From: an uncultured Gammaproteobacteria bacterium
GTDB lineage: Bacteria > Pseudomonadota > Gammaproteobacteria > DRLM01
DNA: 64,000 nt
Reading direction: 5' to 3'
NCBI GenBank assembly: GCA_963729605.1
Contig: CAVSNY010000007.1
Span: 960,001-1,024,000 of the forward strand
In this document: positions 1 through 64,000 of the stretch, one piece after another
Position numbering within the stretch: position 1 is the stretch's first letter
Layout of the letters: every line of letters starts with the position of its first letter
Notes under the pieces: generated by a model
Database searches by the model: none
What the model was told of the DNA's origin: nothing
The model's input: the letters and a program-made list of their open reading frames with translations, nothing else
Position numbers and translations under genes: made by a program

Positions 1-405
1 AATACCCCGCTGGTGGAAGATATGCCGGTCAGCGGTAAAACCCCATCGCAGGTCGCGCGGGATGTGGAGCGGCAATTGGCGAAGTTCATCAAGGATCCGA
101 TCGTGACGGTCATGATGGGCGGTTTCGTCGGACCCTACAGCGAGCAGATTCGGGTAGTGGGCGAGGCGGCCCGGCCGCAAGCCTTGCCCTATCGTCAACG
201 CATGACCTTGCTGGATGTGATGATCTCCGTGGGCGGATTGACGCCGTTCGCCGCCGGCAACCGCGCCAGCATCGTGCGTTTCGTCGGAGGAGAACAGCGG
301 CAATTCAGCGTCCGCATTGAAGATCTGATCCGTGACGGAGATATTAGCGCTAATGTCGACATACTTCCGGGCGATACATTAATTATTCCGGAATCCTGGT
401 TCTAA
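1..405 (+). CDS. wza: XrtA/PEP-CTERM system polysaccharide export protein (Wza/OPX, SLBB domain), 5'-truncated by window edge
   Basis: Frame is open from base 1. Motifs GKTPSQVARD...DPIVTV, VRVVGEA..PQALPY, GGLTPFAAGNRA and PGDTLIIPESWF are typical of the TIGR03027-type exporter; first gene of the XrtA cluster. Confidence 0.9.
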   Translation, partial: NTPLVEDMPVSGKTPSQVARDVERQLAKFIKDPIVTVMMGGFVGPYSEQIRVVGEAARPQALPYRQRMTLLDVMISVGGLTPFAAGNRASIVRFVGGEQRQFSVRIEDLIRDGDISANVDILPGDTLIIPESWF

Positions 406-449
406 CGGGGCCGCCGGACCAGACAACCCGCCTCAAGGGATCATCGTCG

Positions 450-2030
450 ATGCAAGATGTTATTGCGCAAATTCTCCAGCACGTTCGCGCGACGTGGCGC
501 TATCGCTGGTACATGGTGCTGGTCGCCTGGCCGATCTGCGTGGCCGGCTGGATATTCGTGCAAAATCTGCCCGATCAATATCAGGCCTCCGCGCGGATGT
601 TTCTGGACACGAAATCCATCCTCAAGCCTTTATTAAAAGGGTTGACCGTGGACTCCAACGCCCAGTCCGAAGTCCAGTTGATGAACCGCACCATCCTGAG
701 CCGTCCCAATATGGAGAAGGTGGCGCGCATGACCGATCTGGATATCGGGGCGAAAACCCCGGAGCAGATGGATGCCTTGATCAATAGATTGATCTCCAGG
801 ATCAACATCCAAGATACCCGGCGGCAGGCGGGTTTGTTCCATATCACTTACGAGGACGAGAATCCTCAGGTGGCCAAACGGGTCGTCCAGGCCATCCTCA
901 CCATTTTCATGGAGAGCAGTCTCGGCGAAACCCGCAAGGATACCGATAGCGCCCAACGCTTTCTTGACGAGCAAATTAAGGAATACGAGGCGCGTTTGGT
1001 GGCGTCGGAAACCCGGCTTACGGAATTCAAGCGCGAAAACCTGGGGCGCATGCCCAGCCAAGGCCGCGATTATTATGAAAACCTCCAAATAGCGATCAGT
1101 GATTTGGAGCAGGCGCAGCTGCAATTGCAAGAAGCGGAAAACCGCCGGAAGGAATTGCAGCGTCAGATGGAGGACAATGAAACCCCCTTGTTCGGAATGG
1201 GGCCGGTTTCCGCGGCGAGCGGGACGCCGGTGTTGGACGCCCGTATCCAGAATTTGCAGGCGCGCCTGGATGAATTGCTGCTTAAATTCACCGAGCGGCA
1301 TCCCGATGTCCAGGCCGTCAAAACCACCATCGCGGATTTGGAAAAACAACGCGCCGAGGTGGTGGCGACCCAGGCGCAATCCGCAAGCGCGGCGCCCGCG
1401 GACGATGCGGTGATGAATAATCCCTTCCAGGCGCAAATGCGCTTGGCCTTGAGCGAGGCCGAAGCCAACGCCGCCTCTTTGAAGGCGCGGGTGAGCACCT
1501 ATCGCAAGCGGGTTGACGAATTCAAGAGACTGGTCAACATCATTCCCGAAGTTGAAGCGCAATTAAAACAATTGAATCGCGATTACGACGTTACCAAGAG
1601 CAATTACGAAACGCTGCTGGCGCGCCGCGAATCGGCCGCCATCTCCCAGCAATTGGATCAAAGCGCGGAAGTAGTGAAGTTTCGCGTGGTGGATCCGCCC
1701 TACGTGCCGGGTGCGCCGTCCGGTCCCAATCGGCCGTTATTGATTTCCGGTGTATTGTTGGGCGGTATCGCCGCCGGCATCGTCTTCGCGTTTTTCTTGG
1801 CGCAGTTGAATCCCACTTTTAACAGCCGCCGCACGCTGATGGAGGTGACGGGGCTGCCGGTGCTGGGCGGTGTCTCGATGATTTGGACGGCGGCGCAGAT
1901 TCGCAGGAAACGTTTCGAACTGCTTGGATTCTCGGCCTTGGTGGGAATCTTGGTGGCGCTTTATGGCGGCATCATGGCCGTCCAGATGCTGGATATCAAT
2001 ATCGTGTCCCAAATAAAAGCCCTAATCTAG
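450..2030 (+). CDS. Polysaccharide chain-length determinant / co-polymerase (Wzz/Wzc N-terminal, TIGR03007-type)
   Basis: N-terminal TM helix (WRYRWY), long periplasmic coiled coil, FRVVDPP.VP..PSGPNR motif, C-terminal TM helices. Confidence 0.9.
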   Translation: MQDVIAQILQHVRATWRYRWYMVLVAWPICVAGWIFVQNLPDQYQASARMFLDTKSILKPLLKGLTVDSNAQSEVQLMNRTILSRPNMEKVARMTDLDIGAKTPEQMDALINRLISRINIQDTRRQAGLFHITYEDENPQVAKRVVQAILTIFMESSLGETRKDTDSAQRFLDEQIKEYEARLVASETRLTEFKRENLGRMPSQGRDYYENLQIAISDLEQAQLQLQEAENRRKELQRQMEDNETPLFGMGPVSAASGTPVLDARIQNLQARLDELLLKFTERHPDVQAVKTTIADLEKQRAEVVATQAQSASAAPADDAVMNNPFQAQMRLALSEAEANAASLKARVSTYRKRVDEFKRLVNIIPEVEAQLKQLNRDYDVTKSNYETLLARRESAAISQQLDQSAEVVKFRVVDPPYVPGAPSGPNRPLLISGVLLGGIAAGIVFAFFLAQLNPTFNSRRTLMEVTGLPVLGGVSMIWTAAQIRRKRFELLGFSALVGILVALYGGIMAVQMLDINIVSQIKALI

Positions 2031-2044
2031 GTGAAGTTGCCGCT

Positions 2045-2977
2045 ATGAGTACTATAGAAAGGGCGATACAAAAACTGGGTCAATCCGCCAAAGGCCCCCA
2101 AGACGACTCGGTGTCGGAGACGCTCCCCCCCGTCGCCATCCCGGAAGCCGTCTCCGCGCCGCGAGTGAATGGGGACGTGGCGCCGCTCCCCGAGCTCGGC
2201 GTGGAGATACCCGGTGCGGATGAGCGCGACGGCGACGAGTCGGTATCGCGCATTCAGTTGGATTATGAGAACTTGAGCTCCCTGGGCATGGTGACGCCGG
2301 ACGGCGAGCGCAGTCAGGTGGCGGAGGAATACCGCCACATCAAGCGTCCCTTGTTGTTGAACGCCTTCGGCGAAGGGGCGCTGCCGAATAGTAATCGCAA
2401 TCTGATCATGGTGTGCAGCGCCCGGCCGCACGAAGGCAAGACCTTTACCGCCATCAACCTGGCGCTGAGCATCGCCCTGGAACGGGACCGCACGGTGTTG
2501 CTGGTGGACGCCGATGTGGCGAAACCCTCGGTGTCGCGGGTGTTGAATTTTCCCGGCACCGCCGGTCTGGTGGATTTTCTCGCCGATCCTCACCGCCGTC
2601 TCGCCGATTTGATCCTGCAAACCAATGTGCCCAAGCTGCGCATCTTGCCGGCGGGGCGCCGCCATAGCCATTCCACCGAGTTGTTGGGCAGCGACGGCAT
2701 GCAGGCCTTGGCGCAAGAACTTTCCGACCGTTATCCCGACCGGGTGGTGATTTTCGATTCGCCGCCCTTGCTGGCCACGAGTGAGGCCGCGGTGCTCGCC
2801 GGTTTGATGGGCCAAGTGGTCATGGTGGTGGAGGCGGAGAAGACCAAGCGTGAAGAATTGAAAGAGGCCTTGGCCTTGTTTAAGCCGGATCAATATATCG
2901 GTTTAGTGTTGAATAAGAGCGATCGTCCCTTTGGGGCGGAGTATTATTACGGATCTTACAGTTCATACGGCGAATAG
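2045..2977 (+). CDS. XrtA-associated protein-tyrosine autokinase (BY-kinase, TIGR03018-type)
   Basis: Start moved to ATG 2045 (MSTIERAIQKL). Walker A SARPHEGKT, A' LLVDAD, Walker B VIFDSPP, C-terminal Tyr cluster EYYYGSYSSYGE. Confidence 0.92.
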   Translation: MSTIERAIQKLGQSAKGPQDDSVSETLPPVAIPEAVSAPRVNGDVAPLPELGVEIPGADERDGDESVSRIQLDYENLSSLGMVTPDGERSQVAEEYRHIKRPLLLNAFGEGALPNSNRNLIMVCSARPHEGKTFTAINLALSIALERDRTVLLVDADVAKPSVSRVLNFPGTAGLVDFLADPHRRLADLILQTNVPKLRILPAGRRHSHSTELLGSDGMQALAQELSDRYPDRVVIFDSPPLLATSEAAVLAGLMGQVVMVVEAEKTKREELKEALALFKPDQYIGLVLNKSDRPFGAEYYYGSYSSYGE

Positions 2978-2983
2978 GCGGGG

Positions 2984-4537
2984 ATGATGCAGGGGGGCAC
3001 TTACAGCGGCGCGCGGCCGGCGTGGCGAGGGTATGCTTGGCGGGGCTTTCCGTTGGCGTTGGCCATGACGGTGGGTGGACAGGCCGCCAGCGCGGGCGAA
3101 TGGCGCCTCAACACCTATCTGGATTTCGCCGAGGTCTATACCGACAACGTCTCGCTGGCGCCGGCCGGCGCCGAGGAGGGCGAATTCATCACCCAGATCA
3201 GGCCCGGCGTCTCGCTGAACGGCCAAAGTGGCCGCGCCAAACTGGATTTGAACTACCGTTTGCAAAATTTGATTTATGGGCACGACGTCACCCGCAATAA
3301 TTCCAATCATCAGTTGCTCGCCAAGGGCAATCTCGAGGTCGCCAAGGAATGGCTTTTCGTCGACGCCAGAAGTTCCATCAGCCAACAAATCGTCGACGCC
3401 GACCGCAGCGTGCCGCTCGATAATTTCAACGTGGGCAATCGGGCCGACGTGATCACCTACGGCGTCAGTCCTTACCTCAAGTTGCGCCTCGGTTCTTATG
3501 TGGCCGGTGAAATGCGTTATGCGATAGACCGCGTGGAAAATCAAAGCAACGCGCTTTCCGATCTGGAAACCACGCAATACATGGCCAATTTGAATAACGG
3601 GCCGAGTTTTAACCGGCTCACGTGGGGGATGAAATTCAGCCGTAATGAAATGAACCGCGAGTCCGGGCCGGATTCCTTACGTGAGAATGGCGTCGCGGTC
3701 GCCCGCTATCGCGTTCACCAAACCTTCAATGCCTTGGCGCGCGGCGGTTATGAAAACAACGACCTAGTGACCACCCGCAGCATCGAAGACGGCAGTTATT
3801 GGAGCGTGGGCGGCGAATGGTTGCCCAGCCGCCATTTCACCCTGTCGGCCACCGCCGGCGAAAATAATTGGGATGCCGATGTCTACCTGCGGCCCACCGT
3901 GCGCACCCAATTGCACGTGGGTTATCAAGACCTCGAGGTGGGCCTCAATCCGGGCGGCGTCTGGACCGCCGATTTTACGCACCATACCCGGCGCAGTACC
4001 TGGCGGCTGGGTTATTTTGAAGAGAGCACCAGCACCCAGACCCTGCAGCTCACCGACCAGCAATTCTTTTTGATAGTCGATCCCAATGGAAATCTGGTCA
4101 TCGATCCGCGCACCGGTTTCCCGGTGGTGATCGTCAATAATATCTTCGCCCTGACCGATGAAGAATTCATTCGCCGGCGTTTTCAAGGCAGCGTTACCTG
4201 GAAAAGCGGCAAAAGTGATTTTGTGCTGGGTGCCTACAATGAGCAGCGTGAGTTCGAGATCAGCAATAATTCGGAAGATGCCCTCGGGGCCAACGCCTCC
4301 TGGATTTGGCGTTTGAAGCCGCGTACCCAATCCATCCTGGGCGGCGGTTGGCAGCATCGTAATCCGGCCGGCACCCATGAAGCGGACCAGACGTGGTATG
4401 CCTCATTGGGATTTAATCGCACCATCTCCCAGGATGTGAATTCCTCTTTGGAATTCCGTCACACCGAGCGGGACGGCGCCAGCGGCAACGATTACAACGA
4501 AAACCGGCTGACCTTACAGTTGAATATGCGTTTTTAA
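2984..4537 (+). CDS. PEP-CTERM system-associated outer-membrane beta-barrel protein (TIGR03016-type)
   Basis: Signal peptide, EVYTDNV near the mature N-terminus, alternating beta-strand pattern, C-terminal YNENR...MRF barrel signature; position in the XrtA operon. Confidence 0.85.
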   Translation: MMQGGTYSGARPAWRGYAWRGFPLALAMTVGGQAASAGEWRLNTYLDFAEVYTDNVSLAPAGAEEGEFITQIRPGVSLNGQSGRAKLDLNYRLQNLIYGHDVTRNNSNHQLLAKGNLEVAKEWLFVDARSSISQQIVDADRSVPLDNFNVGNRADVITYGVSPYLKLRLGSYVAGEMRYAIDRVENQSNALSDLETTQYMANLNNGPSFNRLTWGMKFSRNEMNRESGPDSLRENGVAVARYRVHQTFNALARGGYENNDLVTTRSIEDGSYWSVGGEWLPSRHFTLSATAGENNWDADVYLRPTVRTQLHVGYQDLEVGLNPGGVWTADFTHHTRRSTWRLGYFEESTSTQTLQLTDQQFFLIVDPNGNLVIDPRTGFPVVIVNNIFALTDEEFIRRRFQGSVTWKSGKSDFVLGAYNEQREFEISNNSEDALGANASWIWRLKPRTQSILGGGWQHRNPAGTHEADQTWYASLGFNRTISQDVNSSLEFRHTERDGASGNDYNENRLTLQLNMRF

Positions 4538-4548
4538 GGAAATCGCCC

Positions 4549-5745
4549 ATGTATGAAGCGTTTTATCAATTAAAAGCCCGCCCGTTCCAGCTCAGCCCCG
4601 ATCCGAGGTTTTTTTACGGCAGCCCCGGCCACAAGCGCGCCATGTCGTATCTGCGTTATGGCTTGACGCAGGGCGAGGGATTTATCGTGATCACCGGCGA
4701 GATCGGTACCGGCAAGACCATGCTGGTACGGACTTTGTTCGCCGACCTCGCGAAGGAAAACGTGGTGGCGGCGCAGCTGGTCACCACCCAGCTGGAGGCC
4801 GACGATACCCTGCGCATGGTCGCCGCCAGTTTCGGCCTCGCCCACGAGGGGTTGGAGAAGGCCACCATTCTCAAGAATCTCGAGACCTTCATGATGGCGC
4901 GTGCCCGTGAAGGCAAGCGCGTGCTGCTGCTGGTGGACGAGGCGCAGAACCTGCCGCCGCGGTCCCTGGAGGAATTGCGCATGTTGTCCAATTTCCAGTT
5001 GGGCGGCCGGGTGTTGTTCCAAAGTTTCCTGCTCGGCCAGGCGGAATTCCGCAACACGCTGCAGGCCAAGAGTCTGGAACAGCTGCGGCAGCGGGTGATC
5101 GCGGCCTATCATCTCGAACCGCTGGACGCCGCCCAGACCCGCGCCTACATCGAGCACCGTCTCAATACCGTGGGCTGGAAGGGCGACCCCAAGTTCGCCG
5201 ACGAATCCTATGCGGTGATCCATCAGCATTCCGGCGGCATTCCGCGGCGTATCAACACCCTCTGTGATCGCCTGATGCTGTTCGGCTGCCTGGAAGAAAT
5301 CCACGACTTCCCCGCCGAGCGGGTCAACACGGTGATCGCCGAATTGCAGAACGAGAGCGCCGGCAAACCGGCCGGGTCCGCCGAAGAAGAGTCGGCGGAA
5401 CAGCCCGTGGTGAAAGCGCCGCCCGCCGTGGCCGACGCGCCGGCCGCGTCCGCCACGCCGGCGCCCGCCGCGGCCAAGACGCCGCCGCCGGCCGCCACCG
5501 GCGCCGCGCCGTTGAAGGGCGTGCCGCGCCCGGCTGCCGCGGCGCCCGCCGCCGCGTCCAAACCCGCAACGGCGAAACCCGCCACCGCCGCCGCGCCGAA
5601 TGAAGCGCCGGCCGCCGCGGCCGACATGGAAACCCGCGTCGCCATTTTGGAGAAACGGGTCGCGCTCCTGGAAGAAGGGCTCAAACGCGAACGGGCTCGT
5701 CTGCGCCGGGCCATATTGCTCAGCGACGAGTTCGGAGGCGTTTGA
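4549..5745 (+). CDS. XrtA/PEP-CTERM-associated ExeA-like AAA ATPase (TIGR03015-type) with Ala/Pro-rich linker and C-terminal coiled coil
   Basis: MYEAFYQL...PFQLSPDPRFF, Walker A GEIGTGKT, Walker B LLVDEAQNL, SGGIPRRIN. Confidence 0.92.
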   Translation: MYEAFYQLKARPFQLSPDPRFFYGSPGHKRAMSYLRYGLTQGEGFIVITGEIGTGKTMLVRTLFADLAKENVVAAQLVTTQLEADDTLRMVAASFGLAHEGLEKATILKNLETFMMARAREGKRVLLLVDEAQNLPPRSLEELRMLSNFQLGGRVLFQSFLLGQAEFRNTLQAKSLEQLRQRVIAAYHLEPLDAAQTRAYIEHRLNTVGWKGDPKFADESYAVIHQHSGGIPRRINTLCDRLMLFGCLEEIHDFPAERVNTVIAELQNESAGKPAGSAEEESAEQPVVKAPPAVADAPAASATPAPAAAKTPPPAATGAAPLKGVPRPAAAAPAAASKPATAKPATAAAPNEAPAAAADMETRVAILEKRVALLEEGLKRERARLRRAILLSDEFGGV

Positions 5746-6918
5746 TGAACTCGGCGCCGCCCACCGTGTTGTGCGTGGTTGGGGCGCGCCCCAATTTCAT
5801 GAAGATCGCGCCGGTGATCGCGGCCCTGCGCGCCGCGCCGTTCAATCTGCGCGCCCGCCTGCTTGCACACCGGCCAGCACTACGACGTGGCCATGAACGA
5901 GCGGTTTTTCGAACAGCTCGGCATCCCCAATCCCGATATCAATCTCGAGGTCGGTTCGCTCAGCCACGCCGCGCAGACCGCGGAGATCATGCGCCGTTTC
6001 GAGCCGGTGCTGGATGAGGAAAAGCCCGCGGCCCTGCTGGTGGTGGGCGACGTGAATTCCACCATCGCCTGCGCGCTGGTCGCGGCGAAGAAAGGCGTGC
6101 CGGTCGCCCACGTCGAGGCCGGTTTGCGCAGCTTCGATCGCGCCATGCCCGAGGAAGTGAACCGGGTGCTCACCGATCAATTGTCGGAATGGTTGTTCAC
6201 CACCGAGCGCGAGGCCCGCGACAATCTGCTGCGCGAAGGCATCGCCGACGACAGGATCCACTTCGTCGGCAACGTGATGATCGACACCCTGCTCGGTCAT
6301 CGTGCCCGCGCGGTGCCGGCGGCGGAGACCTTGGCGGCGGCCGGCGTCGACCCCGGCCTGTTTCTCGACGCGCCGCAGGGTTTCGGTGTGTTGACCCTGC
6401 ACCGGCCGTCGAATGTCGATGATCCCGCCGTGCTCCAGCGTCTGCTCGTCAGCGCGCAAAAAATCAGCGCGCAACTGCCTTTGGTATTTCCGGCCCATCC
6501 GCGCACCCTCGGCCGGATCGAGGCGGCGGGTCTGCGGGACATGTTGAGCGGACCGCGCATCTGCTGTCTGCCGCCGGTGGGTTATCTGGAAATGCTGGGA
6601 CTGATGTCGGCGGCGCGGCTGGTGTTGACCGATTCCGGCGGCATGCAGGAAGAGACCACCGCCCTCGGCGTGCCCTGCATCACCTTGCGCGAGAACACCG
6701 AACGGCCCATCACCGTGACCCACGGCACCAATACCATCGTCGGCACGGACAGCGCGCGCATCGAAAAGGCGGTGGCGGAGGTGCTCAGCGGCGGCGGCAA
6801 GGCCGGCCGGCAGCCGGAATTGTGGGACGGCCGCGCCGCGCAGCGTATCGCCGCGATTCTGCACGCCAGTTTGGTTCCGGGCGCATCGGCCGCGCGCGCG
6901 GCGGCGCAATCTCGGTAA
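5745..6918 (+). CDS. wecB: UDP-N-acetylglucosamine 2-epimerase (non-hydrolysing), one frameshift near 5862
   Basis: VVGARPNFMKIAP in ORF 5742 continues as HTGQHYD, VVGDVNST, HVEAGLRS, TDSGGMQEE, RENTERP in ORF 5863. Confidence 0.9.
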
Positions 6919-7028
6919 TCCGGCGGAATCATCCCGCTGTTGGCGCGGTCGATTAGGATGCGGCGGGTCCGGGCCGATATAACCAGCGTCACCTTTCCGG
7001 CCATGATTTGAACCGCGGTAACAACAGC

Positions 7029-7899
7029 ATGATAAGCAACGCAATGACCGTGGACGTGGAAGACTATCTTCACGTCTCCGCCTTCGAAAAACACATACGC
7101 CGCGAGGACTGGGATCACTTGCCCTGCCGGGTCGAGCGCAACACCGAGCGCATCCTGGATATCTTCGCCGAACGGCGGGTGCGGGCCACTTTCTTCATGC
7201 TGGGCTGGGTCGCCGAACGTTATCCCGGCGTGGTGCGCCGCCTGGTGGCCGAGGGGCATGAACTGGCCAGCCACGGCTATTCCCACGTGCGGGTCACCGA
7301 GCAGACCCCGCAATGAATTCCGCGAGGATGTGATCCGCAATAAAAAATTACTGGAAGATTTGGCCGGCGCCAGCGTTACGGGTTATCGCGCCGCCAGTTA
7401 TTCCATCGGCGAGAAAAATTTATGGGCGCTGGACGTCCTGCAGGAAACCGGGCACCGCTACAGCTCCAGCATTTATCCGATCCGCCATGATTTATACGGC
7501 ATGCCCAACGCGCCGCGTTTTCCTTTCTTTCCCAACGGCGCGGGCGGCTTGCTGGAGATACCGGTCACCACCGTCGAGGTGTTCAAGCAGAAGTTGCCGT
7601 GCGGCGGCGGCGGTTATTTTCGTTTATTGCCTTATCCGGTCTCGCGCTGGGCGATGCGGCGGGTGAACGAACGAGACGGCAAACCCTGCATCTTTTATTT
7701 CCATCCCTGGGAGATCGATCCCGACCAACCGCGCCAGCAAGGCATCGGACTCAAGACCCGCGTCCGTCATTATCTCAATCTCGCCCGCACCGAAGACCGG
7801 CTGCGCCGTTTGATGGGCGACTTTGAGTGGGACCGGATGGATAGGATATTTTTAGACGGACAGGCGTCCGGCTCACAGGCTCACCCCCCTCGTGCTTAA
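7029..7899 (+). CDS. XrtA system polysaccharide deacetylase (CE4 + DUF3473, TIGR03006-type), one frameshift near 7310
   Basis: NAMTVDVEDY, ATFFMLGWVAERYP, HELASHGYSH, then GYRAASYS, GGGGYFRLLPY, FYFHPWEIDPDQPR in the next frame. Confidence 0.9.
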
Positions 7900-8948
7900 T
7901 CCATCTCACGCCGGCGCGCCGGAAATCAAGCTGCTCACCGCCGCCGACGCGGGCCGCTGGGACGCCTTCGTCGCCGCGTGCGCCGCAGGCCACTTTTTAT
8001 CACCGGGCCGGCTGGGCCGAGGTGATCCGGCGCGCCTTCGGCCATCGCACCTATTTTTTATACGCGGAGACGCGACGGCGTGATCGAAGGCATCCTGCCG
8101 CTGGCGCGCATCCGCAGTTTTTTGTTCGGCGATTCTTTAAGCTCGCTGCCGTTTTGCGTGAGCGGCGGCGTGGTCGCCGCCAATCCCGCGGCGGAAGCCG
8201 CGCTGGAAGCGCGGGCGATCGCCCTGGCGCGCGAGCTGCAAGTCGATCACCTGGAATTCCGCAATCTCGCGCCGCGCCATCTGGATTGGCCGCGCAAGGA
8301 CCAGCTCTACGTGAATTTCCGTAAGGAGCTCGATCCCGATCCCGAGAAGAATATGCTGGCCATTCCGCGCAAACAGCGGGCGATGGTGCGCAAGGGCATC
8401 GAGGCCGGTTTGCTCGGCGAGATCGATCGGGACGTCGCGCGGTTTTATCCCGCCTATTCCGAGAGCGTGCGCAACCTGGGCACGCCGGTTTTCTCGAAAA
8501 AATATTTCGAGATATTGCGCGAGGTGTTCGGTCCCGACTGCGAAGTGCTCACCATCACCCAGAACGGCCGTTTGATCGCCAGCGTGCTGAGTTTTTATTT
8601 TCGCGACCAAGTCTTGCCTTATTACGGCGGCGGCACGGCGGCGGCGCGCGAGGTGAAGGGCAACGACTTCATGTATTGGGAATTGATGCGCCGCGCGACG
8701 CGAGCGCGGGGTGCGGATCTTCGATTACGGCCGCAGCAAGCGCGATACCGGCGCCTACAGCTTCAAGAAAAACTGGGGCTTCGAACCCGAGCCGCTGCAC
8801 TACGAATACGTACTGGTGCAAGGCCGCGGCGGTGCCGGACGTCAACCCGCTCAATCCCAAATATGAACGTTTCGTGAAACTGTGGAAACGCCTGCCGCTG
8901 GGCGTGGCGCAGGCAGTGGGCCCGCACCTGGTGAAATATTTGGGCTGA
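7892..8948 (+). CDS. FemAB/GNAT-family XrtA-associated protein (TIGR03019-type), several frameshifts (~7985, ~8075, ~8700, ~8820)
   Basis: Pieces across frames: WDAFV, GILPLARIRSFLFG...SLPF, IPRKQRAMVRKG, YSESVRNLGTPVF, VLPYYGGG, NDFMYWELM, FDYGRSK, NPLNPKY...WKRLPL. Confidence 0.85.
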
Positions 8949-8952
8949 TGGC

Positions 8953-10251
8953 ATGGACGATTTATTGTTGCTCGTGCATCGCATCCCCTATCCCCCCAAC
9001 AAGGGGGACAAGCTGCGCTCGTTCAATCTGCTCAAGCAATTGAGCCGGCGTTATCGCGTCCATCTCGGGACATTCATCGACGACGAGCGGGATTGGCAAT
9101 ACGTGGACGACGTGCGCGCCCTGTGCGGCGGCGAAACCCATTTCGCCCGGCTGTCGCCGCGCGCGGCGAAGTTGCGCGGCCTGCCTTCGCTGTTATCGTC
9201 GCGGCCCTTGAGTCTGGCGTATTATCGCGACCGCGGCCTGCGGCGCTGGGTGCGGCGCGTGCTGCGCGAGCAACCGATCCGGCGGGTCTTGGTGTTTTCC
9301 GGCCCGATGGCCCAGTATGTGGATAATAAAGACGCGGCGGCCCTGCGCCGGGTGATGGATTTCGTCGATGTGGATTCGGACAAATGGCGGCAATACGCCG
9401 CGTCCCAGTCCTGGCCGATGAGTTGGGTGTATCGCCGCGAGGCGCGGACCTTGCTGCCTTATGAGCGGCGCATCGCCGCGGCCTTCGATGCCAGCGCCTT
9501 CGTTTCGGCCCGCGAGGCGGAGTTGTTCACCTCGTTGGCGCCGGAGACGGCGGGGCGGGTATGGGGTATTCGCAATGGCGTCGATAGCGGCTATTTCGAC
9601 CCGGCCTTGCCGAGTCCGGCGCCTTATCCTTTGCACGACCGGCCCATCGTCTTCACCGGCGCCATGGATTACTGGGCCAACGTGGACGCGGTGATCTGGT
9701 TCGCCAAGCAGGTGTTGCCGGCGGTGCGCGCGCGAAACGAGGATGCGCGTTTTTATATCGTCGGCGCGCGGCCGACGCCGGAAGTCAACGAATTGAAACG
9801 GCTGCCGGGCGTGGTGGTGGTGGGCGCGGTGGAGGATATCCGGCCGTATATCGCCCACGCGGTGGTGGCGGTCGCCCCGCTGCGGATCGCCCGCGGCGTG
9901 CAGAACAAGGTGCTGGAGGCCATGGCCATGGCCAGGCCGGTGGTCGCCAGTCCACAAGCCTTGGACGGCATCGTCTGCGACGTCGGACGCGAGGTGTTGA
10001 TGGCGAAGGGCGCGGCGGACTTCGCGGCGCAGGTCGCGGCGCTGATCGAGCGCGACGGCGATCCGGTTTTGGCGCGCGCCGCCCGCGAACGGGTGCTGGC
10101 CGATTACAACTGGGAAACGAATCTCCGCCGGTTCGAACGTCTATTGGAGGGCGCGCCATTGGATGACGATATGAAGGATGGGCGGCCGGCCATGGCGGGC
10201 TTGGCGAGGACGGGTGAGTCGTCCCGTCCCGTCCCTGAAACGTCGGAGTGA
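8953..10251 (+). CDS. PEP-CTERM/XrtA system GT4 glycosyltransferase (TIGR03087-type)
   Basis: HRIPYPPNKGDKLRS, DFVDVDSDKWRQYA, FTGAMDYWANVDAV, PLRIARGVQNKVLEAMAM. Confidence 0.92.
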   Translation: MDDLLLLVHRIPYPPNKGDKLRSFNLLKQLSRRYRVHLGTFIDDERDWQYVDDVRALCGGETHFARLSPRAAKLRGLPSLLSSRPLSLAYYRDRGLRRWVRRVLREQPIRRVLVFSGPMAQYVDNKDAAALRRVMDFVDVDSDKWRQYAASQSWPMSWVYRREARTLLPYERRIAAAFDASAFVSAREAELFTSLAPETAGRVWGIRNGVDSGYFDPALPSPAPYPLHDRPIVFTGAMDYWANVDAVIWFAKQVLPAVRARNEDARFYIVGARPTPEVNELKRLPGVVVVGAVEDIRPYIAHAVVAVAPLRIARGVQNKVLEAMAMARPVVASPQALDGIVCDVGREVLMAKGAADFAAQVAALIERDGDPVLARAARERVLADYNWETNLRRFERLLEGAPLDDDMKDGRPAMAGLARTGESSRPVPETSE

Positions 10252-10325
10252 AATATGCCCGTCTTCCATTCCTGTGGTGAACGGATGAATGAACTGAACG
10301 GTTCAACCCTATTTAAAGAGGCGAT

Positions 10326-11897
10326 ATGAGCGGACCCCTACAGCCCGGCGTGGATAGCCCGGTGTTATCTTCCGGCGAGCAGACGCCCGTTTGGCGTTCG
10401 CCGCTGGTGCTGGCCGGCCTGTTGGTATTGGCGGTGCTGGCGCTGTATTGGCAGACGGTGTTGTCGATGGAGGCGATCTGGTCGCGCTCCGAAACCTTTA
10501 CCCACGGCTATTTGATCGCGCCGATCAGCCTCTTTTTGATTTGGCAGCGGCGTAAAATCCTGGCCGCCATCGCGCCGACGCCGGATCCGTGGGGCTTGCC
10601 GGTGCTGTTCCTGATCGGCGTGGTGTGGCTGCTGGCCCATTACGCCAGCGTCATGGTGATCGAACAACTGGCCATGGTGGCGATGATCGCGGCCACGGTG
10701 TGGACGGTGCTCGGGCGGCGCATGTTCTGGGCGATGCTCTTCCCCTTGGCGTTTTTGTTTTTCGCCGTGCCGGTCGGCGAGGAATTGATCCCGCCCTTGA
10801 TGGATTTCACCGCCGATTTCACCGTGGCGGCCTTGCAGTTGAGCGGCATTCCGGTGTATCGCGAAGGGACTTTTTTCGAAATACCCAGCGGCCGCTGGTC
10901 GGTGGTCGAAGGTTGCAGCGGGGTGCGTTACCTCATCGCGTCGGTGACCCTCGGTTGTTTGTACGCTTACCTCACTTATCGCAGTCCGCTGCGGCGGACG
11001 GTGTTCGTGCTCTTGTCGATCATCGTGCCGATCATCGCCAACGGCCTGCGCGCTTATATGATCGTGATGATCGCCCATCTCAGCGACATGAAGATGGCGC
11101 TGGGCGTCGATCATTTCATCTACGGCTGGGTGTTCTTCGGCCTGGTGATGCTGCTGTTGTTCTGGGCGGGCTCGTTTTGGCGCGAGGATCATCTGGAACC
11201 GGCCGGCCCCTCGGCGGTTCGCGCGAATACCGTCGCCGCGTCCGGCCACCGCTCGCCCTTGGCGGTGGCGGGGGCGGTGTTCCTCTTGCTGGCGGTGTGG
11301 CCGGTGCTGGGATACGTGAGCGCGGCGCGTGACACCGCCGTGACTAACATCCATTTGGCGATGCCGTCACCCGCCGCCGGTTGGCAGGCCGGCGAGCCTC
11401 TCACTGAATGGCGGCCGCGCTATTTGGGTACCGATGCGTCCGTGCAACAGAGTTACGCGCGCGAGGGAAAACAGGCGATGGTGTATCTGGCGTATTACCG
11501 CCATCAGCGTCAGGGCGCGGAGTTGATCAACTCGCAGAACGTGCTGGTCAAGCAGAAAGATCCGGTATGGCGGCAGGTGGCGGACGGGCCGCGGGAGATC
11601 GCCGTCAACGGCAAGCGCATCCAAGTGCGCGAGGGTAAGCTGCGTTCCGGGCAACAGGATTTGCTGGTGTGGCATTGGTATTGGATGGACGGCGTCTACA
11701 CCACCAATCATTATCTCGCCAAATTCTGGGAGGCCAAGGCCAAGCTGTTCGGCGAGACCGGCGACGCGGCCGCCATCATCGTTGCGGCCGAGATCGGCGA
11801 GCAAGGACCGGATGCCGCGGCGGCGGTATTGAACGAATTCGTGGCCGGCATGGAGCCGGCCATGCGCGCCAGCCTGGAGAATGTCGCCAATGACTGA
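10326..11897 (+). CDS. xrtA: Exosortase A fused to C-terminal EpsI domain
   Basis: Eight-TM core with catalytic Cys (VVEGCSGVRY), Arg (ANGLRAY) and His (VDHFIYGW); C-terminal EpsI-like domain (YRHQRQGAELINSQN, LLVWHWYW). Confidence 0.95.
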   Translation: MSGPLQPGVDSPVLSSGEQTPVWRSPLVLAGLLVLAVLALYWQTVLSMEAIWSRSETFTHGYLIAPISLFLIWQRRKILAAIAPTPDPWGLPVLFLIGVVWLLAHYASVMVIEQLAMVAMIAATVWTVLGRRMFWAMLFPLAFLFFAVPVGEELIPPLMDFTADFTVAALQLSGIPVYREGTFFEIPSGRWSVVEGCSGVRYLIASVTLGCLYAYLTYRSPLRRTVFVLLSIIVPIIANGLRAYMIVMIAHLSDMKMALGVDHFIYGWVFFGLVMLLLFWAGSFWREDHLEPAGPSAVRANTVAASGHRSPLAVAGAVFLLLAVWPVLGYVSAARDTAVTNIHLAMPSPAAGWQAGEPLTEWRPRYLGTDASVQQSYAREGKQAMVYLAYYRHQRQGAELINSQNVLVKQKDPVWRQVADGPREIAVNGKRIQVREGKLRSGQQDLLVWHWYWMDGVYTTNHYLAKFWEAKAKLFGETGDAAAIIVAAEIGEQGPDAAAAVLNEFVAGMEPAMRASLENVAND

Positions 11898-13131
11898 GCA
11901 TGCGACGGCCGCCGCGTTGATGGAGGCCGGGCGCCGGGCGCCGGGCGCCGCCGATGCCCTGTCGGCCGCCGCGCCCGGCGCGGCCACGACCCGGCGGCGC
12001 GACGAGCGGCCGCTGATCGCCCATGTCATCTTCCGTTTGGCGGTGGGTGGGCTGGAAAACGGTTTGGTCAATCTGCTCAACCGCACACCGCAATACCGCC
12101 ACGCGATCATTTGCATGACCGATTACACGGAATTTCACCGGCGCATCGAACACGACGCCGTGGCGCTGCACGCCCTGCACAAGCGCGAAGGCCACGACCT
12201 CGGCGTATTCGTGCGCCTGTGGCGTTTGTTGCGCGCCTTGAAACCGGACGTGGTGCACACCCGCAACATGTCGTCGCTGGAGGCGCAGTTGCCGGCGTGG
12301 CTGGCCGGCGTGCGGGGCCGCGTGCACGGCGAACACGGCCGCGACATGCACGACCTCGACGGCAGCAATCGCAACTATCAATGGTTGCGCCGCGCCTACC
12401 GGCCGCTGGTGCACCGTTACATCCCCTTGTCGCGCGATCTGGAAACGTATCTGCGCGACGCGATCGGCGTGCCGGCGGCGAAACTGACACAGATCTACAA
12501 TGGCGTGGACACCGTGCGTTTTCATATCGCCGTGGCCGGCCGCGCGCCGCTGCCGATGGCGGATTTCGCGCCGCCGGGGACCTTGGTGATCGGCACGGTG
12601 GGGCGCTTGCAACTGGTGAAAGATCAGTTGACCTTGGTGCGCGCCTTTCTGCTGTTGTTGCAAGGCGAGCCGGCGCTGGCCGCGCGCCTGCGGCTGGTGA
12701 TCATCGGCGACGGACCCTTGCGGCGCGAGGCGCAAACCATGCTGGAACAAGCGGGCGCGGCGCATCTCGCCTGGCTGCCCGGCGAACGCGACGACATTCC
12801 CGAGTTGCTGCGGGCCATGGATGTGTTCGTGTTGCCGTCATTGGCGGAAGGCATTTCCAACACCTTGCTCGAGGCGATGGCCAGCGGTCTGCCGGTGATC
12901 GCCACCCGGGTCGGCGGCAACGCCGAACTGGTGGTGGAAGGCGTGACCGGCACGCTGGTGCCGGCCGCGCAACCGCAAGACTTGGCCGACGCGCTGGCGC
13001 GTTACATCGCCGAGCCTGCGCTGCTCCGCCGCCACGGCCTGGCCGGCCGCGAGCGGGTGGAACGCGAGTTCAGCATGGAAACCATGGTGGCGCGTTACGT
13101 CGATAACTACGAGCGCCTGTTGCGGCGCTAG
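11890..13131 (+). CDS. PEP-CTERM/XrtA system GT4 glycosyltransferase (TIGR03088-type)
   Basis: RLAVGGLENGLVNL, HGEHGRD..DLDG, VLPSLAEGISNTLLEAMASGLPV; exact start uncertain (11881 or 11890). Confidence 0.9.
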   Translation: MTEHATAAALMEAGRRAPGAADALSAAAPGAATTRRRDERPLIAHVIFRLAVGGLENGLVNLLNRTPQYRHAIICMTDYTEFHRRIEHDAVALHALHKREGHDLGVFVRLWRLLRALKPDVVHTRNMSSLEAQLPAWLAGVRGRVHGEHGRDMHDLDGSNRNYQWLRRAYRPLVHRYIPLSRDLETYLRDAIGVPAAKLTQIYNGVDTVRFHIAVAGRAPLPMADFAPPGTLVIGTVGRLQLVKDQLTLVRAFLLLLQGEPALAARLRLVIIGDGPLRREAQTMLEQAGAAHLAWLPGERDDIPELLRAMDVFVLPSLAEGISNTLLEAMASGLPVIATRVGGNAELVVEGVTGTLVPAAQPQDLADALARYIAEPALLRRHGLAGRERVEREFSMETMVARYVDNYERLLRR

Positions 13132-13156
13132 GCACGGATAAGGAAACGAAGAAATC

Positions 13157-15049
13157 ATGTGCGGTATTGTCGGTATCTTTGACACCCGCGGCGCCGGAAC
13201 GGTGGACCGGGCCCTGCTGGATAAAATGAATCAGAGCCAGTTTCATCGCGGCCCCGACGAAGGCGGTTTGTTCGTCGAGCCCGGCGTGGGGCTCGGCCAT
13301 CGCCGTTTGTCGATCATCGACCTCTCCAGCGGACAACAGCCGTTGTTCAACGAAGACGGCTCGGTGGTGGTGGTGTTCAACGGCGAGATCTACAACTTCC
13401 AGGAGCTGGTGCCCGAGCTGCAAGCGGCCGGTCACGTGTTCCGCACCCGCAGCGACACCGAAGTGATCGTGCATGCCTGGGAAGAATGGGGCGAGGCCTG
13501 CGTCGAGCGTTTCCGCGGCATGTTCGCCTTCGCCTTGTGGGATCGCAATCGCCGGACGTTGTTCCTCGCCCGCGACCGCCTGGGTGTCAAGCCGCTCTAT
13601 TACGCGCTGCTGCCCGACGGCCAGTTGATTTTCGGTTCCGAGCTGAAGGCGTTGCTGGTCCATCCCGGTCTTACCCGCGAGATCGACGCCCGCGCGGTGG
13701 AAGATTATTTCGCCTACGGTTACGTGCCCGAGCCCAAGACCATTTACGACGGCGCCTTGAAACTGCCGCCGGGGCACACGCTCAGCCTGCGCGCCGGTGC
13801 GCCGTTGCCCGCGCCGCGTCAATATTGGGACATTCCCTTCAAACCTTTGCCCGCCTTGAGCGAGGGTGACGCGGCGGAGGAATTGATAGATCGCTTGCGC
13901 GAAGCCATCAAGATCCGCCTGATTTCCGAGGTGCCGCTGGGCGCGTTTCTCTCGGGCGGCGTGGACTCCAGCGCGGTGGTGGCGATGATGGCGCAGGTCT
14001 CGGGCGGCGCGGTCAATACCTGCTCGATCTCGTTCAACGATCCGGCCTTCGACGAGGCGCGTTACGCCGCGCTGGTCGCCGAGCGTTATCACACCAAGCA
14101 TTACGTCGATCGCGTCGAGTCCGACGATTACGACTTGATCGACACCCTCGCGGGTATTTACGACGAGCCCTACGCCGACAGCTCGGCGCTGCCGACGTAC
14201 CGCGTCTGCCAGCTCGCGCGCAAACATGTGACGGTGGCCTTGTCGGGCGACGGCGGCGACGAAAATCTTGCCGGTTACCGCCGTTACCGCTGGCATTTGT
14301 ACGAAGAGCGCATGCGCGGCGTGTTGCCGCTGGGGTTGCGCCGTCCCGTGTTCGGTTTATTGGGCAGCGTCTATCCCAAGGCCGACTGGGCGCCGAAGGT
14401 GCTGCGCGCCAAGACCACCTTCGAGGCCCTGGCGCGCGACGGCGTGGAAGGTTATTTCCACGGCGTGTCGGTGATGAGTGATGCCATGCGCGGCCGTCTG
14501 TTCAGCGCCGATTTCAAAAAACGCCTGCAAGGTTACCGCGCCATCGAGGTGATGCGCGGGCACGCCCGCAATGCGCCGGAGCATCCGCTGTCGCGCGTGC
14601 AATATCTCGACATGAAAACCTATCTGGTGGGCGACATCCTCACCAAGGTCGATCGCGCCAGCATGGCGCATGCTTTGGAAGTGCGCGAGCCGCTGCTCGA
14701 TCACAAACTCATGGAGTGGTGGTCGGGTCTGTCGCCGGATTTGAAACTGCGCGGCACGGAGGGCAAATATATTTTCAAGAAGGCGCTGGAACCGCATCTG
14801 CCGCGCGAAGTGTTGTACCGGCCCAAGATGGGCTTTTCGATACCGCTGGCGGCCTGGTTCCGCGGTCCGCTGCGCGAGCGGGTGCGCGACGCGGTGCTGG
14901 GCGAGAGCTTGGCCGCCACCGGCATTTTCGATCGCGGTTATCTGCGGCAAATGGTGGAGCAGCATCAGTCGGGCCGCCGCGATTACAGCGCGTCGCTGTG
15001 GACGGTGCTGATGTTCGAGGCATTCGTGCGCCAAACGCGCATGGCCTGA
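13157..15049 (+). CDS. asnB: XrtA system asparagine synthase-like amidotransferase (TIGR03108-type)
   Basis: N-terminal MCGI nucleophile Cys, HRGPD, HRRLSIID, FNGEIYN, FLSGGVDSS, LSGDGGDE, KVDRASMAHALEVR. Confidence 0.93.
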   Translation: MCGIVGIFDTRGAGTVDRALLDKMNQSQFHRGPDEGGLFVEPGVGLGHRRLSIIDLSSGQQPLFNEDGSVVVVFNGEIYNFQELVPELQAAGHVFRTRSDTEVIVHAWEEWGEACVERFRGMFAFALWDRNRRTLFLARDRLGVKPLYYALLPDGQLIFGSELKALLVHPGLTREIDARAVEDYFAYGYVPEPKTIYDGALKLPPGHTLSLRAGAPLPAPRQYWDIPFKPLPALSEGDAAEELIDRLREAIKIRLISEVPLGAFLSGGVDSSAVVAMMAQVSGGAVNTCSISFNDPAFDEARYAALVAERYHTKHYVDRVESDDYDLIDTLAGIYDEPYADSSALPTYRVCQLARKHVTVALSGDGGDENLAGYRRYRWHLYEERMRGVLPLGLRRPVFGLLGSVYPKADWAPKVLRAKTTFEALARDGVEGYFHGVSVMSDAMRGRLFSADFKKRLQGYRAIEVMRGHARNAPEHPLSRVQYLDMKTYLVGDILTKVDRASMAHALEVREPLLDHKLMEWWSGLSPDLKLRGTEGKYIFKKALEPHLPREVLYRPKMGFSIPLAAWFRGPLRERVRDAVLGESLAATGIFDRGYLRQMVEQHQSGRRDYSASLWTVLMFEAFVRQTRMA

Positions 15050-15112
15050 AATTGAATGGGCCGGATTGGCGATGCGCGGGCGCGCCAATGCGCATGGGCG
15101 GATTCATACTCC

Positions 15113-15148
15113 CCCTCTCCCGCAAGCGGGAGAGGGTTGGGGTGAGGG
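15113..15148 (+). repeat. REP-like palindrome, CCCTCTCCC...GGGAGAGGG..GGGGTGAGGG family
   Basis: Perfect 11-bp stem ccctctcccgc-aa-gcgggagaggg plus ttggggtgaggg tail; close relatives at 32155-32190 and 32243-32279. Confidence 0.8.
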
Positions 15149-15221
15149 CGTCAACACCACGCGAGGCCATGCTAGCTAAGCGCACCGTAATAGGACATAA
15201 GGAGTCGCGACGCGACGAGTT

Positions 15222-15256
15222 GGTGGGTTAAGGCCTTCGGCCGTAACCCACCCTAC
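15222..15256 (-). repeat. GTAG-family REP palindrome
   Basis: Minus strand reads GTAG-GGTGGGTTA-CGGCCGAAGGCCT-TAACCCACC, i.e. a GTAG foot followed by a hairpin. Confidence 0.75.
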
Positions 15257-15282
15257 ATTGACTACATCGCCTGAAGATCACG

Positions 15283-16521
15283 ATGAAGATTCTGCACATA
15301 TTTGATCACTCCATTCCCTTGCACAGCGGCTACACCTTCCGCAGCCGCGCGATCTTGCGCGAGCAGCGCGCCCTGGGTTGGGAGACGGAGCACGTCACCG
15401 GCGCCAAGCACGCACAGGAATTGGCGCGGCAGGGCAAGACCGCGCCCGCCGAAGAAGAGGTGGACGGCCTGCATTTTTTCCGTGCCCCCGCGCCGCGGGG
15501 AATCTTGGCGGGTTTGCCGGTACTGGATCAGATGGCGGTGGTAAACGGCTTGGCCGCGCGGCTCGCCGAGATCATTCCCCGCGTGCGTCCTGATGTCCTG
15601 CACGCGCATTCGCCGGCCTTGAACGGCCTGGCGGCCCTGCGCGCCGCCAAACGTTTCGGTCTGCCCGTGGTATATGAGGTGCGCGCCTTTTGGGAAGACG
15701 CGGCGGTGGATCACGGCACCTGCAAGGAAGGTGATCTGCGTTACCGCGCCACCCGCGCGCTCGAAACCCATGTGCTCAAACGCGCCGATGCCGTCACCTG
15801 TATCTGCGAAGGTCTGCGCGGCGACATCGCGGCGCGCGGCGTTCCCGCCGAAAAAATCACGGTGATCCCCAACGCGGTGGACATCGAGCATTTTCAAACC
15901 GGCGGCGCGGCCGACATGGACCTCGTGCAAAAATTGGGTCTGGACGGAAAGCTGGTGCTGGGTTTCATCGGTTCGTTTTACGCCTATGAAGGGTTGTCGC
16001 TGTTGCTGGAGGCCTTGCCGCGGCTCCTGGCCCAGTTGCCGCAAACCCGCGTCTTACTGGTGGGCGGCGGCAAGGAAGAGCCGGCCTTGAAACAACAGGC
16101 GCAAGCCTTGGGCGTGGCGGACAAGGTGATCTTCACCGGCCGCGTGCCGCACGGCGAGGTGCAGCGTTATTACGATCTGGTGGACATGCTGGTCTATCCG
16201 CGATTGGCCATGCGTCTCACCGATCTCGTCACCCCGCTCAAACCGCTGGAGGCCATGGCGCAGGGGCGGCTGGTGGTGGCGTCCGATGTCGGCGGTCACC
16301 GCGAGTTGATCCGCGACGGCGAGACCGGTTGCTTGTTTCGCGCCGGCGATGCGCAGCATCTCGCCGACACCGTGGTGCAGTTGCTGGCGTCGCGCCCGTT
16401 GTGGCCGGCGCTGCGCGCCGCGGCGCGCCATTACGTCGAGCGCGAGCGCAATTGGCGGGTGAGCGTGGCGCGTTACGCCGGACCCTACGACGGCCTGATC
16501 CGCGGACTCACCGCGGCATGA
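15283..16521 (+). CDS. PEP-CTERM/XrtA system GT4 glycosyltransferase (TIGR04063-type)
   Basis: MKILHIFDHSIPLHSGYTFRS, YEVRAFWEDAAVDHG, GFIGSFYAYEGL, LVTPLKPLEAMA. Confidence 0.92.
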   Translation: MKILHIFDHSIPLHSGYTFRSRAILREQRALGWETEHVTGAKHAQELARQGKTAPAEEEVDGLHFFRAPAPRGILAGLPVLDQMAVVNGLAARLAEIIPRVRPDVLHAHSPALNGLAALRAAKRFGLPVVYEVRAFWEDAAVDHGTCKEGDLRYRATRALETHVLKRADAVTCICEGLRGDIAARGVPAEKITVIPNAVDIEHFQTGGAADMDLVQKLGLDGKLVLGFIGSFYAYEGLSLLLEALPRLLAQLPQTRVLLVGGGKEEPALKQQAQALGVADKVIFTGRVPHGEVQRYYDLVDMLVYPRLAMRLTDLVTPLKPLEAMAQGRLVVASDVGGHRELIRDGETGCLFRAGDAQHLADTVVQLLASRPLWPALRAAARHYVERERNWRVSVARYAGPYDGLIRGLTAA

Positions 16522-17631
16522 ATGCCACCGCCGCACCCGGTGGGGCCGCCGAGGGCCTGCGGATCGGGCTCGTCGGCCCGCTGCCGCCGCCGGCCGGCGG
16601 CATGGCGATGCAGACCCGGCAGCTGGCCGAGCTGCTGGGCGCCGCCGGCGCACATGTCACGCTCGTGCAGAGCAATGCCCCTTACCGGCCGGCGTTCCTG
16701 GGCCGCATCCCCGTGCTGCGCGCCTTCGCGCGGCTGCTGCCCTACCTCTGGGCCCTGTGGCGCGCCGCGGGGCGCAGCGATCTGTTCCACGTGATGGCCA
16801 ACTCCGGCTGGTCCTGGCACCTGTTCGCCGCACCGGCGATCCGGATCGCGCGCCTGCGCGGCGTGCCGGTGCTGGTCAACTACCGGGGCGGCGAGGCGGC
16901 CGCCTTCCTCGCGCGTTCGCGCGCGTCGGTCGCGCGATCGATGACGCGAGTCGGACGCCTGGTCGTGCCCTCCGGCTTCCTGCAGGCGGTATTCCGCGAG
17001 CACGGCATGGCGGCCGAGATCGTGCCCAACATCGTCGACCTGGAGCGCTTCCACCCCGCACCGGCCCGGCCGGCGGAGCCGCCGCACCTGGTCGTCGCGC
17101 GCAACCTGGAGCCGATCTACGACAACGCGACGGCGCTGCGCGCACTGGCGCTGGTGCACGCCCGCCATCCGGCGGCGCGCCTCACGATCGCCGGCACCGG
17201 CCCCGAGAGGGGCGTGCTCGAGACCCTGGCGCGCGAGCTGGGTGTGGCCGATCGCGTGCATTTCGCCGGCCGGCTCGACCGCGACGGGATGGCGGCCCTG
17301 CTGCGCAGCGCCACACTGGCACTCAACCCGAGCCTGGTCGACAACATGCCCAACTCGGTACTCGAGGCGCTGGCCAGCGGCGTGCCCGTGGTCAGCACCG
17401 ACGTCGGCGGCGTGCCCTTCATCGTGACGCACGGCGTCGACGCCTGGCTGGTGCCGCCGCGCGCCCCGCAGGCCATGGCCGCGGCCATCGTCGCGTTGCT
17501 CGACGACCCGGCCGGCGCCGACCGCCTGGCCCGGGCCGGCCTGACCGCCGTGGGGCGGTACAGCTGGTCGGCCGTGGCGCCGGTGCTGTTGGGCCACTAT
17601 CGTTCCGCTGGTCGACGTCGACAAGGTTTGA
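16518..17631 (+). CDS. GT4 glycosyltransferase; probable +1 insertion near 17605 masks its stop
   Basis: ATGA overlap at 16518. GPLPPPAGGMA, HVMANSGWSWHL, VARNLEPIYD, NPSLVDNMPNSVLEALASG. Removing one C at ~17605 gives ...YRSLVDVDKV-stop(TGA 17629-17631), just before the next ATG at 17635. Confidence 0.85.
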
Positions 17632-17634
17632 GGC

Positions 17635-18983
17635 ATGTACACCCGCCTGGTCTCATCGCTGGTCTTCCCGCTGCAGGAGCGCCTGAAGTCGCACGACACC
17701 GTGCGCGTGCGGCGCGAGATGGAGCGCAGCCAGTGGCTGGCGCCGGAGGCGCTGGCGGCGCTGCAGCTGCGGCGCCTGCAGGCGCTGCTGCGCGCCGCCG
17801 GTGCCGAGGTGCCGTATTACCGCGACCTGTTCGCGCGCCTGGGCTTCGACCCCGCCGGCGTGCGTTCGGTGGCCGACCTGCAGGTGCTGCCGTTGCTGGA
17901 CAAGGCCACCATCCGCGCCCACACCGAGGCGCTCAAGCGCCCCGGCGCGCGGGGCCTGGCCCGTTTCAACACCGGCGGTTCCAGCGGCGAACCGTTGATT
18001 TTTTTCATCGGCAAGGAGCGGGTCAGCCACGACGTCGCCGCCAAATGGCGCGCCACGCGCTGGTGGGACGTGGATATCGGCGACCCGGAGATCGTGGTGT
18101 GGGGTTCGCCTATCGAACTCGGCGCGCAGGACCAAGTTGCGCGCCGTGCGCGACAGGTTGCTGCGCACCCGTTTGCTGCCGGCCTTCGCGATGTCGGAAC
18201 GAAAGCTCGATGAATTCGTCGCTACTTTGCGTGGCGTGCGGCCGCGCATGCTGTTCGGCTATCCCTCGTCGCATCAGCCTGATCGCGCGTCACGCGCGCA
18301 AGCGCGGGCAAGCGCTGAATGACCTGGGCGTCAAGGTGGTGTTCGTCACCTCCGAGCGCCTGTACGACGAGCAGCGCCGCGACATCGAGGACGTGTTCGG
18401 CTGTCCGGTGGCCAATGGCTACGGCGGGCGCGACGCCGGTTTCATCGCCCATCAATGCCCGGCCGGCGGCATGCACATCACCGCCGAGGACATCATCGTC
18501 GAAATCATCGACGGCGAAGGGCGCGTCTTGCCGCCGGGAGAGGCCGGCGAGGTGACGGTGACGCATCTCGCCACCCGGGACTTTCCCTTCATCCGCTATC
18601 GCACCGGCGACGTTGCCGTGCTCGACGACGAGGCCTGTGCCTGCGGGCGCGGCCTGCCGTTACTCAAGGAGATACAGGGCCGCGCCACCGATTTCGTGGT
18701 GGCCGCCGATGGCACCATCATGCACGGCCTGGCCTTGATTTATGTGATACGCGGCGTGGCGGGCGTGGAGAATTTCAAGATCGTGCAGGAATCGCTGGGC
18801 CGGACGCGCGTGCAACTGGTGACCACCGCCGATTTTCGCGCCGAGAGCGAACGGGAAATCGTCGCCGGGATGAAGGCGCGCCTGGGCGAGGGCGTGGACG
18901 TGACGCTGGAACGGGTGGAGCATATTCCCAGCGAGGCCTCGGGTAAGTTCCGTTACGTGATGAGCCGGGTAGCGGCGCAATGA
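17635..18983 (+). CDS. Phenylacetate-CoA ligase/CapK-like adenylate-forming enzyme, frameshifts near 18135 and 18270
   Basis: VPYYRDLF, LPLLDKA, AMP-binding NTGGSSGEP, LFGYPS, NGYGGRDAG, PFIRYRTGD, SGKFRYV. Confidence 0.85.
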
Positions 18984-18992
18984 GTGTGAGTG

Positions 18993-20312
18993 ATGCGTGA
19001 TCTATTCGTGACCTTGGTGGTGCTGGGCAGCCTGCCGCTGATCCTCTATCGCCCCTATATAGGGGTGATCATGTGGTCGTGGATAGGTTATATGAATCCG
19101 CACCGTCTCTCGTGGGGCTTCGCCGCCGATTTTCCGTTCGCCATGATCATCGCCCTCGTGACCCTCGTGGGGCTGTTGTTTTCCCGTGAAACCAAGAAAA
19201 TTCCGTGGACGCGGGAAACGATCACCTTGCTGTTGTTCATCATCTGGATGGGCATTACCACCTTGTTCGCCCTCCACCCGGAGGCGGCTCAGTTGCAATA
19301 CGAGAAGGTGGTGAAGATCCAGATCATGACCTTCATCACCCTCATTTTGATGACGGATCGCCATCGCCTGGAATTATTGCTATGGACCATCGTCGTCTCC
19401 TTGGGTTTTTACGGGGTCAAAGGCGGCATTTTCACCTTGCTCAGCGGCGGCGGCTACCACGTGTTAGGCCCATTGGGGACCTTCATCGGCGGCAATAACG
19501 AACTGGGTCTGGCGCTCATCATGACCGTGCCGCTGATGCGTTATTTGCAGCTGCAAGCCAACAAGGCCATCGTGCGTTACGGCATGTTGATCGCGATGGG
19601 TTTGACGGTGGTGGCGATATTGGGCACGCAATCGCGCGGGGCCCTGGTGGGGCTGGCGTTCATGATGCTGTTCCTGGTGTGGAAGAGCCGTAAGCGGTTT
19701 GCGTTTCTGGTCCTCTTGTTATGCGCGGCCCCGCTGGCCTTCATGTTCATGCCGGAGAGTTGGCATGACCGCATGGGAACTATCCAGAATTACGAGGAAG
19801 ATAAATCCGCCACGGGGCGGATCAACGCCTGGCATTTCGCTTTCAACCTGGCCAAGGACCGGCCGCTGACCGGGGGCGGTTATGAGTCGTTCACCCGCGA
19901 TTTATTCGCCATCTACGCGCCCGATCCCAGCGCGGTACACGATGCGCACAGTATCTATTTCGAGGTTTTGGGCGAACATGGTTTTGTGGGCTTGGCGTTG
20001 TTTTTGTCGTTGTTGTGGTTTACGTGGCGCAGTGCGACTCGGGTGGTGAAGATGACCGCGGGCAAACCCGAGGGGCAGTGGATGTCCGATATGGCGCGCA
20101 TGGTGCAAGTGAGCGTGATGGGTTATGCCGCCAGCGGGGCCTTTCTGGGGCTGGCCTATTTCGATTTCTTCTATCATTTGATGGCGATAGTGGTCCTGTT
20201 GCGTGTGCAAGCCGACAAGCTGCAACAGGGCGATACGCAGACCGAGGCCGGGCCGGCTATCAACGCGCGCGCCGCCGCCGGGACCACCGGTTATATGCGA
20301 AGGATGAAATAA
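18993..20312 (+). CDS. Putative O-glycosylation ligase, exosortase A-associated (Wzy_C/O-antigen ligase family, TIGR03097-type)
   Basis: Multi-TM; WSWIGYMNPHRLSWG, YGVKGG, GTQSRGA, DAHSIYFEVLGEHG, GAFLGLAYFD. Confidence 0.9.
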   Translation: MRDLFVTLVVLGSLPLILYRPYIGVIMWSWIGYMNPHRLSWGFAADFPFAMIIALVTLVGLLFSRETKKIPWTRETITLLLFIIWMGITTLFALHPEAAQLQYEKVVKIQIMTFITLILMTDRHRLELLLWTIVVSLGFYGVKGGIFTLLSGGGYHVLGPLGTFIGGNNELGLALIMTVPLMRYLQLQANKAIVRYGMLIAMGLTVVAILGTQSRGALVGLAFMMLFLVWKSRKRFAFLVLLLCAAPLAFMFMPESWHDRMGTIQNYEEDKSATGRINAWHFAFNLAKDRPLTGGGYESFTRDLFAIYAPDPSAVHDAHSIYFEVLGEHGFVGLALFLSLLWFTWRSATRVVKMTAGKPEGQWMSDMARMVQVSVMGYAASGAFLGLAYFDFFYHLMAIVVLLRVQADKLQQGDTQTEAGPAINARAAAGTTGYMRRMK

Positions 20313-21175
20313 TGAATGCTGTGAAAGAATGGTATTACCGTTTTTATCATCAATATGATCAGGGGCGGCGGTTGCGCGCGCTCAAGGCGCATCTGCAACG
20401 GGGGCAACCGATCGCCCTGGTGCACCAAATGGGCCGCGCCGCCTCCATGACCATGACCAATACCCTGCGCGCCATGGAATTGGATATGCCCATCCATCAC
20501 ACCCATTGGCTCAATTCCGAGACGGTCGCGCGGCGGATGGCGCGCATGGAGCAGAGCCGAGGCAAGATAGAGTCGTTCAATCTGCGGGTGAGCAAGTTGA
20601 TGCTGGACAACTTGCCGCCGGAGCGGATGCGGAGTTATCCGTGGCGTATCGTCAGCATCATCCGCGACCCGGTGGCGCGCAACCTGTCGGCCTACTTCCT
20701 CAGCATTGAAGGTTTCATCGACGATGTTTATCGACGCCACGCACAGGGCCGATTAAAGCCGGACGAATTGTTGGAGGTGTTTCTGCGCGACTATCCTCAC
20801 GACATACCGCTTAATTGGTTCGATCTCGAGGTGAACGAGGTGTTCGGCGTGAACGTCTACGCGCGGCCGTTTCCTTTTGATTTGGATTACGCCTTGTACG
20901 AAGCGGGACCTCTGCGTATGGCCGTCATCAAAGTCGAGAGCCTGGAGCGAACCTACCGCCCCGCCCTGCAGGCCCTCTTCGGCGAGGTGCCGGGAGAGCT
21001 GCGCAACACCCACATCAGCGTGCAGGACGAGCCCTACGCACCGATTTACAAGTCGTTCCTGGCCGAGGTGCGCCTGCCGCAGGATTATCTGGATCGCATG
21101 TACGATTCGGTCTACGCGCGTCACTTCTACCGCCCGGAGGAGTTGGCGGCCTTCCGCAAGAAATGGGGAGGCTAG
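20312..21175 (+). CDS. Putative capsular polysaccharide synthesis protein, sulfotransferase-like fold
   Basis: Start at ATG 20312 overlapping the upstream TAA. 5'-PSB-like HQMGRAASMT and 3'-PB-like IIRDPVARNLSAYF; WFD.E...VFG; C-terminal YARHFY.PEEL..FRKKW. Confidence 0.65.
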   Translation: MNAVKEWYYRFYHQYDQGRRLRALKAHLQRGQPIALVHQMGRAASMTMTNTLRAMELDMPIHHTHWLNSETVARRMARMEQSRGKIESFNLRVSKLMLDNLPPERMRSYPWRIVSIIRDPVARNLSAYFLSIEGFIDDVYRRHAQGRLKPDELLEVFLRDYPHDIPLNWFDLEVNEVFGVNVYARPFPFDLDYALYEAGPLRMAVIKVESLERTYRPALQALFGEVPGELRNTHISVQDEPYAPIYKSFLAEVRLPQDYLDRMYDSVYARHFYRPEELAAFRKKWGG

Positions 21176-23022
21176 GCGCGCGCCGAATGGCTTTGCAGCC
21201 ACTGCTCCAGCATCATCAGCACCCAGATCATCACCCCGTAATAGGAGGCGTGTTCGCCGCGCTGCCGCTTGAGCAGGGTATCGAGGTAGGCGGTGTTCAA
21301 TAGATTCCGCCGCCGCAGGTTATGCAGGCTGTCCATCGCCAGGTCGTGCAGCGGTTGATGGGTGTTGAGCCACAGGCCGAAGGGCAGGCCGAAGCCGTGC
21401 TTGGGTTTTTTGAGGATGTCGGCCGGCAGATAGTCCTTGAGGCTGTCCTTGAAGAAATACCTCAGTTGAAAACCCTTGATCAGCAAATCCGGCGGCACGC
21501 GGCCGGAGAATTCCAGCATGTCGTCGTCCAGCAGCGGATAGTGCACCGCCACGCCGGCCAGTTCGCACATGCGGTTGACCTTGCGCAGGTCGTTATCCGC
21601 CAGCGTGAGCTTGAGGTCGAGATGCAGCATGCGGTGCAGCGTCGAGCCGCCTTGCGTGCGGTGGTAGACCTCGCGCAACGCGCGCAGCGGCTCGGCGGTG
21701 TCGATGGCGGCGAGCAGGTCGGCGTGCAGCACCTCGCCGACGGGCGTGCGGTGCATGAAGTTGTAGCTTTCCATGCGGTCCGGCAGCGGCAGATTGGCTT
21801 GCCGAATATAGCTGTTGAGTTTTTTGAACACGCCCACCGAGTCGGGCAGGCGCGCGGCGAGGGGTTCCACCAGGCCGCGGCGCAGCGGCTCGGGTAGTGA
21901 ATGATAAAGCTCGAACTGTTTCTGTTTCACGTAACGCACGTTGCCGCCGAACAGCTCGTCGCCGCCGTCGCCGGCGATCAAGGTGCCGACGCCGTCGGCG
22001 TGGGCCAGCTTGGCGCAATAATAGGTGGGTACCGCGGAGGCGTTGCCGAACGGTTCGTCATAGGCGGCGGCCACCCGCGGCACGGCGTCGGCCACGTCTT
22101 GCGGCGTCACGTAATACGTGTGGTGACGGGTGCCGAAATGGTTTACCGCGATGTCGGCGTAGTGGGATTCGTCGTAGCCTTCGGCCTCGAAGCCGATGGA
22201 GTAGGTCTCCGCCGGCCGGCCGCTCACTTCGGTGACGATGCCCGCCATGGTGGAACTGTCGGTGCCGCCGCTCAGGAAATTGCCGACCGTGCCCTGGCTA
22301 TTGTGCAGGCTGTGTTTGACGCCGCTGCGCAGCAGGGCACGGAACTCCTCGGCCAATTGTGCTTGCGGCGTGGCCGATCGGTCGTGGTACTCCATCTGCC
22401 AGTAAAAGTCGGTGCTCACCTGGCCGTTTTCGCACAGCAGGTATTGGCCTGGCAGCAGTTTGCGCAGGTCGCGGTAAATGGTGCGCGGGCCGGGGATCAT
22501 GTGAAAATACAGGTAATCGTAGAGCGCCTGGGGGTCCACCGCCGCGTTCACCGCCGGGTGGGCCGCCACGCTGTCGATACTGGCGCCGAACACCAGCCCG
22601 TTTTGCGTCGGCATGTAACACAGGCGCTGGATGCCGGCCCGGTCCACCGCCAGCAGCGCGCGGCGCAGGGCGAGATCGTAGATGGCCAGCGCGAAGGGGC
22701 CGCGCAGTTCCCGCAAACCGTCCAAGCCCCGCCGCCGATAAAGCTCGGCGACGGCCGCGGCGGGGCCGCGCGCGGCGGCGGTGTCCGCCAGGCCGGGGTC
22801 GCGCCAGACGAAGGCGCCGTCGCAGGCGACCCACAGTCGGTCGCCGATGTGGAGATCCGCGCCGCGGGCGGCGCTGACGACACCCAGGCCCCGTTCGGCG
22901 TCGCCGTGGCCGCGGGGCGCGGGCGTCAGCGGCGAACGCAGGGGCGCGCTCAGGGCCGTGAGCCAGGAGTCAGGGGAGGCGTCGGGGCAGGGCAGGCCAA
23001 ACCAGCCGTAAATACCGCTCAT
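21172..23022 (-). CDS. Asparagine synthetase-like ATP pyrophosphatase lacking the N-terminal catalytic Cys
   Basis: Begins MSGIYGWF. Synthetase motifs FLSGGTDSS, DEPFGNAS, AGDGGDELFGGN, DLRKV, KPKHGFGLP are retained. Confidence 0.85.
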   Translation of the reverse strand: MSGIYGWFGLPCPDASPDSWLTALSAPLRSPLTPAPRGHGDAERGLGVVSAARGADLHIGDRLWVACDGAFVWRDPGLADTAAARGPAAAVAELYRRRGLDGLRELRGPFALAIYDLALRRALLAVDRAGIQRLCYMPTQNGLVFGASIDSVAAHPAVNAAVDPQALYDYLYFHMIPGPRTIYRDLRKLLPGQYLLCENGQVSTDFYWQMEYHDRSATPQAQLAEEFRALLRSGVKHSLHNSQGTVGNFLSGGTDSSTMAGIVTEVSGRPAETYSIGFEAEGYDESHYADIAVNHFGTRHHTYYVTPQDVADAVPRVAAAYDEPFGNASAVPTYYCAKLAHADGVGTLIAGDGGDELFGGNVRYVKQKQFELYHSLPEPLRRGLVEPLAARLPDSVGVFKKLNSYIRQANLPLPDRMESYNFMHRTPVGEVLHADLLAAIDTAEPLRALREVYHRTQGGSTLHRMLHLDLKLTLADNDLRKVNRMCELAGVAVHYPLLDDDMLEFSGRVPPDLLIKGFQLRYFFKDSLKDYLPADILKKPKHGFGLPFGLWLNTHQPLHDLAMDSLHNLRRRNLLNTAYLDTLLKRQRGEHASYYGVMIWVLMMLEQWLQSHSARA

Positions 23023-23170
23023 GAATGTGGGTCGCCGATCGTTATTTTCTACAAAATGGGATGCGAGGGCGCGGGCGCGCCTAACGCCGCCTAAGTATAA
23101 CGGATGCCGCCCCGCCTGGGTTGAATGACGGTATAATCACCCGCCTTCAGTAACAAGAATTAAACCCGCC

Positions 23171-24103
23171 GTGAGTGATCTCTGGGAGAAAATCGAAAAA
23201 AATCTCTGCTATTACGGCCGGGCCGCGGCACGCACCGCGCGCGGCGCGTGGTGGAATATGCGCCGGCCTTGCGCGGTCAGGCCGGTGTTCGTGGTCGGGT
23301 GCAGCCGCGCCGGCACCACCTTGGTCTACAAGACCTTCTCCGAGGCGGAGGATCTGGGCAGTTTGCAACGCGAGACGCACGACTTCTGGGCCGAACTACA
23401 TCCGCTGGCGGCCCATGGTTGGGACAGCCATGCGCTCGCCGCCGCGGACGCCGCGCCGCGCGACCGCGACATCGTCACGAGTTATTTCTACGCCCACACC
23501 GGCCGCACCCGCTTCGTGGACAAGAACAACCAGGGCGGTCTGTGCGTGCCTTATTTGCACGCCTTGTTTCCGGACGCGCAGTTCGTCTACGTCAAGCGCA
23601 GTCCCGGCGACAACATCAATTCCTTGATCGAAGGCTGGCGCAAGCCCGAGGAATTCGCCACCTGGTCCGAGCATCTGCCGGTGCCGGTGGCGGTGGACGG
23701 CGGCCGCTACACGCGCTGGTGTTTTTTCCTGCCGCCGGGCTGGCGCGATTATGTGAACGCGCCGCTGGAAGACGTCTGCGCGCTGCAATACCGGACCATG
23801 AACGAGGCGCTGCTGCATGGCCGTACCATCATCCCCGCGGCGCAGTGGACCGAGATCGTCTACGAAGATTTATTGCGCGATCCGGTGGCGGGTTTTCAAC
23901 GCGCCTTCGCCGCGGCGGGCGTGAATTTTTCGCCGGCCGTCGCCCGCCACTGCGCCAGCGTGCTCGCCACGCCCTACAACGCCTTCTCGGAAATCCGTCC
24001 CGACAAATGGCGCGACGGCCGTAACCGCGAGCGCATCGAACGCGTGCTGCCCTCGGTGGAGGCGGTGGCGCGCGCCATGGGTTATCCGCCCGCCGGGGCG
24101 TGA
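23171..24103 (+). CDS. PAPS-dependent sulfotransferase family protein
   Basis: 5'-PSB VFVVGCSRAGTT, VDKN, 3'-PB FVYVKRSPGDNINS, IVYEDLLRDP. Confidence 0.85.
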   Translation: MSDLWEKIEKNLCYYGRAAARTARGAWWNMRRPCAVRPVFVVGCSRAGTTLVYKTFSEAEDLGSLQRETHDFWAELHPLAAHGWDSHALAAADAAPRDRDIVTSYFYAHTGRTRFVDKNNQGGLCVPYLHALFPDAQFVYVKRSPGDNINSLIEGWRKPEEFATWSEHLPVPVAVDGGRYTRWCFFLPPGWRDYVNAPLEDVCALQYRTMNEALLHGRTIIPAAQWTEIVYEDLLRDPVAGFQRAFAAAGVNFSPAVARHCASVLATPYNAFSEIRPDKWRDGRNRERIERVLPSVEAVARAMGYPPAGA

Positions 24104-24119
24104 ACGGATCGCGGGCATC

Positions 24120-25349
24120 ATGACCCTTTTCGCGGCGGTGCTGGTGTGGATGGTGGGCAGCGCGGCGCTGTTCGCGGCCTATCATCGGCGGACATTGTCG
24201 GCCTGGTGGCGCGAACCGGTGTTGCGCCGTCCGGTGTTGATCCTCGAGAGCGACGATTGGGGACCGGGCGATGAGTCCCACGCCCGCGCCTTGCAACGCT
24301 TGGCCGAGCTGTTGAGCGGTTATCGTGACCGTGACGGCCGCCATCCGGTGACGACCCTGGGTGTGGTGCTGGCCCTGGCGGACACCGCGCGCATCCGCGA
24401 GACCGGTATCACGGGCTATTTTCGCACCGGCCTGGCCGAACATGGCGCGGTGCGCGACGCCATGCGGGCCGGTGTCGCGCGCGGTGTGTTCGCGCTGCAA
24501 TTACATGGCCTGGAGCATTATTGGGCGCCGACCTTATTGGCGCTGGCGCGGCGCGATCCGCAGGTGAAGGCTTGGCTGACGACGGAGGGGCCGCCGCGCA
24601 CCGAGACCTTGCCCTCGGCGCTGCAAAGCCGGTGGATCGATGCGATGGAATTGCCCTCGCGCCCCTTGCCCGACGCCGAGATCGCGGCGGCGGTGAGCGA
24701 GGAAGTGCGGGTGTTTCGAGAAACCTTCGATGCCGCGCCGACGGTGGTGGTGCCGCCGACCTTCGTGTGGACGCCGGCGGTGGAACGCGCCTGGGCGCGG
24801 CACGGCGTGTCTTATGTGGTGACGCCCGGTCGCCGTTACGGCGCGCGCGACGAATCGGGTAAACCGGTGGCCGAGGGCGGGCTCATCGTCAACGGCATGC
24901 GCGGCGGGCCGGGTGTGATGTATCTGGTGCGCGATGATTATTTCGAACCGGCGCGCGGCCACACGGCGGCGCGCGGGCTGCACGCGCTGGCGGTGAAAAC
25001 CGCGCTCGGCCGGCCGGCCCTGTTGGAAATGCACCGCTTTAATTTCCTGGACGATCCCGCCGTCGCCGACCGCGCCTACGCGGAGATCGATGCCCTGCTG
25101 GCCGGCGCGCTGACCGCGCAGCCCGCCGTGGCCTTTCTCGCCACCGAGGCGTTGGCCCGGGTGCTGGAGACCCGCGATATGGCCTGGGTGGAGTCCGATC
25201 GGCGGCGCCGTTTGGAAGTGTGGGCGGCGCGCGTGCGGGCCGAGTACCGTATATGGCGGTGGGCACGCTGGACCGGATTGGGTTTGGCGGTGTGGGCCTT
25301 GACCGTGTTCCGCGCGCGTGAAAAGGGACTCCGTGAAGGCGCGTCATGA
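24120..25349 (+). CDS. Membrane-anchored polysaccharide deacetylase-like (NodB/GH57-type barrel) protein
   Basis: N- and C-terminal hydrophobic helices; LILESDDWG acidic motif, LQLHGLEH metal-His motif, VVPPTFVW, EMHRFNF. Confidence 0.6.
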   Translation: MTLFAAVLVWMVGSAALFAAYHRRTLSAWWREPVLRRPVLILESDDWGPGDESHARALQRLAELLSGYRDRDGRHPVTTLGVVLALADTARIRETGITGYFRTGLAEHGAVRDAMRAGVARGVFALQLHGLEHYWAPTLLALARRDPQVKAWLTTEGPPRTETLPSALQSRWIDAMELPSRPLPDAEIAAAVSEEVRVFRETFDAAPTVVVPPTFVWTPAVERAWARHGVSYVVTPGRRYGARDESGKPVAEGGLIVNGMRGGPGVMYLVRDDYFEPARGHTAARGLHALAVKTALGRPALLEMHRFNFLDDPAVADRAYAEIDALLAGALTAQPAVAFLATEALARVLETRDMAWVESDRRRRLEVWAARVRAEYRIWRWARWTGLGLAVWALTVFRAREKGLREGAS

Positions 25350-25555
25350 AACCGCCGTCGCCCTATTGTCTGGTCATCATCGCCGTGTATTTAAAACGTC
25401 ATGAATAGCTGGTTTACTGATGATGTGCTTGGCAGTTTATGATGTTCCCTCTCTCCATTCTGACCCGGGAAAGAGGGTGCGAACGGGGCCTAAGCTGTGT
25501 CATTACTCATGGTCGTCTTATACAATGACCCGGCCATGTTGGCCGAGGTGATCCC

Positions 25556-26581
25556 ATGATAATCCGATCTCGCGCGCCCCTGAGGCTGGGTCTGGCCGGC
25601 GGCGGTACCGATGTCTCACCTTACTGCGAGACCTACGGCGGCCTGGTGTTGAATGCCACCATAGACAAATACGCCTACACCGTGATCGAACCGCTGACGG
25701 AAGGGGTGCGGCTCGTCGCGACGGACAAGCAGGATGTCTGGGAGGGCCCGGCCGACAGCGAGCTGCCCTTGGACGGGCATCTGGACCTGCACAAGGGGGT
25801 ATACAACCGCATCGTGCGGGAGTTCAACGGCGGCCAACCCTTACCGCTCGCCATGACCACCCATACCGACGCGCCGCCCGGTTCCGGTTTGGGATCGTCG
25901 TCGACCCTGGTGGTCGCCATGATCAAGGCCTTCGTCGAATGGCTGAATCTGCCGCTGGGCGAATACGACATCGCCCGTCTCGCCTACGAGATCGAACGCA
26001 AGGACGTGGGTCTCTCCGGCGGGCGCCAGGATCAATACGCCGCGACCTTCGGCGGCTTCAACTTCATGGAGTTTCATCCCGAGGAGCGGGTGGTGGTCAA
26101 TCCGTTGCGCATCAAAAACTGGATCATCTCGGAGCTGGAGTCTTCGCTGCTGCTGTATTTCGGCGGCGTCTCGCGCCAGTCGGCGCAGATCATCGACCAG
26201 CAGGCGAGAAACGTGCAAGACAAGGACAGCGTGGCCATCGAGGCCATGCACGCCCTCCGGCAGGAGGCCATCGCCATGAAAGAGAACCTGCTCAAAGGCG
26301 ACTTCAACGGTTTGGTGGAGTCCATGAAGTCCGGCTGGGAGGCCAAGAAGAATATGGCCCACAGCATCTCCAATGCGCAGATCGAGGAGACCTACGCCCT
26401 CGCGCAGCAGGCCGGCATGCGGGCGGGCAAGATTTCCGGCGCGGGCGGCGGCGGTTTCATGATGCTGTTGGTCGATCCCGTGCGGCGCATGGAGGTCATA
26501 CGGGCGCTCAGCGCCACCCCCGGCCAGGTCTATACCTGCCATTTCACCAAATATGGGACCGAAGGATGGAAAATTTATTGA
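25556..26581 (+). CDS. hddA: D-glycero-D-manno-heptose 7-phosphate 1-kinase (GHMP family)
   Basis: [50 protein letters not shown]. Confidence 0.9.
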
Positions 26582-27165
26582 TCGAGTCGGTCGAGAATCG
26601 CATCCGTGAGACGGCGGAGAATATGCAATCGCTGGCCGCCGACCGCGCCTTGCTGGCGGTCCTGGTACAAGTCACCGACGTGTGTATAGAGGCCCTGCAG
26701 CGCGGCAATAAGCTGCTGTTCGCCGGCAACGGCGGCAGCGCCGCCGACGCTCAGCATATGGCCGCCGAGCTCATCAGCCGCTTCCACTACGACCGGCCCG
26801 GCTTGCCGGCCTTCTCGCTCAGCACCGACACCTCGGTGCTCACCGCCATCGGCAATGATTACGGTTATGAGCAACTCTTCGCGCGCCAGATCGAGGCGAT
26901 CGGCCAGGCCGGCGATGTCTTCTTCGCGCTGAGTACCTCGGGCCGGTCGCCCAACGTGTGCAAGGCCCTGCGCGTCGCGCGCGAGCGCGGCCTCGCCACC
27001 GTCGCGTTGACGGGCCGCGGCGGCGGCGAACGTCTGGCGGGGCTCGCCGATTTCCGTCTGTGCGCGCCCTCGGACTCGACGCCGCGCATCCAGGAGTGCC
27101 ACATCGTCCTGGGCCACAACATTTGCGAGCTCATCGAACGGCGCATGTTTCCCGGGCCGGCGTGA
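26566..27165 (+). CDS. gmhA: Sedoheptulose 7-phosphate isomerase
   Basis: [42 protein letters not shown]; start set at ATG 26566. Confidence 0.92.
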
Positions 27166-27857
27166 TGGAGGCCATCGTCCTCGCCGGCGGGCTCGGCACC
27201 CGCCTCCGCAGCGCGGTACCCGACCTGCCCAAGCCCATGGCGCCCATTCGGGGCCGGCCGTTTTTGAGCCTGATCCTCGACGAACTGGACGGCGCCGGTT
27301 TCACCGCCGCGATCCTGGCCGTCGGCTACCGCCACGAAGCCATACACGCCCACTTCGGCGAGCGTTACAAAAATTTAGACCTGCGTTATTCAGTGGAACA
27401 GGAGCCGCTCGGCACCGGCGGGGCCATGCGTCTCGCCTGGCCGTTGAGCACGAGTTCGCCGCTGTTCGTGCTCAACGGCGACACCTTCCTCGCGCTCGAT
27501 TATCGCGCCATGCTGGCCGCCCATCGGCGTGCGGGCGCTCAGCTCAGCATGGCGGTGTGCGCGGTGGCGGACGTGAGCCGCTACGGCGCGCTGGAACTCG
27601 CGGGCGACAGCGTGCGCGGTTTTCGCGAAAAGGGGCCGGGCGGGCCGGGCTGGATCAATGGCGGGGTCTATGTGATGGGACCTGCTCTGCGTGAACGTAT
27701 GCCGGCGGCGGGTGGTTTTTCCTTCGAGCAGGATTTGCTGGTGCCCCATGTGCGGGACCTGCGCCCGCTCGCCTTCCGTACCGAGGGTCTGTTCATCGAC
27801 ATCGGCGTGCCCGACGATTACGCGCGGGCGCAGACGCTTTTTCCCGCGGCACCCTGA
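27165..27857 (+). CDS. hddC: D-glycero-D-manno-heptose 1-phosphate guanylyltransferase (nucleotidyltransferase)
   Basis: [49 protein letters not shown]; coupled to hddA and gmhA. Confidence 0.85.
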   Translation: MEAIVLAGGLGTRLRSAVPDLPKPMAPIRGRPFLSLILDELDGAGFTAAILAVGYRHEAIHAHFGERYKNLDLRYSVEQEPLGTGGAMRLAWPLSTSSPLFVLNGDTFLALDYRAMLAAHRRAGAQLSMAVCAVADVSRYGALELAGDSVRGFREKGPGGPGWINGGVYVMGPALRERMPAAGGFSFEQDLLVPHVRDLRPLAFRTEGLFIDIGVPDDYARAQTLFPAAP

Positions 27858-27888
27858 ACAAAGCCGTTTCTTTGCCGCGAGACGCGCC

Positions 27889-29073
27889 TCAGCCGCCCCG
27901 TTTGGCGAGTACCAGTTCGCGGATCGCCTCGGCCCGGTGTACGCAACTGAATTCCGCCTCGGCGCGCCGGCGCGCCGCCAGCCCCATGCGCCGGGCCTCG
28001 GCTTCATCGACCAGCAGCCGGGTCAGTGCCTGTTCGATCTCGTCCACGCGTTCACCCCGCACCTGCAAACCCGTGACGCCGTCCGCCACGGCCGAGCCCG
28101 TGCCGCCGGCCCGGCCGGCGATCGCCGGTTTTTCACAGGCGCCCGCCTCGAGATAGACCAGACCGAAACCTTCGGTATCGCCGCCGATGTCGCGGTTGGG
28201 CATGGCGAAGACGTCACAGGCGTTGTACCAGCGCGGCAAATCTTCGAGGCTGACGTGGCCGAGCAGGTGCACGCGCGCTTCGACGCCCAGTTTCCGGGCG
28301 AGTTCTTTGAGATAGTCCCAGTCTTCTCCGATGCCGATCAGCGCATAGTGGACGTCGAGCCCCTGGCGCAACAGCGCGGGCAGGGCCTTGATCGTGTGGT
28401 CGAACCCTTTGCGCCGCTGCAATCGGCCTACGGACAACACGAGCCTCTGGCCGGGGGCAAGGCCGAGCTGGGCGCGCAGGTCTTCGTGGGGGAGATTCGG
28501 CCGGAAGTGCTCCGCGTCGACCGTGGGATAGATCAGCGCGATGCGCGCGGGCGCCACGCCGATGAGCTCGACGAGCGTGGTGCGCGTGAATTCGCTGTTG
28601 GCGATCACCCAGTCGGCGCGCCGCAGCGCAAAACACATGGCCTGAAATTTTCGGCCGCGGCCCCAGCCGGTGAGTTCTTCGCCGTGGGCATAGATCAGCA
28701 CCGGCCGCCGCGTCAGGCGGCCCACCGCCCAGGCCACCAGGCCTTCGGGCAGGGCCCGGCCCGCGAGCAGGGCGTCGCTGCGCCGCGTGACGGCCAGTGT
28801 CAAGGATTTCAAAAAAAACTTGGCGTAGATCGCCAGGGATTCGGGCCGCAGCCAGGCTCGGCGCTTCAAATTGAGACGGTGTACGTCATTGGGGTGGGTG
28901 CGATCGACGTTCGCCGCGCCGGGCACGTCGGCGGTGACGATATGCACCTCCTTGCCGCCCAGGTGCCGGCAGTCCGCGTCGAAGGACACGGCCGTGCCGC
29001 CCTTGGTGGGCAGGAACAGTTCCGTGATCATGAGTAAACGCAGTGCTGGTGCCTTCCGCATATCTATATCCAC
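27889..29073 (-). CDS. GT4 glycosyltransferase (PimB-like)
   Basis: TELFLPTKGG, YAHGEE, LSVGRLQRRKGFD, DTEGFGLVYLEA; start approximate. Confidence 0.88.
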   Translation of the reverse strand: MDIDMRKAPALRLLMITELFLPTKGGTAVSFDADCRHLGGKEVHIVTADVPGAANVDRTHPNDVHRLNLKRRAWLRPESLAIYAKFFLKSLTLAVTRRSDALLAGRALPEGLVAWAVGRLTRRPVLIYAHGEELTGWGRGRKFQAMCFALRRADWVIANSEFTRTTLVELIGVAPARIALIYPTVDAEHFRPNLPHEDLRAQLGLAPGQRLVLSVGRLQRRKGFDHTIKALPALLRQGLDVHYALIGIGEDWDYLKELARKLGVEARVHLLGHVSLEDLPRWYNACDVFAMPNRDIGGDTEGFGLVYLEAGACEKPAIAGRAGGTGSAVADGVTGLQVRGERVDEIEQALTRLLVDEAEARRMGLAARRRAEAEFSCVHRAEAIRELVLAKRGG

Positions 29074-29203
29074 TTGGCCGGTTCTTGAGGGCGGGGTATG
29101 TTATAGCGTAGTCCCGACAGCAGTCCATATCGGCAGCGCGGCGTGACGGAATAGAATAATCATCTCCGGGGCGCCTCTTGTGATGGGCGGCGGAGAGAAA
29201 AAC

Positions 29204-30007
29204 ATGAATTCCAGTGGCGTGTTGGACGAACTGGTGCGGAAAAGAAACCTGCACTGGCGATTGAAAAAGGGCCTACGGCAACTCGGCCGCCTGCAAGGGA
29301 CCTTGTACCGGAATATCGACCCCGTCTTGCCACCGGGCAGGACCATAATCTTTTGCACGTCCTATATCAACGATGTGGAACGTTATCGGCGCTGGATCGA
29401 TCACACCCATCCCCGCCGCGAGGCCTTCGGCGCCGAGCAGGTGTTCCTCATCAACGACGGCAGCGAGCATGCGGATTTCGACGCGAGGATCGCCGTGCTT
29501 GACGGGCAGGCCGCGCTGTCCGAGCGGCTGCCGGGTGATCTGGTGATGGTCACCTTCGCCGAGCGCCTGGGGCGGATCTCCGTGTTCTGTTATCCGGGCT
29601 GGTGGCGCAGTTTCACCTTTTCGGTCAGGCTCGCGCGGCACTATGGGTTCGACAAGATCATTCATATCGAATCCGACGCCTATGTCTGCAGCCGCCGGCT
29701 CGCCGACTACATCCGCCGCGTCAACCGGGGATGGACGGCGCTGTGGTCGAAACACTACGGTTTCCCGGAGACGGCCATCCAGATCATCTGCCGCGACGCC
29801 TTTCCGGCCCTGGAGGACTACGCCGATCGCGGCACCCGGTTTTTTTTCGAGAGTGAACGGGCCGCGGAGTATCTGCTGCCTTTCGACAAGATCGAAGCCC
29901 GTTTCCATGGCGAGCGCTGCGGTGTGCTCGATCGTCAGGCCGGCTGGCGGGGCTATGATTACCTCGCCCAGGTGACGCCGAGCTGGGAGTTGCATCCCGA
30001 TTTCTGA
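29204..30007 (+). CDS. Uncharacterised protein, possible divergent GT-A-fold glycosyltransferase
   Basis: IIFCTSY, FLINDGS (GT2-like DDGS), YPGWWRSF, IIHIESDAY (ExD). Start uncertain (29180-29204). Confidence 0.55.
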   Translation: MNSSGVLDELVRKRNLHWRLKKGLRQLGRLQGTLYRNIDPVLPPGRTIIFCTSYINDVERYRRWIDHTHPRREAFGAEQVFLINDGSEHADFDARIAVLDGQAALSERLPGDLVMVTFAERLGRISVFCYPGWWRSFTFSVRLARHYGFDKIIHIESDAYVCSRRLADYIRRVNRGWTALWSKHYGFPETAIQIICRDAFPALEDYADRGTRFFFESERAAEYLLPFDKIEARFHGERCGVLDRQAGWRGYDYLAQVTPSWELHPDF

Positions 30008-30180
30008 GCCCCGCGAGCGAGATCATCGCCTCCTGTGGCATAGTCAGGCATCATGCCTTCACGACCCATTCCGATACATCTGTTTATGACGCCGATCGCC
30101 GTTCACACTTTCATCGCTCCGTCCGCCCGCGGTTCGATATACCTCGAACCCGGCCGCGCCGAAGCCAAAAGGGCGGCACC

Positions 30181-31104
30181 GTGAGCCCGACTTTTTCGGT
30201 CATCATCGCCGTCTACAATGGCGCCGCGACCATCGCCCGCGCCATCGACTCGGTGCTGGCGCAGAGCCATGCTCCGCTCGAGCTGATCGTGGTGGACGAC
30301 GGCTCCGGCGATACTACGGCGGAGGTCGTGCGCGGCTACGGCGAGCGCGTCCGCTATCTGCATCAGCAGAACGCCGGCGTGTCGGCCGCGCGCAATGCCG
30401 GGGTCCGGGCCGCGCGCGGCGAGTGGCTGGCCTTTCTCGACGCGGACGATTGGTATTATCCGGATCGCCTGCGTTGGCATGCTTCATTTTTAGTCCGCGA
30501 TCCGTCGCTGGATTTTCTGACCGGCGATTTCGACTATGTGGGCGCGGACGGCGTCTTCATCCGCCGTTGCATGGAGAAAACCGAGGCGGGCCGTTTATTG
30601 TTGCGCAAGGCCGCCGGCGCCCGCGAGGTCATTATGGAGGGAGAGGACTTCGCGCCCTTCGTGGCCCAGCACTTCGGCGACACCCACACCCTGAGCCTGC
30701 CGCGCAAGACCTTCTTGGAACTGGGCGGTTATCCGGTCGGCATCGCGGTGTGCGAGGACGTGAACCTGCTGATTCGCCTCTGCGCGCGCAGCCGCCGCGC
30801 GGGGGTGATCTGCGAGCCCATGGCCGCCTATTACATCCATGACCAGAGCGCCACCCGCGGCGATCCGCTGCGGGCCCAGCGTCAGACTCTCCAGGCCTTG
30901 CTGCCGTTGGTGGATCAGTTGGCCGATCATGATGTGGTGAGGCGCGGTCTGCGCGGTGCGATACGCCATGCGCGCCTGGATCTGGCTTATACCTTGTCGC
31001 GGCAGGGGCAGCGCGGCGCGGCCTTGCAGGCGGTGTTGCCGCTGTTATTGACGGACCCGGGTCTCAGGAGCGCGCGCGACGTCTTGTCCATTGTGCGAGG
31101 ATAA
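30181..31104 (+). CDS. GT2 glycosyltransferase
   Basis: FSVIIAVYN, VVDDGS, NAGVSAARNAG, LAFLDADD, CED. Confidence 0.9.
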   Translation: MSPTFSVIIAVYNGAATIARAIDSVLAQSHAPLELIVVDDGSGDTTAEVVRGYGERVRYLHQQNAGVSAARNAGVRAARGEWLAFLDADDWYYPDRLRWHASFLVRDPSLDFLTGDFDYVGADGVFIRRCMEKTEAGRLLLRKAAGAREVIMEGEDFAPFVAQHFGDTHTLSLPRKTFLELGGYPVGIAVCEDVNLLIRLCARSRRAGVICEPMAAYYIHDQSATRGDPLRAQRQTLQALLPLVDQLADHDVVRRGLRGAIRHARLDLAYTLSRQGQRGAALQAVLPLLLTDPGLRSARDVLSIVRG

Positions 31105-31219
31105 ACCGAGGTGGGCGCTGTTATAATGCGGCGCGGCTTTTTCCGGGAACGGCGACGGCCGGACTGCGATGTCGAAGCTTGCTTGGTCGCTGCCGGTGAG
31201 GAATGAATAAATAGCGGAT

Positions 31220-31840
31220 ATGACTATGAATGTGAATATCAAAAGCGAGCGGCGGGCAAGGCGGAATCTCCGGCCCATGTTGTACATCGGCGTCTTTGCG
31301 CTGGTGGTTCAAGGCGCCTCCGCGGAAGAGGGCTTTTATCCGAATTCTCAAGAAATGGCGCTGTTGCCCCCCTATTGCAAAGAGAAGATCGAGAAGAAAG
31401 ACTTGGCGCTCAACCGCCAGTGGGAGTCCCGCCTCGGATCTGAATATTGGTTGCACCTGCATCACTATTGCGCCGGCTTGAACTTTTTAAATCGCGCCAA
31501 TCGCACCTTCGGCGATGAACCGACCAGGCGACATTATTTGAAAAACGCGGAGAGTAATATGCAATACATGCTTGACCGCTCCGAGGGTTTCTTTCTCAAA
31601 CCGGAAATCATGACCCAAATAGGCAGGGTCCAGCAGGAATTGGGCAATTCCTCGCAGGCGGCGCAGTCTTTCCAGGGGGCGATCACCTTGAAGCCCGATT
31701 ACGCCCCCGCCTACGCGGCGCTGGCGGATTTGTACAAAAAAATGGGTGATCGCGCCAAGGCGGTGGAGGTATTGACTCAAGGCATTGAGCGGTCGCCGGG
31801 TACACGTTCCTTGCTGCGGCGTTTGAAGGAACTTCAATAG
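31220..31840 (+). CDS. Exported TPR-repeat protein
   Basis: Signal-peptide-like LYIGVFALVVQGASA; LPPYC...HLHHYCAG; two C-terminal TPRs (A..F..AI.LKPDYAPAY.ALA.LY). Extended -10 element TGtTATAAT at ~31119-31127. Alternative start ATG 31277. Confidence 0.75.
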   Translation: MTMNVNIKSERRARRNLRPMLYIGVFALVVQGASAEEGFYPNSQEMALLPPYCKEKIEKKDLALNRQWESRLGSEYWLHLHHYCAGLNFLNRANRTFGDEPTRRHYLKNAESNMQYMLDRSEGFFLKPEIMTQIGRVQQELGNSSQAAQSFQGAITLKPDYAPAYAALADLYKKMGDRAKAVEVLTQGIERSPGTRSLLRRLKELQ

Positions 31841-31980
31841 AACCTATCTCAAAATTGGCATATAGGCTTCAAGCCGGTTAACCGTTTGCGCTCCATATCA
31901 GTATTTCTCGCGAAATAATCAATGTTCATAGGCGTCATAGGGGACGAATACTCTTAAAATCAATTTTGAGATAAGTTCTA
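31838..31980. mobile_element. MITE-like element 1 (TA-flanked, ~20-bp terminal inverted repeats)
   Basis: TAGAACCTATCTCAAAATTG (31838-31857) matches the reverse complement of 31961-31980 (TAGAACTTATCTCAAAATTG) at 19/20; AT-rich non-coding interior. Confidence 0.75.
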
Positions 31981-32335
31981 GAATCGATCTCAAAATCGGC
32001 TGTGAGCATATTCGGCGGGCGGGATCACCCATGACGATGGCTTATTTGCCGACGAGCGCTCCCTGTCTTGCAATCCCCGTTGCGATTTTTTACGAGAGAC
32101 TGACAACTGGGGCAAGCAATATTCGGTTAGGCACAGAAAAATTCAGAACAGATACCCTCTCCCGCGGGCGGGAGAGGGACAGGGTGAGGGGAGAGAGGGA
32201 AGCAGGATACCCCCTTGTATCGTGACGGCGGTCGTCCGGCCACCCTCACCCCTTCCCCTCTCCCGCCCGCGGGAGAGGGGGAATGACGCCTCAGTCCGGT
32301 TTGGGATTTTTGTTCCGATTTTGAGATGGGTTCTA
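31979..32335. mobile_element. MITE-like element 2, in tandem with element 1 and containing an inverted REP pair
   Basis: TAGAATCGATCTCAAAATCGG (31979-31999) matches the reverse complement of 32315-32335 (TAGAACCCATCTCAAAATCGG) at 19/21; shares the TA at 31979-31980 with element 1. Confidence 0.72.
32155..32279. repeat. Inverted pair of CCCTCTCCC-type REP palindromes (REPIN/BIME-like)
   Basis: ccctctcccgcgggcgggagagggacagggtgaggg (32155-32190) and a near-perfect reverse-complement copy (32243-32279), separated by ~50 bp. Confidence 0.8.
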
Positions 32336-32366
32336 GTCATCCGCTTCCGGCGCCGGCCGCTGTCCC

Positions 32367-34463
32367 TTAGATATGCTTGGCGGCATCCATCTTCAGCCAT
32401 TGATCGAGCAGTTCGCGCAGGCGCGCGGTTATTTCCGGGTGGTCAAGTTTGACGTCATGGCGGCACTCGGGGTCGGCGTCGAGATCATACAAGGCGTGGT
32501 AGGCGCCGCCGTCCTTCAACGGCAGACGGATGAGTTTCCATTTGCCGAGTTTGATCATGCGGTCTTTCGCCGCGATCACGAGGTCTTTGTATTGTTCCTT
32601 CAAGGCCAGGGTTCCGCTGTCCTTGTCGGGGATGTCGAGTAGCTCCAGCACGCCGGGATAACTCAGGTGATCCGGGTGGGTGCCGGGCAGGGTGGCCAGC
32701 CATTCTCCGGTCTCGAAATAACACGGCAGTTCCTGCTCTAGCGGTTCACCTTTGAGGACGGGAACCAAACTACAGCCTTGCGCCGAGTCGGGTATCGGAA
32801 GCCCGCAGAGCGAGAGCAGCGTCGGCATCAGATCAATAGTCCGCACCGCCGTCTGGCTGACGCCTTGCGCGGGCAGGCGGGGATCGTAAATCAATAAGGG
32901 AACGCGCGGGCTGCTGTCGCCCATGACGCTGTTGCCCTGTCCCCAGGTGTTGTGTTCGAACAGTTCCATGCCGTGATCGCTGTAGACCACCACGATGGTG
33001 TTGTCCGCCAGGCCGCAGCGCTGCAAATGCTGGTACACGTCGCGCACGGCATCATCGAAGCGGCGCACGCAGCTGTCGTAGAGCGCGAAGATTTGGTCCA
33101 GGTCGAACGCCTCCCGCGGCTCTTGCTGGCGGCGGATGATCTCGAAGGGATCGCTCAACTTGGACATGGCGAATTTCGAATCGCCTTTGTAGTCCGCGTC
33201 GGAGAAATAGGTGTAATAGGGATACTCCACTCCGAACGGCGGGTGGGTGGTGGCCATGAAGACGTTCAACAGGAAGGGCTGCTGTGCGCGCGCGAGACGG
33301 CTGATCTCGTCTTTGGCGGAGGCGCAGATGAATTTATTGATCGGCACGCCGCCCAGGTAATAAATCTCGGGTAACACGCGCCGGCCCAGCCGATTGTGGG
33401 TGAATAAACTCAGGAACAGCCGAATGAACCGCGGTCCCTGACGGATGAGATATTTCAAATTCCACTGGTCGGGCGGCGTCTCCAGCCGCGAGAAGCCGAA
33501 GGGGAACTTGCCGAGGTCGCTGCCCGCCCAGTCGGCGATGGCGGAAGTGGCATAACCCGCATCGCGCAGCAGCGCCGGGAAGCTGGGATCGACGAGGCGC
33601 GTCTCGCTTTCGGCGACGAAGTTGCTGCGTATTCCGTGGCGGAAGGGCCAGGTGCCGGTGAACAGGGACGCGAGGCTCGGCGCGGTGCGCGCCAACGGCG
33701 TGTAACAGCGGCTGAAGAGGGTGCCGCGGCGAGTCAAGGCGTCCAGGAAGGGTGTGGTCGGCCGCGCGTTGCCGATAGAACCGAGACGGTCGGCGCGCAA
33801 GGTGTCGCAACCTATGAGCAGGATATTGGGACGATCCTGCCGCGGGCGGGCTCGCGGGGCCGTTTTCAGGGAAGGCATGACCGCGTAGAGGTAAGGCGCG
33901 GCCAGCGCCAGCGCCAATATAGTCAAGCCAAGAAAACCGGTAGTGTCTCCCTGCGTCACGGCCTGTATCGATGAATACAACACCGGCAGCCCGATTGCGG
34001 CTATCAGTATGCCCCGCGCCCAGCGCAGGCCCGAGACCGACAGCGTGCGCCACAAAGGATAGAGGCGCGTGATGCGGTAAGGAAAGGACATCATCAGGCC
34101 GCCGGGGACATGCAGCACGTGATGGCAGAACTGCAAGGCGGTGACGGTGCCTATCCCCGCGAAGGCGGCGCCGGCCGCAACCGCCATGCTGGGCGTGTGC
34201 TGCGTGATGAGCAGATAACTCAGGTACGGCAGATTGCCGAGCAGGCCCATCCAGAGCAGGATCACGCCGCTCCATGCCGTCAAACGCAACAGGGCATAAA
34301 CCGTGTAGACCGTGTAGTGGGCTTCCACCTCGCGGCGGATCTCGGGCCCGGTGCGGGAAAAATCCACCAGCGAGCGGGCGGTGAGCGCGACGGCGCAGAG
34401 TGCCGCCGCCACGGCGCTGGCGCTGGCGCTGGTGATGAGTCCGTCGAGGAGGCTGGCGTTCAT
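32367..34463 (-). CDS. Membrane-anchored sulfatase-like (alkaline phosphatase superfamily) hydrolase/transferase
   Basis: About 5 N-terminal TM helices; NILLIGCDTLRADRLG, TP.LD.L, nucleophile loop TAPSLASLFTG, THPP, VYSDHG, PRVPLLI, IDLMPT. Confidence 0.85.
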   Translation of the reverse strand: MNASLLDGLITSASASAVAAALCAVALTARSLVDFSRTGPEIRREVEAHYTVYTVYALLRLTAWSGVILLWMGLLGNLPYLSYLLITQHTPSMAVAAGAAFAGIGTVTALQFCHHVLHVPGGLMMSFPYRITRLYPLWRTLSVSGLRWARGILIAAIGLPVLYSSIQAVTQGDTTGFLGLTILALALAAPYLYAVMPSLKTAPRARPRQDRPNILLIGCDTLRADRLGSIGNARPTTPFLDALTRRGTLFSRCYTPLARTAPSLASLFTGTWPFRHGIRSNFVAESETRLVDPSFPALLRDAGYATSAIADWAGSDLGKFPFGFSRLETPPDQWNLKYLIRQGPRFIRLFLSLFTHNRLGRRVLPEIYYLGGVPINKFICASAKDEISRLARAQQPFLLNVFMATTHPPFGVEYPYYTYFSDADYKGDSKFAMSKLSDPFEIIRRQQEPREAFDLDQIFALYDSCVRRFDDAVRDVYQHLQRCGLADNTIVVVYSDHGMELFEHNTWGQGNSVMGDSSPRVPLLIYDPRLPAQGVSQTAVRTIDLMPTLLSLCGLPIPDSAQGCSLVPVLKGEPLEQELPCYFETGEWLATLPGTHPDHLSYPGVLELLDIPDKDSGTLALKEQYKDLVIAAKDRMIKLGKWKLIRLPLKDGGAYHALYDLDADPECRHDVKLDHPEITARLRELLDQWLKMDAAKHI

Positions 34464-34467
34464 GGAG

Positions 34468-35403
34468 TCACTTCTTGTTATTGCGGGCGAGCCGGCGGAA
34501 GGCGCTCAGTTCGCCCAGGTTGGCCGCGATACGCAACAGGTAATAGCGGGTCTGCGGCCAATAGAGTGAAGTGACTAGGCGCCAGAGGTAGACGGCGAAC
34601 TTGCGCAGAATATATTTCGGCACACCCTCGATCCCGCCGCTGCGCACCAGGGCGGCGGAACGGGAACGCAGGAAGCTCTTACGAATGAGATACCCAAGCT
34701 GCAAGCGCGATTGATCCACGTAATGGTATTGCACCATGTCCGGCAGGTAACGCAGAGTCACTCCCGCCGCCCGCGCCTTGAGCAAAAAATCGCTGTCCTC
34801 GCCGCCTTGCAGATCGTGGCCGCGGGGCCCCAACTCGGTGGAAAACCCGCTGACCAGATCGAACACCCGCCGCCGCACCACGATATTGCCGCCGCTGGGC
34901 AAGGGGCCTTGCTCGTCCAGCGCTCGCGTGACAACGCCCAGGTTGTAATAAGGCATGGGTGAGGGAAAGATGCCGAACTCGCCGCGCTCATGTACCCACG
35001 TGGGCTCGCTACCGTCCCAGGCCGGATAGAGCCGGCCGCAAAAAATGTCCTGCGCCGGATAGCGGAGCAGCCCCTCGGCGACGGCCTGCAGAAAGTGTTT
35101 CTCCACGGTCTGATCGTCGTCGATGAAGGCGGCGGCGCTGGTGTGCAACTCGCGGATGGCGCGATTCAAGGCATGCGATTTCCCGGGCGCCGGTTCCGCC
35201 ACCCAGCGCAGCGGCAGCCCGCCGTTGCCCTCGCGCGCGCGTTGCGCCAGAAAATCCGCGGTGCCGTCGCGACAGGCGTTGGCCACCACGAGGATATCGA
35301 CTTGCGTGTCGCGCGGACGCAAGGCCTGTGCGAGCGAGTCCAGCGTCTCGCGCAATAAATCCACCCGGTCATGGGTGCAGATGACGACGGTGTAGGCACT
35401 CAT
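34468..35403 (-). CDS. GT2 glycosyltransferase
   Basis: VVICTHDR, VVAN, GKSHALN, FIDDD, GGEDSD; start set at 35403. Confidence 0.88.
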   Translation of the reverse strand: MSAYTVVICTHDRVDLLRETLDSLAQALRPRDTQVDILVVANACRDGTADFLAQRAREGNGGLPLRWVAEPAPGKSHALNRAIRELHTSAAAFIDDDQTVEKHFLQAVAEGLLRYPAQDIFCGRLYPAWDGSEPTWVHERGEFGIFPSPMPYYNLGVVTRALDEQGPLPSGGNIVVRRRVFDLVSGFSTELGPRGHDLQGGEDSDFLLKARAAGVTLRYLPDMVQYHYVDQSRLQLGYLIRKSFLRSRSAALVRSGGIEGVPKYILRKFAVYLWRLVTSLYWPQTRYYLLRIAANLGELSAFRRLARNNKK

Positions 35404-36389
35404 CGTGGCTGGGTGAATCGGCGCCAGTGCGTGGCGAGGCGGTTGTGCAGACGGTAGGCGCCGCGCAGCGCGAGTGGCAGCGGCCGGGCGTCGGTCGCAA
35501 GCGCGTAGCCGTGTTCGCGCAACGTTGCGCCGGTGGCGGCTTCGAAGATTCGAATTTGCCGCGGCGTCATCTCCGTACGCCATTTTTCGGCATTGTCGGC
35601 CTTGATGCCTTGCTTGAGCAGCGGCGTTTTACCGCCGTCGGTCTGGGCCTTGCGGTAGTTGAGCAAGTCGTCGCTGTATTCCTCGCCGAGAAAGGCGCAC
35701 AGCCGTCGCAAGCTGGCGGCGGGATCGGCCACCAAATCTTCGTAACGCAATTCATGGTACACATCGGCGGACAGGGCACGCCCATATTCCCGGCCGGTTT
35801 CCACATACTGCTGCCAATACTTGGCGGCGTGGTAAGTGTTGTAGACATGAAAGTCGTACTTGCGCGCGAACATGGAGAGGGCCACGTCGCGCCCGTCGCG
35901 GATCAGGTGGATCATCTGCGCGTTGGGAAACATCTCCAATATGAGTGGAATCTGCAAGACGTAATAAGGCGTCTTGTCCCCCCAGCGACGTTTGCCTTCG
36001 CCCTCCGCGTTCAAGGTGAAGAAGGCGTCGAAGAGTTGCGGTAGCGTCCGGCAGCCGGCCTCCGCCAGGCGCGCGGCGAGCATGTCCGCGTCGAACTTCA
36101 GTCCGTGCAAGTCGGTTTCGATGAATTCAGTGCTGCGGCGATGCATCTCGTGCAGTACCCGTTTGATGTTTTCCACGGCGCTTAAGTCGCCGTAGATCCC
36201 CTGCTGCCTGTACATGGGCACGAAGAAATGAGATTCGCCGGTAGGCAAGGACAAAGCCGGATGCGCCCGCAACATGTATTGCAATAGCGTCGTCCCGGAA
36301 CGCGGGGCGCCGACGATGAAGAAAGGTCCGCGGCGCGGCGCAGCGGTCGCGCGCGCGGATTCGGTGTGCTGATCGGCAGGCATAGTCAC
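35400..36389 (-). CDS. PAPS-dependent sulfotransferase family protein
   Basis: FIVGAPRSGTTLL, ESHFF, WGDKTP, IHLIRDGRDVALS, LRYEDLVADP. Confidence 0.92.
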   Translation of the reverse strand: MTMPADQHTESARATAAPRRGPFFIVGAPRSGTTLLQYMLRAHPALSLPTGESHFFVPMYRQQGIYGDLSAVENIKRVLHEMHRRSTEFIETDLHGLKFDADMLAARLAEAGCRTLPQLFDAFFTLNAEGEGKRRWGDKTPYYVLQIPLILEMFPNAQMIHLIRDGRDVALSMFARKYDFHVYNTYHAAKYWQQYVETGREYGRALSADVYHELRYEDLVADPAASLRRLCAFLGEEYSDDLLNYRKAQTDGGKTPLLKQGIKADNAEKWRTEMTPRQIRIFEAATGATLREHGYALATDARPLPLALRGAYRLHNRLATHWRRFTQPR

Positions 36390-37342
36390 GTGGCGGGTCT
36401 TTCAAGGGGAGACGGTTTCTCATCGAAAAGCCAGGCCAGTACATAGCCTGTGAAATAAGCGGCGTTCATTTCCATGCGCAACGAATGATCTGCGCCCGCG
36501 CGCACGCGCTGCTTGAGCGCCCTGTAACCTGCGCGCAGAAATTGCGCGACGAGGTATCGCGGCGGCAGGCGCGATCCCGCGCGCGTCCGTACGCCTTCGA
36601 CGCGGCCTTGCCGGTAATGCAGCTCCAAGAAATAGCCGCGGCGGAGCTTGGGTGTTTGAATGCGGTGATGGATCACGGCCTCCGGTACCCATCTTACCGA
36701 GCAGCCCGCCGCCAGCAGGCGCCGGTGGACTTCCACGTCTTCTCCTCCGATGTTGGCCGCGCCTTTGCGGCCGAGCGCGGTGTCGAACAATCCGATTTTT
36801 TCGAATACCTCGCGGCGAAATGCGAAGTTCCCACCGAAAATGGCGGTGCGTGGATCGGTGAGCCAGCGCGCTTCGCCGTGATCCAGTTTGCCGAGGAAAC
36901 CCAGCAGTTCATCTTGCAGCCACGCCGGGCGATCGCCGTCTTCGAACAGCACTTCGATGCGACCGCCCAGCGCATCGGGGTTAAACGCGACCATGGCCTG
37001 TTCATAGGCACACAGCCAATTCGGGTCCGGCGTTTCATCGTCGTCGATGAAGATCAGGTATTCACCCTGCGCCTCACGCAGTGCACGGTTACGGGCATGC
37101 GACAGTCCCAATGCCGCTTCTCTGACCACGCGTACCGGCACCCCTGGCGGCCGCCAAGCGAGATCGGCCAGCAAGTCCGGTGTTTCATCGCGGCTGGCAT
37201 TGTCCACGATGACGATTTCCCAGGGCCGGGAAGGATGCTGCAACTGCTTCAGGTCAGCCAAGGTACGCCGCAGCCGGTCGGCGTGACTGTGGGTACACAA
37301 GGCGAGTGTGAGATACGGAGTCATTGCGGCACTGGATGACAT
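36386..37342 (-). CDS. GT2 glycosyltransferase
   Basis: LALCTH, IVDNAS, GLSHARN, FIDDD, GGNFAFRR, GGED. Confidence 0.9.
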   Translation of the reverse strand: MSSSAAMTPYLTLALCTHSHADRLRRTLADLKQLQHPSRPWEIVIVDNASRDETPDLLADLAWRPPGVPVRVVREAALGLSHARNRALREAQGEYLIFIDDDETPDPNWLCAYEQAMVAFNPDALGGRIEVLFEDGDRPAWLQDELLGFLGKLDHGEARWLTDPRTAIFGGNFAFRREVFEKIGLFDTALGRKGAANIGGEDVEVHRRLLAAGCSVRWVPEAVIHHRIQTPKLRRGYFLELHYRQGRVEGVRTRAGSRLPPRYLVAQFLRAGYRALKQRVRAGADHSLRMEMNAAYFTGYVLAWLFDEKPSPLERPAT

Positions 37343-37350
37343 GAGGGCAG

Positions 37351-38151
37351 TTATCGCGGCTCGGCCGTGCGGGTGCGTTTCAGCAGCCGCCCCGCATAAT
37401 ACGCGAGGCTGTTGCCGAGACTGCCGTTGTTGCTGCCCAGCTTCACTTTGCGCGCCAGCATGGCTGGCGTGTCGGTGCCGAAGACATCAAGGCGGCGGAT
37501 GCGGAAGCGATCTTGATCGGCTCGATTGAAACCGGGTTGCACCGAGAAGGCCGCATGATAGCCGGCGTCTTGTGCCGCGCGCAGCACGCGCTCGTCGTAG
37601 CGGCCATAAGGATAGGCGAGATAGGGTACCGCCTCGCCCAACAAGGTTTCGATATCTTGTTTGGACCCCGCCAGTTCGTCCCGCAATTGCTCGTCGCTCA
37701 AGGTGGGCAGGTCGGCGTGATGACGGGAATGGGAGTGAAAGCTGAAACCCTGGCCACGCAGCGCGTGGATGTGTTCCGCGCCGAGCAGCGGATAGGTGGC
37801 GCCGCTGGGGTTCTGGGTACGGGTCCACTCGTCGCGCTGACCGATCAATCGGCTCACCAGGAATACCGTCGCCGGCCATTTAAGTTCTTGCAGCACCGGC
37901 GCGGCGTGTTCGTGGATGCCAAGAAAGCCGTCGTCGAACGTGAGCAAAAAGCTGCCGGGCGGCAATGTGCGCTGACCTTGCAGCCAGGCGATGAAGTCGT
38001 CGATGCCGACGGCGCACATGCCTTGTCTTGCCAGCATGTGCATGTGCGCGGCGAAGCGCTCCGGCGCAACGCAATACTTGTGTTCCCAGGCGTTGTGCGC
38101 CGGACCGATGCGGTGATACATCAACACCACGACACGTTGCGCGCTGTTCAT
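37351..38151 (-). CDS. Polysaccharide deacetylase (CE4, IcaB/PgaB-like)
   Basis: VLMYHRI, LTFDDG, HSHSRHH, LAYPYG, IRRLDV; start set at 38151. Confidence 0.9.
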   Translation of the reverse strand: MNSAQRVVVLMYHRIGPAHNAWEHKYCVAPERFAAHMHMLARQGMCAVGIDDFIAWLQGQRTLPPGSFLLTFDDGFLGIHEHAAPVLQELKWPATVFLVSRLIGQRDEWTRTQNPSGATYPLLGAEHIHALRGQGFSFHSHSRHHADLPTLSDEQLRDELAGSKQDIETLLGEAVPYLAYPYGRYDERVLRAAQDAGYHAAFSVQPGFNRADQDRFRIRRLDVFGTDTPAMLARKVKLGSNNGSLGNSLAYYAGRLLKRTRTAEPR

Positions 38152-39143
38152 TGGGTGGGTTCCTCGCGGCGGCGGTCGAACCAATGCACCACGCCGCGGA
38201 ACAGCGTCGCGGGCAACAGCGCCGGCAATATATATTTCAAATCCCGCCCGCGCCACGCGCCGCGCGTCGCCGCTTCCCGGAACAGCTTCTGCGCCGATAG
38301 CAGCTCACGCCGCCAATAGGCGCGGTAGGCCTCTTGCAGCAGTTTGCCTTCCACCTGTTCCTTCAGCACGGCTTTGTTCAAATGCTGGACCCGCTCGGGA
38401 TAGAGGTGGACAAAATTGCGCCGCGCCTCCATCGCATCGAGTACCTGGCGCCATTTTTTGCTCTTGGCGGAGATCTGCCCCGTACCATGCCAGCGGTAGA
38501 ACGCAAGAACCTCGGGTACCTGCACGATGTTGCGGGTGTGGCCCAGGATGCGCAGCCACAGATCGTAGTCCATCGCCGAGAAACGGCGTTCGGAGAAGCC
38601 GCCGACGGTGTCGATCACGCTGCGGCGGATCAGTGCGGCGTGAATGGGCCACGGGCAGCTGCGCAGAAATGCCAGTGTCAGGTCATCGGCTTCGTATTTG
38701 GGCGGGATGTACGGTTCGTTGCCGGGGCCACCTGCGCCGATGTTCTGCCAGCCGCAATAGGCGAGGTCGGCGGTGTGTGCCGACAGCGCCCGCTGCAGTT
38801 TTTCCAGGCAAGCACGGTCCCAGTAATCGTCCGCGTCGAGAAAGGCGACGAACTCGCCGCGGGCGTGGTGCAGACCCACGTTGCGGGCGGGGTAAGGTCC
38901 TTTGCGGTCCTGGGACAGGAGTTGTATCCGCGCGGGATGCGCGGCGGCGAGTTTTTGGAGTATGACCATGCTGCCGTCGTCGGAGCCGTCGTCCACGACG
39001 CATAGCTCCACGTGCGGATAACTTTGATCAAGTACGCTCGCCACCGCCTCTTCGAGATAAGGTGCCGCGTTGTAGCAAGGCATGATCACGGAGATCAGAC
39101 CCGGCGTCGGCGGCGGCGTGGCGTTGTTGGACGTGACATTCAT
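38148..39143 (-). CDS. GT2 glycosyltransferase
   Basis: ISVIMPCYN, VVDDGS, GPYPARN, FLDADD, MDYDLWLR; start set at 39143. Confidence 0.9.
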   Translation of the reverse strand: MNVTSNNATPPPTPGLISVIMPCYNAAPYLEEAVASVLDQSYPHVELCVVDDGSDDGSMVILQKLAAAHPARIQLLSQDRKGPYPARNVGLHHARGEFVAFLDADDYWDRACLEKLQRALSAHTADLAYCGWQNIGAGGPGNEPYIPPKYEADDLTLAFLRSCPWPIHAALIRRSVIDTVGGFSERRFSAMDYDLWLRILGHTRNIVQVPEVLAFYRWHGTGQISAKSKKWRQVLDAMEARRNFVHLYPERVQHLNKAVLKEQVEGKLLQEAYRAYWRRELLSAQKLFREAATRGAWRGRDLKYILPALLPATLFRGVVHWFDRRREEPTQ

Positions 39144-40207
39144 CTCAAAATTTCGTCTCGAATGACGTCGAGGTAGCCGTGGCCGAATTTGAGATCCGGT
39201 TCCACGTAATTGCCTTCGGCCCATTCGTTCCAGGCCTTGAGAAACACGATGCGCTCCTCGGGTCGGTGTTTCTCGACTCGCTCCACCGCGGTGCGCAGCA
39301 GGCGGCGGAACAGTTCGGGCGTCGAGTTGTGCAGCACCAGGCCGTTCAGCCCCGAGCGCGGGGTGTTGTCCCAATTGGGCAGCACCAGCGGGTAGTCGAG
39401 GAACTCGGTCTCGTTGCTGCGCAGGAAGATCGGCAGCACCTCTTCGTAATCGTAGATCGAGAGCAGGTGCTGATTGCCCTTCATCAGCAGGTTGAGCTTG
39501 GTCTCGAAGTACTTGCGCGGGATGCGCGTGTCGCGCCGCGGCAGGGCCTGCATGGTGCAGGCGTCGAGGCCGCGCGGCCGCGGATCCCAGCGTTGCGAGC
39601 GGTGCGAGACGCCGACCAGATGCAGGCCTTTGAGGCCGGCCTTCAGCGCGCGCTCACGCCAAAAGTCGGTGACACGCACGATGTCCGGAATGTCATCCGG
39701 CTTGTAGATCACGAACAGCGGCTTGCCGTCCACCTTGATGTAGCGGTCGTCGCCGAAGGCGCGCAGCAGATATTGGAAATGGCGTTCGTGATCGTCCATA
39801 CCGGGATAGGTCTGCTCGATCAGCGTCCGATTGGCCACGCCTTGCCAGATGTTGTTCCAGCTGTGATTGGCCCAGCATAGAGAGAAGGGAAAATCGGGCT
39901 CACCCGAATCCAGCACCTCGTTGAACGGCCGTTCCAGGATGCGCCGGCCGCCGAACCAGTAGTGGTAATAACAAAAGCCGTGTACGCCGTAGTTCTTCGC
40001 GAGCTCGGCCTGCGCCGCGCGCGTCTCCGGCACGCGCAGGTCGTAAAAGCCGAGGTCGGCCGGCACATGCGGCTGGTAGTGGCCGCGGAACAGCGGCTTG
40101 GCCTTGGCGACGTTGGTCCATTCGGTGAAGCCCTTGCCCCACCATTCGTCGTTCTCGGGGGTGGGGTGGAATTGGGGCAGGTAAAAGGCGATCAGACGCG
40201 TGCTCAT
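39140..40207 (-). CDS. WbsX-family (GH99-like) glycosyltransferase
   Basis: IAFYLPQFHP.PEND.WWGKGFTEWTNV, LGFYDLR, GFCYYHYWF, CWAN, WDNTPR, AWNEWAEGNY.EPD. Confidence 0.92.
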   Translation of the reverse strand: MSTRLIAFYLPQFHPTPENDEWWGKGFTEWTNVAKAKPLFRGHYQPHVPADLGFYDLRVPETRAAQAELAKNYGVHGFCYYHYWFGGRRILERPFNEVLDSGEPDFPFSLCWANHSWNNIWQGVANRTLIEQTYPGMDDHERHFQYLLRAFGDDRYIKVDGKPLFVIYKPDDIPDIVRVTDFWRERALKAGLKGLHLVGVSHRSQRWDPRPRGLDACTMQALPRRDTRIPRKYFETKLNLLMKGNQHLLSIYDYEEVLPIFLRSNETEFLDYPLVLPNWDNTPRSGLNGLVLHNSTPELFRRLLRTAVERVEKHRPEERIVFLKAWNEWAEGNYVEPDLKFGHGYLDVIRDEILR

Positions 40208-41190
40208 GATGGTTGCCGTTTTTCGTGAAGATAGAAACAGGCCTGATCGCCGCGGCCGCTGCGGTTGAGTTCCTTCACCTGCGCGCGAAAGGCGGCGATC
40301 TGCTCCGGCGAGAAGATGGACTTCTCCGGATGCAGCTCGTAGGAGCGTTCGTCGTACAAGGTGATATCGCGCAGATATTGTTCGCTGCCCCAGAACTGGG
40401 TGGCGTCCGAATCGTACACCACGTCTTTAATTTCGAAACCGGTCTGCTCCGCGAGCAGCGCGAGGCTCTTGGGCGTGTGCAGATAAAGATGGCGCGGCGC
40501 GTCGAGCTGCACCCAGTTGACGCCGTATTTTTCCCAGGCATACGAGCCCGCGAGCGGGATGCGGATCAGGACCCGGGCGCCGGGCTTGCAGAGCGCGTGC
40601 AGGCGTTCCATCACCGCCTTGGGCTGCGGCATGTGTTCGTAAGAGTGATGCAGCGTGACGTAATCGTATTGGCCTGCATGCTCGTACACGGACCGCTTGA
40701 GCACGCGCACGCCATTGCCGTAGTCGATGTCGGCATCGATGTAGGGATCGAGCCCCGTGAGATTGGTGAAGCCTTCCTGCTGCAAGCTGAGCAGGCGGTC
40801 GCCGAGGCCGCAGCCGACGTCGAGGACGGCGGCCGAAAAATCGTCGATACCGGCGTGGCGCAGCCAGCTGATGTGTTTGGGCGGCATCTTGCGGCCGGCG
40901 AGCAGCCGTCCGAGCGGATCGCGGCCGCGGTGCAGCCAATAATGCGCGATGCGGCGGCGCAGCCGGCGCTGCCAGGGCCGGAGCGGCGTCGGCCGCATGC
41001 GCGTGCGCTCGAAATTCCAGTAGTGCGCGGGATAATAGCGGCCGAGGTCGGGCGGGATGTCCACGATCTGCACGCAGCCGCAGGCCGCGCATTCCAGATA
41101 GTCGAATTCGTCGCGCATGCCGAACATCATCTCGCGCGCGCGGTGCAGCTTGTTGCCTTGGTCATTACCGCAGATATAACAGGCGTCCAT
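40204..41190 (-). CDS. Class I SAM-dependent methyltransferase with N-terminal Zn-binding Cys motifs
   Basis: CYIC...AREMMFG...ECAACG, VLDVGCGLG, HSYEH, WVQLDAPRHL; start set at 41190. Confidence 0.88.
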   Translation of the reverse strand: MDACYICGNDQGNKLHRAREMMFGMRDEFDYLECAACGCVQIVDIPPDLGRYYPAHYWNFERTRMRPTPLRPWQRRLRRRIAHYWLHRGRDPLGRLLAGRKMPPKHISWLRHAGIDDFSAAVLDVGCGLGDRLLSLQQEGFTNLTGLDPYIDADIDYGNGVRVLKRSVYEHAGQYDYVTLHHSYEHMPQPKAVMERLHALCKPGARVLIRIPLAGSYAWEKYGVNWVQLDAPRHLYLHTPKSLALLAEQTGFEIKDVVYDSDATQFWGSEQYLRDITLYDERSYELHPEKSIFSPEQIAAFRAQVKELNRSGRGDQACFYLHEKRQPS

Positions 41191-41191
41191 G

Positions 41192-43153
41192 TCAGCCCTC
41201 CTTCCTGATGCCGGCTGTCGCGACGAGTTTACCCAACAACCAGCCCCGCGGTGGAACGATCGGTGGCGTGTCGTTCTTGCCATCCATCGTCGTCCACGTG
41301 AACGCAGGGGATGTCTTGCCCTCCCAGCGCAGCGGCCGCGCCTCTTGGCCGGAATTCACGATCACTATCTCATGACCCGCGCCGTTCCACAGCCAGGCGA
41401 CGTGTAAGCGATCATCGCCCGGACTCGGACAGGGTGCGCGTTGGGCGAGCGGCACGGCCTCCGGATTCGCGCCCAACAGGCTCGGCGGCAGGCCGAGACC
41501 CTCGTCCACCGCGGCGAGCATGGCGCGGGCCAGCGCCGCGCGGTGTTCGCCGGCGGGCGCCGCCGCGCAGCGGTGGTAATAGGCCTCCACGAGGAAGGCG
41601 ATGGCATGGTCGTGTTTGGTGCCGGACCAGGTCTGCATGAGGTCCAGCCGGTCGATCGCGGCGGTGGCCTCGCGGATGACGGCCTCGAATTCACCGTCGC
41701 CGAAGCGGCGCTGATAACGCACGAGGTCCCAGATGTTCACGGGAAGATATTGATGAGAGAGTCCCCTCAAGGTCAGCGCGCGGTCGATATAGCCGCCGGG
41801 CATCACCAGGCGCGGGTAACGCGCCTTGATGCGATGCAGGTATTTGGGGATCAGACGCTGCCAGGTGAGCCGCTTGAGTGCGCGCAGCGGCAACGGCAGG
41901 CGGGCGGCGCGCTCGGGCGGGAGCAGCGTGAGCTCGATCAGCCGGAACAGCAAACGATAGAGCGTCTCGGCGGGGCGCTGCATCACCACGGCCCGGCTGG
42001 CGCTGAGCCCCGAGCGCAGTAATTCGGCGTGACGCTCATCGCCGCTCGCCTGCTGATAACGGCTCAGCGCCAGGCTGTTGTCGAGATGGGTATTCAGCAC
42101 CAGCATATTGCTGGGCGATTTGCCGAAGGCGCGGCTGCGCACCCAGCGGAACGGAGAGAGCGCCATGGACTGTTCGGATTTTTCGAGGGTGTCGTGCAGG
42201 AACCACGTGTGTTGCGCGACCTGGTCCGTGTGTCCGGCGAGGAACGCGGCGGCGCGCTCCAGCGCACCTCGCACCGTGGTGTCCCGCGGTGTTTCTTCGA
42301 GGGCCGCGGCCAGCAGATACACGCCGCCCGCGTGCAGGCGGAGATGGCTTTCCATCGTGGTGGTCCACTCGCCGTGATACCAGCCGCCGTCGGCGCGCTG
42401 GCGCGCGATGATGGAGACGACGAGCTGCGCCTTGAACAAGGTGTAGAGGGCCTTCCGCGTCGCGTGCTCGAGGCCCGACAGAATCAGATACAACGAAAAG
42501 GCGTCGAGCTCGTCGCAGATGCGCCAGCGCCGCGGGAATGACCAGTGGCGGCTGTAGACCGAGCCGTGGACGAGGTGGGCGTAGACATCGGCGGGACGCG
42601 TATAGGCGGTGTGCGAGCCGTAGACGAAATACGGCTGCGTCTCCAGCGTGTTCAGCCGTTCCAGGGACGTGGCCAGTTCGGCGGCGGCATCGGCCGGGAA
42701 TCGCCAGATGACCCAATCCAGCGTGTGGCCGGGCTGCGCGTGCAGCGTCAACGCCAGGCGCTCGGGCGTGGCCTGCAGCGCGATGATCTCGGCCGGTTCT
42801 TCGGCGAGTAAATGGCCGTCGTTGTCGAGACGGCGGCTGACGGGCGCGCGCGGTATCCAATACGTCGGCCGGTCGGTGGCGGCCGGCGTAAGCAGCCAGC
42901 CGCCGCCGCGGCAGGCGTCCAGCCGATACGCGCCGTTCAGGGACAGACTCAAGGCGCCGGCCTGCGCGGGGCGGTAACGGCCGAAGCAGCAGCGTGCCGC
43001 GAGGGTGTCGAAGTCGTCGCGGATGATCTCCAGCGTGTCGCCGTCCCGGTAACGCCGTCTCACCAGGGCATCGGTGGCGACCAGGCGTTCACCCGGGTCC
43101 GCCGGTCGGGAAAACCAGTCGTCGAGATCGAGGGCAAGATCGTTGTGGGTCAT
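41192..43153 (-). CDS. Uncharacterised ~650-aa protein with (alpha/alpha)-barrel-like C-terminal half; candidate D-glucuronyl C5-epimerase-like
   Basis: Clean ORF in the operon between flippase and methyltransferase. QRADGGWYHG; PSNMLVLNTHLDNSLALSRYQQASGD...LLRSGL. CDS call is confident, function is speculative. Confidence 0.6.
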   Translation of the reverse strand: MTHNDLALDLDDWFSRPADPGERLVATDALVRRRYRDGDTLEIIRDDFDTLAARCCFGRYRPAQAGALSLSLNGAYRLDACRGGGWLLTPAATDRPTYWIPRAPVSRRLDNDGHLLAEEPAEIIALQATPERLALTLHAQPGHTLDWVIWRFPADAAAELATSLERLNTLETQPYFVYGSHTAYTRPADVYAHLVHGSVYSRHWSFPRRWRICDELDAFSLYLILSGLEHATRKALYTLFKAQLVVSIIARQRADGGWYHGEWTTTMESHLRLHAGGVYLLAAALEETPRDTTVRGALERAAAFLAGHTDQVAQHTWFLHDTLEKSEQSMALSPFRWVRSRAFGKSPSNMLVLNTHLDNSLALSRYQQASGDERHAELLRSGLSASRAVVMQRPAETLYRLLFRLIELTLLPPERAARLPLPLRALKRLTWQRLIPKYLHRIKARYPRLVMPGGYIDRALTLRGLSHQYLPVNIWDLVRYQRRFGDGEFEAVIREATAAIDRLDLMQTWSGTKHDHAIAFLVEAYYHRCAAAPAGEHRAALARAMLAAVDEGLGLPPSLLGANPEAVPLAQRAPCPSPGDDRLHVAWLWNGAGHEIVIVNSGQEARPLRWEGKTSPAFTWTTMDGKNDTPPIVPPRGWLLGKLVATAGIRKEG

Positions 43154-43161
43154 GGTGCGGC

Positions 43162-44622
43162 TCAATTCGCAAGTCGGAGTAGTTTGCGCCAGCGCGCGGT
43201 TTCGGCGGCGAGCGCGGGCAGCGGCAAAAACAGAAAGGCCGCCGCGTACACCACGGCGCCCGTGCCGCCGACGATCAGGAGATACCAACCCGGCTGCGCC
43301 TGCGCCATGCCGTCCGGCAACAGGAAATGGCTGCCCAGCACGGTCATGACCAGCAGTGCATTGAGTGCGAGGCCCGGCGCCAGCGCGGCGCCCAGTTCGC
43401 TGAGCCGGCTGCGAAAACAGCGGGTCGCGAGAAAATACATGTGCGTGGTGGCGTAGAGCTGGCTCATGACGATGGCCCAGGCCACGCCTTCGAGGCCCCA
43501 GCGCAGGCCGATCAAACAGCCCGCGATGACCAGGCCCAGGGTGATCAATTGCACGACGAGTTCGCGGCCCAAGCGGTTACACGCGGCAAGGACCGCGCCG
43601 CAGGGGTGGCCGACGCAATAAAGCAGCCCCGCGACCGCGAGGATCTCGAGCGGCGGGCCCGCCGCGGCCCACTTTTCGCCATAGACGAAGACGATGAAGG
43701 GTTCGGCGCACCACCACAGGCCGACGTAAAGCGGCAAGGTGTAGACGGTCAGCAGCATGACGGTGCGAAAGAAGAGATATTTGATCTTGTCCGGATTGTC
43801 CTGCTCGCTGGCCATGGCGCGGAAGACTGGCTGATAGACGGCGCTGCTGACCGTGGAGAACGGCATCTTGCCGAGGCTGTCCGCCTTGTTGAACAGGCCG
43901 ACCGCGTGCGCGCCCGTCAGCCGGCTGATGATGACGTTGCTGCTCTGCGCGCGCAGGTAGCTCACGAGGTCATTGGCCGACACCTTCGCCCCGTAACCGC
44001 CGACGCGCCTGGCGGTCGCGGTGTCGAAGCGAAATCGCGGGCGCAGCGGTGTGAGCCGGCGCAGGAGGATCAAATTGAGGAAGGCGCCGGCGAGGCCGCC
44101 GAACACCAGGCTCCACACCCCGAAGCCGGCCCAGGCCAGGATGACGCTGGTCAGTCCCGTAAAGGACGTGCTCACGATGGCGACGATGGTGCGTTCGCGG
44201 AAACGCATCTCGCGATGCAGCCAGGAGTTGTGGATGGTGATCAGCGGGCGCAGCAGAAAGTAAAGCGCGGAGGTGCGTAGTAAATCACGATACAGCTCAT
44301 CGTCGAACCAGACGGCGAAATACGGGGCGATCACATAGAACAAGGCGTAGAGCGCACTACCGACCGTGAGCTGCATCGTGAAGACGACGTGAAAGTCGCG
44401 TTCGCTGGCGTCCTTGGCGCGGACCAGGGCCTGGCCCATGCCGCCGCCGGTGAGCAGGCTGGCCACACCCGTGAAGGCCTGGATCGTGACGATCATGCCG
44501 AAATCGGCGGGGACGAGCAGGCGCGCGAGGATGATGCCGACGATGAATTGCAACACCTGATTGCCGGCGCTGCCGGCCACCAGCCATTTGGCGCCGCGGC
44601 GTATGGATTCACCTAAATTCAT
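43162..44622 (-). CDS. wzx: Wzx-family polysaccharide flippase (WzxC-like)
   Basis: About 12-14 TM helices; IILARLLVPADFG, GFGVWSLVFG, AVGLFNKA, VYGEKW. Confidence 0.9.
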   Translation of the reverse strand: MNLGESIRRGAKWLVAGSAGNQVLQFIVGIILARLLVPADFGMIVTIQAFTGVASLLTGGGMGQALVRAKDASERDFHVVFTMQLTVGSALYALFYVIAPYFAVWFDDELYRDLLRTSALYFLLRPLITIHNSWLHREMRFRERTIVAIVSTSFTGLTSVILAWAGFGVWSLVFGGLAGAFLNLILLRRLTPLRPRFRFDTATARRVGGYGAKVSANDLVSYLRAQSSNVIISRLTGAHAVGLFNKADSLGKMPFSTVSSAVYQPVFRAMASEQDNPDKIKYLFFRTVMLLTVYTLPLYVGLWWCAEPFIVFVYGEKWAAAGPPLEILAVAGLLYCVGHPCGAVLAACNRLGRELVVQLITLGLVIAGCLIGLRWGLEGVAWAIVMSQLYATTHMYFLATRCFRSRLSELGAALAPGLALNALLVMTVLGSHFLLPDGMAQAQPGWYLLIVGGTGAVVYAAAFLFLPLPALAAETARWRKLLRLAN

Positions 44623-44817
44623 TTTTTGGGGCGGGTATGCTTGATGTTTATTCGGCTTGTATGCAGAGGCGCCCCGCGATCCGCGATCTTTAACTCAGAC
44701 CCCGCCGCGAGCCGCGGAAGTATAACAGAGGGGTGCTTGCAGAGTCTTGCAACTCGACGCGTTCGGCGCGCGCCGCTCATCATCATGCGGGTCGCCGCAC
44801 AAGGATGTAACCCGTCC

Positions 44818-47800
44818 TCACGCATCGGGGCGCCGGGGCGCATGCCCCGCGAACCCGAGCGGGTTTGCGGGGTGCGTGCGTACGGTTTTTCCATGGGAAA
44901 TTTCCTCGATGTATATGCCGCCCTCGGCGGGATCCAACCACCAGCGGAGGGTGCGGCGAGGCCCCGCCACTTCCACGCCCAGCCGGGAGCCGTTTTCCAG
45001 CAGCCGGGTGCGGTGAGGCGCCTGTTCCCCCACGAAAGTCGGTAGCAGCACGACCAGGAAACTATCTTCCGCGCGGGGTGTGGCCGGCATGATCTCCACC
45101 CGCCAGGCGCCCGGCTCGGCATTTTTACGCCGACCGAGCTTTTTAGCGACACCTTCGCCGTAATTATTACCGTCCACCCAAAATTCCTGGCCCGCGCCGC
45201 CTACCGTGGCGATCAACGGGTCTTTGGGGAGCAGTACGCGGGCGTCGAGTTGCCCCGCGGCACGCCCCGGCGGCTTGGTGACGGGCGGAGGAACGATGAA
45301 GCCGCCGTCGCGGAGCACGGGTTTTTCCAGGGTATGCAACAGCCAGCGTTTGGGGAATCCGGGTTCCGTGGCGATGACGCGATCGAAGATCACAACGACG
45401 TCGTCCACCTGATCGTAGCCGAAGGTGCGCGTGTATTTTTCGACCCGCCGCGTGCGATGGGAAAAAGTGTCTTGGCCGGACAGTTCGTTGGTGTAGGCCG
45501 GGGTGAGGTCGGCCGCCGCCACGGTGAGGCCGTCCTGATCCAGCAGGAGTTGCTCGATTTTGCCGGTGTGGTAAATCTCCCGCTTACTCTCCCATTCCGC
45601 CAAATCCAGTGGACCCGCTTCCACGCCCCAGCCCGAGCCGATGCGGCGCTGGCCGCCGTCGTTGGCGAGGGGGCGCGGTTCTTTGTCGCCGCGCGCCGGC
45701 ATGGGGACGGTGTCCTCCGGGTCGGTGACGGTCACCACGTTGTGGGCGATGGTCTGGTACGCGTAATTCAGGTGGTGGTCGGTGCCGTAGCCGGCGCCGT
45801 AGAAGCCGCTGTCGATGGCCAGCGCGCCGCCTTTGTAAATGGTGAAGGCGCCTTGGTCCAGGTGCACGTGCGACCAGTAATTGTCGCCCGCCTTGAAGGT
45901 GACGTACGTGGAATCCTTGTCCCAGCCCTTGCGGGCGACGATCAATCCCAGACCGTCGAAGTGCTTGGTCAACGGCAAGCGTTGGGCGGCCTGCGGATCG
46001 TATAAGCCGGGGTCGGTGAGCGGACCCCACGGCCAACTAGTGGGGGTGGGCGCCGCGGGCGGGCGGCGCAGGCTGTACGCGGCCGGGTGTCGGTATTCCA
46101 GCGCCAGCGCCGCTTGATCGGGCACGATGCGGTCGAAGAAGCTGGCGTCGCCCCAGCGGAAATGGGTGCCGTCGGGGCGGGTGCGGTACACGAGAAAATC
46201 GAGAAAGCCGCGGAGGCCCGGTTCGGTTTTGAATAAATCCTCGCCGGTGGCGTGGCGCCACATGGCGGGCACCTGATAAATCGCTTGGCCGATGCCGATG
46301 CCGACATATTCGCCGCCTTCGTGCCAGCCGCCGTTTTGACCCATGATCTGCCGCCACACCGGCAGCACGCGGTTCTTCCACAAGTCCTGGGTGAAGGCCA
46401 TGATCGCGTCGGCGCGCGGGTCGTCGCCGTAGGCGGCGATGGCGCAGGCCATCAGCGCCTGGAAGGGGCTGTTGTAGAGGATCACGTTGTAGGGCGAGAG
46501 CCGTTCCTTGCGGATGTAGCGGATTTGATAGTCGCAACCGTCGAGCAGCTTGGCGCGCAATTGGCTGCGTTGTGGTTCGCTCCAGGCGTCGTACAGCCAG
46601 TCGTAGGCCATGGCCAGGGGTTTGACTTGCAGATGGCCGCGCCACTGGAAATCCAAGACCAGCAGGCGCTGATGCAGCAGGTCCAGATCCTGGCTGCCGG
46701 GGTCCAGCACGGCCATCAATACCACGGCCTCCAGATCGCCCTTGCCGCCGGCCGCCCGGCGGCTTTGCACCCGCATGAACTGGGGATTTTCATCACGCAG
46801 CCGGACGATCTCCGCGGCGCTGGGCGCCGGCAGGCGCGGGTGAGTGAAACGAAAGTTGGTCAGAGCGACCGGCATCAGCGTCTCCGGCGCCGGGAGTTGC
46901 GCCAGACGGCTTTCGTCGAGGGGCCGTTCCAGAGGCGCGGAAATGATTATCGAGGCGACAGCGATCAGCGCCAACGCGACGCCCCCCGCCGCCGTGGCCA
47001 GCGAGAGTTGGTGGCGGCGGGGAGGGCGCGACGGCGGAGGGGGAATGTCGCCGGCGTGGCGCGCCAGCCATGCCCAGCACGCGGCCCACGCGAGCAGGCC
47101 CAGCACGGCGTCGGTGATGTCCGGATAGCGGCCGGGTAGCCGCTGCTGCAACCATTCCAGGCCCAAGGCGTAAATGAACAACAGACCGCCTCCCAGCCAG
47201 GCCGCGCGCCGCGTCGAGGCCGGACGCGCCAGGGCGGCCAGCCAGGCCAGCGCCGCGTAAGGCCAGATGGCGGCGATGATGTCCGGTAAACCGGACAAGG
47301 TCTGCATCTGGCCCTTGAAGGGGATCCAATTGATCAGCAGCAGCGGGCCGTGGGGGTCGCTGACCCGCAAATTGTCCAGGCTGTGGGCAAACAGCAGAAG
47401 CAGGGCGGCCAGCCACGGCAGGACGCGCGGCGGTCTGTTGCGCAGCGCGGCCCACAACAACAGACCCGCCCCGGCGCCGGCGATGGCCTCCAACGACAAC
47501 TGCCGACCCACGATCGGCACCTTCAATACCAGCACCGCCGCGATGAAGAGGACGAACAGTTTGGTCGTGTTCAGGCGCGGCTGCGCCACCGCGGTGAACA
47601 CCAGACCCAAGCTTGCGACATGGAGGGCATAGACCGCGCCTTGGGCGAGCGAAAAAGGCACGGCACCGGTGAGGGTCCGCGCCAGCGGGCTGAGTCCCTG
47701 ACGCAGGTTGCCCAAATCCAGCGAGGGTACCCAGGGGCTGAGTTGGGCCAGCGCCCAGAGGCCCAGCGTGATGAGGCCCAGATCAGCGATGGGACCGGGC

Positions 47801-48291
47801 AGAAACCAGCGCTGGCGCAATCGGTGCAAACGGCTGCCGCGAAACTGCTGGGCATTGAAATAACCCGCCAGCACGGCGCCTAGGAAGGTACCGGTACCGT
47901 TGAGCGCGGTATCGAGCGGGGATGACACTCTCTGCGGGAGATAACTTTGCAAATATTCCAGACCGAGGCTGAGCGAGGTTCCGCATAACGTGGCGAGCGC
48001 GAGCGTGGCGCCGCCGCCGAATCGACCTCGCCACCACAGCGCCAGCAATAAGCCGAGGGGCACATAAACCATCAGGTTGGTAACGACGTCACCGCGCGAG
48101 ACATGGGCCGGCCAGTTCAAAGAGATGAAGGTGTGGAGATTGCCGCGTTGCCAGTCCCAGCCGCTCAAGGGAAACAAAGTCCCATAGATGAGCAGTAATA
48201 AATAGGCGCAGCTCAGTTTCCAATACAGAGGTCCGCGGGAGTCGGCACGAGCATGCGATGGCGGGGAGTATTGAGTCACGGTCTCGCTCAT
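44818..48291 (-). CDS. VanZ-like multi-TM domain fused to heparinase II/III-like polysaccharide lyase domain
   Basis: N-terminal ~450 aa with two VanZ-like repeats (DVVTNLMVYVPLG...LEYLQSYLPQRVSSPLD; LEWLQQRLPGRYPDITD). C-terminal ~700 aa with GGWHEGGEY, HVHLDQGAFTIYKGGALAIDSG, YQTIAHN, ANDGGQR, FDRV...KRWLLHT, GAWRVEI. Start set at 48291. Confidence 0.8.
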   Translation of the reverse strand: MSETVTQYSPPSHARADSRGPLYWKLSCAYLLLLIYGTLFPLSGWDWQRGNLHTFISLNWPAHVSRGDVVTNLMVYVPLGLLLALWWRGRFGGGATLALATLCGTSLSLGLEYLQSYLPQRVSSPLDTALNGTGTFLGAVLAGYFNAQQFRGSRLHRLRQRWFLPGPIADLGLITLGLWALAQLSPWVPSLDLGNLRQGLSPLARTLTGAVPFSLAQGAVYALHVASLGLVFTAVAQPRLNTTKLFVLFIAAVLVLKVPIVGRQLSLEAIAGAGAGLLLWAALRNRPPRVLPWLAALLLLFAHSLDNLRVSDPHGPLLLINWIPFKGQMQTLSGLPDIIAAIWPYAALAWLAALARPASTRRAAWLGGGLLFIYALGLEWLQQRLPGRYPDITDAVLGLLAWAACWAWLARHAGDIPPPPSRPPRRHQLSLATAAGGVALALIAVASIIISAPLERPLDESRLAQLPAPETLMPVALTNFRFTHPRLPAPSAAEIVRLRDENPQFMRVQSRRAAGGKGDLEAVVLMAVLDPGSQDLDLLHQRLLVLDFQWRGHLQVKPLAMAYDWLYDAWSEPQRSQLRAKLLDGCDYQIRYIRKERLSPYNVILYNSPFQALMACAIAAYGDDPRADAIMAFTQDLWKNRVLPVWRQIMGQNGGWHEGGEYVGIGIGQAIYQVPAMWRHATGEDLFKTEPGLRGFLDFLVYRTRPDGTHFRWGDASFFDRIVPDQAALALEYRHPAAYSLRRPPAAPTPTSWPWGPLTDPGLYDPQAAQRLPLTKHFDGLGLIVARKGWDKDSTYVTFKAGDNYWSHVHLDQGAFTIYKGGALAIDSGFYGAGYGTDHHLNYAYQTIAHNVVTVTDPEDTVPMPARGDKEPRPLANDGGQRRIGSGWGVEAGPLDLAEWESKREIYHTGKIEQLLLDQDGLTVAAADLTPAYTNELSGQDTFSHRTRRVEKYTRTFGYDQVDDVVVIFDRVIATEPGFPKRWLLHTLEKPVLRDGGFIVPPPVTKPPGRAAGQLDARVLLPKDPLIATVGGAGQEFWVDGNNYGEGVAKKLGRRKNAEPGAWRVEIMPATPRAEDSFLVVLLPTFVGEQAPHRTRLLENGSRLGVEVAGPRRTLRWWLDPAEGGIYIEEISHGKTVRTHPANPLGFAGHAPRRPDA

Positions 48292-48428
48292 GGGCCGGAT
48301 GTCCCGGACAAGGCTGCTGTCCGCTCCATTCCCCATCCCCTGACGGCGCGAGAGTTTCGAGGATGATTGCGGTATGTGGCGGTGAGGGTCATTATTCCGG
48401 ATGAAATTGTATCAGAGGTGTTTTTGCG

Positions 48429-49229
48429 ATGGTGGATGATTACACGGTACGCAAACCCGTATCGCGGTGGCGGGCTTGGTGGGCGGGGCTGGTGTTAACC
48501 ACGTTGAGCGTGAGCGGTCAGGCGCCGGCCGATACCTTGCCCGACACCGTGGCCCGTCTCAAGGCCAGCGTGGTGGGGGTGGGCACCCTGGAGCGCACCC
48601 GCCGGCCGCCGGCCCAGTTGCTCGGCACGGGTTTCGTGGTGGGCGACGGCCGTCATGTCCTGAGCAATGCGCATGTGGTGGCCGGCAAGCTGGATAAGGA
48701 CAAACGGGAAAGCCTGGCGGTGTTCGTCGGCAGCGGGCCGGAGCCGACGTTGCGGCTGGCCACCAAAGTGGCGGAGGACCTCGAACACGATTTGGTGTTG
48801 CTGAAAATTTCCGAGGCGCCGCTGCCGGCGCTGCGGCTGGGGGATTCCGACGCGGTACGTGAAGGAGAGATGTACGCCTTCACCGGGTTTCCCATCGGCG
48901 CGGTGCTGGGTTTGTATCCGGCCACCCATCGCGGCATGATCGCGGCGATCACCCCCATCGCCGTCCCCCTCAATACCGCCAAGCAACTCTCCCCGGATCT
49001 GTTACGGCGCCTGCAAGCCAATTATTCGGTATTTCAATTGGACGCAACGGCCTATCCCGGCAACTCGGGCAGCCCGCTTTACGATACGGCGACCGGCACG
49101 GTGATAGGCGTGATGAATAAAGTCTTCGTGCAGGAAAGCAAAGAGAACGCGCTGCAAAAGCCGAGTGGGATTTCGTATGCGATCCCTATCAATTACGCCA
49201 AGGGTTTATTGAGCAAGGCCGGCCTGTGA
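48429..49229 (+). CDS. Exported trypsin-like serine protease (S1C-like, no PDZ)
   Basis: Signal peptide; catalytic triad SNAHVV, HDLVLL, YPGNSGSP. Confidence 0.9.
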   Translation: MVDDYTVRKPVSRWRAWWAGLVLTTLSVSGQAPADTLPDTVARLKASVVGVGTLERTRRPPAQLLGTGFVVGDGRHVLSNAHVVAGKLDKDKRESLAVFVGSGPEPTLRLATKVAEDLEHDLVLLKISEAPLPALRLGDSDAVREGEMYAFTGFPIGAVLGLYPATHRGMIAAITPIAVPLNTAKQLSPDLLRRLQANYSVFQLDATAYPGNSGSPLYDTATGTVIGVMNKVFVQESKENALQKPSGISYAIPINYAKGLLSKAGL

Positions 49230-49244
49230 TGCCGGCTGGCCCGG

Positions 49245-49270
49245 AAAAGAAAAAGGCGGCTTACGCCGCC
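49245..49270 (-). terminator. Rho-independent terminator (minus strand)
   Basis: Minus strand GGCGGC-GTAA-GCCGCC followed by TTTTTCTTTT; no minus-strand CDS lies immediately upstream. Confidence 0.8.
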
Positions 49271-49384
49271 ATTGAAGTTCTTCTTTGTATCAGAACTGTT
49301 AGTTATTGTTATCCCCAACTGTCTTAAGCGTCGCCGTACTGTAACAGTACGTTCCCCCGACGGCCACCACTGAGACCCAGTGTG
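49245..49384 (-). ncRNA. Candidate sigma54-dependent small RNA (~140 nt)
   Basis: Bounded by a -24/-12 promoter and the intrinsic terminator. Long 5' hairpin (cgtcg/cgacg stem enclosing gtactgt-t-acagtac), A-rich ATAACAATAACTAAC linker, small agttct/agaact hairpin. Confidence 0.55.
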
Positions 49385-49394
49385 CAATTTGTTA

Positions 49395-49502
49395 CGCATG
49401 GATTGGGCCAGTTGTAGTGGACAACCCTGATTTCAATAACTTAGTTATTCGGTGCGCCTCGCCCCGCCCATGCGGCCTCCCGATCTGTAAAAAAAATCGA
49501 CG
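49395..49502 (-). promoter_or_regulatory. Sigma54 promoter with IHF site and upstream PEP-CTERM-box-like enhancer
   Basis: Minus TGG-CCCAATCCAT-GC (GG 49409-49408, N10, GC 49397-49396). IHF-like TTTCAA-TAAC-TTA at 49431-49443. TGTAAA-N5-TCGACG at 49486-49502 and a second TGTAAA at 49528. Confidence 0.6.
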
Positions 49503-49814
49503 GCCATCGGCCGGTTTGCGGCGGGCATGTAAAAAATCCGGATCAATGGTTGTCGAACGGATTGCATGACGGCGCGGGTCCACCCGTTGCAGCGGTAGCC
49601 CGGTCAAGGCAAAACCGTGGTGATGGCAGGGGTGAACGCGCTGTACCTACCGATGTGAGACAGAACCGTCTATCGGCGCAACGCGATACAGGTGGGCGCG
49701 GATTGACGCATCGCGTAGAGCCTGTAATATACGAAACTTCCTTGCTTTGGCAGAACAAAAAATACCGAGGCGCAGTGAGGGGCATAAACCGATAGGCAGC
49801 GAGAGGGGTGGACC

Positions 49815-50456
49815 ATGTGGAATAAGATGCATGTGTGGGTGGCGGTTGCGGCGATGATGATGGGCGCCTCCTTGGCGCAGGCGGCCGGGCTGCCTGGCGA
49901 TCCCGCCGCCGGTGAGGCGAAGGCGGGTCTATGCGGGGGCTGCCATGGTTTCGACGGCAATAGCGAAGACGCGACCTTCCCGCGTCTGGCCGGACAATAC
50001 GCCGAATACATCGCCAAGCAAATACGGGATTTTCAGCGCGGTCTGCGCACCAATAACGAAACCATGGCCGGCATGGCGGCCATGGTGGAGAGCGAGCAGG
50101 ACGCCCGCGACATCGGTTCTTTTTTCCAGCAACAGAAGATAGCCAAGACGTCCTTGACCAGCGCCGACAAAAAATTGGTGGAGAAGGGTGAAAAAATCTT
50201 TTACCAGGGCAATCCCAAGGCCAATGTCTATGCCTGCGTGAATTGCCACGGCGAGCGCGGCCGCGGCAAGGCGCCCAATGTGTCGGTGTTTCCGGTGATC
50301 GGCGGCCAGCACCGCGATTATCTGCTCAAACAGCTCAATGATTTCCGGGCCGGGGAGCGCAGCAACGACCCCGCCGGGATGATGACCGACATCGCCAAGG
50401 CGCTCACCGAAGAAGAGATACAGGCGGTGTCGGCATATCTGGCCAGCCAGCTTTAA
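49815..50456 (+). CDS. Di-heme cytochrome c4
   Basis: Signal peptide; CGGCH and CVNCH; FPRLAGQ..EYIAKQ; RSNDPAGMM. Confidence 0.93.
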   Translation: MWNKMHVWVAVAAMMMGASLAQAAGLPGDPAAGEAKAGLCGGCHGFDGNSEDATFPRLAGQYAEYIAKQIRDFQRGLRTNNETMAGMAAMVESEQDARDIGSFFQQQKIAKTSLTSADKKLVEKGEKIFYQGNPKANVYACVNCHGERGRGKAPNVSVFPVIGGQHRDYLLKQLNDFRAGERSNDPAGMMTDIAKALTEEEIQAVSAYLASQL

Positions 50457-50482
50457 AACGCACGGCTATCCAGCGTGTGCCG

Positions 50483-50516
50483 AAAGGGGCGGACCGGGGT
50501 CCGCCCCTTTTTATTT
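50483..50516 (+). terminator. Rho-independent terminator (possibly bidirectional)
   Basis: aaaggggcggacc-gg-ggtccgcccc followed by tttttattt, between convergent genes. Confidence 0.85.
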
Positions 50517-50520
50517 GCGC

Positions 50521-51597
50521 TCAATTCGCGGTGTGCCGCCGGCCGTCGTGTTCGGTCGTGGGAAAGGCCACCAGGTGCTGCGCGGCGATGCGGATGCCCG
50601 CCTCTTGACCCTCGGCGTAATCGAAGTGGCTGGGAAAGAGCGACAACACGATGGTGCCGCCGGGCAGGCGCATGGTGTACAGGATCTCGGCGCCCTTGAA
50701 GGTCTTGCGGAGGATGCGGCCGCGCAGCGGACTGGCCGGGTCGTGCACCACGTCGTCGGGGCGTAGCAGCACTTCCACCGCGGTGCCCGGCGGCCACAGA
50801 TAGGCGCGGTCGCCGGGGATGATGCCGAGGTCGGTCTCGATGCTGTCGGCGGTGCGCACCGTGCCCGGCAGAAACACGCCCTGGCCGATGAAATCCGCCA
50901 CGAAGCGGTCGATGGGTTCGTGATAGATATTGCTGGGCGTGTCCCATTGCACGATGCGCCCGGCGGACATGATGCCCACCACGTCGCCCAGGGCGAAGGC
51001 CTCTTGCTGATCGTGGGTCACCATCAGCGCGGCGATGCCTTGATCCTTGAGGATGGCGCGCACCTCGCCGCCCAGGCGCGCGCGCAGATCCACGTCCAGG
51101 TTGGAGAAGGGTTCATCCATCAAGATCAATTCCGGCCGTGCCGCCAGGGCGCGGGCGAGGGCGACCCGCTGTTGCTGGCCGCCCGACAGTTCGTGGGGAT
51201 AACGGTCGCCGTAACCCTCCAGCCCCACCACTTTCAGCAGGCGGGCCGCGGTGTCGCGGCGGGCGGCGTTCGACATGTCGCGCAGGCCGAAGCAGATGTT
51301 GCGGGTCACATCCATGTGCGGGAACAGCGCGTAGTCCTGAAACACCATCCCCAGGCGGCGTTTCTCGGGGGGCAGGGTGTAACCTGGGCGCGAGGCGGTG
51401 ACGCCGCGCAGCAGGATTTCACCCTGGCTCACCGGCTCGAAGCCGGCGATGGCGCGCAGCACGGTGGTCTTGCCGCAGCCGCTGGGGCCGAGCAGGCAGG
51501 CGATGCTGCCCTTGTTGATGTGCAGGGAGAGCGCGCGGACCACGGGATTGCGGTCGTAGCGGCATTCGATGTCTTTGATTTCCAGCAGCGCGTTCAC
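50521..51597 (-). CDS. ABC transporter ATP-binding protein (FbpC/PotA-like, Fe3+/polyamine type)
   Basis: [44 protein letters not shown]-terminal TOBE domain; GTG start at 51597. Confidence 0.88.
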
Positions 51598-51672
51598 GGT
51601 TTTGACGATGCGTTGATTCGGCAGGACACAATAGTGGGAAAGCGCGCGACTGTCCAATCCCGGGGCGGTGAT

Positions 51673-52778
51673 TCACGCCATCAGCGCCACGCTTTTGATG
51701 AGGGCGTACACCGGCAGACCCCCGCGCAGCGCCAGGGCCTGCGCGGATTTTTGGGTGATGCGCGCCAGCAGGGTCTGGCCCCCTATGTCGAGTTTCACCA
51801 TCACTTGTCCCGGCTGGCCGGCGGGCGCCAGTTCAACCAGCGTGGCCGGGATGATATTGAGCAGGGTGCTGCGGCGTGGCGGTTCGAGGCAAAGCGCCAC
51901 GTCGCGGGCGTGGACGCGCAGCCGCAGCGTCGCGCCGATCGCGAGATGTTGCCGAGCGATGCTGAGCTGCTGGCCGGCGACGTCGAGATAACTCAAGTGA
52001 TGTCGCCTCGTCATGGCCTGCCAGCGTGGCCTCGATCACCGCGCCGGCGTCGTCGCGCTGGGCCAGTGACAGATCGACGCGTGCCAGCAGCGTGTCGAGC
52101 GGGCCGTAGGCGGCGAGACGGCCCTCTTCCAGCAGTAATAAATGATCGGCGCTGGCCACCAACTCGTCGAGGCTGTGGCTCACGTACAGAATCGGAATGG
52201 CCAGCGGTCTCGCGGAGGAGCTTGAAGTAGGGCAGGGTGTCTTGTTTGCGGCGCTGATCGAGGGCCGCGAGCGGCTCGTCGAGCAGCAGCAAACGGGGTT
52301 GCGCGAGCAGGGCGCGGCCCAGCGCCACCCGCTGCCGCTCGCCGCCGGACAGCGAGGCGGGTGCGCGTTCGAGCAGGGTTTCGAGATCCAACCAGCCCAC
52401 CACTTGCTCGAAGCTCAACCGCCGCTCCGCGAGCGGCACGCGCCGATAACCGTATTCCAGATTGCCGCGCACCCGCAGATGGGGAAACAGCCGGCTGTCC
52501 TGAAACACCATGCCCACCCCACGCTGATGCGGTGCGACGAAGATCCCGCGCGCGGTATCTTGCCAGCAGTGTTCGCCTAACTGTACGGTGCCCCGGCACT
52601 GTTTTTCCAAGCCGGCCAAACAACGCAGCAAGCTGGATTTGCCCGCCCCGGAAGGACCGAAGACACCTACCACGCCGCCGATCGTGGCTTGCCAGTCGAC
52701 GTCCAAAGAAAACTCGCCGAGGCGGAGCGTGAGTCGCGCCGAGAGTCTTTCGATTTGAGCGGGGAGTGCCGATGTCAT
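51673..52778 (-). CDS. modC: Molybdate ABC transporter ATP-binding subunit, frameshifts near 52210 and 52015
   Basis: [38 protein letters not shown]-terminal Mop/TOBE ([16 protein letters not shown]...YALIKSVAL); follows modB. Confidence 0.88.
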
Positions 52779-52782
52779 ACGG

Positions 52783-53466
52783 TCAGCGCGCGGCCTTGGC
52801 GTTGGGCTGACGGGTCAACGTGTAGATCGCCAGCAAGGCGATGAAGGAGAACACCAGCAAGCCGGCGGATAACAGATGGGCCTCGCGATATTGCAGGGAT
52901 TCGACGCGATCATAAATGGCGATGGACAACACCTGGGTCTGGCCGGGGATGTTGCCGCCTATCATCAATACCACCCCGAATTCGCCGACGGTGTGGGCGA
53001 AGCCCAGCACCGCGGCGGTGAGAAAACCGCGCCGCGCCAGCGGCACCGCCACGCTGAAAAACCGGTTGAGCGGCGAGGCCCGCAAGGTGGCGGCGGCCTC
53101 CAGAATATCGTCGCCCACTTGCGCGAAGGCGGTTTGCAGCGGCTGCACCACGAAGGGCAGCGAATAAAGCACCGAGCCGATCACCAGGCCGGTGAAGCTG
53201 AAACTGAGGGTGCCGCCGGTGAGGCTGGCCCAGGGTCCGCCGAGCATTCCTTGCGGGCTCAAGGCCAGCAGCAGATAAAAGCCGAGCACGGTGGGCGGCA
53301 GCACCAGCGGCAGCGCCACCAGCGCCTCGACCGGCGTTTTAAGCCGGCCGCGGCCGCGCGCCAGCCACCACGCCAGTGGCGTGCCGAGCACGAGCAGTAT
53401 CAGCGTGGTGACGGCGGCGAGCTGCGCCGTGAGCCAGAGCGATGACCAGAGAGCGGCGGTATCCAT
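52783..53466 (-). CDS. modB: Molybdate ABC transporter permease
   Basis: LPLVLPPTVLGFYLL, SLPFVVQP, GFAHTVGEFGVVLMIGGNIPG.T. Confidence 0.93.
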   Translation of the reverse strand: MDTAALWSSLWLTAQLAAVTTLILLVLGTPLAWWLARGRGRLKTPVEALVALPLVLPPTVLGFYLLLALSPQGMLGGPWASLTGGTLSFSFTGLVIGSVLYSLPFVVQPLQTAFAQVGDDILEAAATLRASPLNRFFSVAVPLARRGFLTAAVLGFAHTVGEFGVVLMIGGNIPGQTQVLSIAIYDRVESLQYREAHLLSAGLLVFSFIALLAIYTLTRQPNAKAAR

Positions 53467-53650
53467 GCCGACAGTGTAAACGGGAATGGCCGCGGGGGAA
53501 GAGGTCAGGTAAGTGTGACGTGCGCGGTTTGGTTTGCAGCCGGGATGGCGGCGCTATGTCAGCGGTTACACCCATGTCGCGGCTGCACCCGGTGAATAAT
53601 AACGTGGGGCATTGAGCACCGCGCAGGCCATGAGGAGATGGCGCGCCGGC

Positions 53651-54556
<906 letters not shown>

Positions 54557-54565
54557 GGCGGGCGC

Positions 54566-55765
54566 TCAAACGGGCTCGTCGCGGACGAAGTCGATCACCA
54601 GTTCCGCCACGCCCTCGGCGATCCGGTCGGCCTCGGCGTCGCTGAGGATGAGCGGCGGCAGCAGGCGGATCACCCGTTCGGCGGTGACGTTGATGAGCAG
54701 TCCGCGCTCCAAGGCCCGGCCCACCAGCTCGCCGCAGGGGCGGTCGAGCTCGATGCCGATCATCAGGCCGCGGGCGCGGATGGCGTTGACCGGTCTGGCC
54801 TCGCCGCTCGCCCGCGGATCGAGGCGTTGGCGCAGGCCGGCGACGATGCGCTCGCTCAAGTGCGCGGCGCGCGCCGTGAGTTGCTGTTGCTCGATGGTGT
54901 CGAGTACCGCCAGCGCCGCGCTGCACGCCAGCGGATTGCCGCCGAAGGTGGAGGCGTGGTTGCCGGGCTTGAAGGTGTCGGCCGCTTCGCCGCGGGCGAG
55001 ACAGGCGCCGATCGGCGCGCCGTTGGCCAGGCCTTTGGCGAGGGTGATGACATCGGGTACGACGCCGCTGTGCTGAAAGCCGAACCAGCGGCCGGTGCGG
55101 CCCATGCCGGTTTGCACCTCGTCGAGCATCATCAGCCAACCCTGCTGATCGCAGAGTGCGCGCACGCCGGCGAGGTAATCGTCGTCGGGAATGTTGATGC
55201 CGCCTTCGCCCTGCACGGGTTCCAGCAGCACCGCCACCACGCCGGCGCTGTTCTTCGCGATGGTGTGCAGCGCATCGAGGTCGTTGTAGGCGACGCGCAA
55301 AAAGCCGCGCACCAGCGGTTCGAAACCGGCCTGCACCTTGCGGCTGCCGGTGGCGCTCAAGGTGGCGAGGGTGCGGCCGTGGAAACTGCCTTCCGCCACG
55401 ATCACGGTCGGGACGTCGATGCCTTTCTTGTGGCCGTAGAGACGGGCGAGCTTGATGGCGGCCTCGTTGGCCTCGGCGCCGGAGTTGCAGAAAAAGGCCT
55501 TGTCCATGCCGGCGAGGCGGGTGAGACGTTCGGCCAATTGCTGTTGTTTGGCGATGCCGTAAAGATTGGAGGTGTGAATCAAGGTGCGCGCCTGTCGGCA
55601 CAAGGCCTCGGCCACCGCCGGGTGGGCGTGGCCCAGACCGCAAACGGCGACGCCGCTGATCGCATCCAGATATTTCTTACCCGTGGTATCCCACAGCCAA
55701 GCCCCTTCACCGCGTTCGAAGGTGACCGGCAGGCGGGAGTAGGTCGACATCAATGCCTCGGTCAT
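54566..55765 (-). CDS. argD: Acetylornithine aminotransferase
   Basis: FCNSGAEANE, FHGRT, EPVQGEGG, DEVQTG, TLAKGL; directly upstream of argF. Start set at 55765. Confidence 0.93.
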   Translation of the reverse strand: MTEALMSTYSRLPVTFERGEGAWLWDTTGKKYLDAISGVAVCGLGHAHPAVAEALCRQARTLIHTSNLYGIAKQQQLAERLTRLAGMDKAFFCNSGAEANEAAIKLARLYGHKKGIDVPTVIVAEGSFHGRTLATLSATGSRKVQAGFEPLVRGFLRVAYNDLDALHTIAKNSAGVVAVLLEPVQGEGGINIPDDDYLAGVRALCDQQGWLMMLDEVQTGMGRTGRWFGFQHSGVVPDVITLAKGLANGAPIGACLARGEAADTFKPGNHASTFGGNPLACSAALAVLDTIEQQQLTARAAHLSERIVAGLRQRLDPRASGEARPVNAIRARGLMIGIELDRPCGELVGRALERGLLINVTAERVIRLLPPLILSDAEADRIAEGVAELVIDFVRDEPV

Positions 55766-55962
55766 CGTTTTGTCACCATCCGCCAAAAACAAAAAGGCAG
55801 CCCTATGAGAGGCCGCCGCCCGTCCAAAGGCGCAATGTTACAGACTCTCCCGGGGGCTGGCAAATACCCGCGAATCCCATGTCAAATGGCCGCGGGCGGC
55901 CTTGCGGATGCGCACGCACGGGGGGTGCGAAATCGGTATCTGAAATGTGCATTATGTAAACA

Positions 55963-55980
55963 ATGTCATATCTCTGTAAT
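55963..55980 (+). promoter_or_regulatory. Pho box upstream of phoB
   Basis: ATGTCAT-ATCT-CTGTAAT direct repeat with 11-bp period. Confidence 0.8.
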
Positions 55981-56026
55981 ACTTTTGTTGTAACAAGGTG
56001 CGGGTTTCTCAGACGGCGCGGACACT

Positions 56027-56716
56027 ATGGCGGTGAAAATTCTTTTTGTAGAAGACGAAATGGCGATTCAGCAGATGGTGGATCTGGCCTTGGGCCGGGC
56101 CGGTTTCGAGGTGGCGCTGGCCTCCGACGTGGCCCAGGCGCGGGCGCGGATCGCCTCGCAGCGTCCGGATTTAATCCTGTTGGATTGGATGTTGCCGCAG
56201 GTGAGCGGTTTGGAATTCGCGCGGCAACTGAAACAGGACGGCGAGACCCGTGACGTCCCCATCATCATGGTGACCGCGTGCGGCGAGGAGGCGGACAAGA
56301 TTCGCGGGCTCGACAGCGGGGCGGACGATTACGTCACCAAGCCGTTTTCGCCGCGGGAATTGGTGGCGCGCATCAATGCGGTGCTGCGCCGCGCCGCGCC
56401 ACATGCCGCCGAGCACGTGGTGGAGGTGCAGGGATTGCGCCTGGATTCATCCAGCCATCGCATCACCGCGGTGGGGGATGAATTGATCATGGGCCCCACC
56501 GAATTTCGCCTCTTGCATTTTTTCATGACTCACCCGGAGCGGGTTTACAGCCGCAGTCAATTGCTCGACCGGGTATGGGGCGGCGACGTGTATGTCGAGG
56601 AGCGCACGGTGGATGTGCACATTCGCCGTTTGCGCAAGGCCTTGGGCTTGCATGGACACGACCGTCTCATCCAGACTGTGCGCGGAGCGGGATACCGTTT
56701 TTCAGCGCAGGGGTAG
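56027..56716 (+). CDS. phoB: Phosphate regulon response regulator PhoB
   Basis: [53 protein letters not shown]. Confidence 0.96.
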
Positions 56717-56719
56717 GGA

Positions 56720-58012
56720 GTGAGCGATTCATGGTGGTCGGAAATCGGACGCATGGCCGGCTTGATCGCCGCGGCGTTGTTGCTGGGATGGTTGAGCGGG
56801 CAAGTCCTGTTTTTTTTATGGCTGGTCACCACCGGTTATCTGATCACGCATCTCGTCTATATCCACCGTTTGGAGCAGTGGCTGCGCACCGGCGCCGGAC
56901 CGCCGCCGCGAGGCGGGGCGGGGTTATGGGGCGAGGTGTTTTATCAACTCCAGCGCATGCGTCAGCATCATTGGCGGCGCAAGCGTAGGGTCACCCAGTA
57001 TTTGCAACGTTTCCGCGAGTTGACGGCGGCGATGCCCGATGCCACGGTGGTGTTGCGCACCGGCGGCGAGATCGAGTGGTTCAATGAGGCGGCGGGGCGG
57101 ATGCTCGGCCTGCGTTCCCCGCAGGATGCCGGCCAACGCATCGTCAATTTGGTGCGCCATCCCCATTTCGGGGAATACCTGCGCGAGCGGCAATTCACCG
57201 ATTCCGTGGAGTTTCCCTCGCCGGTGAACGGCGACCTGGTGTTGTCGGCCAACGTAGTGCCTTACGGCCAGGAGCAGCTGCTGCTGGTGGCGCGCGACGT
57301 CACCCGTGTCCACCGCTTGGAACGCACCCGCCGCGATTTCGTCGCCAACGTCTCCCATGAATTGCGCACGCCGCTGACGGTGGTGCGGGGGTTTCTGGAG
57401 ATGCTGGAGGACGGCCGCGACAACATGTCGGAGGAGGACCTCCGTTCGCTGCGCTTGATGGAGGAGCAAACGCGGCGCATGCAGCGCATCGTCGATGATT
57501 TGCTGCTGTTGTCGCGTCTGGAGACCGACGAACGTCCGCCCTGGCGGACGCTGGTGGCGGTGCCCACCTTGTTGGATATCATCACCGCCGAAGCGCGGGC
57601 CTTGAGCGCGGGCAAACATACGATTCACTTGGACGCGGCCGCCGGCTTGTTGCTGCGGGGCAGCGAGGAGGAGTTGCGCAGCGCCTTTACCAATCTGGTG
57701 ATCAACGCGGTGCGTTATACGCCGGAGGGCGGCACTATCCAGATCCGCTGGCACGCCGATGCCGAAGGCGCGTATTTTCAAGTGAGCGATACCGGCGTGG
57801 GCATCGCGGCCCACCACATTCCGCGGCTTACCGAACGCTTCTACCGGGTGGACGTGGCGCGTTCGCGGCAGACCGGCGGCACCGGGCTGGGGCTGGCCAT
57901 CGTCAAACATGTCTTGGAGCGCCACGAGGCGCATTTACACATCGAGAGCAAGGTGGGACACGGCAGTGTGTTCGTCTGCCGCTTTCCCCCGTCGTTGACG
58001 ACGCGGGGTTGA
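56720..58012 (+). CDS. phoR: Phosphate regulon sensor kinase PhoR
   Basis: N-terminal TM, PAS domain, DFVANVSHELRTPLT, ERFYRVD..RSR.TGGTGLGL. Confidence 0.95.
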   Translation: MSDSWWSEIGRMAGLIAAALLLGWLSGQVLFFLWLVTTGYLITHLVYIHRLEQWLRTGAGPPPRGGAGLWGEVFYQLQRMRQHHWRRKRRVTQYLQRFRELTAAMPDATVVLRTGGEIEWFNEAAGRMLGLRSPQDAGQRIVNLVRHPHFGEYLRERQFTDSVEFPSPVNGDLVLSANVVPYGQEQLLLVARDVTRVHRLERTRRDFVANVSHELRTPLTVVRGFLEMLEDGRDNMSEEDLRSLRLMEEQTRRMQRIVDDLLLLSRLETDERPPWRTLVAVPTLLDIITAEARALSAGKHTIHLDAAAGLLLRGSEEELRSAFTNLVINAVRYTPEGGTIQIRWHADAEGAYFQVSDTGVGIAAHHIPRLTERFYRVDVARSRQTGGTGLGLAIVKHVLERHEAHLHIESKVGHGSVFVCRFPPSLTTRG

Positions 58013-58020
58013 GAGCGGCC

Positions 58021-58054
58021 TTGTCATCTAACTGTCATACATCCTTCGTACACT
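58021..58054 (+). promoter_or_regulatory. Pho box and -10 element of pstS
   Basis: TTGTCAT-CTAA-CTGTCAT (58021-58038), then TACACT 10 bp downstream. Confidence 0.88.
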
Positions 58055-58141
58055 GAGCGCCGCGCTGGAACGACGGCGGCGCATCGAGTTCGGACCCGGC
58101 CGCGTGGGCCGTGTCTCTCAAATAGCGAGGAGTTGAGAATA

Positions 58142-59113
58142 ATGCGTTTATTTAAATTGGTTGCTGCTATCAGTGTCGTGGCCGCGACATCGGCCGCGTT
58201 CTCCGTGTCGGCGGCGGGTGTCGACGCGACATTGCCGGATTATAAAAAAGCCAGTGGCGTATCGGGTAACCTGTCCAGCGTGGGCTCCGATACGCTGGCC
58301 AATCTGATGACCTTGTGGGCCGAGGAATTCAAACGCGAATATCCCAACGTCAACATCCAGATTCAAGCGGCGGGCACATCCACCGCGCCGCCGGCCTTGA
58401 CCGAAGGCACCGCCAATCTGGGGCCGATGAGCCGGGCCATGAAGAGCAACGAGATCGAGGCCTTCGAGAAAAAATACGGTTACAAACCCACCGCGGTGCG
58501 CGTCGCCATCGATGCCTTGGCGATCTTCGTCAACAAGGACAACCCGATCAAGGGCATGACCCTGCCGCAGGTGGACGCGGTGTTTTCCAATACCCGCAAG
58601 TGCGGCCACCCCGAAGGCATTAATCGCTGGGGCCAACTCGGTCTGAGCGGCGCCTGGCAGACCCGCGACATGCAGTTGTTCGGCCGTAATTCGGTGTCCG
58701 GCACCTACGGCTATTTTAAAGAGCGCGCCTTGTGCAAAGGTGATTTCAAGCCCGGCGTGAACGAGCAACCGGGTTCCGCGTCGGTGGTGCAATCGGTGAC
58801 GGCATCGGTCAACGCCATTGGTTACTCCGGCATTGGTTATACAACCTCCGGCGTCAAGGCGGTGCCCCTGGCCAAGAAACAAGGTGAGCAATTCGTGGAG
58901 GCGACCGAGGAAAACGTCCTGGCCGGTCATTACCCCTTGGCGCGTTTCCTTTACGTCTACGTCAACAAACACCCCAACAAACCTTTGCCGCCGCTGGACT
59001 TGGAGTTCATTAAGCTGGTGTTGTCCAAGGCCGGCCAGCAGGTCGTGGTCAAGGACGGTTATGTTCCCCTGCCGGCCAAAGTGGTTCAGGAAGAATTGGC
59101 CAAGCTCAAATAA
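58142..59113 (+). CDS. pstS: Phosphate ABC transporter substrate-binding protein
   Basis: Signal peptide; [34 protein letters not shown]; RBS GAGGAG ahead of ATG 58142. Confidence 0.95.
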
Positions 59114-59145
59114 TCTCCGGCCCTTCGATTTGCTTTAAGCGTATG

Positions 59146-59176
59146 AAACGTCCCGTCCCCGCGGGACGTTTTTTTT
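59146..59176 (+). terminator. Rho-independent terminator after pstS
   Basis: aaacgtcccg-loop-cgggacg followed by a T8 run. Confidence 0.85.
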
Positions 59177-59532
59177 GCATTGCATTAAGCGGCATCATTC
59201 TGAAAAAAGAAATTGATCACCGAGGACACCGGGGGCACGGAGCAAAATCAAGGACGCGAGCTTATCTAATCAATAGATACTCGCCCAATGCCGCAATCTC
59301 TTAATTCTCCGGCCCCGCGCTTAGCGGACACGAGTTTTAAAAACAGCCGCCATGAATGCCGCTCATCGGCGAATGGACCCTATCATTTCCTAATGGTGCC
59401 TGAAACAGGTTGGCGGAATGATCGATGCGGCGGCCGAAAAAAAAGCCCTGCGACGGGCAGGGCGTAGCAATGACGAGGGTGACGCTACTAAAAACGAAGG
59501 AACCTCTGATTTATTCAGGACTCCCTGAAAGG

Positions 59533-59871
59533 TCAGGCCGCGGCATCCATGATCACGCGTACGGCGGTTCGAAAATCTTCCAGCGTGAAGTCCTTGAACA
59601 ACAGGCCGTGGCGATTGCCGGTGTGCCGATGGCCGCCCTGATGCACGACCATGGCCTCTATTTGATAAAGCCGTTGCTTGTCGTCGATCACGAGGGCGAA
59701 GGTGATATCGATCAGGGCCTGCGGCGGCAGGATAATGCAGCCGGTGTCGACCAGCGCGCCGTCGACGCTGACGTTTAATACCCTCCCGCGCAGTAGCCCC
59801 AGCGGGCGGTGCAGGATGATGGCTTGTACCTGTACCGGCTTGCGTTGATGCCAGCGATGTTCCAGACCCAT
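59533..59871 (-). CDS. Stand-alone PilZ-domain (c-di-GMP-binding) protein
   Basis: RxxxR (RWHQR) and N-x-S-x-x-G (NVSVDG) motifs; AMVVH...GLLF; RBS GAGGA upstream of ATG 59871. Confidence 0.85.
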   Translation of the reverse strand: MGLEHRWHQRKPVQVQAIILHRPLGLLRGRVLNVSVDGALVDTGCIILPPQALIDITFALVIDDKQRLYQIEAMVVHQGGHRHTGNRHGLLFKDFTLEDFRTAVRVIMDAAA

Positions 59872-59994
59872 GGTGTCCTCCTCTCGACCTATAACCCTGC
59901 CCCATCCAGGGGGCGCATCCTTCCCTGTCCGGCGGACAGACTTGCCGGTGATCAGCAGCATAGGGGGCCGCCGTGACGCTCCCAGGGCAGTTTT

Positions 59995-60012
59995 ATGATT
60001 TTTTTATGACAA
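59995..60012 (-). promoter_or_regulatory. Possible divergent Pho box facing the PilZ gene
   Basis: Minus strand TTGTCAT-AAAA-AAATCAT. Confidence 0.5.
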
Positions 60013-60034
60013 AATTTTAAGGGCCGGGTACGGC

Positions 60035-60052
60035 TTGTCATATTTCTGTCAT
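60035..60052 (+). promoter_or_regulatory. Pho box upstream of pstC
   Basis: TTGTCAT-ATTT-CTGTCAT. Confidence 0.88.
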
Positions 60053-60076
60053 ATTTGTTAAGTATGGTGAGCGGCC

Positions 60077-62364
60077 ATGATTTCGGACGCCTCCCAACCC
60101 CCCGTCACCCCCCCGCCCGCCGCCCATAATCTGCGGCGTTGGCGTTGGCGCATGATCAAAGACGTCCTGGCCCGTTACGGCGTGGCCGCCGGCGGCGTCG
60201 GGGTGATCGTCGCCATTCTGCTGATCTTCTTTTATCTGTTTTATGTCGTGGTCCCCTTGTTCAAGCCGGCGGCGACCCAGGCGGTGGGCGGTTACGGCGT
60301 GCCGGTCCCCGCCGCGGGTCCGACGGCTTATCTCGCGATGGAGGAACAGACCGAGATCGGCGTGCGTTTCACCGCGACCGGCCGGGTGATTTTTTTCCGT
60401 ACCGCCGACGGCGCCGTCATAAAAGAAGAAGGACCGCAACTGCCCCCCGAGGTGACGGTGACCAGCGGCGCGGCCGGCATCGCCCCGCGCGGGGTGGTGG
60501 CGTATGGCCTGTCCGATGGCCGCGCGCTGCTGATGCGGCATGTCTATCAGGTGAGTTTCCCCGATGATGTGCGCACGATTACCCCCGCCGTGGAATATCC
60601 CCTGGGAGAGGCGCCGCTGATGATCGATGCCGCCGGCCGGGCCTTGACCCGGCTCGCGGTGCAAAGCGATGAAGACGAGGCGACGCTGTTGGCCTTGACC
60701 GCCGACGGCGAACTGGTGCTCAGTCACGTGGAACGCGAAGAATCCTTTCTCAGCGAGGGCGAGACTTGGAAAACCACCACGGCGATCCTGCCCCGTCCCC
60801 CGATCAGCGTGGACTATCTGCTGGTGGACCCCGACCAGCGTCATGCCTATTTCGCCAGCGGCGACGGGGAGTTGTATTTCTTCGACATCGGCGACAAGGC
60901 CGCCCCGCGTTTGATCCAGCGTCTGCGGGTGGTGCCGCAGGGCAAACAGATCACCGCGTTGCGCTTCCTGGCCGGCGGCACCTCGCTGCTGGTGGGGGAA
61001 AGCGGCGGCGTGATCTCGCAATGGTTCCCGGTGCGCGACGCCCGCAACGACATGGTGCTGACCCGCATCCGCGACTTCACCGATCAGGGCGGCGCGGTCA
61101 ACGCCATCGCCGCGGAATACGCCCGCAAGGGCTTTCTCGCCGCCGACGCCGGCGGCAAGGTGGGGATTTATCACGCCACCGCCCATCGCACCTTGACGGT
61201 GGCCGACATCGGCGCCGCGCCCTTGCTCAATCTGGCGGTGGCGCCGCGGGGCAATGCCTTGCTGGCGGAGGCCGCTGACGGCCAACTGCACTTCTGGCGC
61301 GTCGAAAACGAACACCCGGAAGTTTCCTGGTCGGCGCTGTGGGGCAAGGTGTGGTACGAGGGATATCCGCGAGCCTACGAATACGTGGCAATCGTCGTCG
61401 GCGAGCAACGAGTTCGAACCCAAGTTCAGCTTGACGCCGATTTGCCTTCGGCACCCTGAAGGCGGCCTTTTACGCCATGATGCTGGCCGCGCCGCTGGCC
61501 ATCCTCGGCGCCATCTACACCGCGTATTTCATGGCGCCGCGCATGCGGCGGATGGTGAAGCCCAGCGTCGAGGTCATGGAGGCCTTGCCGACCGTCATCC
61601 TCGGTTTTCTCGCCGGGCTGTGGCTCGCGCCCTTCGTCGAGGACAGCCTGCCGGGCATCTTCAGCCATGCTGATCGGTGGTGCCCATGGGCATCGTGGTC
61701 GGCGGCGTATCTGTGGACGCCGCCTGCCGGAGCCGGTGCGGCTGTGGGTGCCCGAGGGCTGGGAGGCCGCGCTGCTGATACCGGTGGTCCTGGCGTCTGG
61801 GCTGGGGCTCGCTGGCCATGAGTCCGGTCTTCGAAGAGGCTGTTCTTCGGCGGCGACATGCCGGCAATGGCTGACCCATGAACTGGGCTGGCCTTCGATC
61901 AGCGCAACTCGCTGGTGGTCGGGCCTGGCCATGGGTTTCGCGGTGATCCCGCAATATCTTCTCCATCGCCGAAGACGCCATTTTCAGCGTGCCGCAGACA
62001 TCTGACCCTGGGCTCGCTGGCCCTCGGCGCGACGCCGTGGCAGACCATGACGCGCGTGGTGATCCTCACCGCCAGCCCGGGCATTTTCTCGGCGCTGATG
62101 ATCGGCATGGGCCGCGCGGTGGGCGAGACCATGATCGTGCTGATGGCCACCGGCAACACCCCGATCATGGATTTGAACATCGTTCCAGGGCATGCGCACC
62201 CTGTCGGCCAACATCGCGGTGGAAATGCCCGAGTCCGAGGTCAACAGCACCCACTACCGCGTGTTGTTCCTGGCGGCCCTGGTGCTGTTCCTGTTCACCT
62301 TCTTCTTCAATACCGTGGCGGAAGTCGTTCGCCAGCGCCTGCGGCGGAAATACAGTCTCTATAA
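60077..62364 (+). CDS. pstC: Long-form phosphate ABC permease PstC with periplasmic beta-propeller-like insert; multiple frameshifts after ~61370
   Basis: ENEHPEVSWSALWGKVWYEGY, WQSSS...FEPKFSL, KPSVEVMEALPTVILGF, GRAVGETMIVLMATGN, RTLSANIAVEMPE, NTVAEVVRQRLR across frames. Confidence 0.88.
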
Positions 62365-62383
62365 GGCGAGCACGGCAGAAGTC

Positions 62384-64000
62384 GTGAAACACGGCAAATT
62401 CAAAGCTGGGTCGGTACCGGCACGCCCTGGGTGTGGTTGAGCGCGGGCGGCGGTGAGCATCAGTTTGGTGATGGTGTTCGGCCTGCTGGGGCTGATCGCC
62501 GTCAACGGCCTGGGTCATTTCTGGCCGGACGATATCCTGGAAATCGATTACCGCGAACGACGGCGCCGTGGTGCGCTGATCGGCGAGATCCACGGCAGTG
62601 AAGAGTTGAGCGCGGAGCGCTTGCGCTCTGGCGGGGGCGGATTTGCCTCCCGACGAGGCATGATGGTGACCCGTTAGATCCTCAAGACCGGCAACCGCGA
62701 TATCCTACGGCGCGGATTTCCGCTGCATCGTCGAGCCCGAGGTGGTAGAACGGCGGCACCCCGAGGGCTTGCTCGCCATCGAGCGGCGCGAGTGGGGCAA
62801 TCTCTACGGCTACTGTCACGCGGTGAAGGAAGACGGTGTCGTGGTCGCCGAAGGTGAGGCGGCCTGGCACGAGTTGCAGCGCGCGCTTGAGTCATGTGCA
62901 GGCGCAGGCGGACGAGATCCACCGTATCGAAAAGGGCGAGATCGGCGCGATCAACTATCAGTCTGGAACGCCTGCGCCTCAAAGAGCGCAGCCTGGACCT
63001 CGAGGGCCGGCTCGACGCCGCGGCCCGCGCCGATCTGGAAGGCCGAGCGAGCCGTGCTGCAACAGCGTTATGAAGGCTTGCAACAGCAGTTGGAAGGCCT
63101 CTGCACGCAATTGCGGCGGGACAGCTTCACACCATGGAGGTGGCGGGCGGCGAGCGGCGCGATTTCCCGCTCGACAAGGTGGTGCGGGCCTACCAGCCCC
63201 AACGCCATGTCGGTGTTCGACAAGACGGGTCACTATTTCATGAAATTGTGGGAGTTCGTCAGCGACGAGCCCCGCGAGGCCAATACCGAGGGCGGCATCT
63301 TTCCCGCGATCTTCGGCACGGTGATGATGGTGATCATCATGTCGGTGTTCGTCACGCCCTTCGGCGTGGTGGCGGCGGTGTATTTGCGCGAATATGCGCA
63401 GCAGGGGCCGTTGACCCGCTTGATCCGCATCGCGGTCAACAATCTCGCCGGCGTGCCGGCGATCGTGTACGGCGTATTCGGTCTGGGCTTTTTCGTGTAT
63501 TTCCTCGGTGGCAATATCGATCGACTCTTTTATCCCGAGGCCCTGCCCGCGCCGACCTTCGGTACGCCGGGCATTTTGTGGTCGTCGCTGACGCTGGCGA
63601 TACTCACCTTGCCGGTGGTGATCGTCGCCACTGAAGAGGGTTTGACGCGGGTGCCGCGCGCGGTGCGCGAAGGCTCGCTGGCCCTGGGCGCGACCAAGGC
63701 CGAGACCTTGTGGCGGGTCGTGCTGCCCATGGCCAGCCCCGCGCTGATGACCGGCCTGATCCTCGCGGTGGCGCGCGCCGCCGGCGAGGTGGCGCCGCTG
63801 ATGCTGGTCGGCGTGGTCAAGCTGGCGCCCTCGCTGCCGCTGGACGGCGATGCGCCCTATCTGCACCTCGACCGCAAATTCATGCACCTCGGCTTTCATA
63901 TTTTCGACGTGGGCTTCCAGAGTCCCAACGTGGAGGCGGCGCGCCCCCTGGTGTACGCCACGGCCTTTTTGCTGGTGGTGGTGATCCTGGTGTTGAATTT
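62384..64000 (+). CDS. pstA: Long-form phosphate ABC permease PstA; multiple frameshifts in the 5' half, 3'-truncated by window edge
   Basis: GLGHFWP, ERREWGN, EPREANTEGGIFPAIFGT, NNLAGVPAIVYGVFGLG, ARAAGEVAPLML, FMHLGFHIFD; start approximate. Confidence 0.88.

Follow-up and report, generated by a model that had tools for sequence, protein, structure and literature searches.

A sulfation and deacetylation toolkit in the accessory half of an XrtA/PEP-CTERM polysaccharide locus

Introduction

What kind of glycan is made by an XrtA/PEP-CTERM exopolysaccharide (EPS) locus to which sulfotransferases, deacetylases, and a heparinase-like protein are attached? We addressed this question in 64,000 nt of DNA (the window) from an uncultured Gammaproteobacteria bacterium (GCA_963729605.1, contig CAVSNY010000007.1, positions 960,001-1,024,000, forward strand). 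A preliminary description had proposed a heparan-sulfate-like glycosaminoglycan of glucuronic or iduronic acid and glucosamine, made by N-deacetylation, N- and O-sulfation, and C5-epimerisation, and trimmed by a heparinase. Profile searches of the window mostly upheld its gene positions (Table 1). Our analysis favors a different product. On balance, we regard the region from 20.3 to 48.3 kb as the variable, accessory half of an XrtA/PEP-CTERM EPS locus, encoding a sulfated heteropolysaccharide of the Wzx/Wzy type.

Table 1. Features of the window, with positions, strands, and supporting matches.
Feature	Position	Strand	Basis
Core XrtA/PEP-CTERM EPS operon	450-20312	+	NCBIfam equivalogs over cut-off for most genes; Pfam
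XrtA-system polysaccharide deacetylase	7008-7899	+	TIGR03006; two frames in window
XrtA+EpsI	10326-11897	+	TIGR03109, 365.9 bits (cut-off 208)
PEP_O_lig Wzy-like protein	18990-20312	+	TIGR03097, 558 bits
NKWYS-family protein, sulfotransferase-like	20312-21175	+	PF10364 E 1.1e-11; GRAASM and RDPVARNLS motifs
Second AsnB-type amidotransferase	21172-23022	-	Asn_synthase E 2e-77; TIGR03108 295 bits, under cut-off
Sulfotransferase ST3_a, upstream pair member	23171-24103	+	Sulfotransfer_3 E 1.6e-19
Membrane-anchored CE4-like deacetylase, unnamed family, downstream pair member	24120-25349	+	AF2 model, structural match
HddA	25556-26581	+	NCBIfam NF049969 E 3.9e-131, under equivalog cut-off
GmhA	about 26587-27165	+	gmhA E 3e-58, under equivalog cut-off
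HddC	about 27165-27857	+	NF049965 E 7e-53, under equivalog cut-off
GT4 glycosyltransferase	27889-29073	-	Glycos_transf_1 E 1.9e-38
275-aa protein	29180-30007	+	No family match
GT2_a	30181-31104	+	Pfam; travels with ST3_a and CE4-like gene in genomes G188, G129
TPR protein, weakly PrsT-like	31220-31840	+	Pfam, NCBIfam
Terminator-like hairpin	32155-32178	-	10-pair stem, 8 GC pairs; after last minus-strand operon gene; consensus match only
Sulfatase-fold enzyme, about 5 TM segments, Thr replacing formylglycine Cys/Ser	32367-34463	-	PF00884 E 8.7e-45
GT2_b	34468-35583	-	Pfam
Sulfotransferase ST3_b	35400-36389	-	Sulfotransfer_3 E 1.1e-41; Sulfotransfer_1 E 1.8e-17; PRSGTT and RDGRDVALS motifs
GT2_c	36386-37342	-	Pfam
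CE4 deacetylase, PgaB/IcaB-like	37351-38256	-	Polysacc_deac_1 E 1.3e-26
GT2_d, sub-threshold TuaG-like similarity	38148-39374	-	Pfam, NCBIfam
WbsX-family glycosyltransferase	39140-40207	-	PF14307 E 4.2e-144
SAM methyltransferase	40204-41283	-	Methyltransf_23 E 1.6e-24
653-aa barrel protein, new family	41192-43153	-	N-terminal beta-sandwich, (alpha/alpha)6 barrel, C-terminal beta domain
MOP/Wzx flippase	43162-44622	-	Polysacc_synt_3 E 6.4e-67
VanZ + DUF4962 + Hepar_II_III_C fusion, 1172 aa	44818-48336	-	First gene of minus-strand operon

Results

The canonical XrtA operon that had been claimed is present with its full set of families, most matching the NCBIfam TIGR03007-TIGR03109 set over cut-offs. 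It encodes a chain-length determinant, a Tyr autokinase, the TIGR03016 outer-membrane protein, an ATPase, WecB, the XrtA deacetylase, FemAB, and stp1, together with XrtA+EpsI, stp2, an amidotransferase, stp3, a GT4 plus an AMP-ligase piece, and PEP_O_lig. One base at position 7312 is absent from the contigs of 3/3 runs covering the site, and the split of the TIGR03006 gene is therefore probably an assembly indel. As described, the window lacks an APS kinase and a UDP-sugar dehydrogenase; a priming transferase (TIGR03013) and any uronate-forming gene are likewise missing from it. A genome profile search located both of the former elsewhere in the same genome: a Sat/CysC PAPS synthase (NF004040, 711 bits; cut-off 669) and a UDP-glucose dehydrogenase resembling TuaD, which belongs to the nucleotide-sugar dehydrogenase subfamily (TIGR03026, 463 against 189.8 bits) and falls under the TuaD equivalog cut-off (493 against 700 bits).

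The core genes bear on the destination of the glycan. It could be placed mainly on PEP-CTERM proteins by O-glycosylation, so that sorted surface proteins, rather than free EPS, carry the sulfated chains. In favor, the model TIGR03097 bears the name [quoted passage not shown] an O-glycosylation flippase model matches the flippase below threshold, and the genome encodes eight PEP-CTERM proteins. Yet such family names are annotation hypotheses rather than tests, the genes for the chain-length determinant, kinase, and outer-membrane protein suit polymer export, and this reading is compatible with free EPS as well. We consider this destination doubtful, although it keeps a modest chance.

Three sulfotransferase-like proteins had been reported in the accessory half. 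ST3_a and ST3_b are clear PAPS-type enzymes; the third is a sulfotransferase-like NKWYS protein, for which the next-nearest Atlas clusters are Sulfotransfer_2 (0.95). Likewise, the proteins at 24120, 37351, and about 7029 that had been called deacetylase-like are all of CE4 type, the first by its structural model. In the Pfam search this protein had only a weak match to GH57, but its AF2 model (pLDDT 94.2) is most similar to polysaccharide deacetylases, with VIA Z scores of 19.2 to 3rxz, 19.0 to 3qbu, and 15.1 to the deacetylase domain of NDST1. Within the family, D45, D46, H129, H133, and H305 are invariant.

ST3_a and the CE4-like deacetylase form a conserved adjacent pair that is newly recognized here. 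Sulfotransfer_3 domains are common in the class, occurring in 167 of the 300 genomes sampled for co-occurrence, but orthologues of ST3_a occur in just 10, all of them XrtA-positive (reference set: XrtA over cut-off in 48/301 genomes); because the sampled genomes are related to one another, these and the other co-occurrence counts overstate independence. A CE4-like match lies directly downstream of ST3_a in 6/10 genomes, the match ends being 19-141 bases apart, and ST3_a is found 7-13.3 kb from XrtA on one contig in 6/10. The pair mirrors the two activities of animal NDST, a resemblance that favors the heparan-sulfate-like reading. However, NDST1 ranks only 25th among structural matches of the CE4-like model, below ordinary CE4 enzymes, the two genes are separate rather than fused as in NDST, and a search of solved structures detected no similarity between ST3_a and NDST.

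The polysaccharide is only a candidate acceptor of the sulfate, because the nearest solved relatives of ST3_b are polyketide synthase (PKS) sulfotransferase domains and the protein-tyrosine enzyme TPST (E 5e-13 to 1.7e-11), and ST3_a has no significant solved relative in the structure database searched. These relatives would fit sulfotransferases that act away from the polysaccharide, on lipids or on tyrosines of secreted proteins, the PEP-CTERM proteins among them. But ST3_b is flanked by two GT2 genes within its operon, and the partner of ST3_a has the fold of a carbohydrate deacetylase. Such acceptors are quite unlikely.

The membrane-anchored heparinase II-like lyase proposed at 44818 proved to be a true homologue. 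Its VanZ-type multi-TM region covers about residues 40-465, and a heparinase II-like (PL21-like) region covers about 575-1125, aligning with Pedobacter heparinus heparinase II (2fuq, E 3.8e-47; also 3e80) over about 550 residues. In an alignment read by eye, the fusion retains Tyr257, His406, and the Zn ligands of heparinase II, and these positions do not vary within the family. All of 35 family members share Y677, H823, H825, D842, and H865, and among the 120 homologues listed, GGWHEGGEY is retained in 117 and WSHxHLDQG in 115. Unlike the P. heparinus enzyme, the fusion is encoded in a biosynthetic operon, and the His202 position holds an invariant Tyr. Given this substitution and a score of 187 bits against the NCBIfam HepB cut-off of 600, its activity and substrate may differ from those of heparinase II. 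The fusion defines a large family, newly recognized here and so far unnamed, that is associated with XrtA: it is present in 11/300 genomes, of which 10 are XrtA-positive. Of 43 long loci around its homologues, 22 have an XrtA-system marker and 15 a sulfation marker, 10 of the latter with a Sat/APS-kinase gene.

Lyases and epimerases share a first step, abstraction of the C5 proton. The heparinase-like domain might be a polymer-level uronate C5-epimerase and no lyase: neither the catalytic Tyr nor the catalytic His varies, a Tyr in place of His202 could change what becomes of the carbanion, and the gene heads a biosynthetic operon. Nevertheless, the solved relatives found are all lyases, and no feature here separates the two activities; we judge an epimerase unlikely.

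The protein at 41192 had been the candidate uronyl C5-epimerase, and this assignment failed. Its ORF runs from 41192 to 43288, with a true start at about 43153, and its family has 319 representatives at E<=1e-3. Neither Pfam nor NCBIfam yielded a family match, including to PF06662, and comparison of the family with bacterial C5-epim_C proteins by hhalign gave a probability of 1.65%; we therefore reject membership. For the heparan-sulfate-like reading, the AF2 model (pLDDT 95.3) has animal Glce as its top VIA match (4pw2, Z 15.3), and an Atlas cluster named C5-epimerase ranks second at 0.84, a lead only. Unsaturated glucuronyl hydrolases, however, match about as well as Glce (Z 14.6 and 14.5). 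With these hydrolases less than one Z unit below, the barrel protein and the heparinase-like protein could form a recycling pair, a lyase and an unsaturated-uronate hydrolase salvaging periplasmic polymer, and 4/5 genomes carrying the barrel protein also have the VanZ fusion. But the barrel gene follows ST3_a and the CE4-like gene (5/5 genomes) better than the lyase, no uptake genes adjoin it, and profile and homology searches gave no GH88 or GH105 similarity. Recycling is highly unlikely. The co-occurrence itself agrees with the preliminary description, which had expected the lyase-like and barrel proteins to accompany the sulfotransferase.

The membrane protein at 32367 has the Sulfatase fold that had been noted, but not the formylglycine motif. 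Where C/S-x-P-x-R is expected it has T-A-P-S-L, and a Thr at this site cannot carry formylglycine, so we reject the sulfatase label; ARTAPS is retained in 9/9 homologues. Judging by this motif, transfer or hydrolysis of a phospho-substituent is the more likely activity of the protein. The alkaline-phosphatase superfamily includes membrane-anchored transferases of the LtaS, EptA, and OpgB type, in which an N-terminal multi-TM domain likewise accompanies a catalytic domain of sulfatase fold that has Thr as its nucleophile. The protein at 32367 differs from them in sequence: it is closest to S1 sulfatases (E about 1e-26), and the LtaS and YejM models give only weak matches.

The remaining genes include the GT2 and GT4 glycosyltransferases and flippase that had been listed, as well as WbsX. 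HddA, GmhA, and HddC (25556-27857, +) are genes for GDP-D-glycero-D-manno-heptose; the 275-aa protein matched no Pfam or NCBIfam family. The minus-strand genes are tightly spaced on the ORF map and are followed by the terminator-like hairpin, in keeping with an operon. The sulfatase-like gene, GT2_b, and the barrel gene recur jointly in three genomes (G124, G188, and G243), joined in G124 and G243 by GT2_c, the deacetylase, and GT2_d. ORFs 27691-29037 (+), where the GT4 gene lies, and 44619-45152 (-) are shadow ORFs.

Discussion

Our results confirm that XrtA is accompanied by a toolkit for sulfation and deacetylation, an association that recurs across genomes. Of the heparan-sulfate-like proposal, sulfation, deacetylation, and a real heparinase II homologue stand; the epimerase, the sulfatase, and the GlcA-GlcNAc backbone do not. 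No heparosan-synthase-type family is among the Pfam and NCBIfam matches of the window, and a gene set with heptose, methyltransferase, WbsX, and Wzx/Wzy functions speaks for a complex repeat unit. A heparan-type product is accordingly quite improbable. The GDP-heptose genes, methyltransferase, Wzx/Wzy logic, WbsX transferase, and amidotransferases are better explained by a heteropolysaccharide that is sulfated and has lost part of its N-acetyl groups than by a heparan backbone.

We infer the following steps for this heteropolysaccharide. Its repeat unit would be assembled by the GT2, GT4, and WbsX transferases with heptose, O-methylation, and AsnB-type amidation, and handled by the flippase and the Wzy-like PEP_O_lig. 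On the cytoplasmic face, the lipid-linked glycan would lose acetyl groups to CE4-type deacetylases and gain sulfate from the three sulfotransferase-like enzymes, with PAPS supplied by the Sat/CysC synthase; the ST3_a and CE4-like pair would be the core of this module. After export, the heparinase-type domain, predicted to be anchored in the inner membrane and to face the periplasm (as read only from charged residues beside crude hydropathy segments), would act at C5 of uronates, most likely by beta-elimination that trims or clears chains. The Thr-type enzyme may transfer or hydrolyze a phospho-substituent, and the barrel protein is a putative sugar-acting enzyme tied to sulfation.

Lyases are known inside polysaccharide biosynthesis operons, such as AlgL for alginate. 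The fusion resembles them as a lyase-fold enzyme within a biosynthetic cluster, probably facing the periplasm, and differs in its PL21-like fold and VanZ tether. The NCBIfam searches returned no model for the sulfotransferase/CE4-like pair, the VanZ fusion, the barrel protein, or the Thr-type enzyme, all of which appear to be accessory families of the XrtA system that have gone unrecorded. A parallel is the plasmid-borne, XssQRS-regulated xss cluster of the cyanobacterium Synechocystis, a Wzx/Wzy-type cluster that makes the sulfated EPS synechan and includes multiple glycosyltransferases and at least two sulfotransferase genes (PMC8205485). The available portion of that report describes no exosortase system, CE4 partner of a sulfotransferase, or lyase, and states that sulfotransferase genes were not found in other bacterial EPS clusters (PMC8205485). 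Our findings raise the possibility that sulfated sugar polymers are among the products of common floc-forming bacteria, with true heparan sulfate an improbable one.

Two convergent operons, one with an exosortase core

The ORF listing, together with Pfam and NCBIfam matches, resolves the locus into two convergent operons, and the gene inventory of the preliminary description proved largely right when set against this map. One operon opens with a canonical set of genes for exosortase A (XrtA), which carries an EpsI domain. Substrate proteins are present in the same genome, with eight TIGR02595 matches above cut-off, none of which lies in the window, and this combination identifies an XrtA/PEP-CTERM system. 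Two additional ORFs, 27691-29037 (+) and 44619-45152 (-), were set aside as shadow ORFs because they lacked a family match and their translations were of low complexity and rich in Arg, Ala, and Gly.

Features of the locus and its surroundings
Feature	Position	Strand	Remarks
Plus-strand operon	450-31840	+	Starts with canonical XrtA set
Chain-length determinant		+	First gene of XrtA set; TIGR03007, 586 bits
Tyr autokinase, then TIGR03016 outer-membrane protein, ATPase, WecB		+	XrtA set
XrtA deacetylase, then FemAB, stp1		+	XrtA set; TIGR03006 (deacetylase)
XrtA with EpsI		+	After stp1; TIGR03109, 365.9 bits vs cut-off 208; EpsI TIGR02914, E 1.3e-42
stp2, then amidotransferase, stp3, further GT4		+	XrtA set; TIGR03108, 1107 bits (amidotransferase)
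884-aa ORF	16329-18983		Holds the further GT4, joined to a ligase part
PEP_O_lig, Wzy-like		+	End of XrtA set; TIGR03097, 558 bits
NKWYS, sulfotransferase-like	20312-21175		Downstream of PEP_O_lig
Second AsnB-like gene			After NKWYS, on opposite strand
ST3_a, Sulfotransfer_3	23171-24103		After AsnB-like gene
CE4-like protein, 409 aa	24120-25349		After ST3_a
HddA/GmhA/HddC	25556-27857		After CE4-like gene
GT4	27889-29073		On opposite strand
Unmatched 275-aa protein	29180-30007		After GT4
GT2_a	30181-31104	+	Followed by TPR protein
Terminator-like hairpin	32178-32155	-	3' of minus-strand operon
Minus-strand operon	48336 down to 32367	-	Neighboring gene ends overlap or abut
VanZ-HepII, VanZ-heparinase fusion	44818-48336	-	First in minus-strand order, then flippase
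Barrel protein, 653 aa, unmatched	41192-43153	-	After flippase; then methyltransferase, WbsX, GT2, CE4 deacetylase, GT2
ST3_b, Sulfotransfer_3	35400-36389		After second of these GT2 genes
GT2_b	34468-35583	-	After ST3_b
Membrane sulfatase-fold protein	32367-34463	-	Last in minus-strand order
Trypsin-like serine protease	48429-49229		Adjoins VanZ-HepII
Unrelated housekeeping genes	50521-63998		Downstream

Several features deserve comment in their own right. HddA, GmhA, and HddC correspond to the GDP-D-glycero-alpha-D-manno-heptose route; all three score under their NCBIfam equivalog cut-offs, and the GmhB phosphatase is absent from the window. The 275-aa ORF has a protein-like sequence, with no match in Pfam or NCBIfam and no homologue in 80 related loci. 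In the 884-aa ORF, an Arg/Ala/Pro-rich stretch connects a GT4 (residues about 63-430) with a PaaK-like AMP ligase that is represented by its C-terminal half (640-860); GC reaches 72.7% at 16-18 kb. The probable explanation is a frame error between two genes, suspected at about 17.6-18.3 kb, or else a ligase minus its N-terminus. The serine protease gene also stands beside VanZ-HepII in 14 of the 80 related loci and in two sampled genomes (G124 and G112). The housekeeping genes include molybdate ABC transporter parts, ornithine carbamoyltransferase, acetylornithine transaminase, PhoB/PhoR, and PstS/PstC-like genes.

Two genes of the XrtA set appear to be broken. The deacetylase occupies two frames (7008-7316 and 7258-7899), and the FemAB ORF is short (8080-8877, model positions 44-250 of 330). 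When contigs from four sequencing runs (wetland, biofilter, sludge, and mud) were set against the window, all 30 bins of 6800-25400 were covered by all four runs at 90-99% likeness. Among the differences listed between these contigs and the window are consistent single-base indels at 6939 (4/4 runs), 7312 (3/3 covering runs), 8069 (3/4), and 8701 and 8819 (4/4 each), and a 5-base indel at 10220 (4/4). Since the indels recur across contigs from other runs, the split deacetylase and truncated FemAB are probably assembly errors and not pseudogenes.

Sulfotransferases and PAPS supply

Both Sulfotransfer_3 proteins passed the Pfam gathering cut-off of 27, ST3_a with 71.4 bits and ST3_b with 143.9 bits, while NKWYS scored 45.3 bits against PF10364 (cut-off 25.1). 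Each carries a pair of motifs that we take to be the 5'-phosphosulfate loop and the 3'-phosphate motif of PAPS-dependent enzymes: SRAGTT and RSPGDNINS in ST3_a, PRSGTT and RDGRDVALS in ST3_b, and GRAASM and RDPVARNLS in NKWYS. Among solved structures, ST3_b resembles tyrosine- and PKS-type sulfotransferases, and a PDB sequence search returned no significant relative for ST3_a or NKWYS. The Atlas neighbors of NKWYS, after its own family, include 11 Sulfotransfer_2 cluster matches (best 0.95). Transfer of sulfate to an acceptor is predicted for ST3_a and ST3_b, and NKWYS is a candidate sulfotransferase.

As had been noted from the sequence, the window holds no PAPS genes; a PAPS synthase is encoded elsewhere in the genome as a bifunctional sulfate adenylyltransferase/APS kinase (NF004040, 711 bits vs 669). 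The genome also encodes a TuaD-like UDP-glucose 6-dehydrogenase, which clears the TIGR03026 cut-off for the nucleotide-sugar dehydrogenase subfamily (463 vs 189.8 bits) and falls under the TuaD equivalog cut-off (493 vs 700 bits).

Small Sulfotransfer_3 genes (about 300-360 aa) were also seen 12-16 kb from XrtA in other coded families (G160:C35:41039-56905, G085:C172:7241-24415, G204:C4:111790-124589, and G200:C1:1721444-1735839). The first of these genomes also has another heparinase II/III-like gene, distinct from VanZ-HepII, at 4 kb from XrtA.

DEACETYLASES and the conserved pair

The protein encoded directly after ST3_a belongs to a large unnamed family: of 8000 candidates scored, 1309 match at E<=1e-3. 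Pfam Polysacc_deac_1 did not match it, and a GH57 match was weak (E 3.6e-4). Its AF2 model (pLDDT 94.2) is best matched by polysaccharide deacetylases, namely 3rxz (Z 19.2, rmsd 2.8, 234 residues), 3qbu (19.0), and ArnD (17.3), and Foldseek assigned a NodB-like fold with a probability of 1.00. Human NDST1 ranked 25th (Z 15.1). Five residues (D45, D46, H129, H133, and H305) do not vary across 43 sequences. They fit the metal and acid-base set expected of a CE4 enzyme, which we take to consist of an Asp-Asp, an H-x-x-x-H, and a late catalytic His, consistent with a putative CE4-like function. A fused bifunctional protein of the NDST type was not seen, the deacetylase and sulfotransferase being two separate, adjacent genes, and ST3_a had no PDB match to NDST at E<=1.

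The pair recurs among the 300 scored genomes of a class-level sample, with G248 outside the scoring. ST3_a orthologues, called at E<=1e-60, occur in 10/300 genomes from nine coded families, and the CE4-like family occurs in 11/300 from 10. All of these genomes fall inside the set of 48 of 301 that are XrtA-positive above cut-off, which agrees with the association with XrtA proposed in the preliminary description. Because the sampled genomes include relatives, these counts are not independent of one another. One unpublished genome, G141, is counted in the XrtA tally, and G296, G141, and G039 are counted in that for PF13469; neither these genomes nor G248 are among the genomes named for co-occurrence.

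Gene order is conserved as well. A CE4-like match lies 3' of ST3_a on the same strand in 6/10 genomes (G000, G031, G243, G188, G129, and G116), with 19-141 bases between the match ends. The gap is 1.3 kb in G080, the two genes share a contig at 57 kb in G215 and 27 kb in G124, and in G145, which has ST3_a, the CE4-like gene was not found. XrtA is 7-13.3 kb from ST3_a on the same contig in 6/10. Region fetches for G188 and G129 recovered the order PEP_O_lig, ST3_a, CE4-like, GT2_a beside the XrtA core.

A VanZ-fused heparinase II-like protein

The first gene of the minus-strand operon had been described as a heparinase II-like lyase. Homology upholds the heparinase II-like part of this description: residues 575-1125 align to residues 133-674 of Pedobacter heparinase II (2fuq; E 3.8e-47), spanning both the catalytic (alpha/alpha) and beta-sheet domains as in PL21, with much lower scores for enzymes of PL15 and PL12. 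With the heparinase II numbering that we assume, catalytic Tyr257 and His406 correspond to Y677 and H823, and the Zn ligands His408, Asp425, and His451 to H825, D842, and H865. Two features differ. The protein reaches 187.2 bits against the NCBIfam HepB equivalog cut-off of 600, and the presumed third catalytic residue, His202, aligns to Y621, in an alignment stretch of low confidence. All six residues of the fusion, Y621 included, are invariant in 35 family members. Charged residues flank the last segment of a crude hydropathy profile, which suggests that the catalytic domain would face the periplasm.

The family is large (676, or about 700, matches at E<=1e-3), and 90 of the 120 matches listed are at least 1000 aa long. 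Source records, where they name these proteins, call them "VanZ family protein," "heparinase," or "hypothetical." The 80 named-record loci around homologues come from Thauera, Thiobacillus, Methyloversatilis, Aromatoleum, Methylococcaceae, Competibacteraceae, Thiohalobacter, and others, and the recurring modules are also found in Casimicrobiaceae. For the 43 loci that span 20 kb or more, we counted markers within 10 kb on either side of the homologue. An XrtA-system marker was present in 22 of these (EpsB_2 priming transferase in 19, PrsK in 10, PrsR in 10) and a sulfation marker in 15. The latter include a bifunctional Sat/APS-kinase gene, found in 10 of the 43 long loci, or 13 of all 80, in Thiobacillus and related records. 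Where present (L007, L022, L031, L035, L037, L044, L059, and others), that gene lies just upstream on the opposite strand, about -3.5 kb from the homologue.

In Methyloversatilis, the CE4-like gene is immediately upstream of VanZ-HepII and divergent from it (L048, L056, L067, L069, L073, L077, and L078, at about 8700-9755); three of these loci also have an ST3_a-like gene (about 37% identity) about 12 kb downstream. Cultured carriers of this arrangement, with VanZ-HepII, an adjoining CE4-like gene, and an ST3_a-like gene some 12 kb off, are M. thermotolerans 3t (L067) and M. universalis EHg5 (L077); VanZ-HepII is also present in Thauera terpenica 58Eu. Within the class-level sample, a close VanZ-HepII homologue occurs in 11/300 genomes from eight coded families. 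All 11 except G068 are XrtA-positive, and six have ST3_a.

Barrel and sulfatase-fold proteins

Two functional labels from the preliminary description are not upheld as given. The barrel protein had been proposed as a uronyl C5-epimerase. It has no Pfam match at E<=10, and C5-epim_C (PF06662) has no match anywhere in its genome. An hhalign comparison of its family alignment (A1) with 13 bacterial C5-epim_C proteins gave a probability of 1.65% (E 0.03), and phmmer and a family profile found nothing significant among PDB sequences. The AF2 model (pLDDT 95.3) joins a beta-sandwich to an (alpha/alpha)6 barrel (domain about 165-600) and has a beta domain at its C-terminus; E268, H320, D321, E324, R458, and Y469 are invariant. 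In VIA-align, the top match was zebrafish Glce (4pw2; Z 15.3, rmsd 3.1, 237 residues), which is not clear of the unsaturated glucuronyl hydrolases 1vd5 (Z 14.6) and 3wiw (Z 14.5), and many other barrels fall within 1-2 Z units. An Atlas match named C5-epimerase, at 0.84, was under the 0.9 trust line. Whole-model Foldseek matches to GH94, GH81, and GH116 (TM about 0.3) were judged to reflect a common beta-sandwich and barrel arrangement, not specific kinship. Given the negative C5-epim_C profile comparison, we regard the barrel proteins (319 representatives at E<=1e-3) as a new family for which C5-epimerase is one candidate function only. The barrel protein occurs in 5/300 genomes; XrtA, ST3_a, and the CE4-like gene are present in every one of these, and VanZ-HepII in four. 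In G124, G188, and G243, the sulfatase-fold gene and GT2_b accompany the barrel gene.

The sulfatase-fold protein has a clear PF00884 match (153.7 bits vs cut-off 25), and S1 sulfatases are the proteins closest to it (E about 1e-26). However, the site that aligns with the formylglycine motif of 7p24 and 7stt, which we take to be C/S-x-P-x-R, reads T-A-P-S-L and lacks the Cys or Ser; ARTAPS[LIM] is conserved in 9/9 homologues. A Thr nucleophile combined with an N-terminal multi-TM domain recalls lipid-dependent phospho-substituent transferases. We therefore do not count the protein as a sulfatase.

Predicted polymer and significance

What does the locus make? The heptose genes, methyltransferase, two amidotransferases, many glycosyltransferases, and Wzx/Wzy/PCP components indicate a predicted polymer of complex repeat units. 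Window ORFs matched only GT2, GT4, and WbsX in Pfam and NCBIfam, and no heparosan-type synthase (KfiA/KfiC, PmHS, or EXT) was among these families. The observation behind the preliminary description is largely real, and its heparan-sulfate-like reading is over-specific. The intact catalytic set of the HepII-like enzyme is what suggests that the polymer may contain uronate. The product is most likely a sulfated, partly de-N-acetylated acidic heteropolysaccharide, which the HepII-like enzyme would then trim, or process in some other way, in the periplasm.

Our literature search found no paper joining heparinase with exosortase, and a query combining exosortase, sulfotransferase, and PEP-CTERM gave nothing related. 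In its accessible text, a 2021 study of synechan describes the xss cluster and reports that EPS clusters of other bacteria had yielded no sulfotransferase genes (PMC8205485). VanZ-like proteins are treated as antibiotic resistance genes in the accessible part of a preprint (10.1101/317552), which does not link VanZ with PEP-CTERM; neither that part nor the corresponding part of PMC13751637 connects the genes described here. In the literature searched, the XrtA-linked pair and the VanZ-PL21 fusion are unreported.

Chemical assays have detected N- and O-linked sulfated glycosaminoglycan signals in the EPS of aerobic and anaerobic granular sludge, according to the available text of PMC10483923, which says of the pathways in bacteria that they "are not well known" and notes that few matches are obtained with reference sulfotransferases. 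A joint reading, which we consider unlikely as a whole, would connect that signal to the genes described here. In Proteobacteria that form flocs and biofilms, XrtA loci would hold a split counterpart of the animal NDST step, in which a membrane-anchored CE4-like N-deacetylase and an adjacent PAPS sulfotransferase give N-sulfated hexosamine in EPS. The barrel family would be a uronate C5-epimerase or related modifier, chain processing would fall to the VanZ-tethered PL21-like enzyme, and the system would be the genetic source of the N-/O-sulfated "glycosaminoglycan-like" signal in granular sludge (PMC10483923). More generally, the locus and its modules in Thauera, Thiobacillus, Methyloversatilis, Competibacteraceae, and Casimicrobiaceae provide concrete candidate genes, and they tie the unnamed "VanZ family" proteins to polysaccharide biology that depends on exosortases.

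Follow-up and report, generated by a model that had tools for sequence, protein, structure and literature searches.

What a VanZ-like membrane domain does in one polypeptide with a heparinase II-like domain, amid genes for exopolysaccharide (EPS) synthesis, is the question raised by a single gene in the window, by which we mean the whole 64,000-nt stretch of gammaproteobacterial DNA analyzed here. As an earlier note on this DNA had maintained, the gene is one intact minus-strand frame without a frameshift (Table 1). Its start codon is ambiguous, lying either at the first ATG or, as in the earlier note, at 48291 (Met16), which would give a product of 1157 aa; P0001, at 96% identity the nearest homologue in the database, is likewise 1157 aa long. 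A Pfam scan of the ORF detected VanZ in two stretches (64.9 bits; cut-off, 30.1), DUF4962 (42.5 bits; cut-off, 28.7) and Hepar_II_III_C (37.1 bits; cut-off, 24), and the AlphaFold model of the full-length protein has a mean pLDDT of 84.8. Sequence analysis and model confirm 13 predicted transmembrane (TM) helices and, C-terminal to them, a heparinase II-like domain.

Table 1. Features of the VanZ-lyase gene and its surroundings (positions in the window)
Feature	Position	Strand	Residues	Basis or remark
Whole ORF	44818..48336	-	1172 aa from first ATG	Uninterrupted (ORF listing)
VanZ/Lipocone repeat A, TM1-4	47857..48234	-	~35-160	Pfam VanZ 44-158
Middle degenerate VanZ-like repeat, TM5-8	47443..47805	-	~178-298	hhalign
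VanZ/Lipocone repeat B, TM9-12	47059..47424	-	~305-426	NCBIfam vanZ_1 357-411
TM13 signal-anchor helix, crossing to periplasm (predicted)	46942..47001	-	446-465	AlphaFold and hydropathy
Helical (alpha/alpha) toroid domain	46057..46899	-	~480-760	Pfam DUF4962 572-730, DSSP, Foldseek, alignments
Beta-sandwich domains	44857..45984	-	~785-1160	Pfam Hepar_II_III_C 789-876, model strands
Active-site and metal-site block (putative)	45742..46323	-		Alignment to heparinase II; conservation in 61 sequences
Wzx-type MOP flippase	43162..44622	-		195 bp downstream of the VanZ-lyase gene, same strand
Sulfotransferase	35400..36389	-		Same minus-strand gene run; Pfam Sulfotransfer_3
Second sulfotransferase	23171..24103	+		Pfam Sulfotransfer_3
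Exosortase A fused to EpsI	10326..11897	+		TIGR03109, 365.9 bits (cut-off 208); Pfam

The membrane part turned out to be larger than first described. Where the earlier note had counted about 12 helices in two VanZ-like repeats, the AlphaFold model and a hydropathy script, from which the repeat helix boundaries were also taken, give 13, and hhalign resolves three four-helix repeats, the middle one degenerate, plus an anchor helix. Repeat A matches repeat B with 97.8% probability (E = 1.1e-12) and the middle repeat with 93.7% (E = 1.9e-7), and the protein scores above the cut-offs of both NCBIfam vanZ_1 and Pfam VanZ. Repeat A carries D83, N87, E127-x-x-Q130, P134, R136 and D142-x-x-x-N146, and repeat B carries E394-x-x-Q397, P401-G-R403 and D406-x-T408-D409; in the middle repeat, the ExxQ and Asp motifs are gone, but a conserved periplasmic loop (P201, P204, S205, D207, G209) is retained. 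Across 49 diverse sequences at 18-41% identity, D83, E127, Q130, D142, D406 and T408 are invariant. The repeat unit agrees with the account of VanZ-1 in passages of the Lipocone paper (PMC12419801) in having Asn in H2, ExxQ in H3 and D-x-x-x-N in H4, although H4 reads S-x-x-D-x-x-x-N here and DxDDxxxN in VanZ-1. Similarly, the polar and acidic residues N87, E127, D142 and N146, spaced by 40, 15 and 4, recall H87, E128, D143 and D147, spaced by 41, 15 and 4 and termed essential for Enterococcus faecium VanZ in a section of a preprint, a match by spacing only, not by alignment, in which two of the four positions are Asn here instead of His or Asp.

As to topology, which the earlier note had wanted mapped, the five most K/R-rich loops all lie on one side, and the N-terminus is therefore predicted to be inside and the C-terminal domain outside. 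A K/R-rich loop (426-446) precedes TM13, and the topology predicted from charged loops and AlphaFold helices places the lyase domain in the periplasm. Part of the Lipocone supplement independently predicts that the fused domain projects into the periplasmic space.

For this C-terminal domain, the proposed kinship with heparinase II was borne out by structure comparison. Foldseek matched the toroid plus beta-sandwich fold to 2fuq, 2fut and 3e7j (E = 1e-25 to 1e-26, TM-score on target 0.67-0.71, 22-23% identity over ~750 columns), with alginate lyases, glycosaminoglycan (GAG) lyases, a PL33, heparinase III, PL17s and a PL40 among the lower-ranked matches, going by their PDB titles. The protein thus has a three-part fold in common with heparinase II (HepB) of Pedobacter heparinus, CAZy family PL21 (2FUQ, 2FUT, 3E7J), which is also its best sequence relative among solved structures: phmmer aligned residues 575-1125 with residues 133-674 of chain 2fuq_A at E = 3.8e-47, and a family profile reached E = 1.3e-58. 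The toroid domain holds an invariant YNVxLYNSP segment (616-624) and H672-E-G-G-E-Y677. All motifs quoted earlier are present, in the heparinase II order claimed for them (phmmer alignment), with HEGGEY at 672, (S)HVHLDQGAFTIYKGGALAIDSG at 822, TIAHN at 862, ANDGGQR at 891 and KRWLLH at 996; the translation also contains the quoted GGAGQEFWVDGNNY and GAWRVEIMP. The NCBI HepB equivalog model gives 187 bits, so far under its cut-off of 600 that orthology to heparinase II is rejected. That enzyme is soluble, secreted and catabolic, whereas the domain studied here is tethered to a 13-TM module and encoded in a biosynthetic locus.

The catalytic Tyr and His singled out earlier held up in part. In the alignment, Y677 corresponds to Tyr257 and H823 to His406 of heparinase II, Y846 is the second Tyr of a double-Tyr motif, and H825, D842 and H865 align with the residues that we take to be the heparinase II Zn ligands (numbered His408, Asp425 and His451). 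Y677, H823, D842, Y846 and H865 do not vary among 61 family members at 49-81% identity, and at least 90% of these keep H825. What is missing is the first catalytic His: three independent pairwise alignments gave no His opposite heparinase II His202, Atu3025 His311 or exoHep His337, and the segment there reads SPYNVILYNSPF. The toroid segment also aligns with the oligoalginate lyase Atu3025 (3A0O, presumably PL15; E = 3.5e-8) and the exolytic heparinase BIexoHep (6LJA; E = 4.4e-4), both exolytic catabolic enzymes, in which the catalytic Tyr (Tyr365 and Tyr390, respectively) lies opposite Y677 and the catalytic His (His311 and His337) opposite Ile619. Passages of PMC10656541 and PMC7904915 describe the catalytic roles of H202, Y257 and H406 in heparinase II and, for relatives, an abolished or strongly reduced activity upon mutation of the first catalytic His. 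Both the lyase activity and its substrate are putative.

The locus belongs to an XrtA/PEP-CTERM EPS system, of which exosortase A-EpsI is the marker. The XrtA set of the window comprises TIGR03027, 03007, 03016, 03015, 03006, 03019, 03087, 03109, 03088, 03108, 04063 and 03097, all NCBIfam matches above cut-off except a truncated TIGR03027. Wzx, Wzy-like and PCP genes are present, and the gap between the VanZ-lyase and Wzx genes contains no terminator-like site. A sulfatase-family protein, a deacetylase and two sulfotransferases are listed in the run of the VanZ-lyase gene, the two sulfotransferases of the window matching Sulfotransfer_3 at E = 1.1e-41 and 1.6e-19. The window holds no nucleotide-sugar dehydrogenase, the nearest lying ~90 kb off on the same contig, and an APS kinase gene is found on a different contig of the genome.

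The fusion is a populated family, its architecture conserved in hundreds of proteobacterial proteins. Of the 120 top-scoring database matches, 118 combine the three Pfam domains, and relatives are encoded in 203 of 231 candidate stretches from species genomes. The earlier note had named homologues normally split into two genes as an argument against itself; they are usually fused, and nothing that would have refuted its reading was found outright. The architecture, whose survey in XrtA loci the note had also proposed, co-occurs with XrtA. In a sample of 301 genomes of the class, XrtA scored above cut-off in 10 of the 11 with a strong lyase-domain match and in 38 of the 290 others; one 100% complete genome with the fused gene (G068) lacks an XrtA match. 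Sulfur genes, counted by Pfam names (CysQ-like, SLC13, CysD-like, ATP-sulfurylase/APS-kinase, sulfotransferase), were present within 10 kb in 21 of the 41 loci that span at least 20 kb and in 34 of 80 loci overall, about half of the loci having none at that distance; related loci, many of them from Thauera and Thiobacillus, do not count as independent. Related DNA appears in runs labelled sludge, biofilter and wetland, as judged by labels only and with word shares of at most 0.53.

The earlier hope that the fusion would hint at a function for VanZ domains has been overtaken by papers of 2025-26 that report or predict lipid-linked-oligosaccharide (LLO) pyrophosphatases. Passages of PMC12419801 predict that VanZ-1 works on the head groups of EPS that has been flipped on its lipid carrier, while parts of a preprint report LLO pyrophosphatase activity for Llp1 and YfiM, propose it for VanZ, and describe several VanZ-like 'Type 1/Type 2' bacterial proteins as inactive on a eukaryotic test substrate. 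Given such activities in the family, the N-terminal part is probably an active module in its own right, not just a tether. EPS, flippase and chain-length-determinant genes form a context common to our locus and to VanZ-1 as portrayed in sections of the Lipocone paper; unlike VanZ, Llp1 and YfiM, the present protein has three tandem repeats, one of them degenerate, fused to a lyase-like domain. The VanZ-DUF4962-beta-sandwich fusion is itself already listed in that paper's supplement, part of whose file 2 assigns 'DUF4962-helical' and 'Hepar_II_III-b-sandwich' (each with 17 loci) to adhesion/extracellular matrix and signalling; its main text, outside the reference list, does not contain 'lyase', 'hepar' or 'DUF4962'.

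We propose, with moderate confidence, that the gene product is a bifunctional enzyme in the inner membrane that serves the XrtA/PEP-CTERM EPS pathway, and we see an even chance that this enzyme faces the periplasm and acts on Und-PP-linked, uronate-containing, probably sulfated EPS of that system. In repeats A and B, the conserved acidic and polar residues, which would lie at the periplasmic helix ends, would bind EPS units or chains, supplied on Und-PP by the adjacent Wzx flippase, at their pyrophosphate head group. The repeats might also cleave the pyrophosphate, as reported for Llp1 and YfiM and proposed for VanZ. The tethered lyase domain would act by beta-elimination on the uronate-containing, probably sulfated glycan, with Tyr677 as base and acid, aided by Tyr846, while His823 and one Asn, either 617 or 622, would deal with the carboxylate. 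Together, the modules would shorten lipid-linked polymer, release it or clear it away, and would recycle its carrier, an AlgL-like housekeeping role set at the stage of a Wzx/Wzy pathway that involves the lipid carrier. Several observations weigh against this proposal: the absent counterpart of His202, the low HepB score, the two Asn residues where VanZ has essential His and Asp, the inactive VanZ-like proteins of the preprint, the position of the nearest nucleotide-sugar dehydrogenases and of the APS kinase outside the window, the genome G068, and the loci that have no sulfur gene nearby.

That the lyase cuts the cell's own EPS while the VanZ repeats are a mere anchor or scaffold, for instance for docking Wzx, Wzy or PCP, without lipid-carrier catalysis, seems rather unlikely to us. 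The motif loss in the middle repeat would fit such an anchor, as would the Asn residues that repeat A has, by spacing only, for E. faecium VanZ His87 and Asp147, the inactivity of several VanZ-like proteins on the test substrate in vitro described in the preprint sections, and the relatives L013, L027 and L044, which lack a fused VanZ and are anchored by one TM helix. A passive anchor poorly explains, however, the charged and polar residues of the membrane module that stay invariant at 18-41% identity. Moreover, split forms keep a VanZ gene beside the lyase, a divergent one adjoining it in L013 and one 2 kb upstream in L044, and stand-alone triple-VanZ proteins occur in other genomes, most of which have XrtA.

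Other readings concern the periplasmic domain, which could be a polymer-level uronate C5-epimerase, or another modifier editing nascent EPS, like dermatan-sulfate epimerase 1 (DS-epi1). Human DS-epi1 (6hzn) ranks ninth in Foldseek (E = 1e-15, TM-score on target 0.54), acts on the polymer during biosynthesis, before sulfation, and resembles our protein in its fold (toroid plus beta-sandwich), its DUF4962 N-domain, its metal site and its double-Tyr motif, of which Y677 and Y846 are invariant in the present family; a sulfotransferase-bearing biosynthetic locus would suit a GlcA-to-IdoA editor. According to passages of PMC8006597, moreover, heparinase II shares every catalytic residue of DS-epi1, and a lyase can become an epimerase through minute changes. 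We nevertheless consider an epimerase improbable, as the critical DS-epi1 His205 corresponds to His202 of heparinase II, missing in the present family, and heparinase II is far closer in sequence, whereas similarity to DS-epi1, a eukaryotic Golgi enzyme, went undetected in the sequence searches run. The absent first His and the filing of both domains under adhesion and signalling in part of the Lipocone supplement would instead suit a non-catalytic module that binds glycans, adheres or signals, sensing or holding EPS, for example in chain-length control; this, too, is improbable, since the catalytic Tyr, second His, double-Tyr partner and two of three metal ligands (the third in at least 90%) are invariant across 61 members, the pattern that marks an active site kept in use. 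As for a lyase degrading foreign GAG-like polymers for food or in attack on a neighbor's matrix, the closest characterized relatives (heparinase II, exoHep, Atu3025) are indeed catabolic, and related DNA occurs in runs from matrix-rich habitats by label (word shares at most 0.53). Such a role is highly improbable for a domain tethered at the inner membrane, inside the outer membrane, and encoded among biosynthesis genes by a gene that follows XrtA, the neighboring ORFs scanned giving no Pfam match to a uronate-catabolism family.

The bifunctional EPS enzyme that we favor would have counterparts in principle. AlgL (PL5), PslG, PelA, BcsZ and ExoK cleave glycans, and their genes belong to EPS biosynthesis loci; like them, it would be a periplasmic or surface cutter of the cell's own polymer encoded with the synthesis genes, where their purposes are clearance, release and size control, although their folds and families are unrelated to the present protein. 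We know of no such enzyme fused to a membrane module that handles the lipid carrier, and AlgL serves a synthase-dependent pathway, whereas the present locus has Wzx, Wzy-like and PCP genes. If correct, our proposal suggests that the cell's own, probably sulfated, polysaccharide may be cut or released while still on its lipid carrier.

The gene analyzed here, which joins a VanZ-like membrane module to a heparinase II-like domain, is a single unbroken reading frame, just as the earlier note had described it. Its start codon is ambiguous, with an unconvincing ribosome-binding site at either candidate position; the shorter product would have the same length as P0001, the closest database homolog (96% identity), and residues are numbered here from the first ATG. 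A scan for promoters and terminators returned sites only within the ORF and at about chance level (1 promoter-like site, 0.8 expected; 7 terminator-like sites, 3.6 +/- 2.1 expected). The Pfam family VanZ (PF04892) matches the protein in two stretches (64.9 bits; cut-off, 30.1), as do DUF4962 and Hepar_II_III_C. In an NCBIfam scan, only HepB, HepC and vanZ models responded (NF037970 vanZ_1, 23.1 against a cut-off of 20; vanZ-A, E = 0.052 only), and no curated family model associated with exosortase A (XrtA). All the motifs listed in the earlier note are present in the translation and follow the same order as in Pedobacter heparinase II when the two are aligned. The fusion is real and lies far beyond chance.

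Features of the window, of the fused protein and of related loci (L numbers) in other genomes
Feature	Location	Strand	Length	Remarks
Fused VanZ/heparinase II-like gene	window 44818..48336	-	1172 aa	from first ATG; alternative start 48291 (Met16), 1157 aa
Repeat A of membrane module	residues ~35-160			D83, N87, E127-x-x-Q130, P134, R136, D142-x-x-x-N146
Middle repeat	residues ~178-298			polar motifs gone
Repeat B of membrane module	residues ~305-426			E394-x-x-Q397, P-G-R403, D406-x-T408-D409
Final TM helix	residues 446-465			follows K/R-rich loop
ORF directly downstream of Wzx	window 41192-43288	-	698 aa	relatives in 5/80 loci
Sulfatase-family protein	window 32367-34463	-	698 aa	domain ~212-578; between two sulfotransferases
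Trypsin-like (Trypsin_2) periplasmic protease	window 48429-49229	+		divergent from fused gene; relatives in 13/80 loci
ABC transporter	window 50521-53466			best match molybdate ModB
GC-rich stretch	window 16001-18000			GC up to 72.7%, ~64% elsewhere
ORF in GC-rich stretch	window 16485-17699	-
ORF in GC-rich stretch	window 17653-18249	-
Protease beside multi-VanZ gene	L082:1134-1976	-
Protease beside multi-VanZ gene	L083:3452-4279	-
VanZ-module protein	L083:4236-6569	-	777 aa
VanZ-module protein	L084:3842-6307	-	821 aa
Family match in two ORFs	L019:9872-14502	+	779 + 764 aa	4-nt overlap
ORF upstream of fused gene	L028:9001-9963	-	320 aa	divergent; recurs in 14/80 loci
ORF upstream of fused gene	L031:9451-9903	-	150 aa	divergent; recurs in 12/80 loci

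Contrary to a concern raised in the earlier note, homologs are not normally split into two genes. VanZ, DUF4962 and Hepar_II_III_C occur together in 118 of the 120 best database hits (1097 to 1215 aa), the two exceptions being one without a DUF4962 call and one without VanZ. Relatives are encoded in 203 of 231 candidate stretches (one genome per species), of which 80 loci were kept; wherever a taxon is named, these belong to beta- and gammaproteobacteria, with the cultured genera Thauera, Aromatoleum, Methyloversatilis and Azohydromonas among them. The match starts before query residue 150 in 60 of the 80 loci, while the other 20 comprise 10 unbroken ORFs with a diverged membrane part (1058 to 1413 aa), 6 genes cut by contig ends and 4 short ones. 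Among the short ones, L001 resembles a frameshifted fused gene, and L013 carries a TM-anchored lyase-only gene beside a separate, divergent VanZ-like gene. In L044, a gene of the same TM-anchored kind has a separate VanZ-like gene 2 kb upstream; in L027, the lyase-only ORF (~743 aa) stands alone, the surrounding DNA examined yielding no VanZ gene. Fusion is the norm, and in the few split forms the partners mostly remain adjacent.

Some loci depart from this layout. The family match spans 4.3 to 4.9 kb instead of 3.4 kb in L019, L053 and L046, and the overlapping ORFs of L019 reflect either an authentic two-gene arrangement in which the membrane protein is longer or a frameshift in the assembly. 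Two further proteins, in L083 and L084, carry an N-terminal VanZ module related to the one studied here, followed by ~400-aa C-terminal parts that match no Pfam family; one lies beside a large TPR protein and the other beside sugar-nucleotide transferases. It would seem that this type of membrane module can carry several different periplasmic domains. Stand-alone triple-VanZ genes, which occur in six other genomes, were set aside as support for a role in exopolysaccharide (EPS) synthesis, not being consistently located in EPS loci.

The membrane module is more elaborate than first described. A Kyte-Doolittle scan and the helices of two AlphaFold models (full length: mean pLDDT 84.8, pTM 0.69; residues 1-470: pLDDT 87.7, pTM 0.83) concur on 13 TM helices rather than the ~12 of the earlier note, and the two VanZ-like repeats counted there become three tandem four-helix repeats in a profile-profile comparison. 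Using slices of a diverse alignment of 49 sequences (18 to 41% identical to the protein), repeat A matched repeat B with 97.8% probability (E = 1.1e-12) and the middle block with 93.7% probability (E = 1.9e-7). The polar motifs are kept in repeats A and B, and D83, E127, Q130, D142, D406 and T408 are invariant across the 49 sequences. Since the five most basic loops (103-107, 161-177, 299-304, 371-377 and 426-446) all lie on one side, we predict that this side and the N terminus are cytoplasmic; the conserved VanZ motifs would then sit at the periplasmic ends of their helices, and the C-terminal domain would be periplasmic.

VanZ belongs to a superfamily of enzymes acting on lipid head groups, according to the Lipocone paper, which ties its VanZ-1 group to non-peptidoglycan exopolysaccharide genes (flippase, WaaL-like, Wzz and Wzc) and gives as VanZ-1 motifs an Asn in H2, ExxQ in H3 and DxDDxxxN in H4 (PMC12419801). 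Set against these motifs, repeat A has N87, E127xxQ130 and S139xxD142xxxN146, in which only the last Asp and the Asn of the H4 motif are kept; in repeat B, E394xxQ397 and D406xTD409 stand without an H2 Asn; and the middle repeat has none. A September 2026 preprint describes lipid-linked oligosaccharide (LLO) pyrophosphatase activity for E. coli YfiM and, citing Li et al. 2025, for the VanZ-family yeast protein Llp1, and, again citing Li et al. 2025, a proposal that VanZ hydrolyzes Lipid II with H87, E128, D143 and D147 as essential residues; in the same preprint, several VanZ-like bacterial proteins were inactive on a eukaryotic test substrate. The N87-E127-D142-N146 spacing of repeat A matches that of these four residues of E. 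faecium VanZ, and by this spacing, which is not an alignment, the essential Glu and first Asp would be kept. A Foldseek search of the membrane module against the PDB gave nothing at E <= 0.001 (best E = 0.2), and the best VIA-align match (wide search, Z of 7.7 over 83 to 98 residues of unrelated helical proteins) was discarded as within the tool's quoted noise for helical bundles, leaving the module without a convincing relative among solved structures.

For the C-terminal domain, the structural comparison with heparinase II proposed in the earlier note gave a match. Foldseek with the full-length model placed heparinase II at the top (2fuq, 2fut and 3e7j; E of 1e-25 to 1e-26), with TM scores on the target of 0.67 to 0.71 and 22 to 23% identity over ~750 columns (2fuq_A, E = 2.6e-26 and TM 0.69; 2fut_A, TM 0.71), and the toroid plus beta-sandwich fold is superposable. 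Going by PDB titles, the next matches were exoHep, Atu3025 alginate lyase, human dermatan-sulfate epimerase 1 and Dp0100 alginate lyase, with GAGases II and VII, a PL33 lyase, heparinase III, PL17 lyases and a PL40 ulvan lyase further down. PL21 heparinase II is also the best sequence match of the catalytic module among lyase families: phmmer aligned 2fuq_A with E = 3.8e-47 (query 575-1125, chain 133-674), the oligoalginate lyase Atu3025 and heparinase III being weaker at 1.8e-13 and 1.8e-4. A profile of 61 family members matched heparinase II with E = 1.3e-58 in an alignment that begins at profile position 662, with the His202 region outside its coverage.

Heparinase II is described as using His202, Tyr257 and His406 in its active site (PMC10656541, PMC7904915). 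In the phmmer alignment, Tyr257 corresponds to Y677, which also stands opposite Tyr365 of Atu3025, and His406 corresponds to H823. His408, Asp425 and His451, which we take to be the structural Zn ligands of heparinase II, lie opposite H825, D842 and H865. Among the 61 members (49 to 81% identity), no variation occurs at Y677, H823, D842 or H865, and H825 reaches at least 90% conservation; likewise invariant is Y846, partner in a "double-Tyr" motif discussed for the heparinase II-type fold (PMC8006597). Of the candidate catalytic Tyr and His that had been pointed out before, the equivalents of Tyr257 and His406 therefore stand, but the alignments offer no equivalent of His202. The heparinase II alignment places Y621 at this position, His311 of Atu3025 and His337 of exoHep both fall opposite I619, and between H499 and H672, which are both invariant, there is no His among the invariant or >=90% conserved columns of the 61 members. 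The segment in question reads S-P-Y616-N617-V-I-L-Y621-N622-S-P-F, with Y616, N617, Y621 and N622 invariant. Because the score against the HepB equivalog (NF045571) is 187.2 bits against a cut-off of 600, and because the His202 equivalent is missing, the sequence identifies the domain as a putative PL21-like enzyme, only distantly related and altered in its active site, and not as a heparinase II ortholog.

The genomic setting is a canonical XrtA/PEP-CTERM exopolysaccharide locus, in which twelve XrtA-system TIGRFAM models matched, all above their curated cut-offs except that for the TIGR03027 export protein, truncated at the edge of the window. Its parts include, besides this export protein, the chain-length determinant, TIGR03016 outer-membrane protein, system ATPase, deacetylase, FemAB-like protein, three system glycosyltransferases, exosortase A fused to EpsI, amidotransferase and a WaaL/Wzy-like "O-glycosylation ligase." The fused gene lies 33 kb from xrtA, within the variable part of the locus, as the first gene in a minus-strand run that continues after 195 bp with a Wzx-type flippase and then a 698-aa ORF, a WbsX glycosyltransferase, a deacetylase, a sulfotransferase and a sulfatase-family membrane protein; a second sulfotransferase is nearby. 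The 698-aa ORF has no Pfam or NCBIfam match. The sulfatase-family protein, whose NCBIfam arylsulfatase and choline-sulfatase matches are weak and far below cut-off, could be an EPS-editing sulfatase or an LtaS/EptA-type transferase. Upstream, the divergent protease has counterparts of the same kind in two other genomes (L082 and L083), next to multi-VanZ genes that stand alone or have a different fusion partner, and there may be a recurrent VanZ-protease pairing. The two minus-strand ORFs in the GC-rich stretch have no family match; they could be spurious, or the stretch might encode a low-complexity or PEP-CTERM-type protein. The ABC transporter was rejected as evidence of sulfate uptake, given its best match.

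A survey of the fusion in XrtA loci, likewise suggested in the earlier note, revealed that the gene tracks exosortase A. In a sample of 301 genomes from the class, 11 had a strong match to the lyase domain, 10 of them with an open frame of 1157 to 1256 aa and one (G292) with a cut gene. Exosortase A scored above cut-off in 10 of these 11 genomes versus 38 of the 290 others, and with any family-profile match counted the figures were 23 of 26 versus 25 of 275, tallies that include two unpublished genomes (G039 and G141) and related, hence nonindependent, genomes. The sole exception among the 11 is G068, reported to be 100% complete, which has a full-length fused gene (1157-aa frame) and no exosortase A match at E <= 0.001.

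Tblastn searches of the 80 loci with the window's own proteins found Wzx in 18, the deacetylase in 15, GT2 in 14 and XrtA in 1. These counts are low because EPS genes diverge fast and the flanks comprise just 10 kb, and we therefore relied on Pfam scans and genome-level co-occurrence. Among 88 neighbor ORFs from 10 diverse loci, the Pfam scan detected XrtA-linked genes, that is, an AMP-ligase/PLP-decarboxylase pair (presumably XrtA-associated), PEP-CTERM proteins, a sigma-54 regulator with a histidine kinase, a priming transferase and Wzx or Wzm/Wzt. It also detected sulfur genes: a CysQ-like phosphatase, an SLC13-type permease, a PAPS_reduct-domain protein that we assume to be CysD-like, ATP-sulfurylase/APS-kinase and a sulfotransferase. 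With these proteins as tblastn probes, at least one sulfur-activation or sulfotransferase gene was found within 10 kb in 34 of the 80 loci and in 21 of the 41 loci of >=20 kb; in the genome of the target itself, nucleotide-sugar dehydrogenases and APS kinase are encoded outside the locus. Habitat labels were dropped as evidence, the sequencing runs holding <=0.53 of the sampled words. None of the runs listed for the gene was an RNA data set; one carries the ambiguous label "METAGENOMIC RNA-Seq." The ORFs directly upstream of the fused gene in L028 and L031 match no Pfam family, and the named genomes in which they recur are mostly Thiobacillus/Hydrogenophilales and Thauera/Aromatoleum.

Taken together, we give an even chance to a two-module, periplasm-facing enzyme acting on a uronate-containing EPS linked to undecaprenyl-pyrophosphate (Und-PP), in which VanZ handling of the head group is combined with PL21-like cleavage. 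Such an enzyme would work at the periplasmic face, where Wzx would deliver Und-PP-linked repeat units and the Wzy-like polymerase extend them. Repeats A and B would bind, and perhaps hydrolyze, the pyrophosphate head group, while beta-elimination by the tethered domain, in which Y677 together with Y846, H823 and an Asn would take part, would cut the uronate-containing chain. The lipid-linked polymer might thereby be trimmed, released or cleared, and the carrier recycled. By analogy with Tyr-based lyases, the missing His202 equivalent suggests a Tyr-only mechanism acting on one uronate epimer only, and the sulfur-gene neighborhood suggests that the polymer is sulfated in many carriers.

Four rival explanations were weighed. 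An active lyase for which the VanZ module is a passive anchor would use the same Tyr/His site and leave the head group untouched; we consider this unlikely, though the strongest of the alternatives. Human dermatan-sulfate epimerase 1 is among the structural matches, yet its critical His205 is the very residue missing from the target, which weakens the case for a C5-epimerase; this, or some other editor of the polymer, we regard as improbable. Equally improbable is a noncatalytic module for binding or signaling: the missing His202 equivalent speaks for it, the invariant Y677 and H823 against it. A catabolic or competitive lyase, for a gene lying within an EPS locus and tracking exosortase A, appears least probable.

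If the two-module enzyme on Und-PP-linked EPS is taken further, the family could be the missing termination and quality-control enzyme for Wzx/Wzy-type EPS in XrtA systems, a reading that we hold to be doubtful. VanZ would then split the pyrophosphate of the Und-PP-glycan at the periplasmic leaflet, with recycling of the carrier, the lyase would set or reset chain length, and the XrtA EPS of many beta- and gammaproteobacteria, among them the floc-forming Thauera, Competibacteraceae and Thiobacillus, would be a uronate-containing, sulfated, glycosaminoglycan (GAG)-like polymer, the last because of the heparinase II ancestry and the recurrent PAPS-synthesis and sulfotransferase neighbors.

The fusion is not categorically new, as both domains belong to known families, the combination is common in databases (where its members are named only "VanZ family protein" or "DUF4962 domain-containing protein") and VanZ chemistry has been described elsewhere. 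The VanZ/DUF4962/beta-sandwich architecture is already catalogued, uninterpreted, in one paper's supplement. The main text of the Lipocone paper does not contain "lyase," "DUF4962," "exosortase" or "PEP-CTERM" and has "hepar" in its reference list only; architecture notations of the type "VanZ+DUF4962" are absent from the accessible parts of its supplements (PMC12419801). Literature searches combining VanZ with heparinase gave nothing relevant, those combining PEP-CTERM or exosortase/exopolysaccharide with heparinase gave nothing, and in this literature there was no published reading of the family as a lyase-type active site in XrtA loci. New are a membrane module built of three repeats, the figures that tie the family to XrtA systems and sulfate activation and, as far as can be judged from sequence, a fused and predicted periplasmic domain that keeps the heparinase II-type Tyr/His/metal site without His202.

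To our knowledge, the step by which Wzy-made polymers are released from their lipid carrier is still unsettled, and the family, if the proposed function is true, would provide a candidate enzyme for it. One protein would couple handling of the Und-PP carrier, through the newly proposed VanZ chemistry, to cleavage of the polymer on that carrier, making the fusion a natural "Rosetta stone" for what VanZ-1 domains act on in Gram-negative bacteria. A further implication would be a sulfated EPS with uronic acids in floc and biofilm formers of environmental and technical importance. The family can be tested now because cultured carriers exist, namely, Thauera terpenica 58Eu, Thauera sinica, Aromatoleum evansii KB740, Methyloversatilis thermotolerans 3t and Azohydromonas sediminis. 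Were the doubtful reading as a termination and quality-control enzyme true as well, the gene would offer a genetic handle on the sulfated GAG-like polymers that have been reported chemically in granular sludge (PMC10483923).
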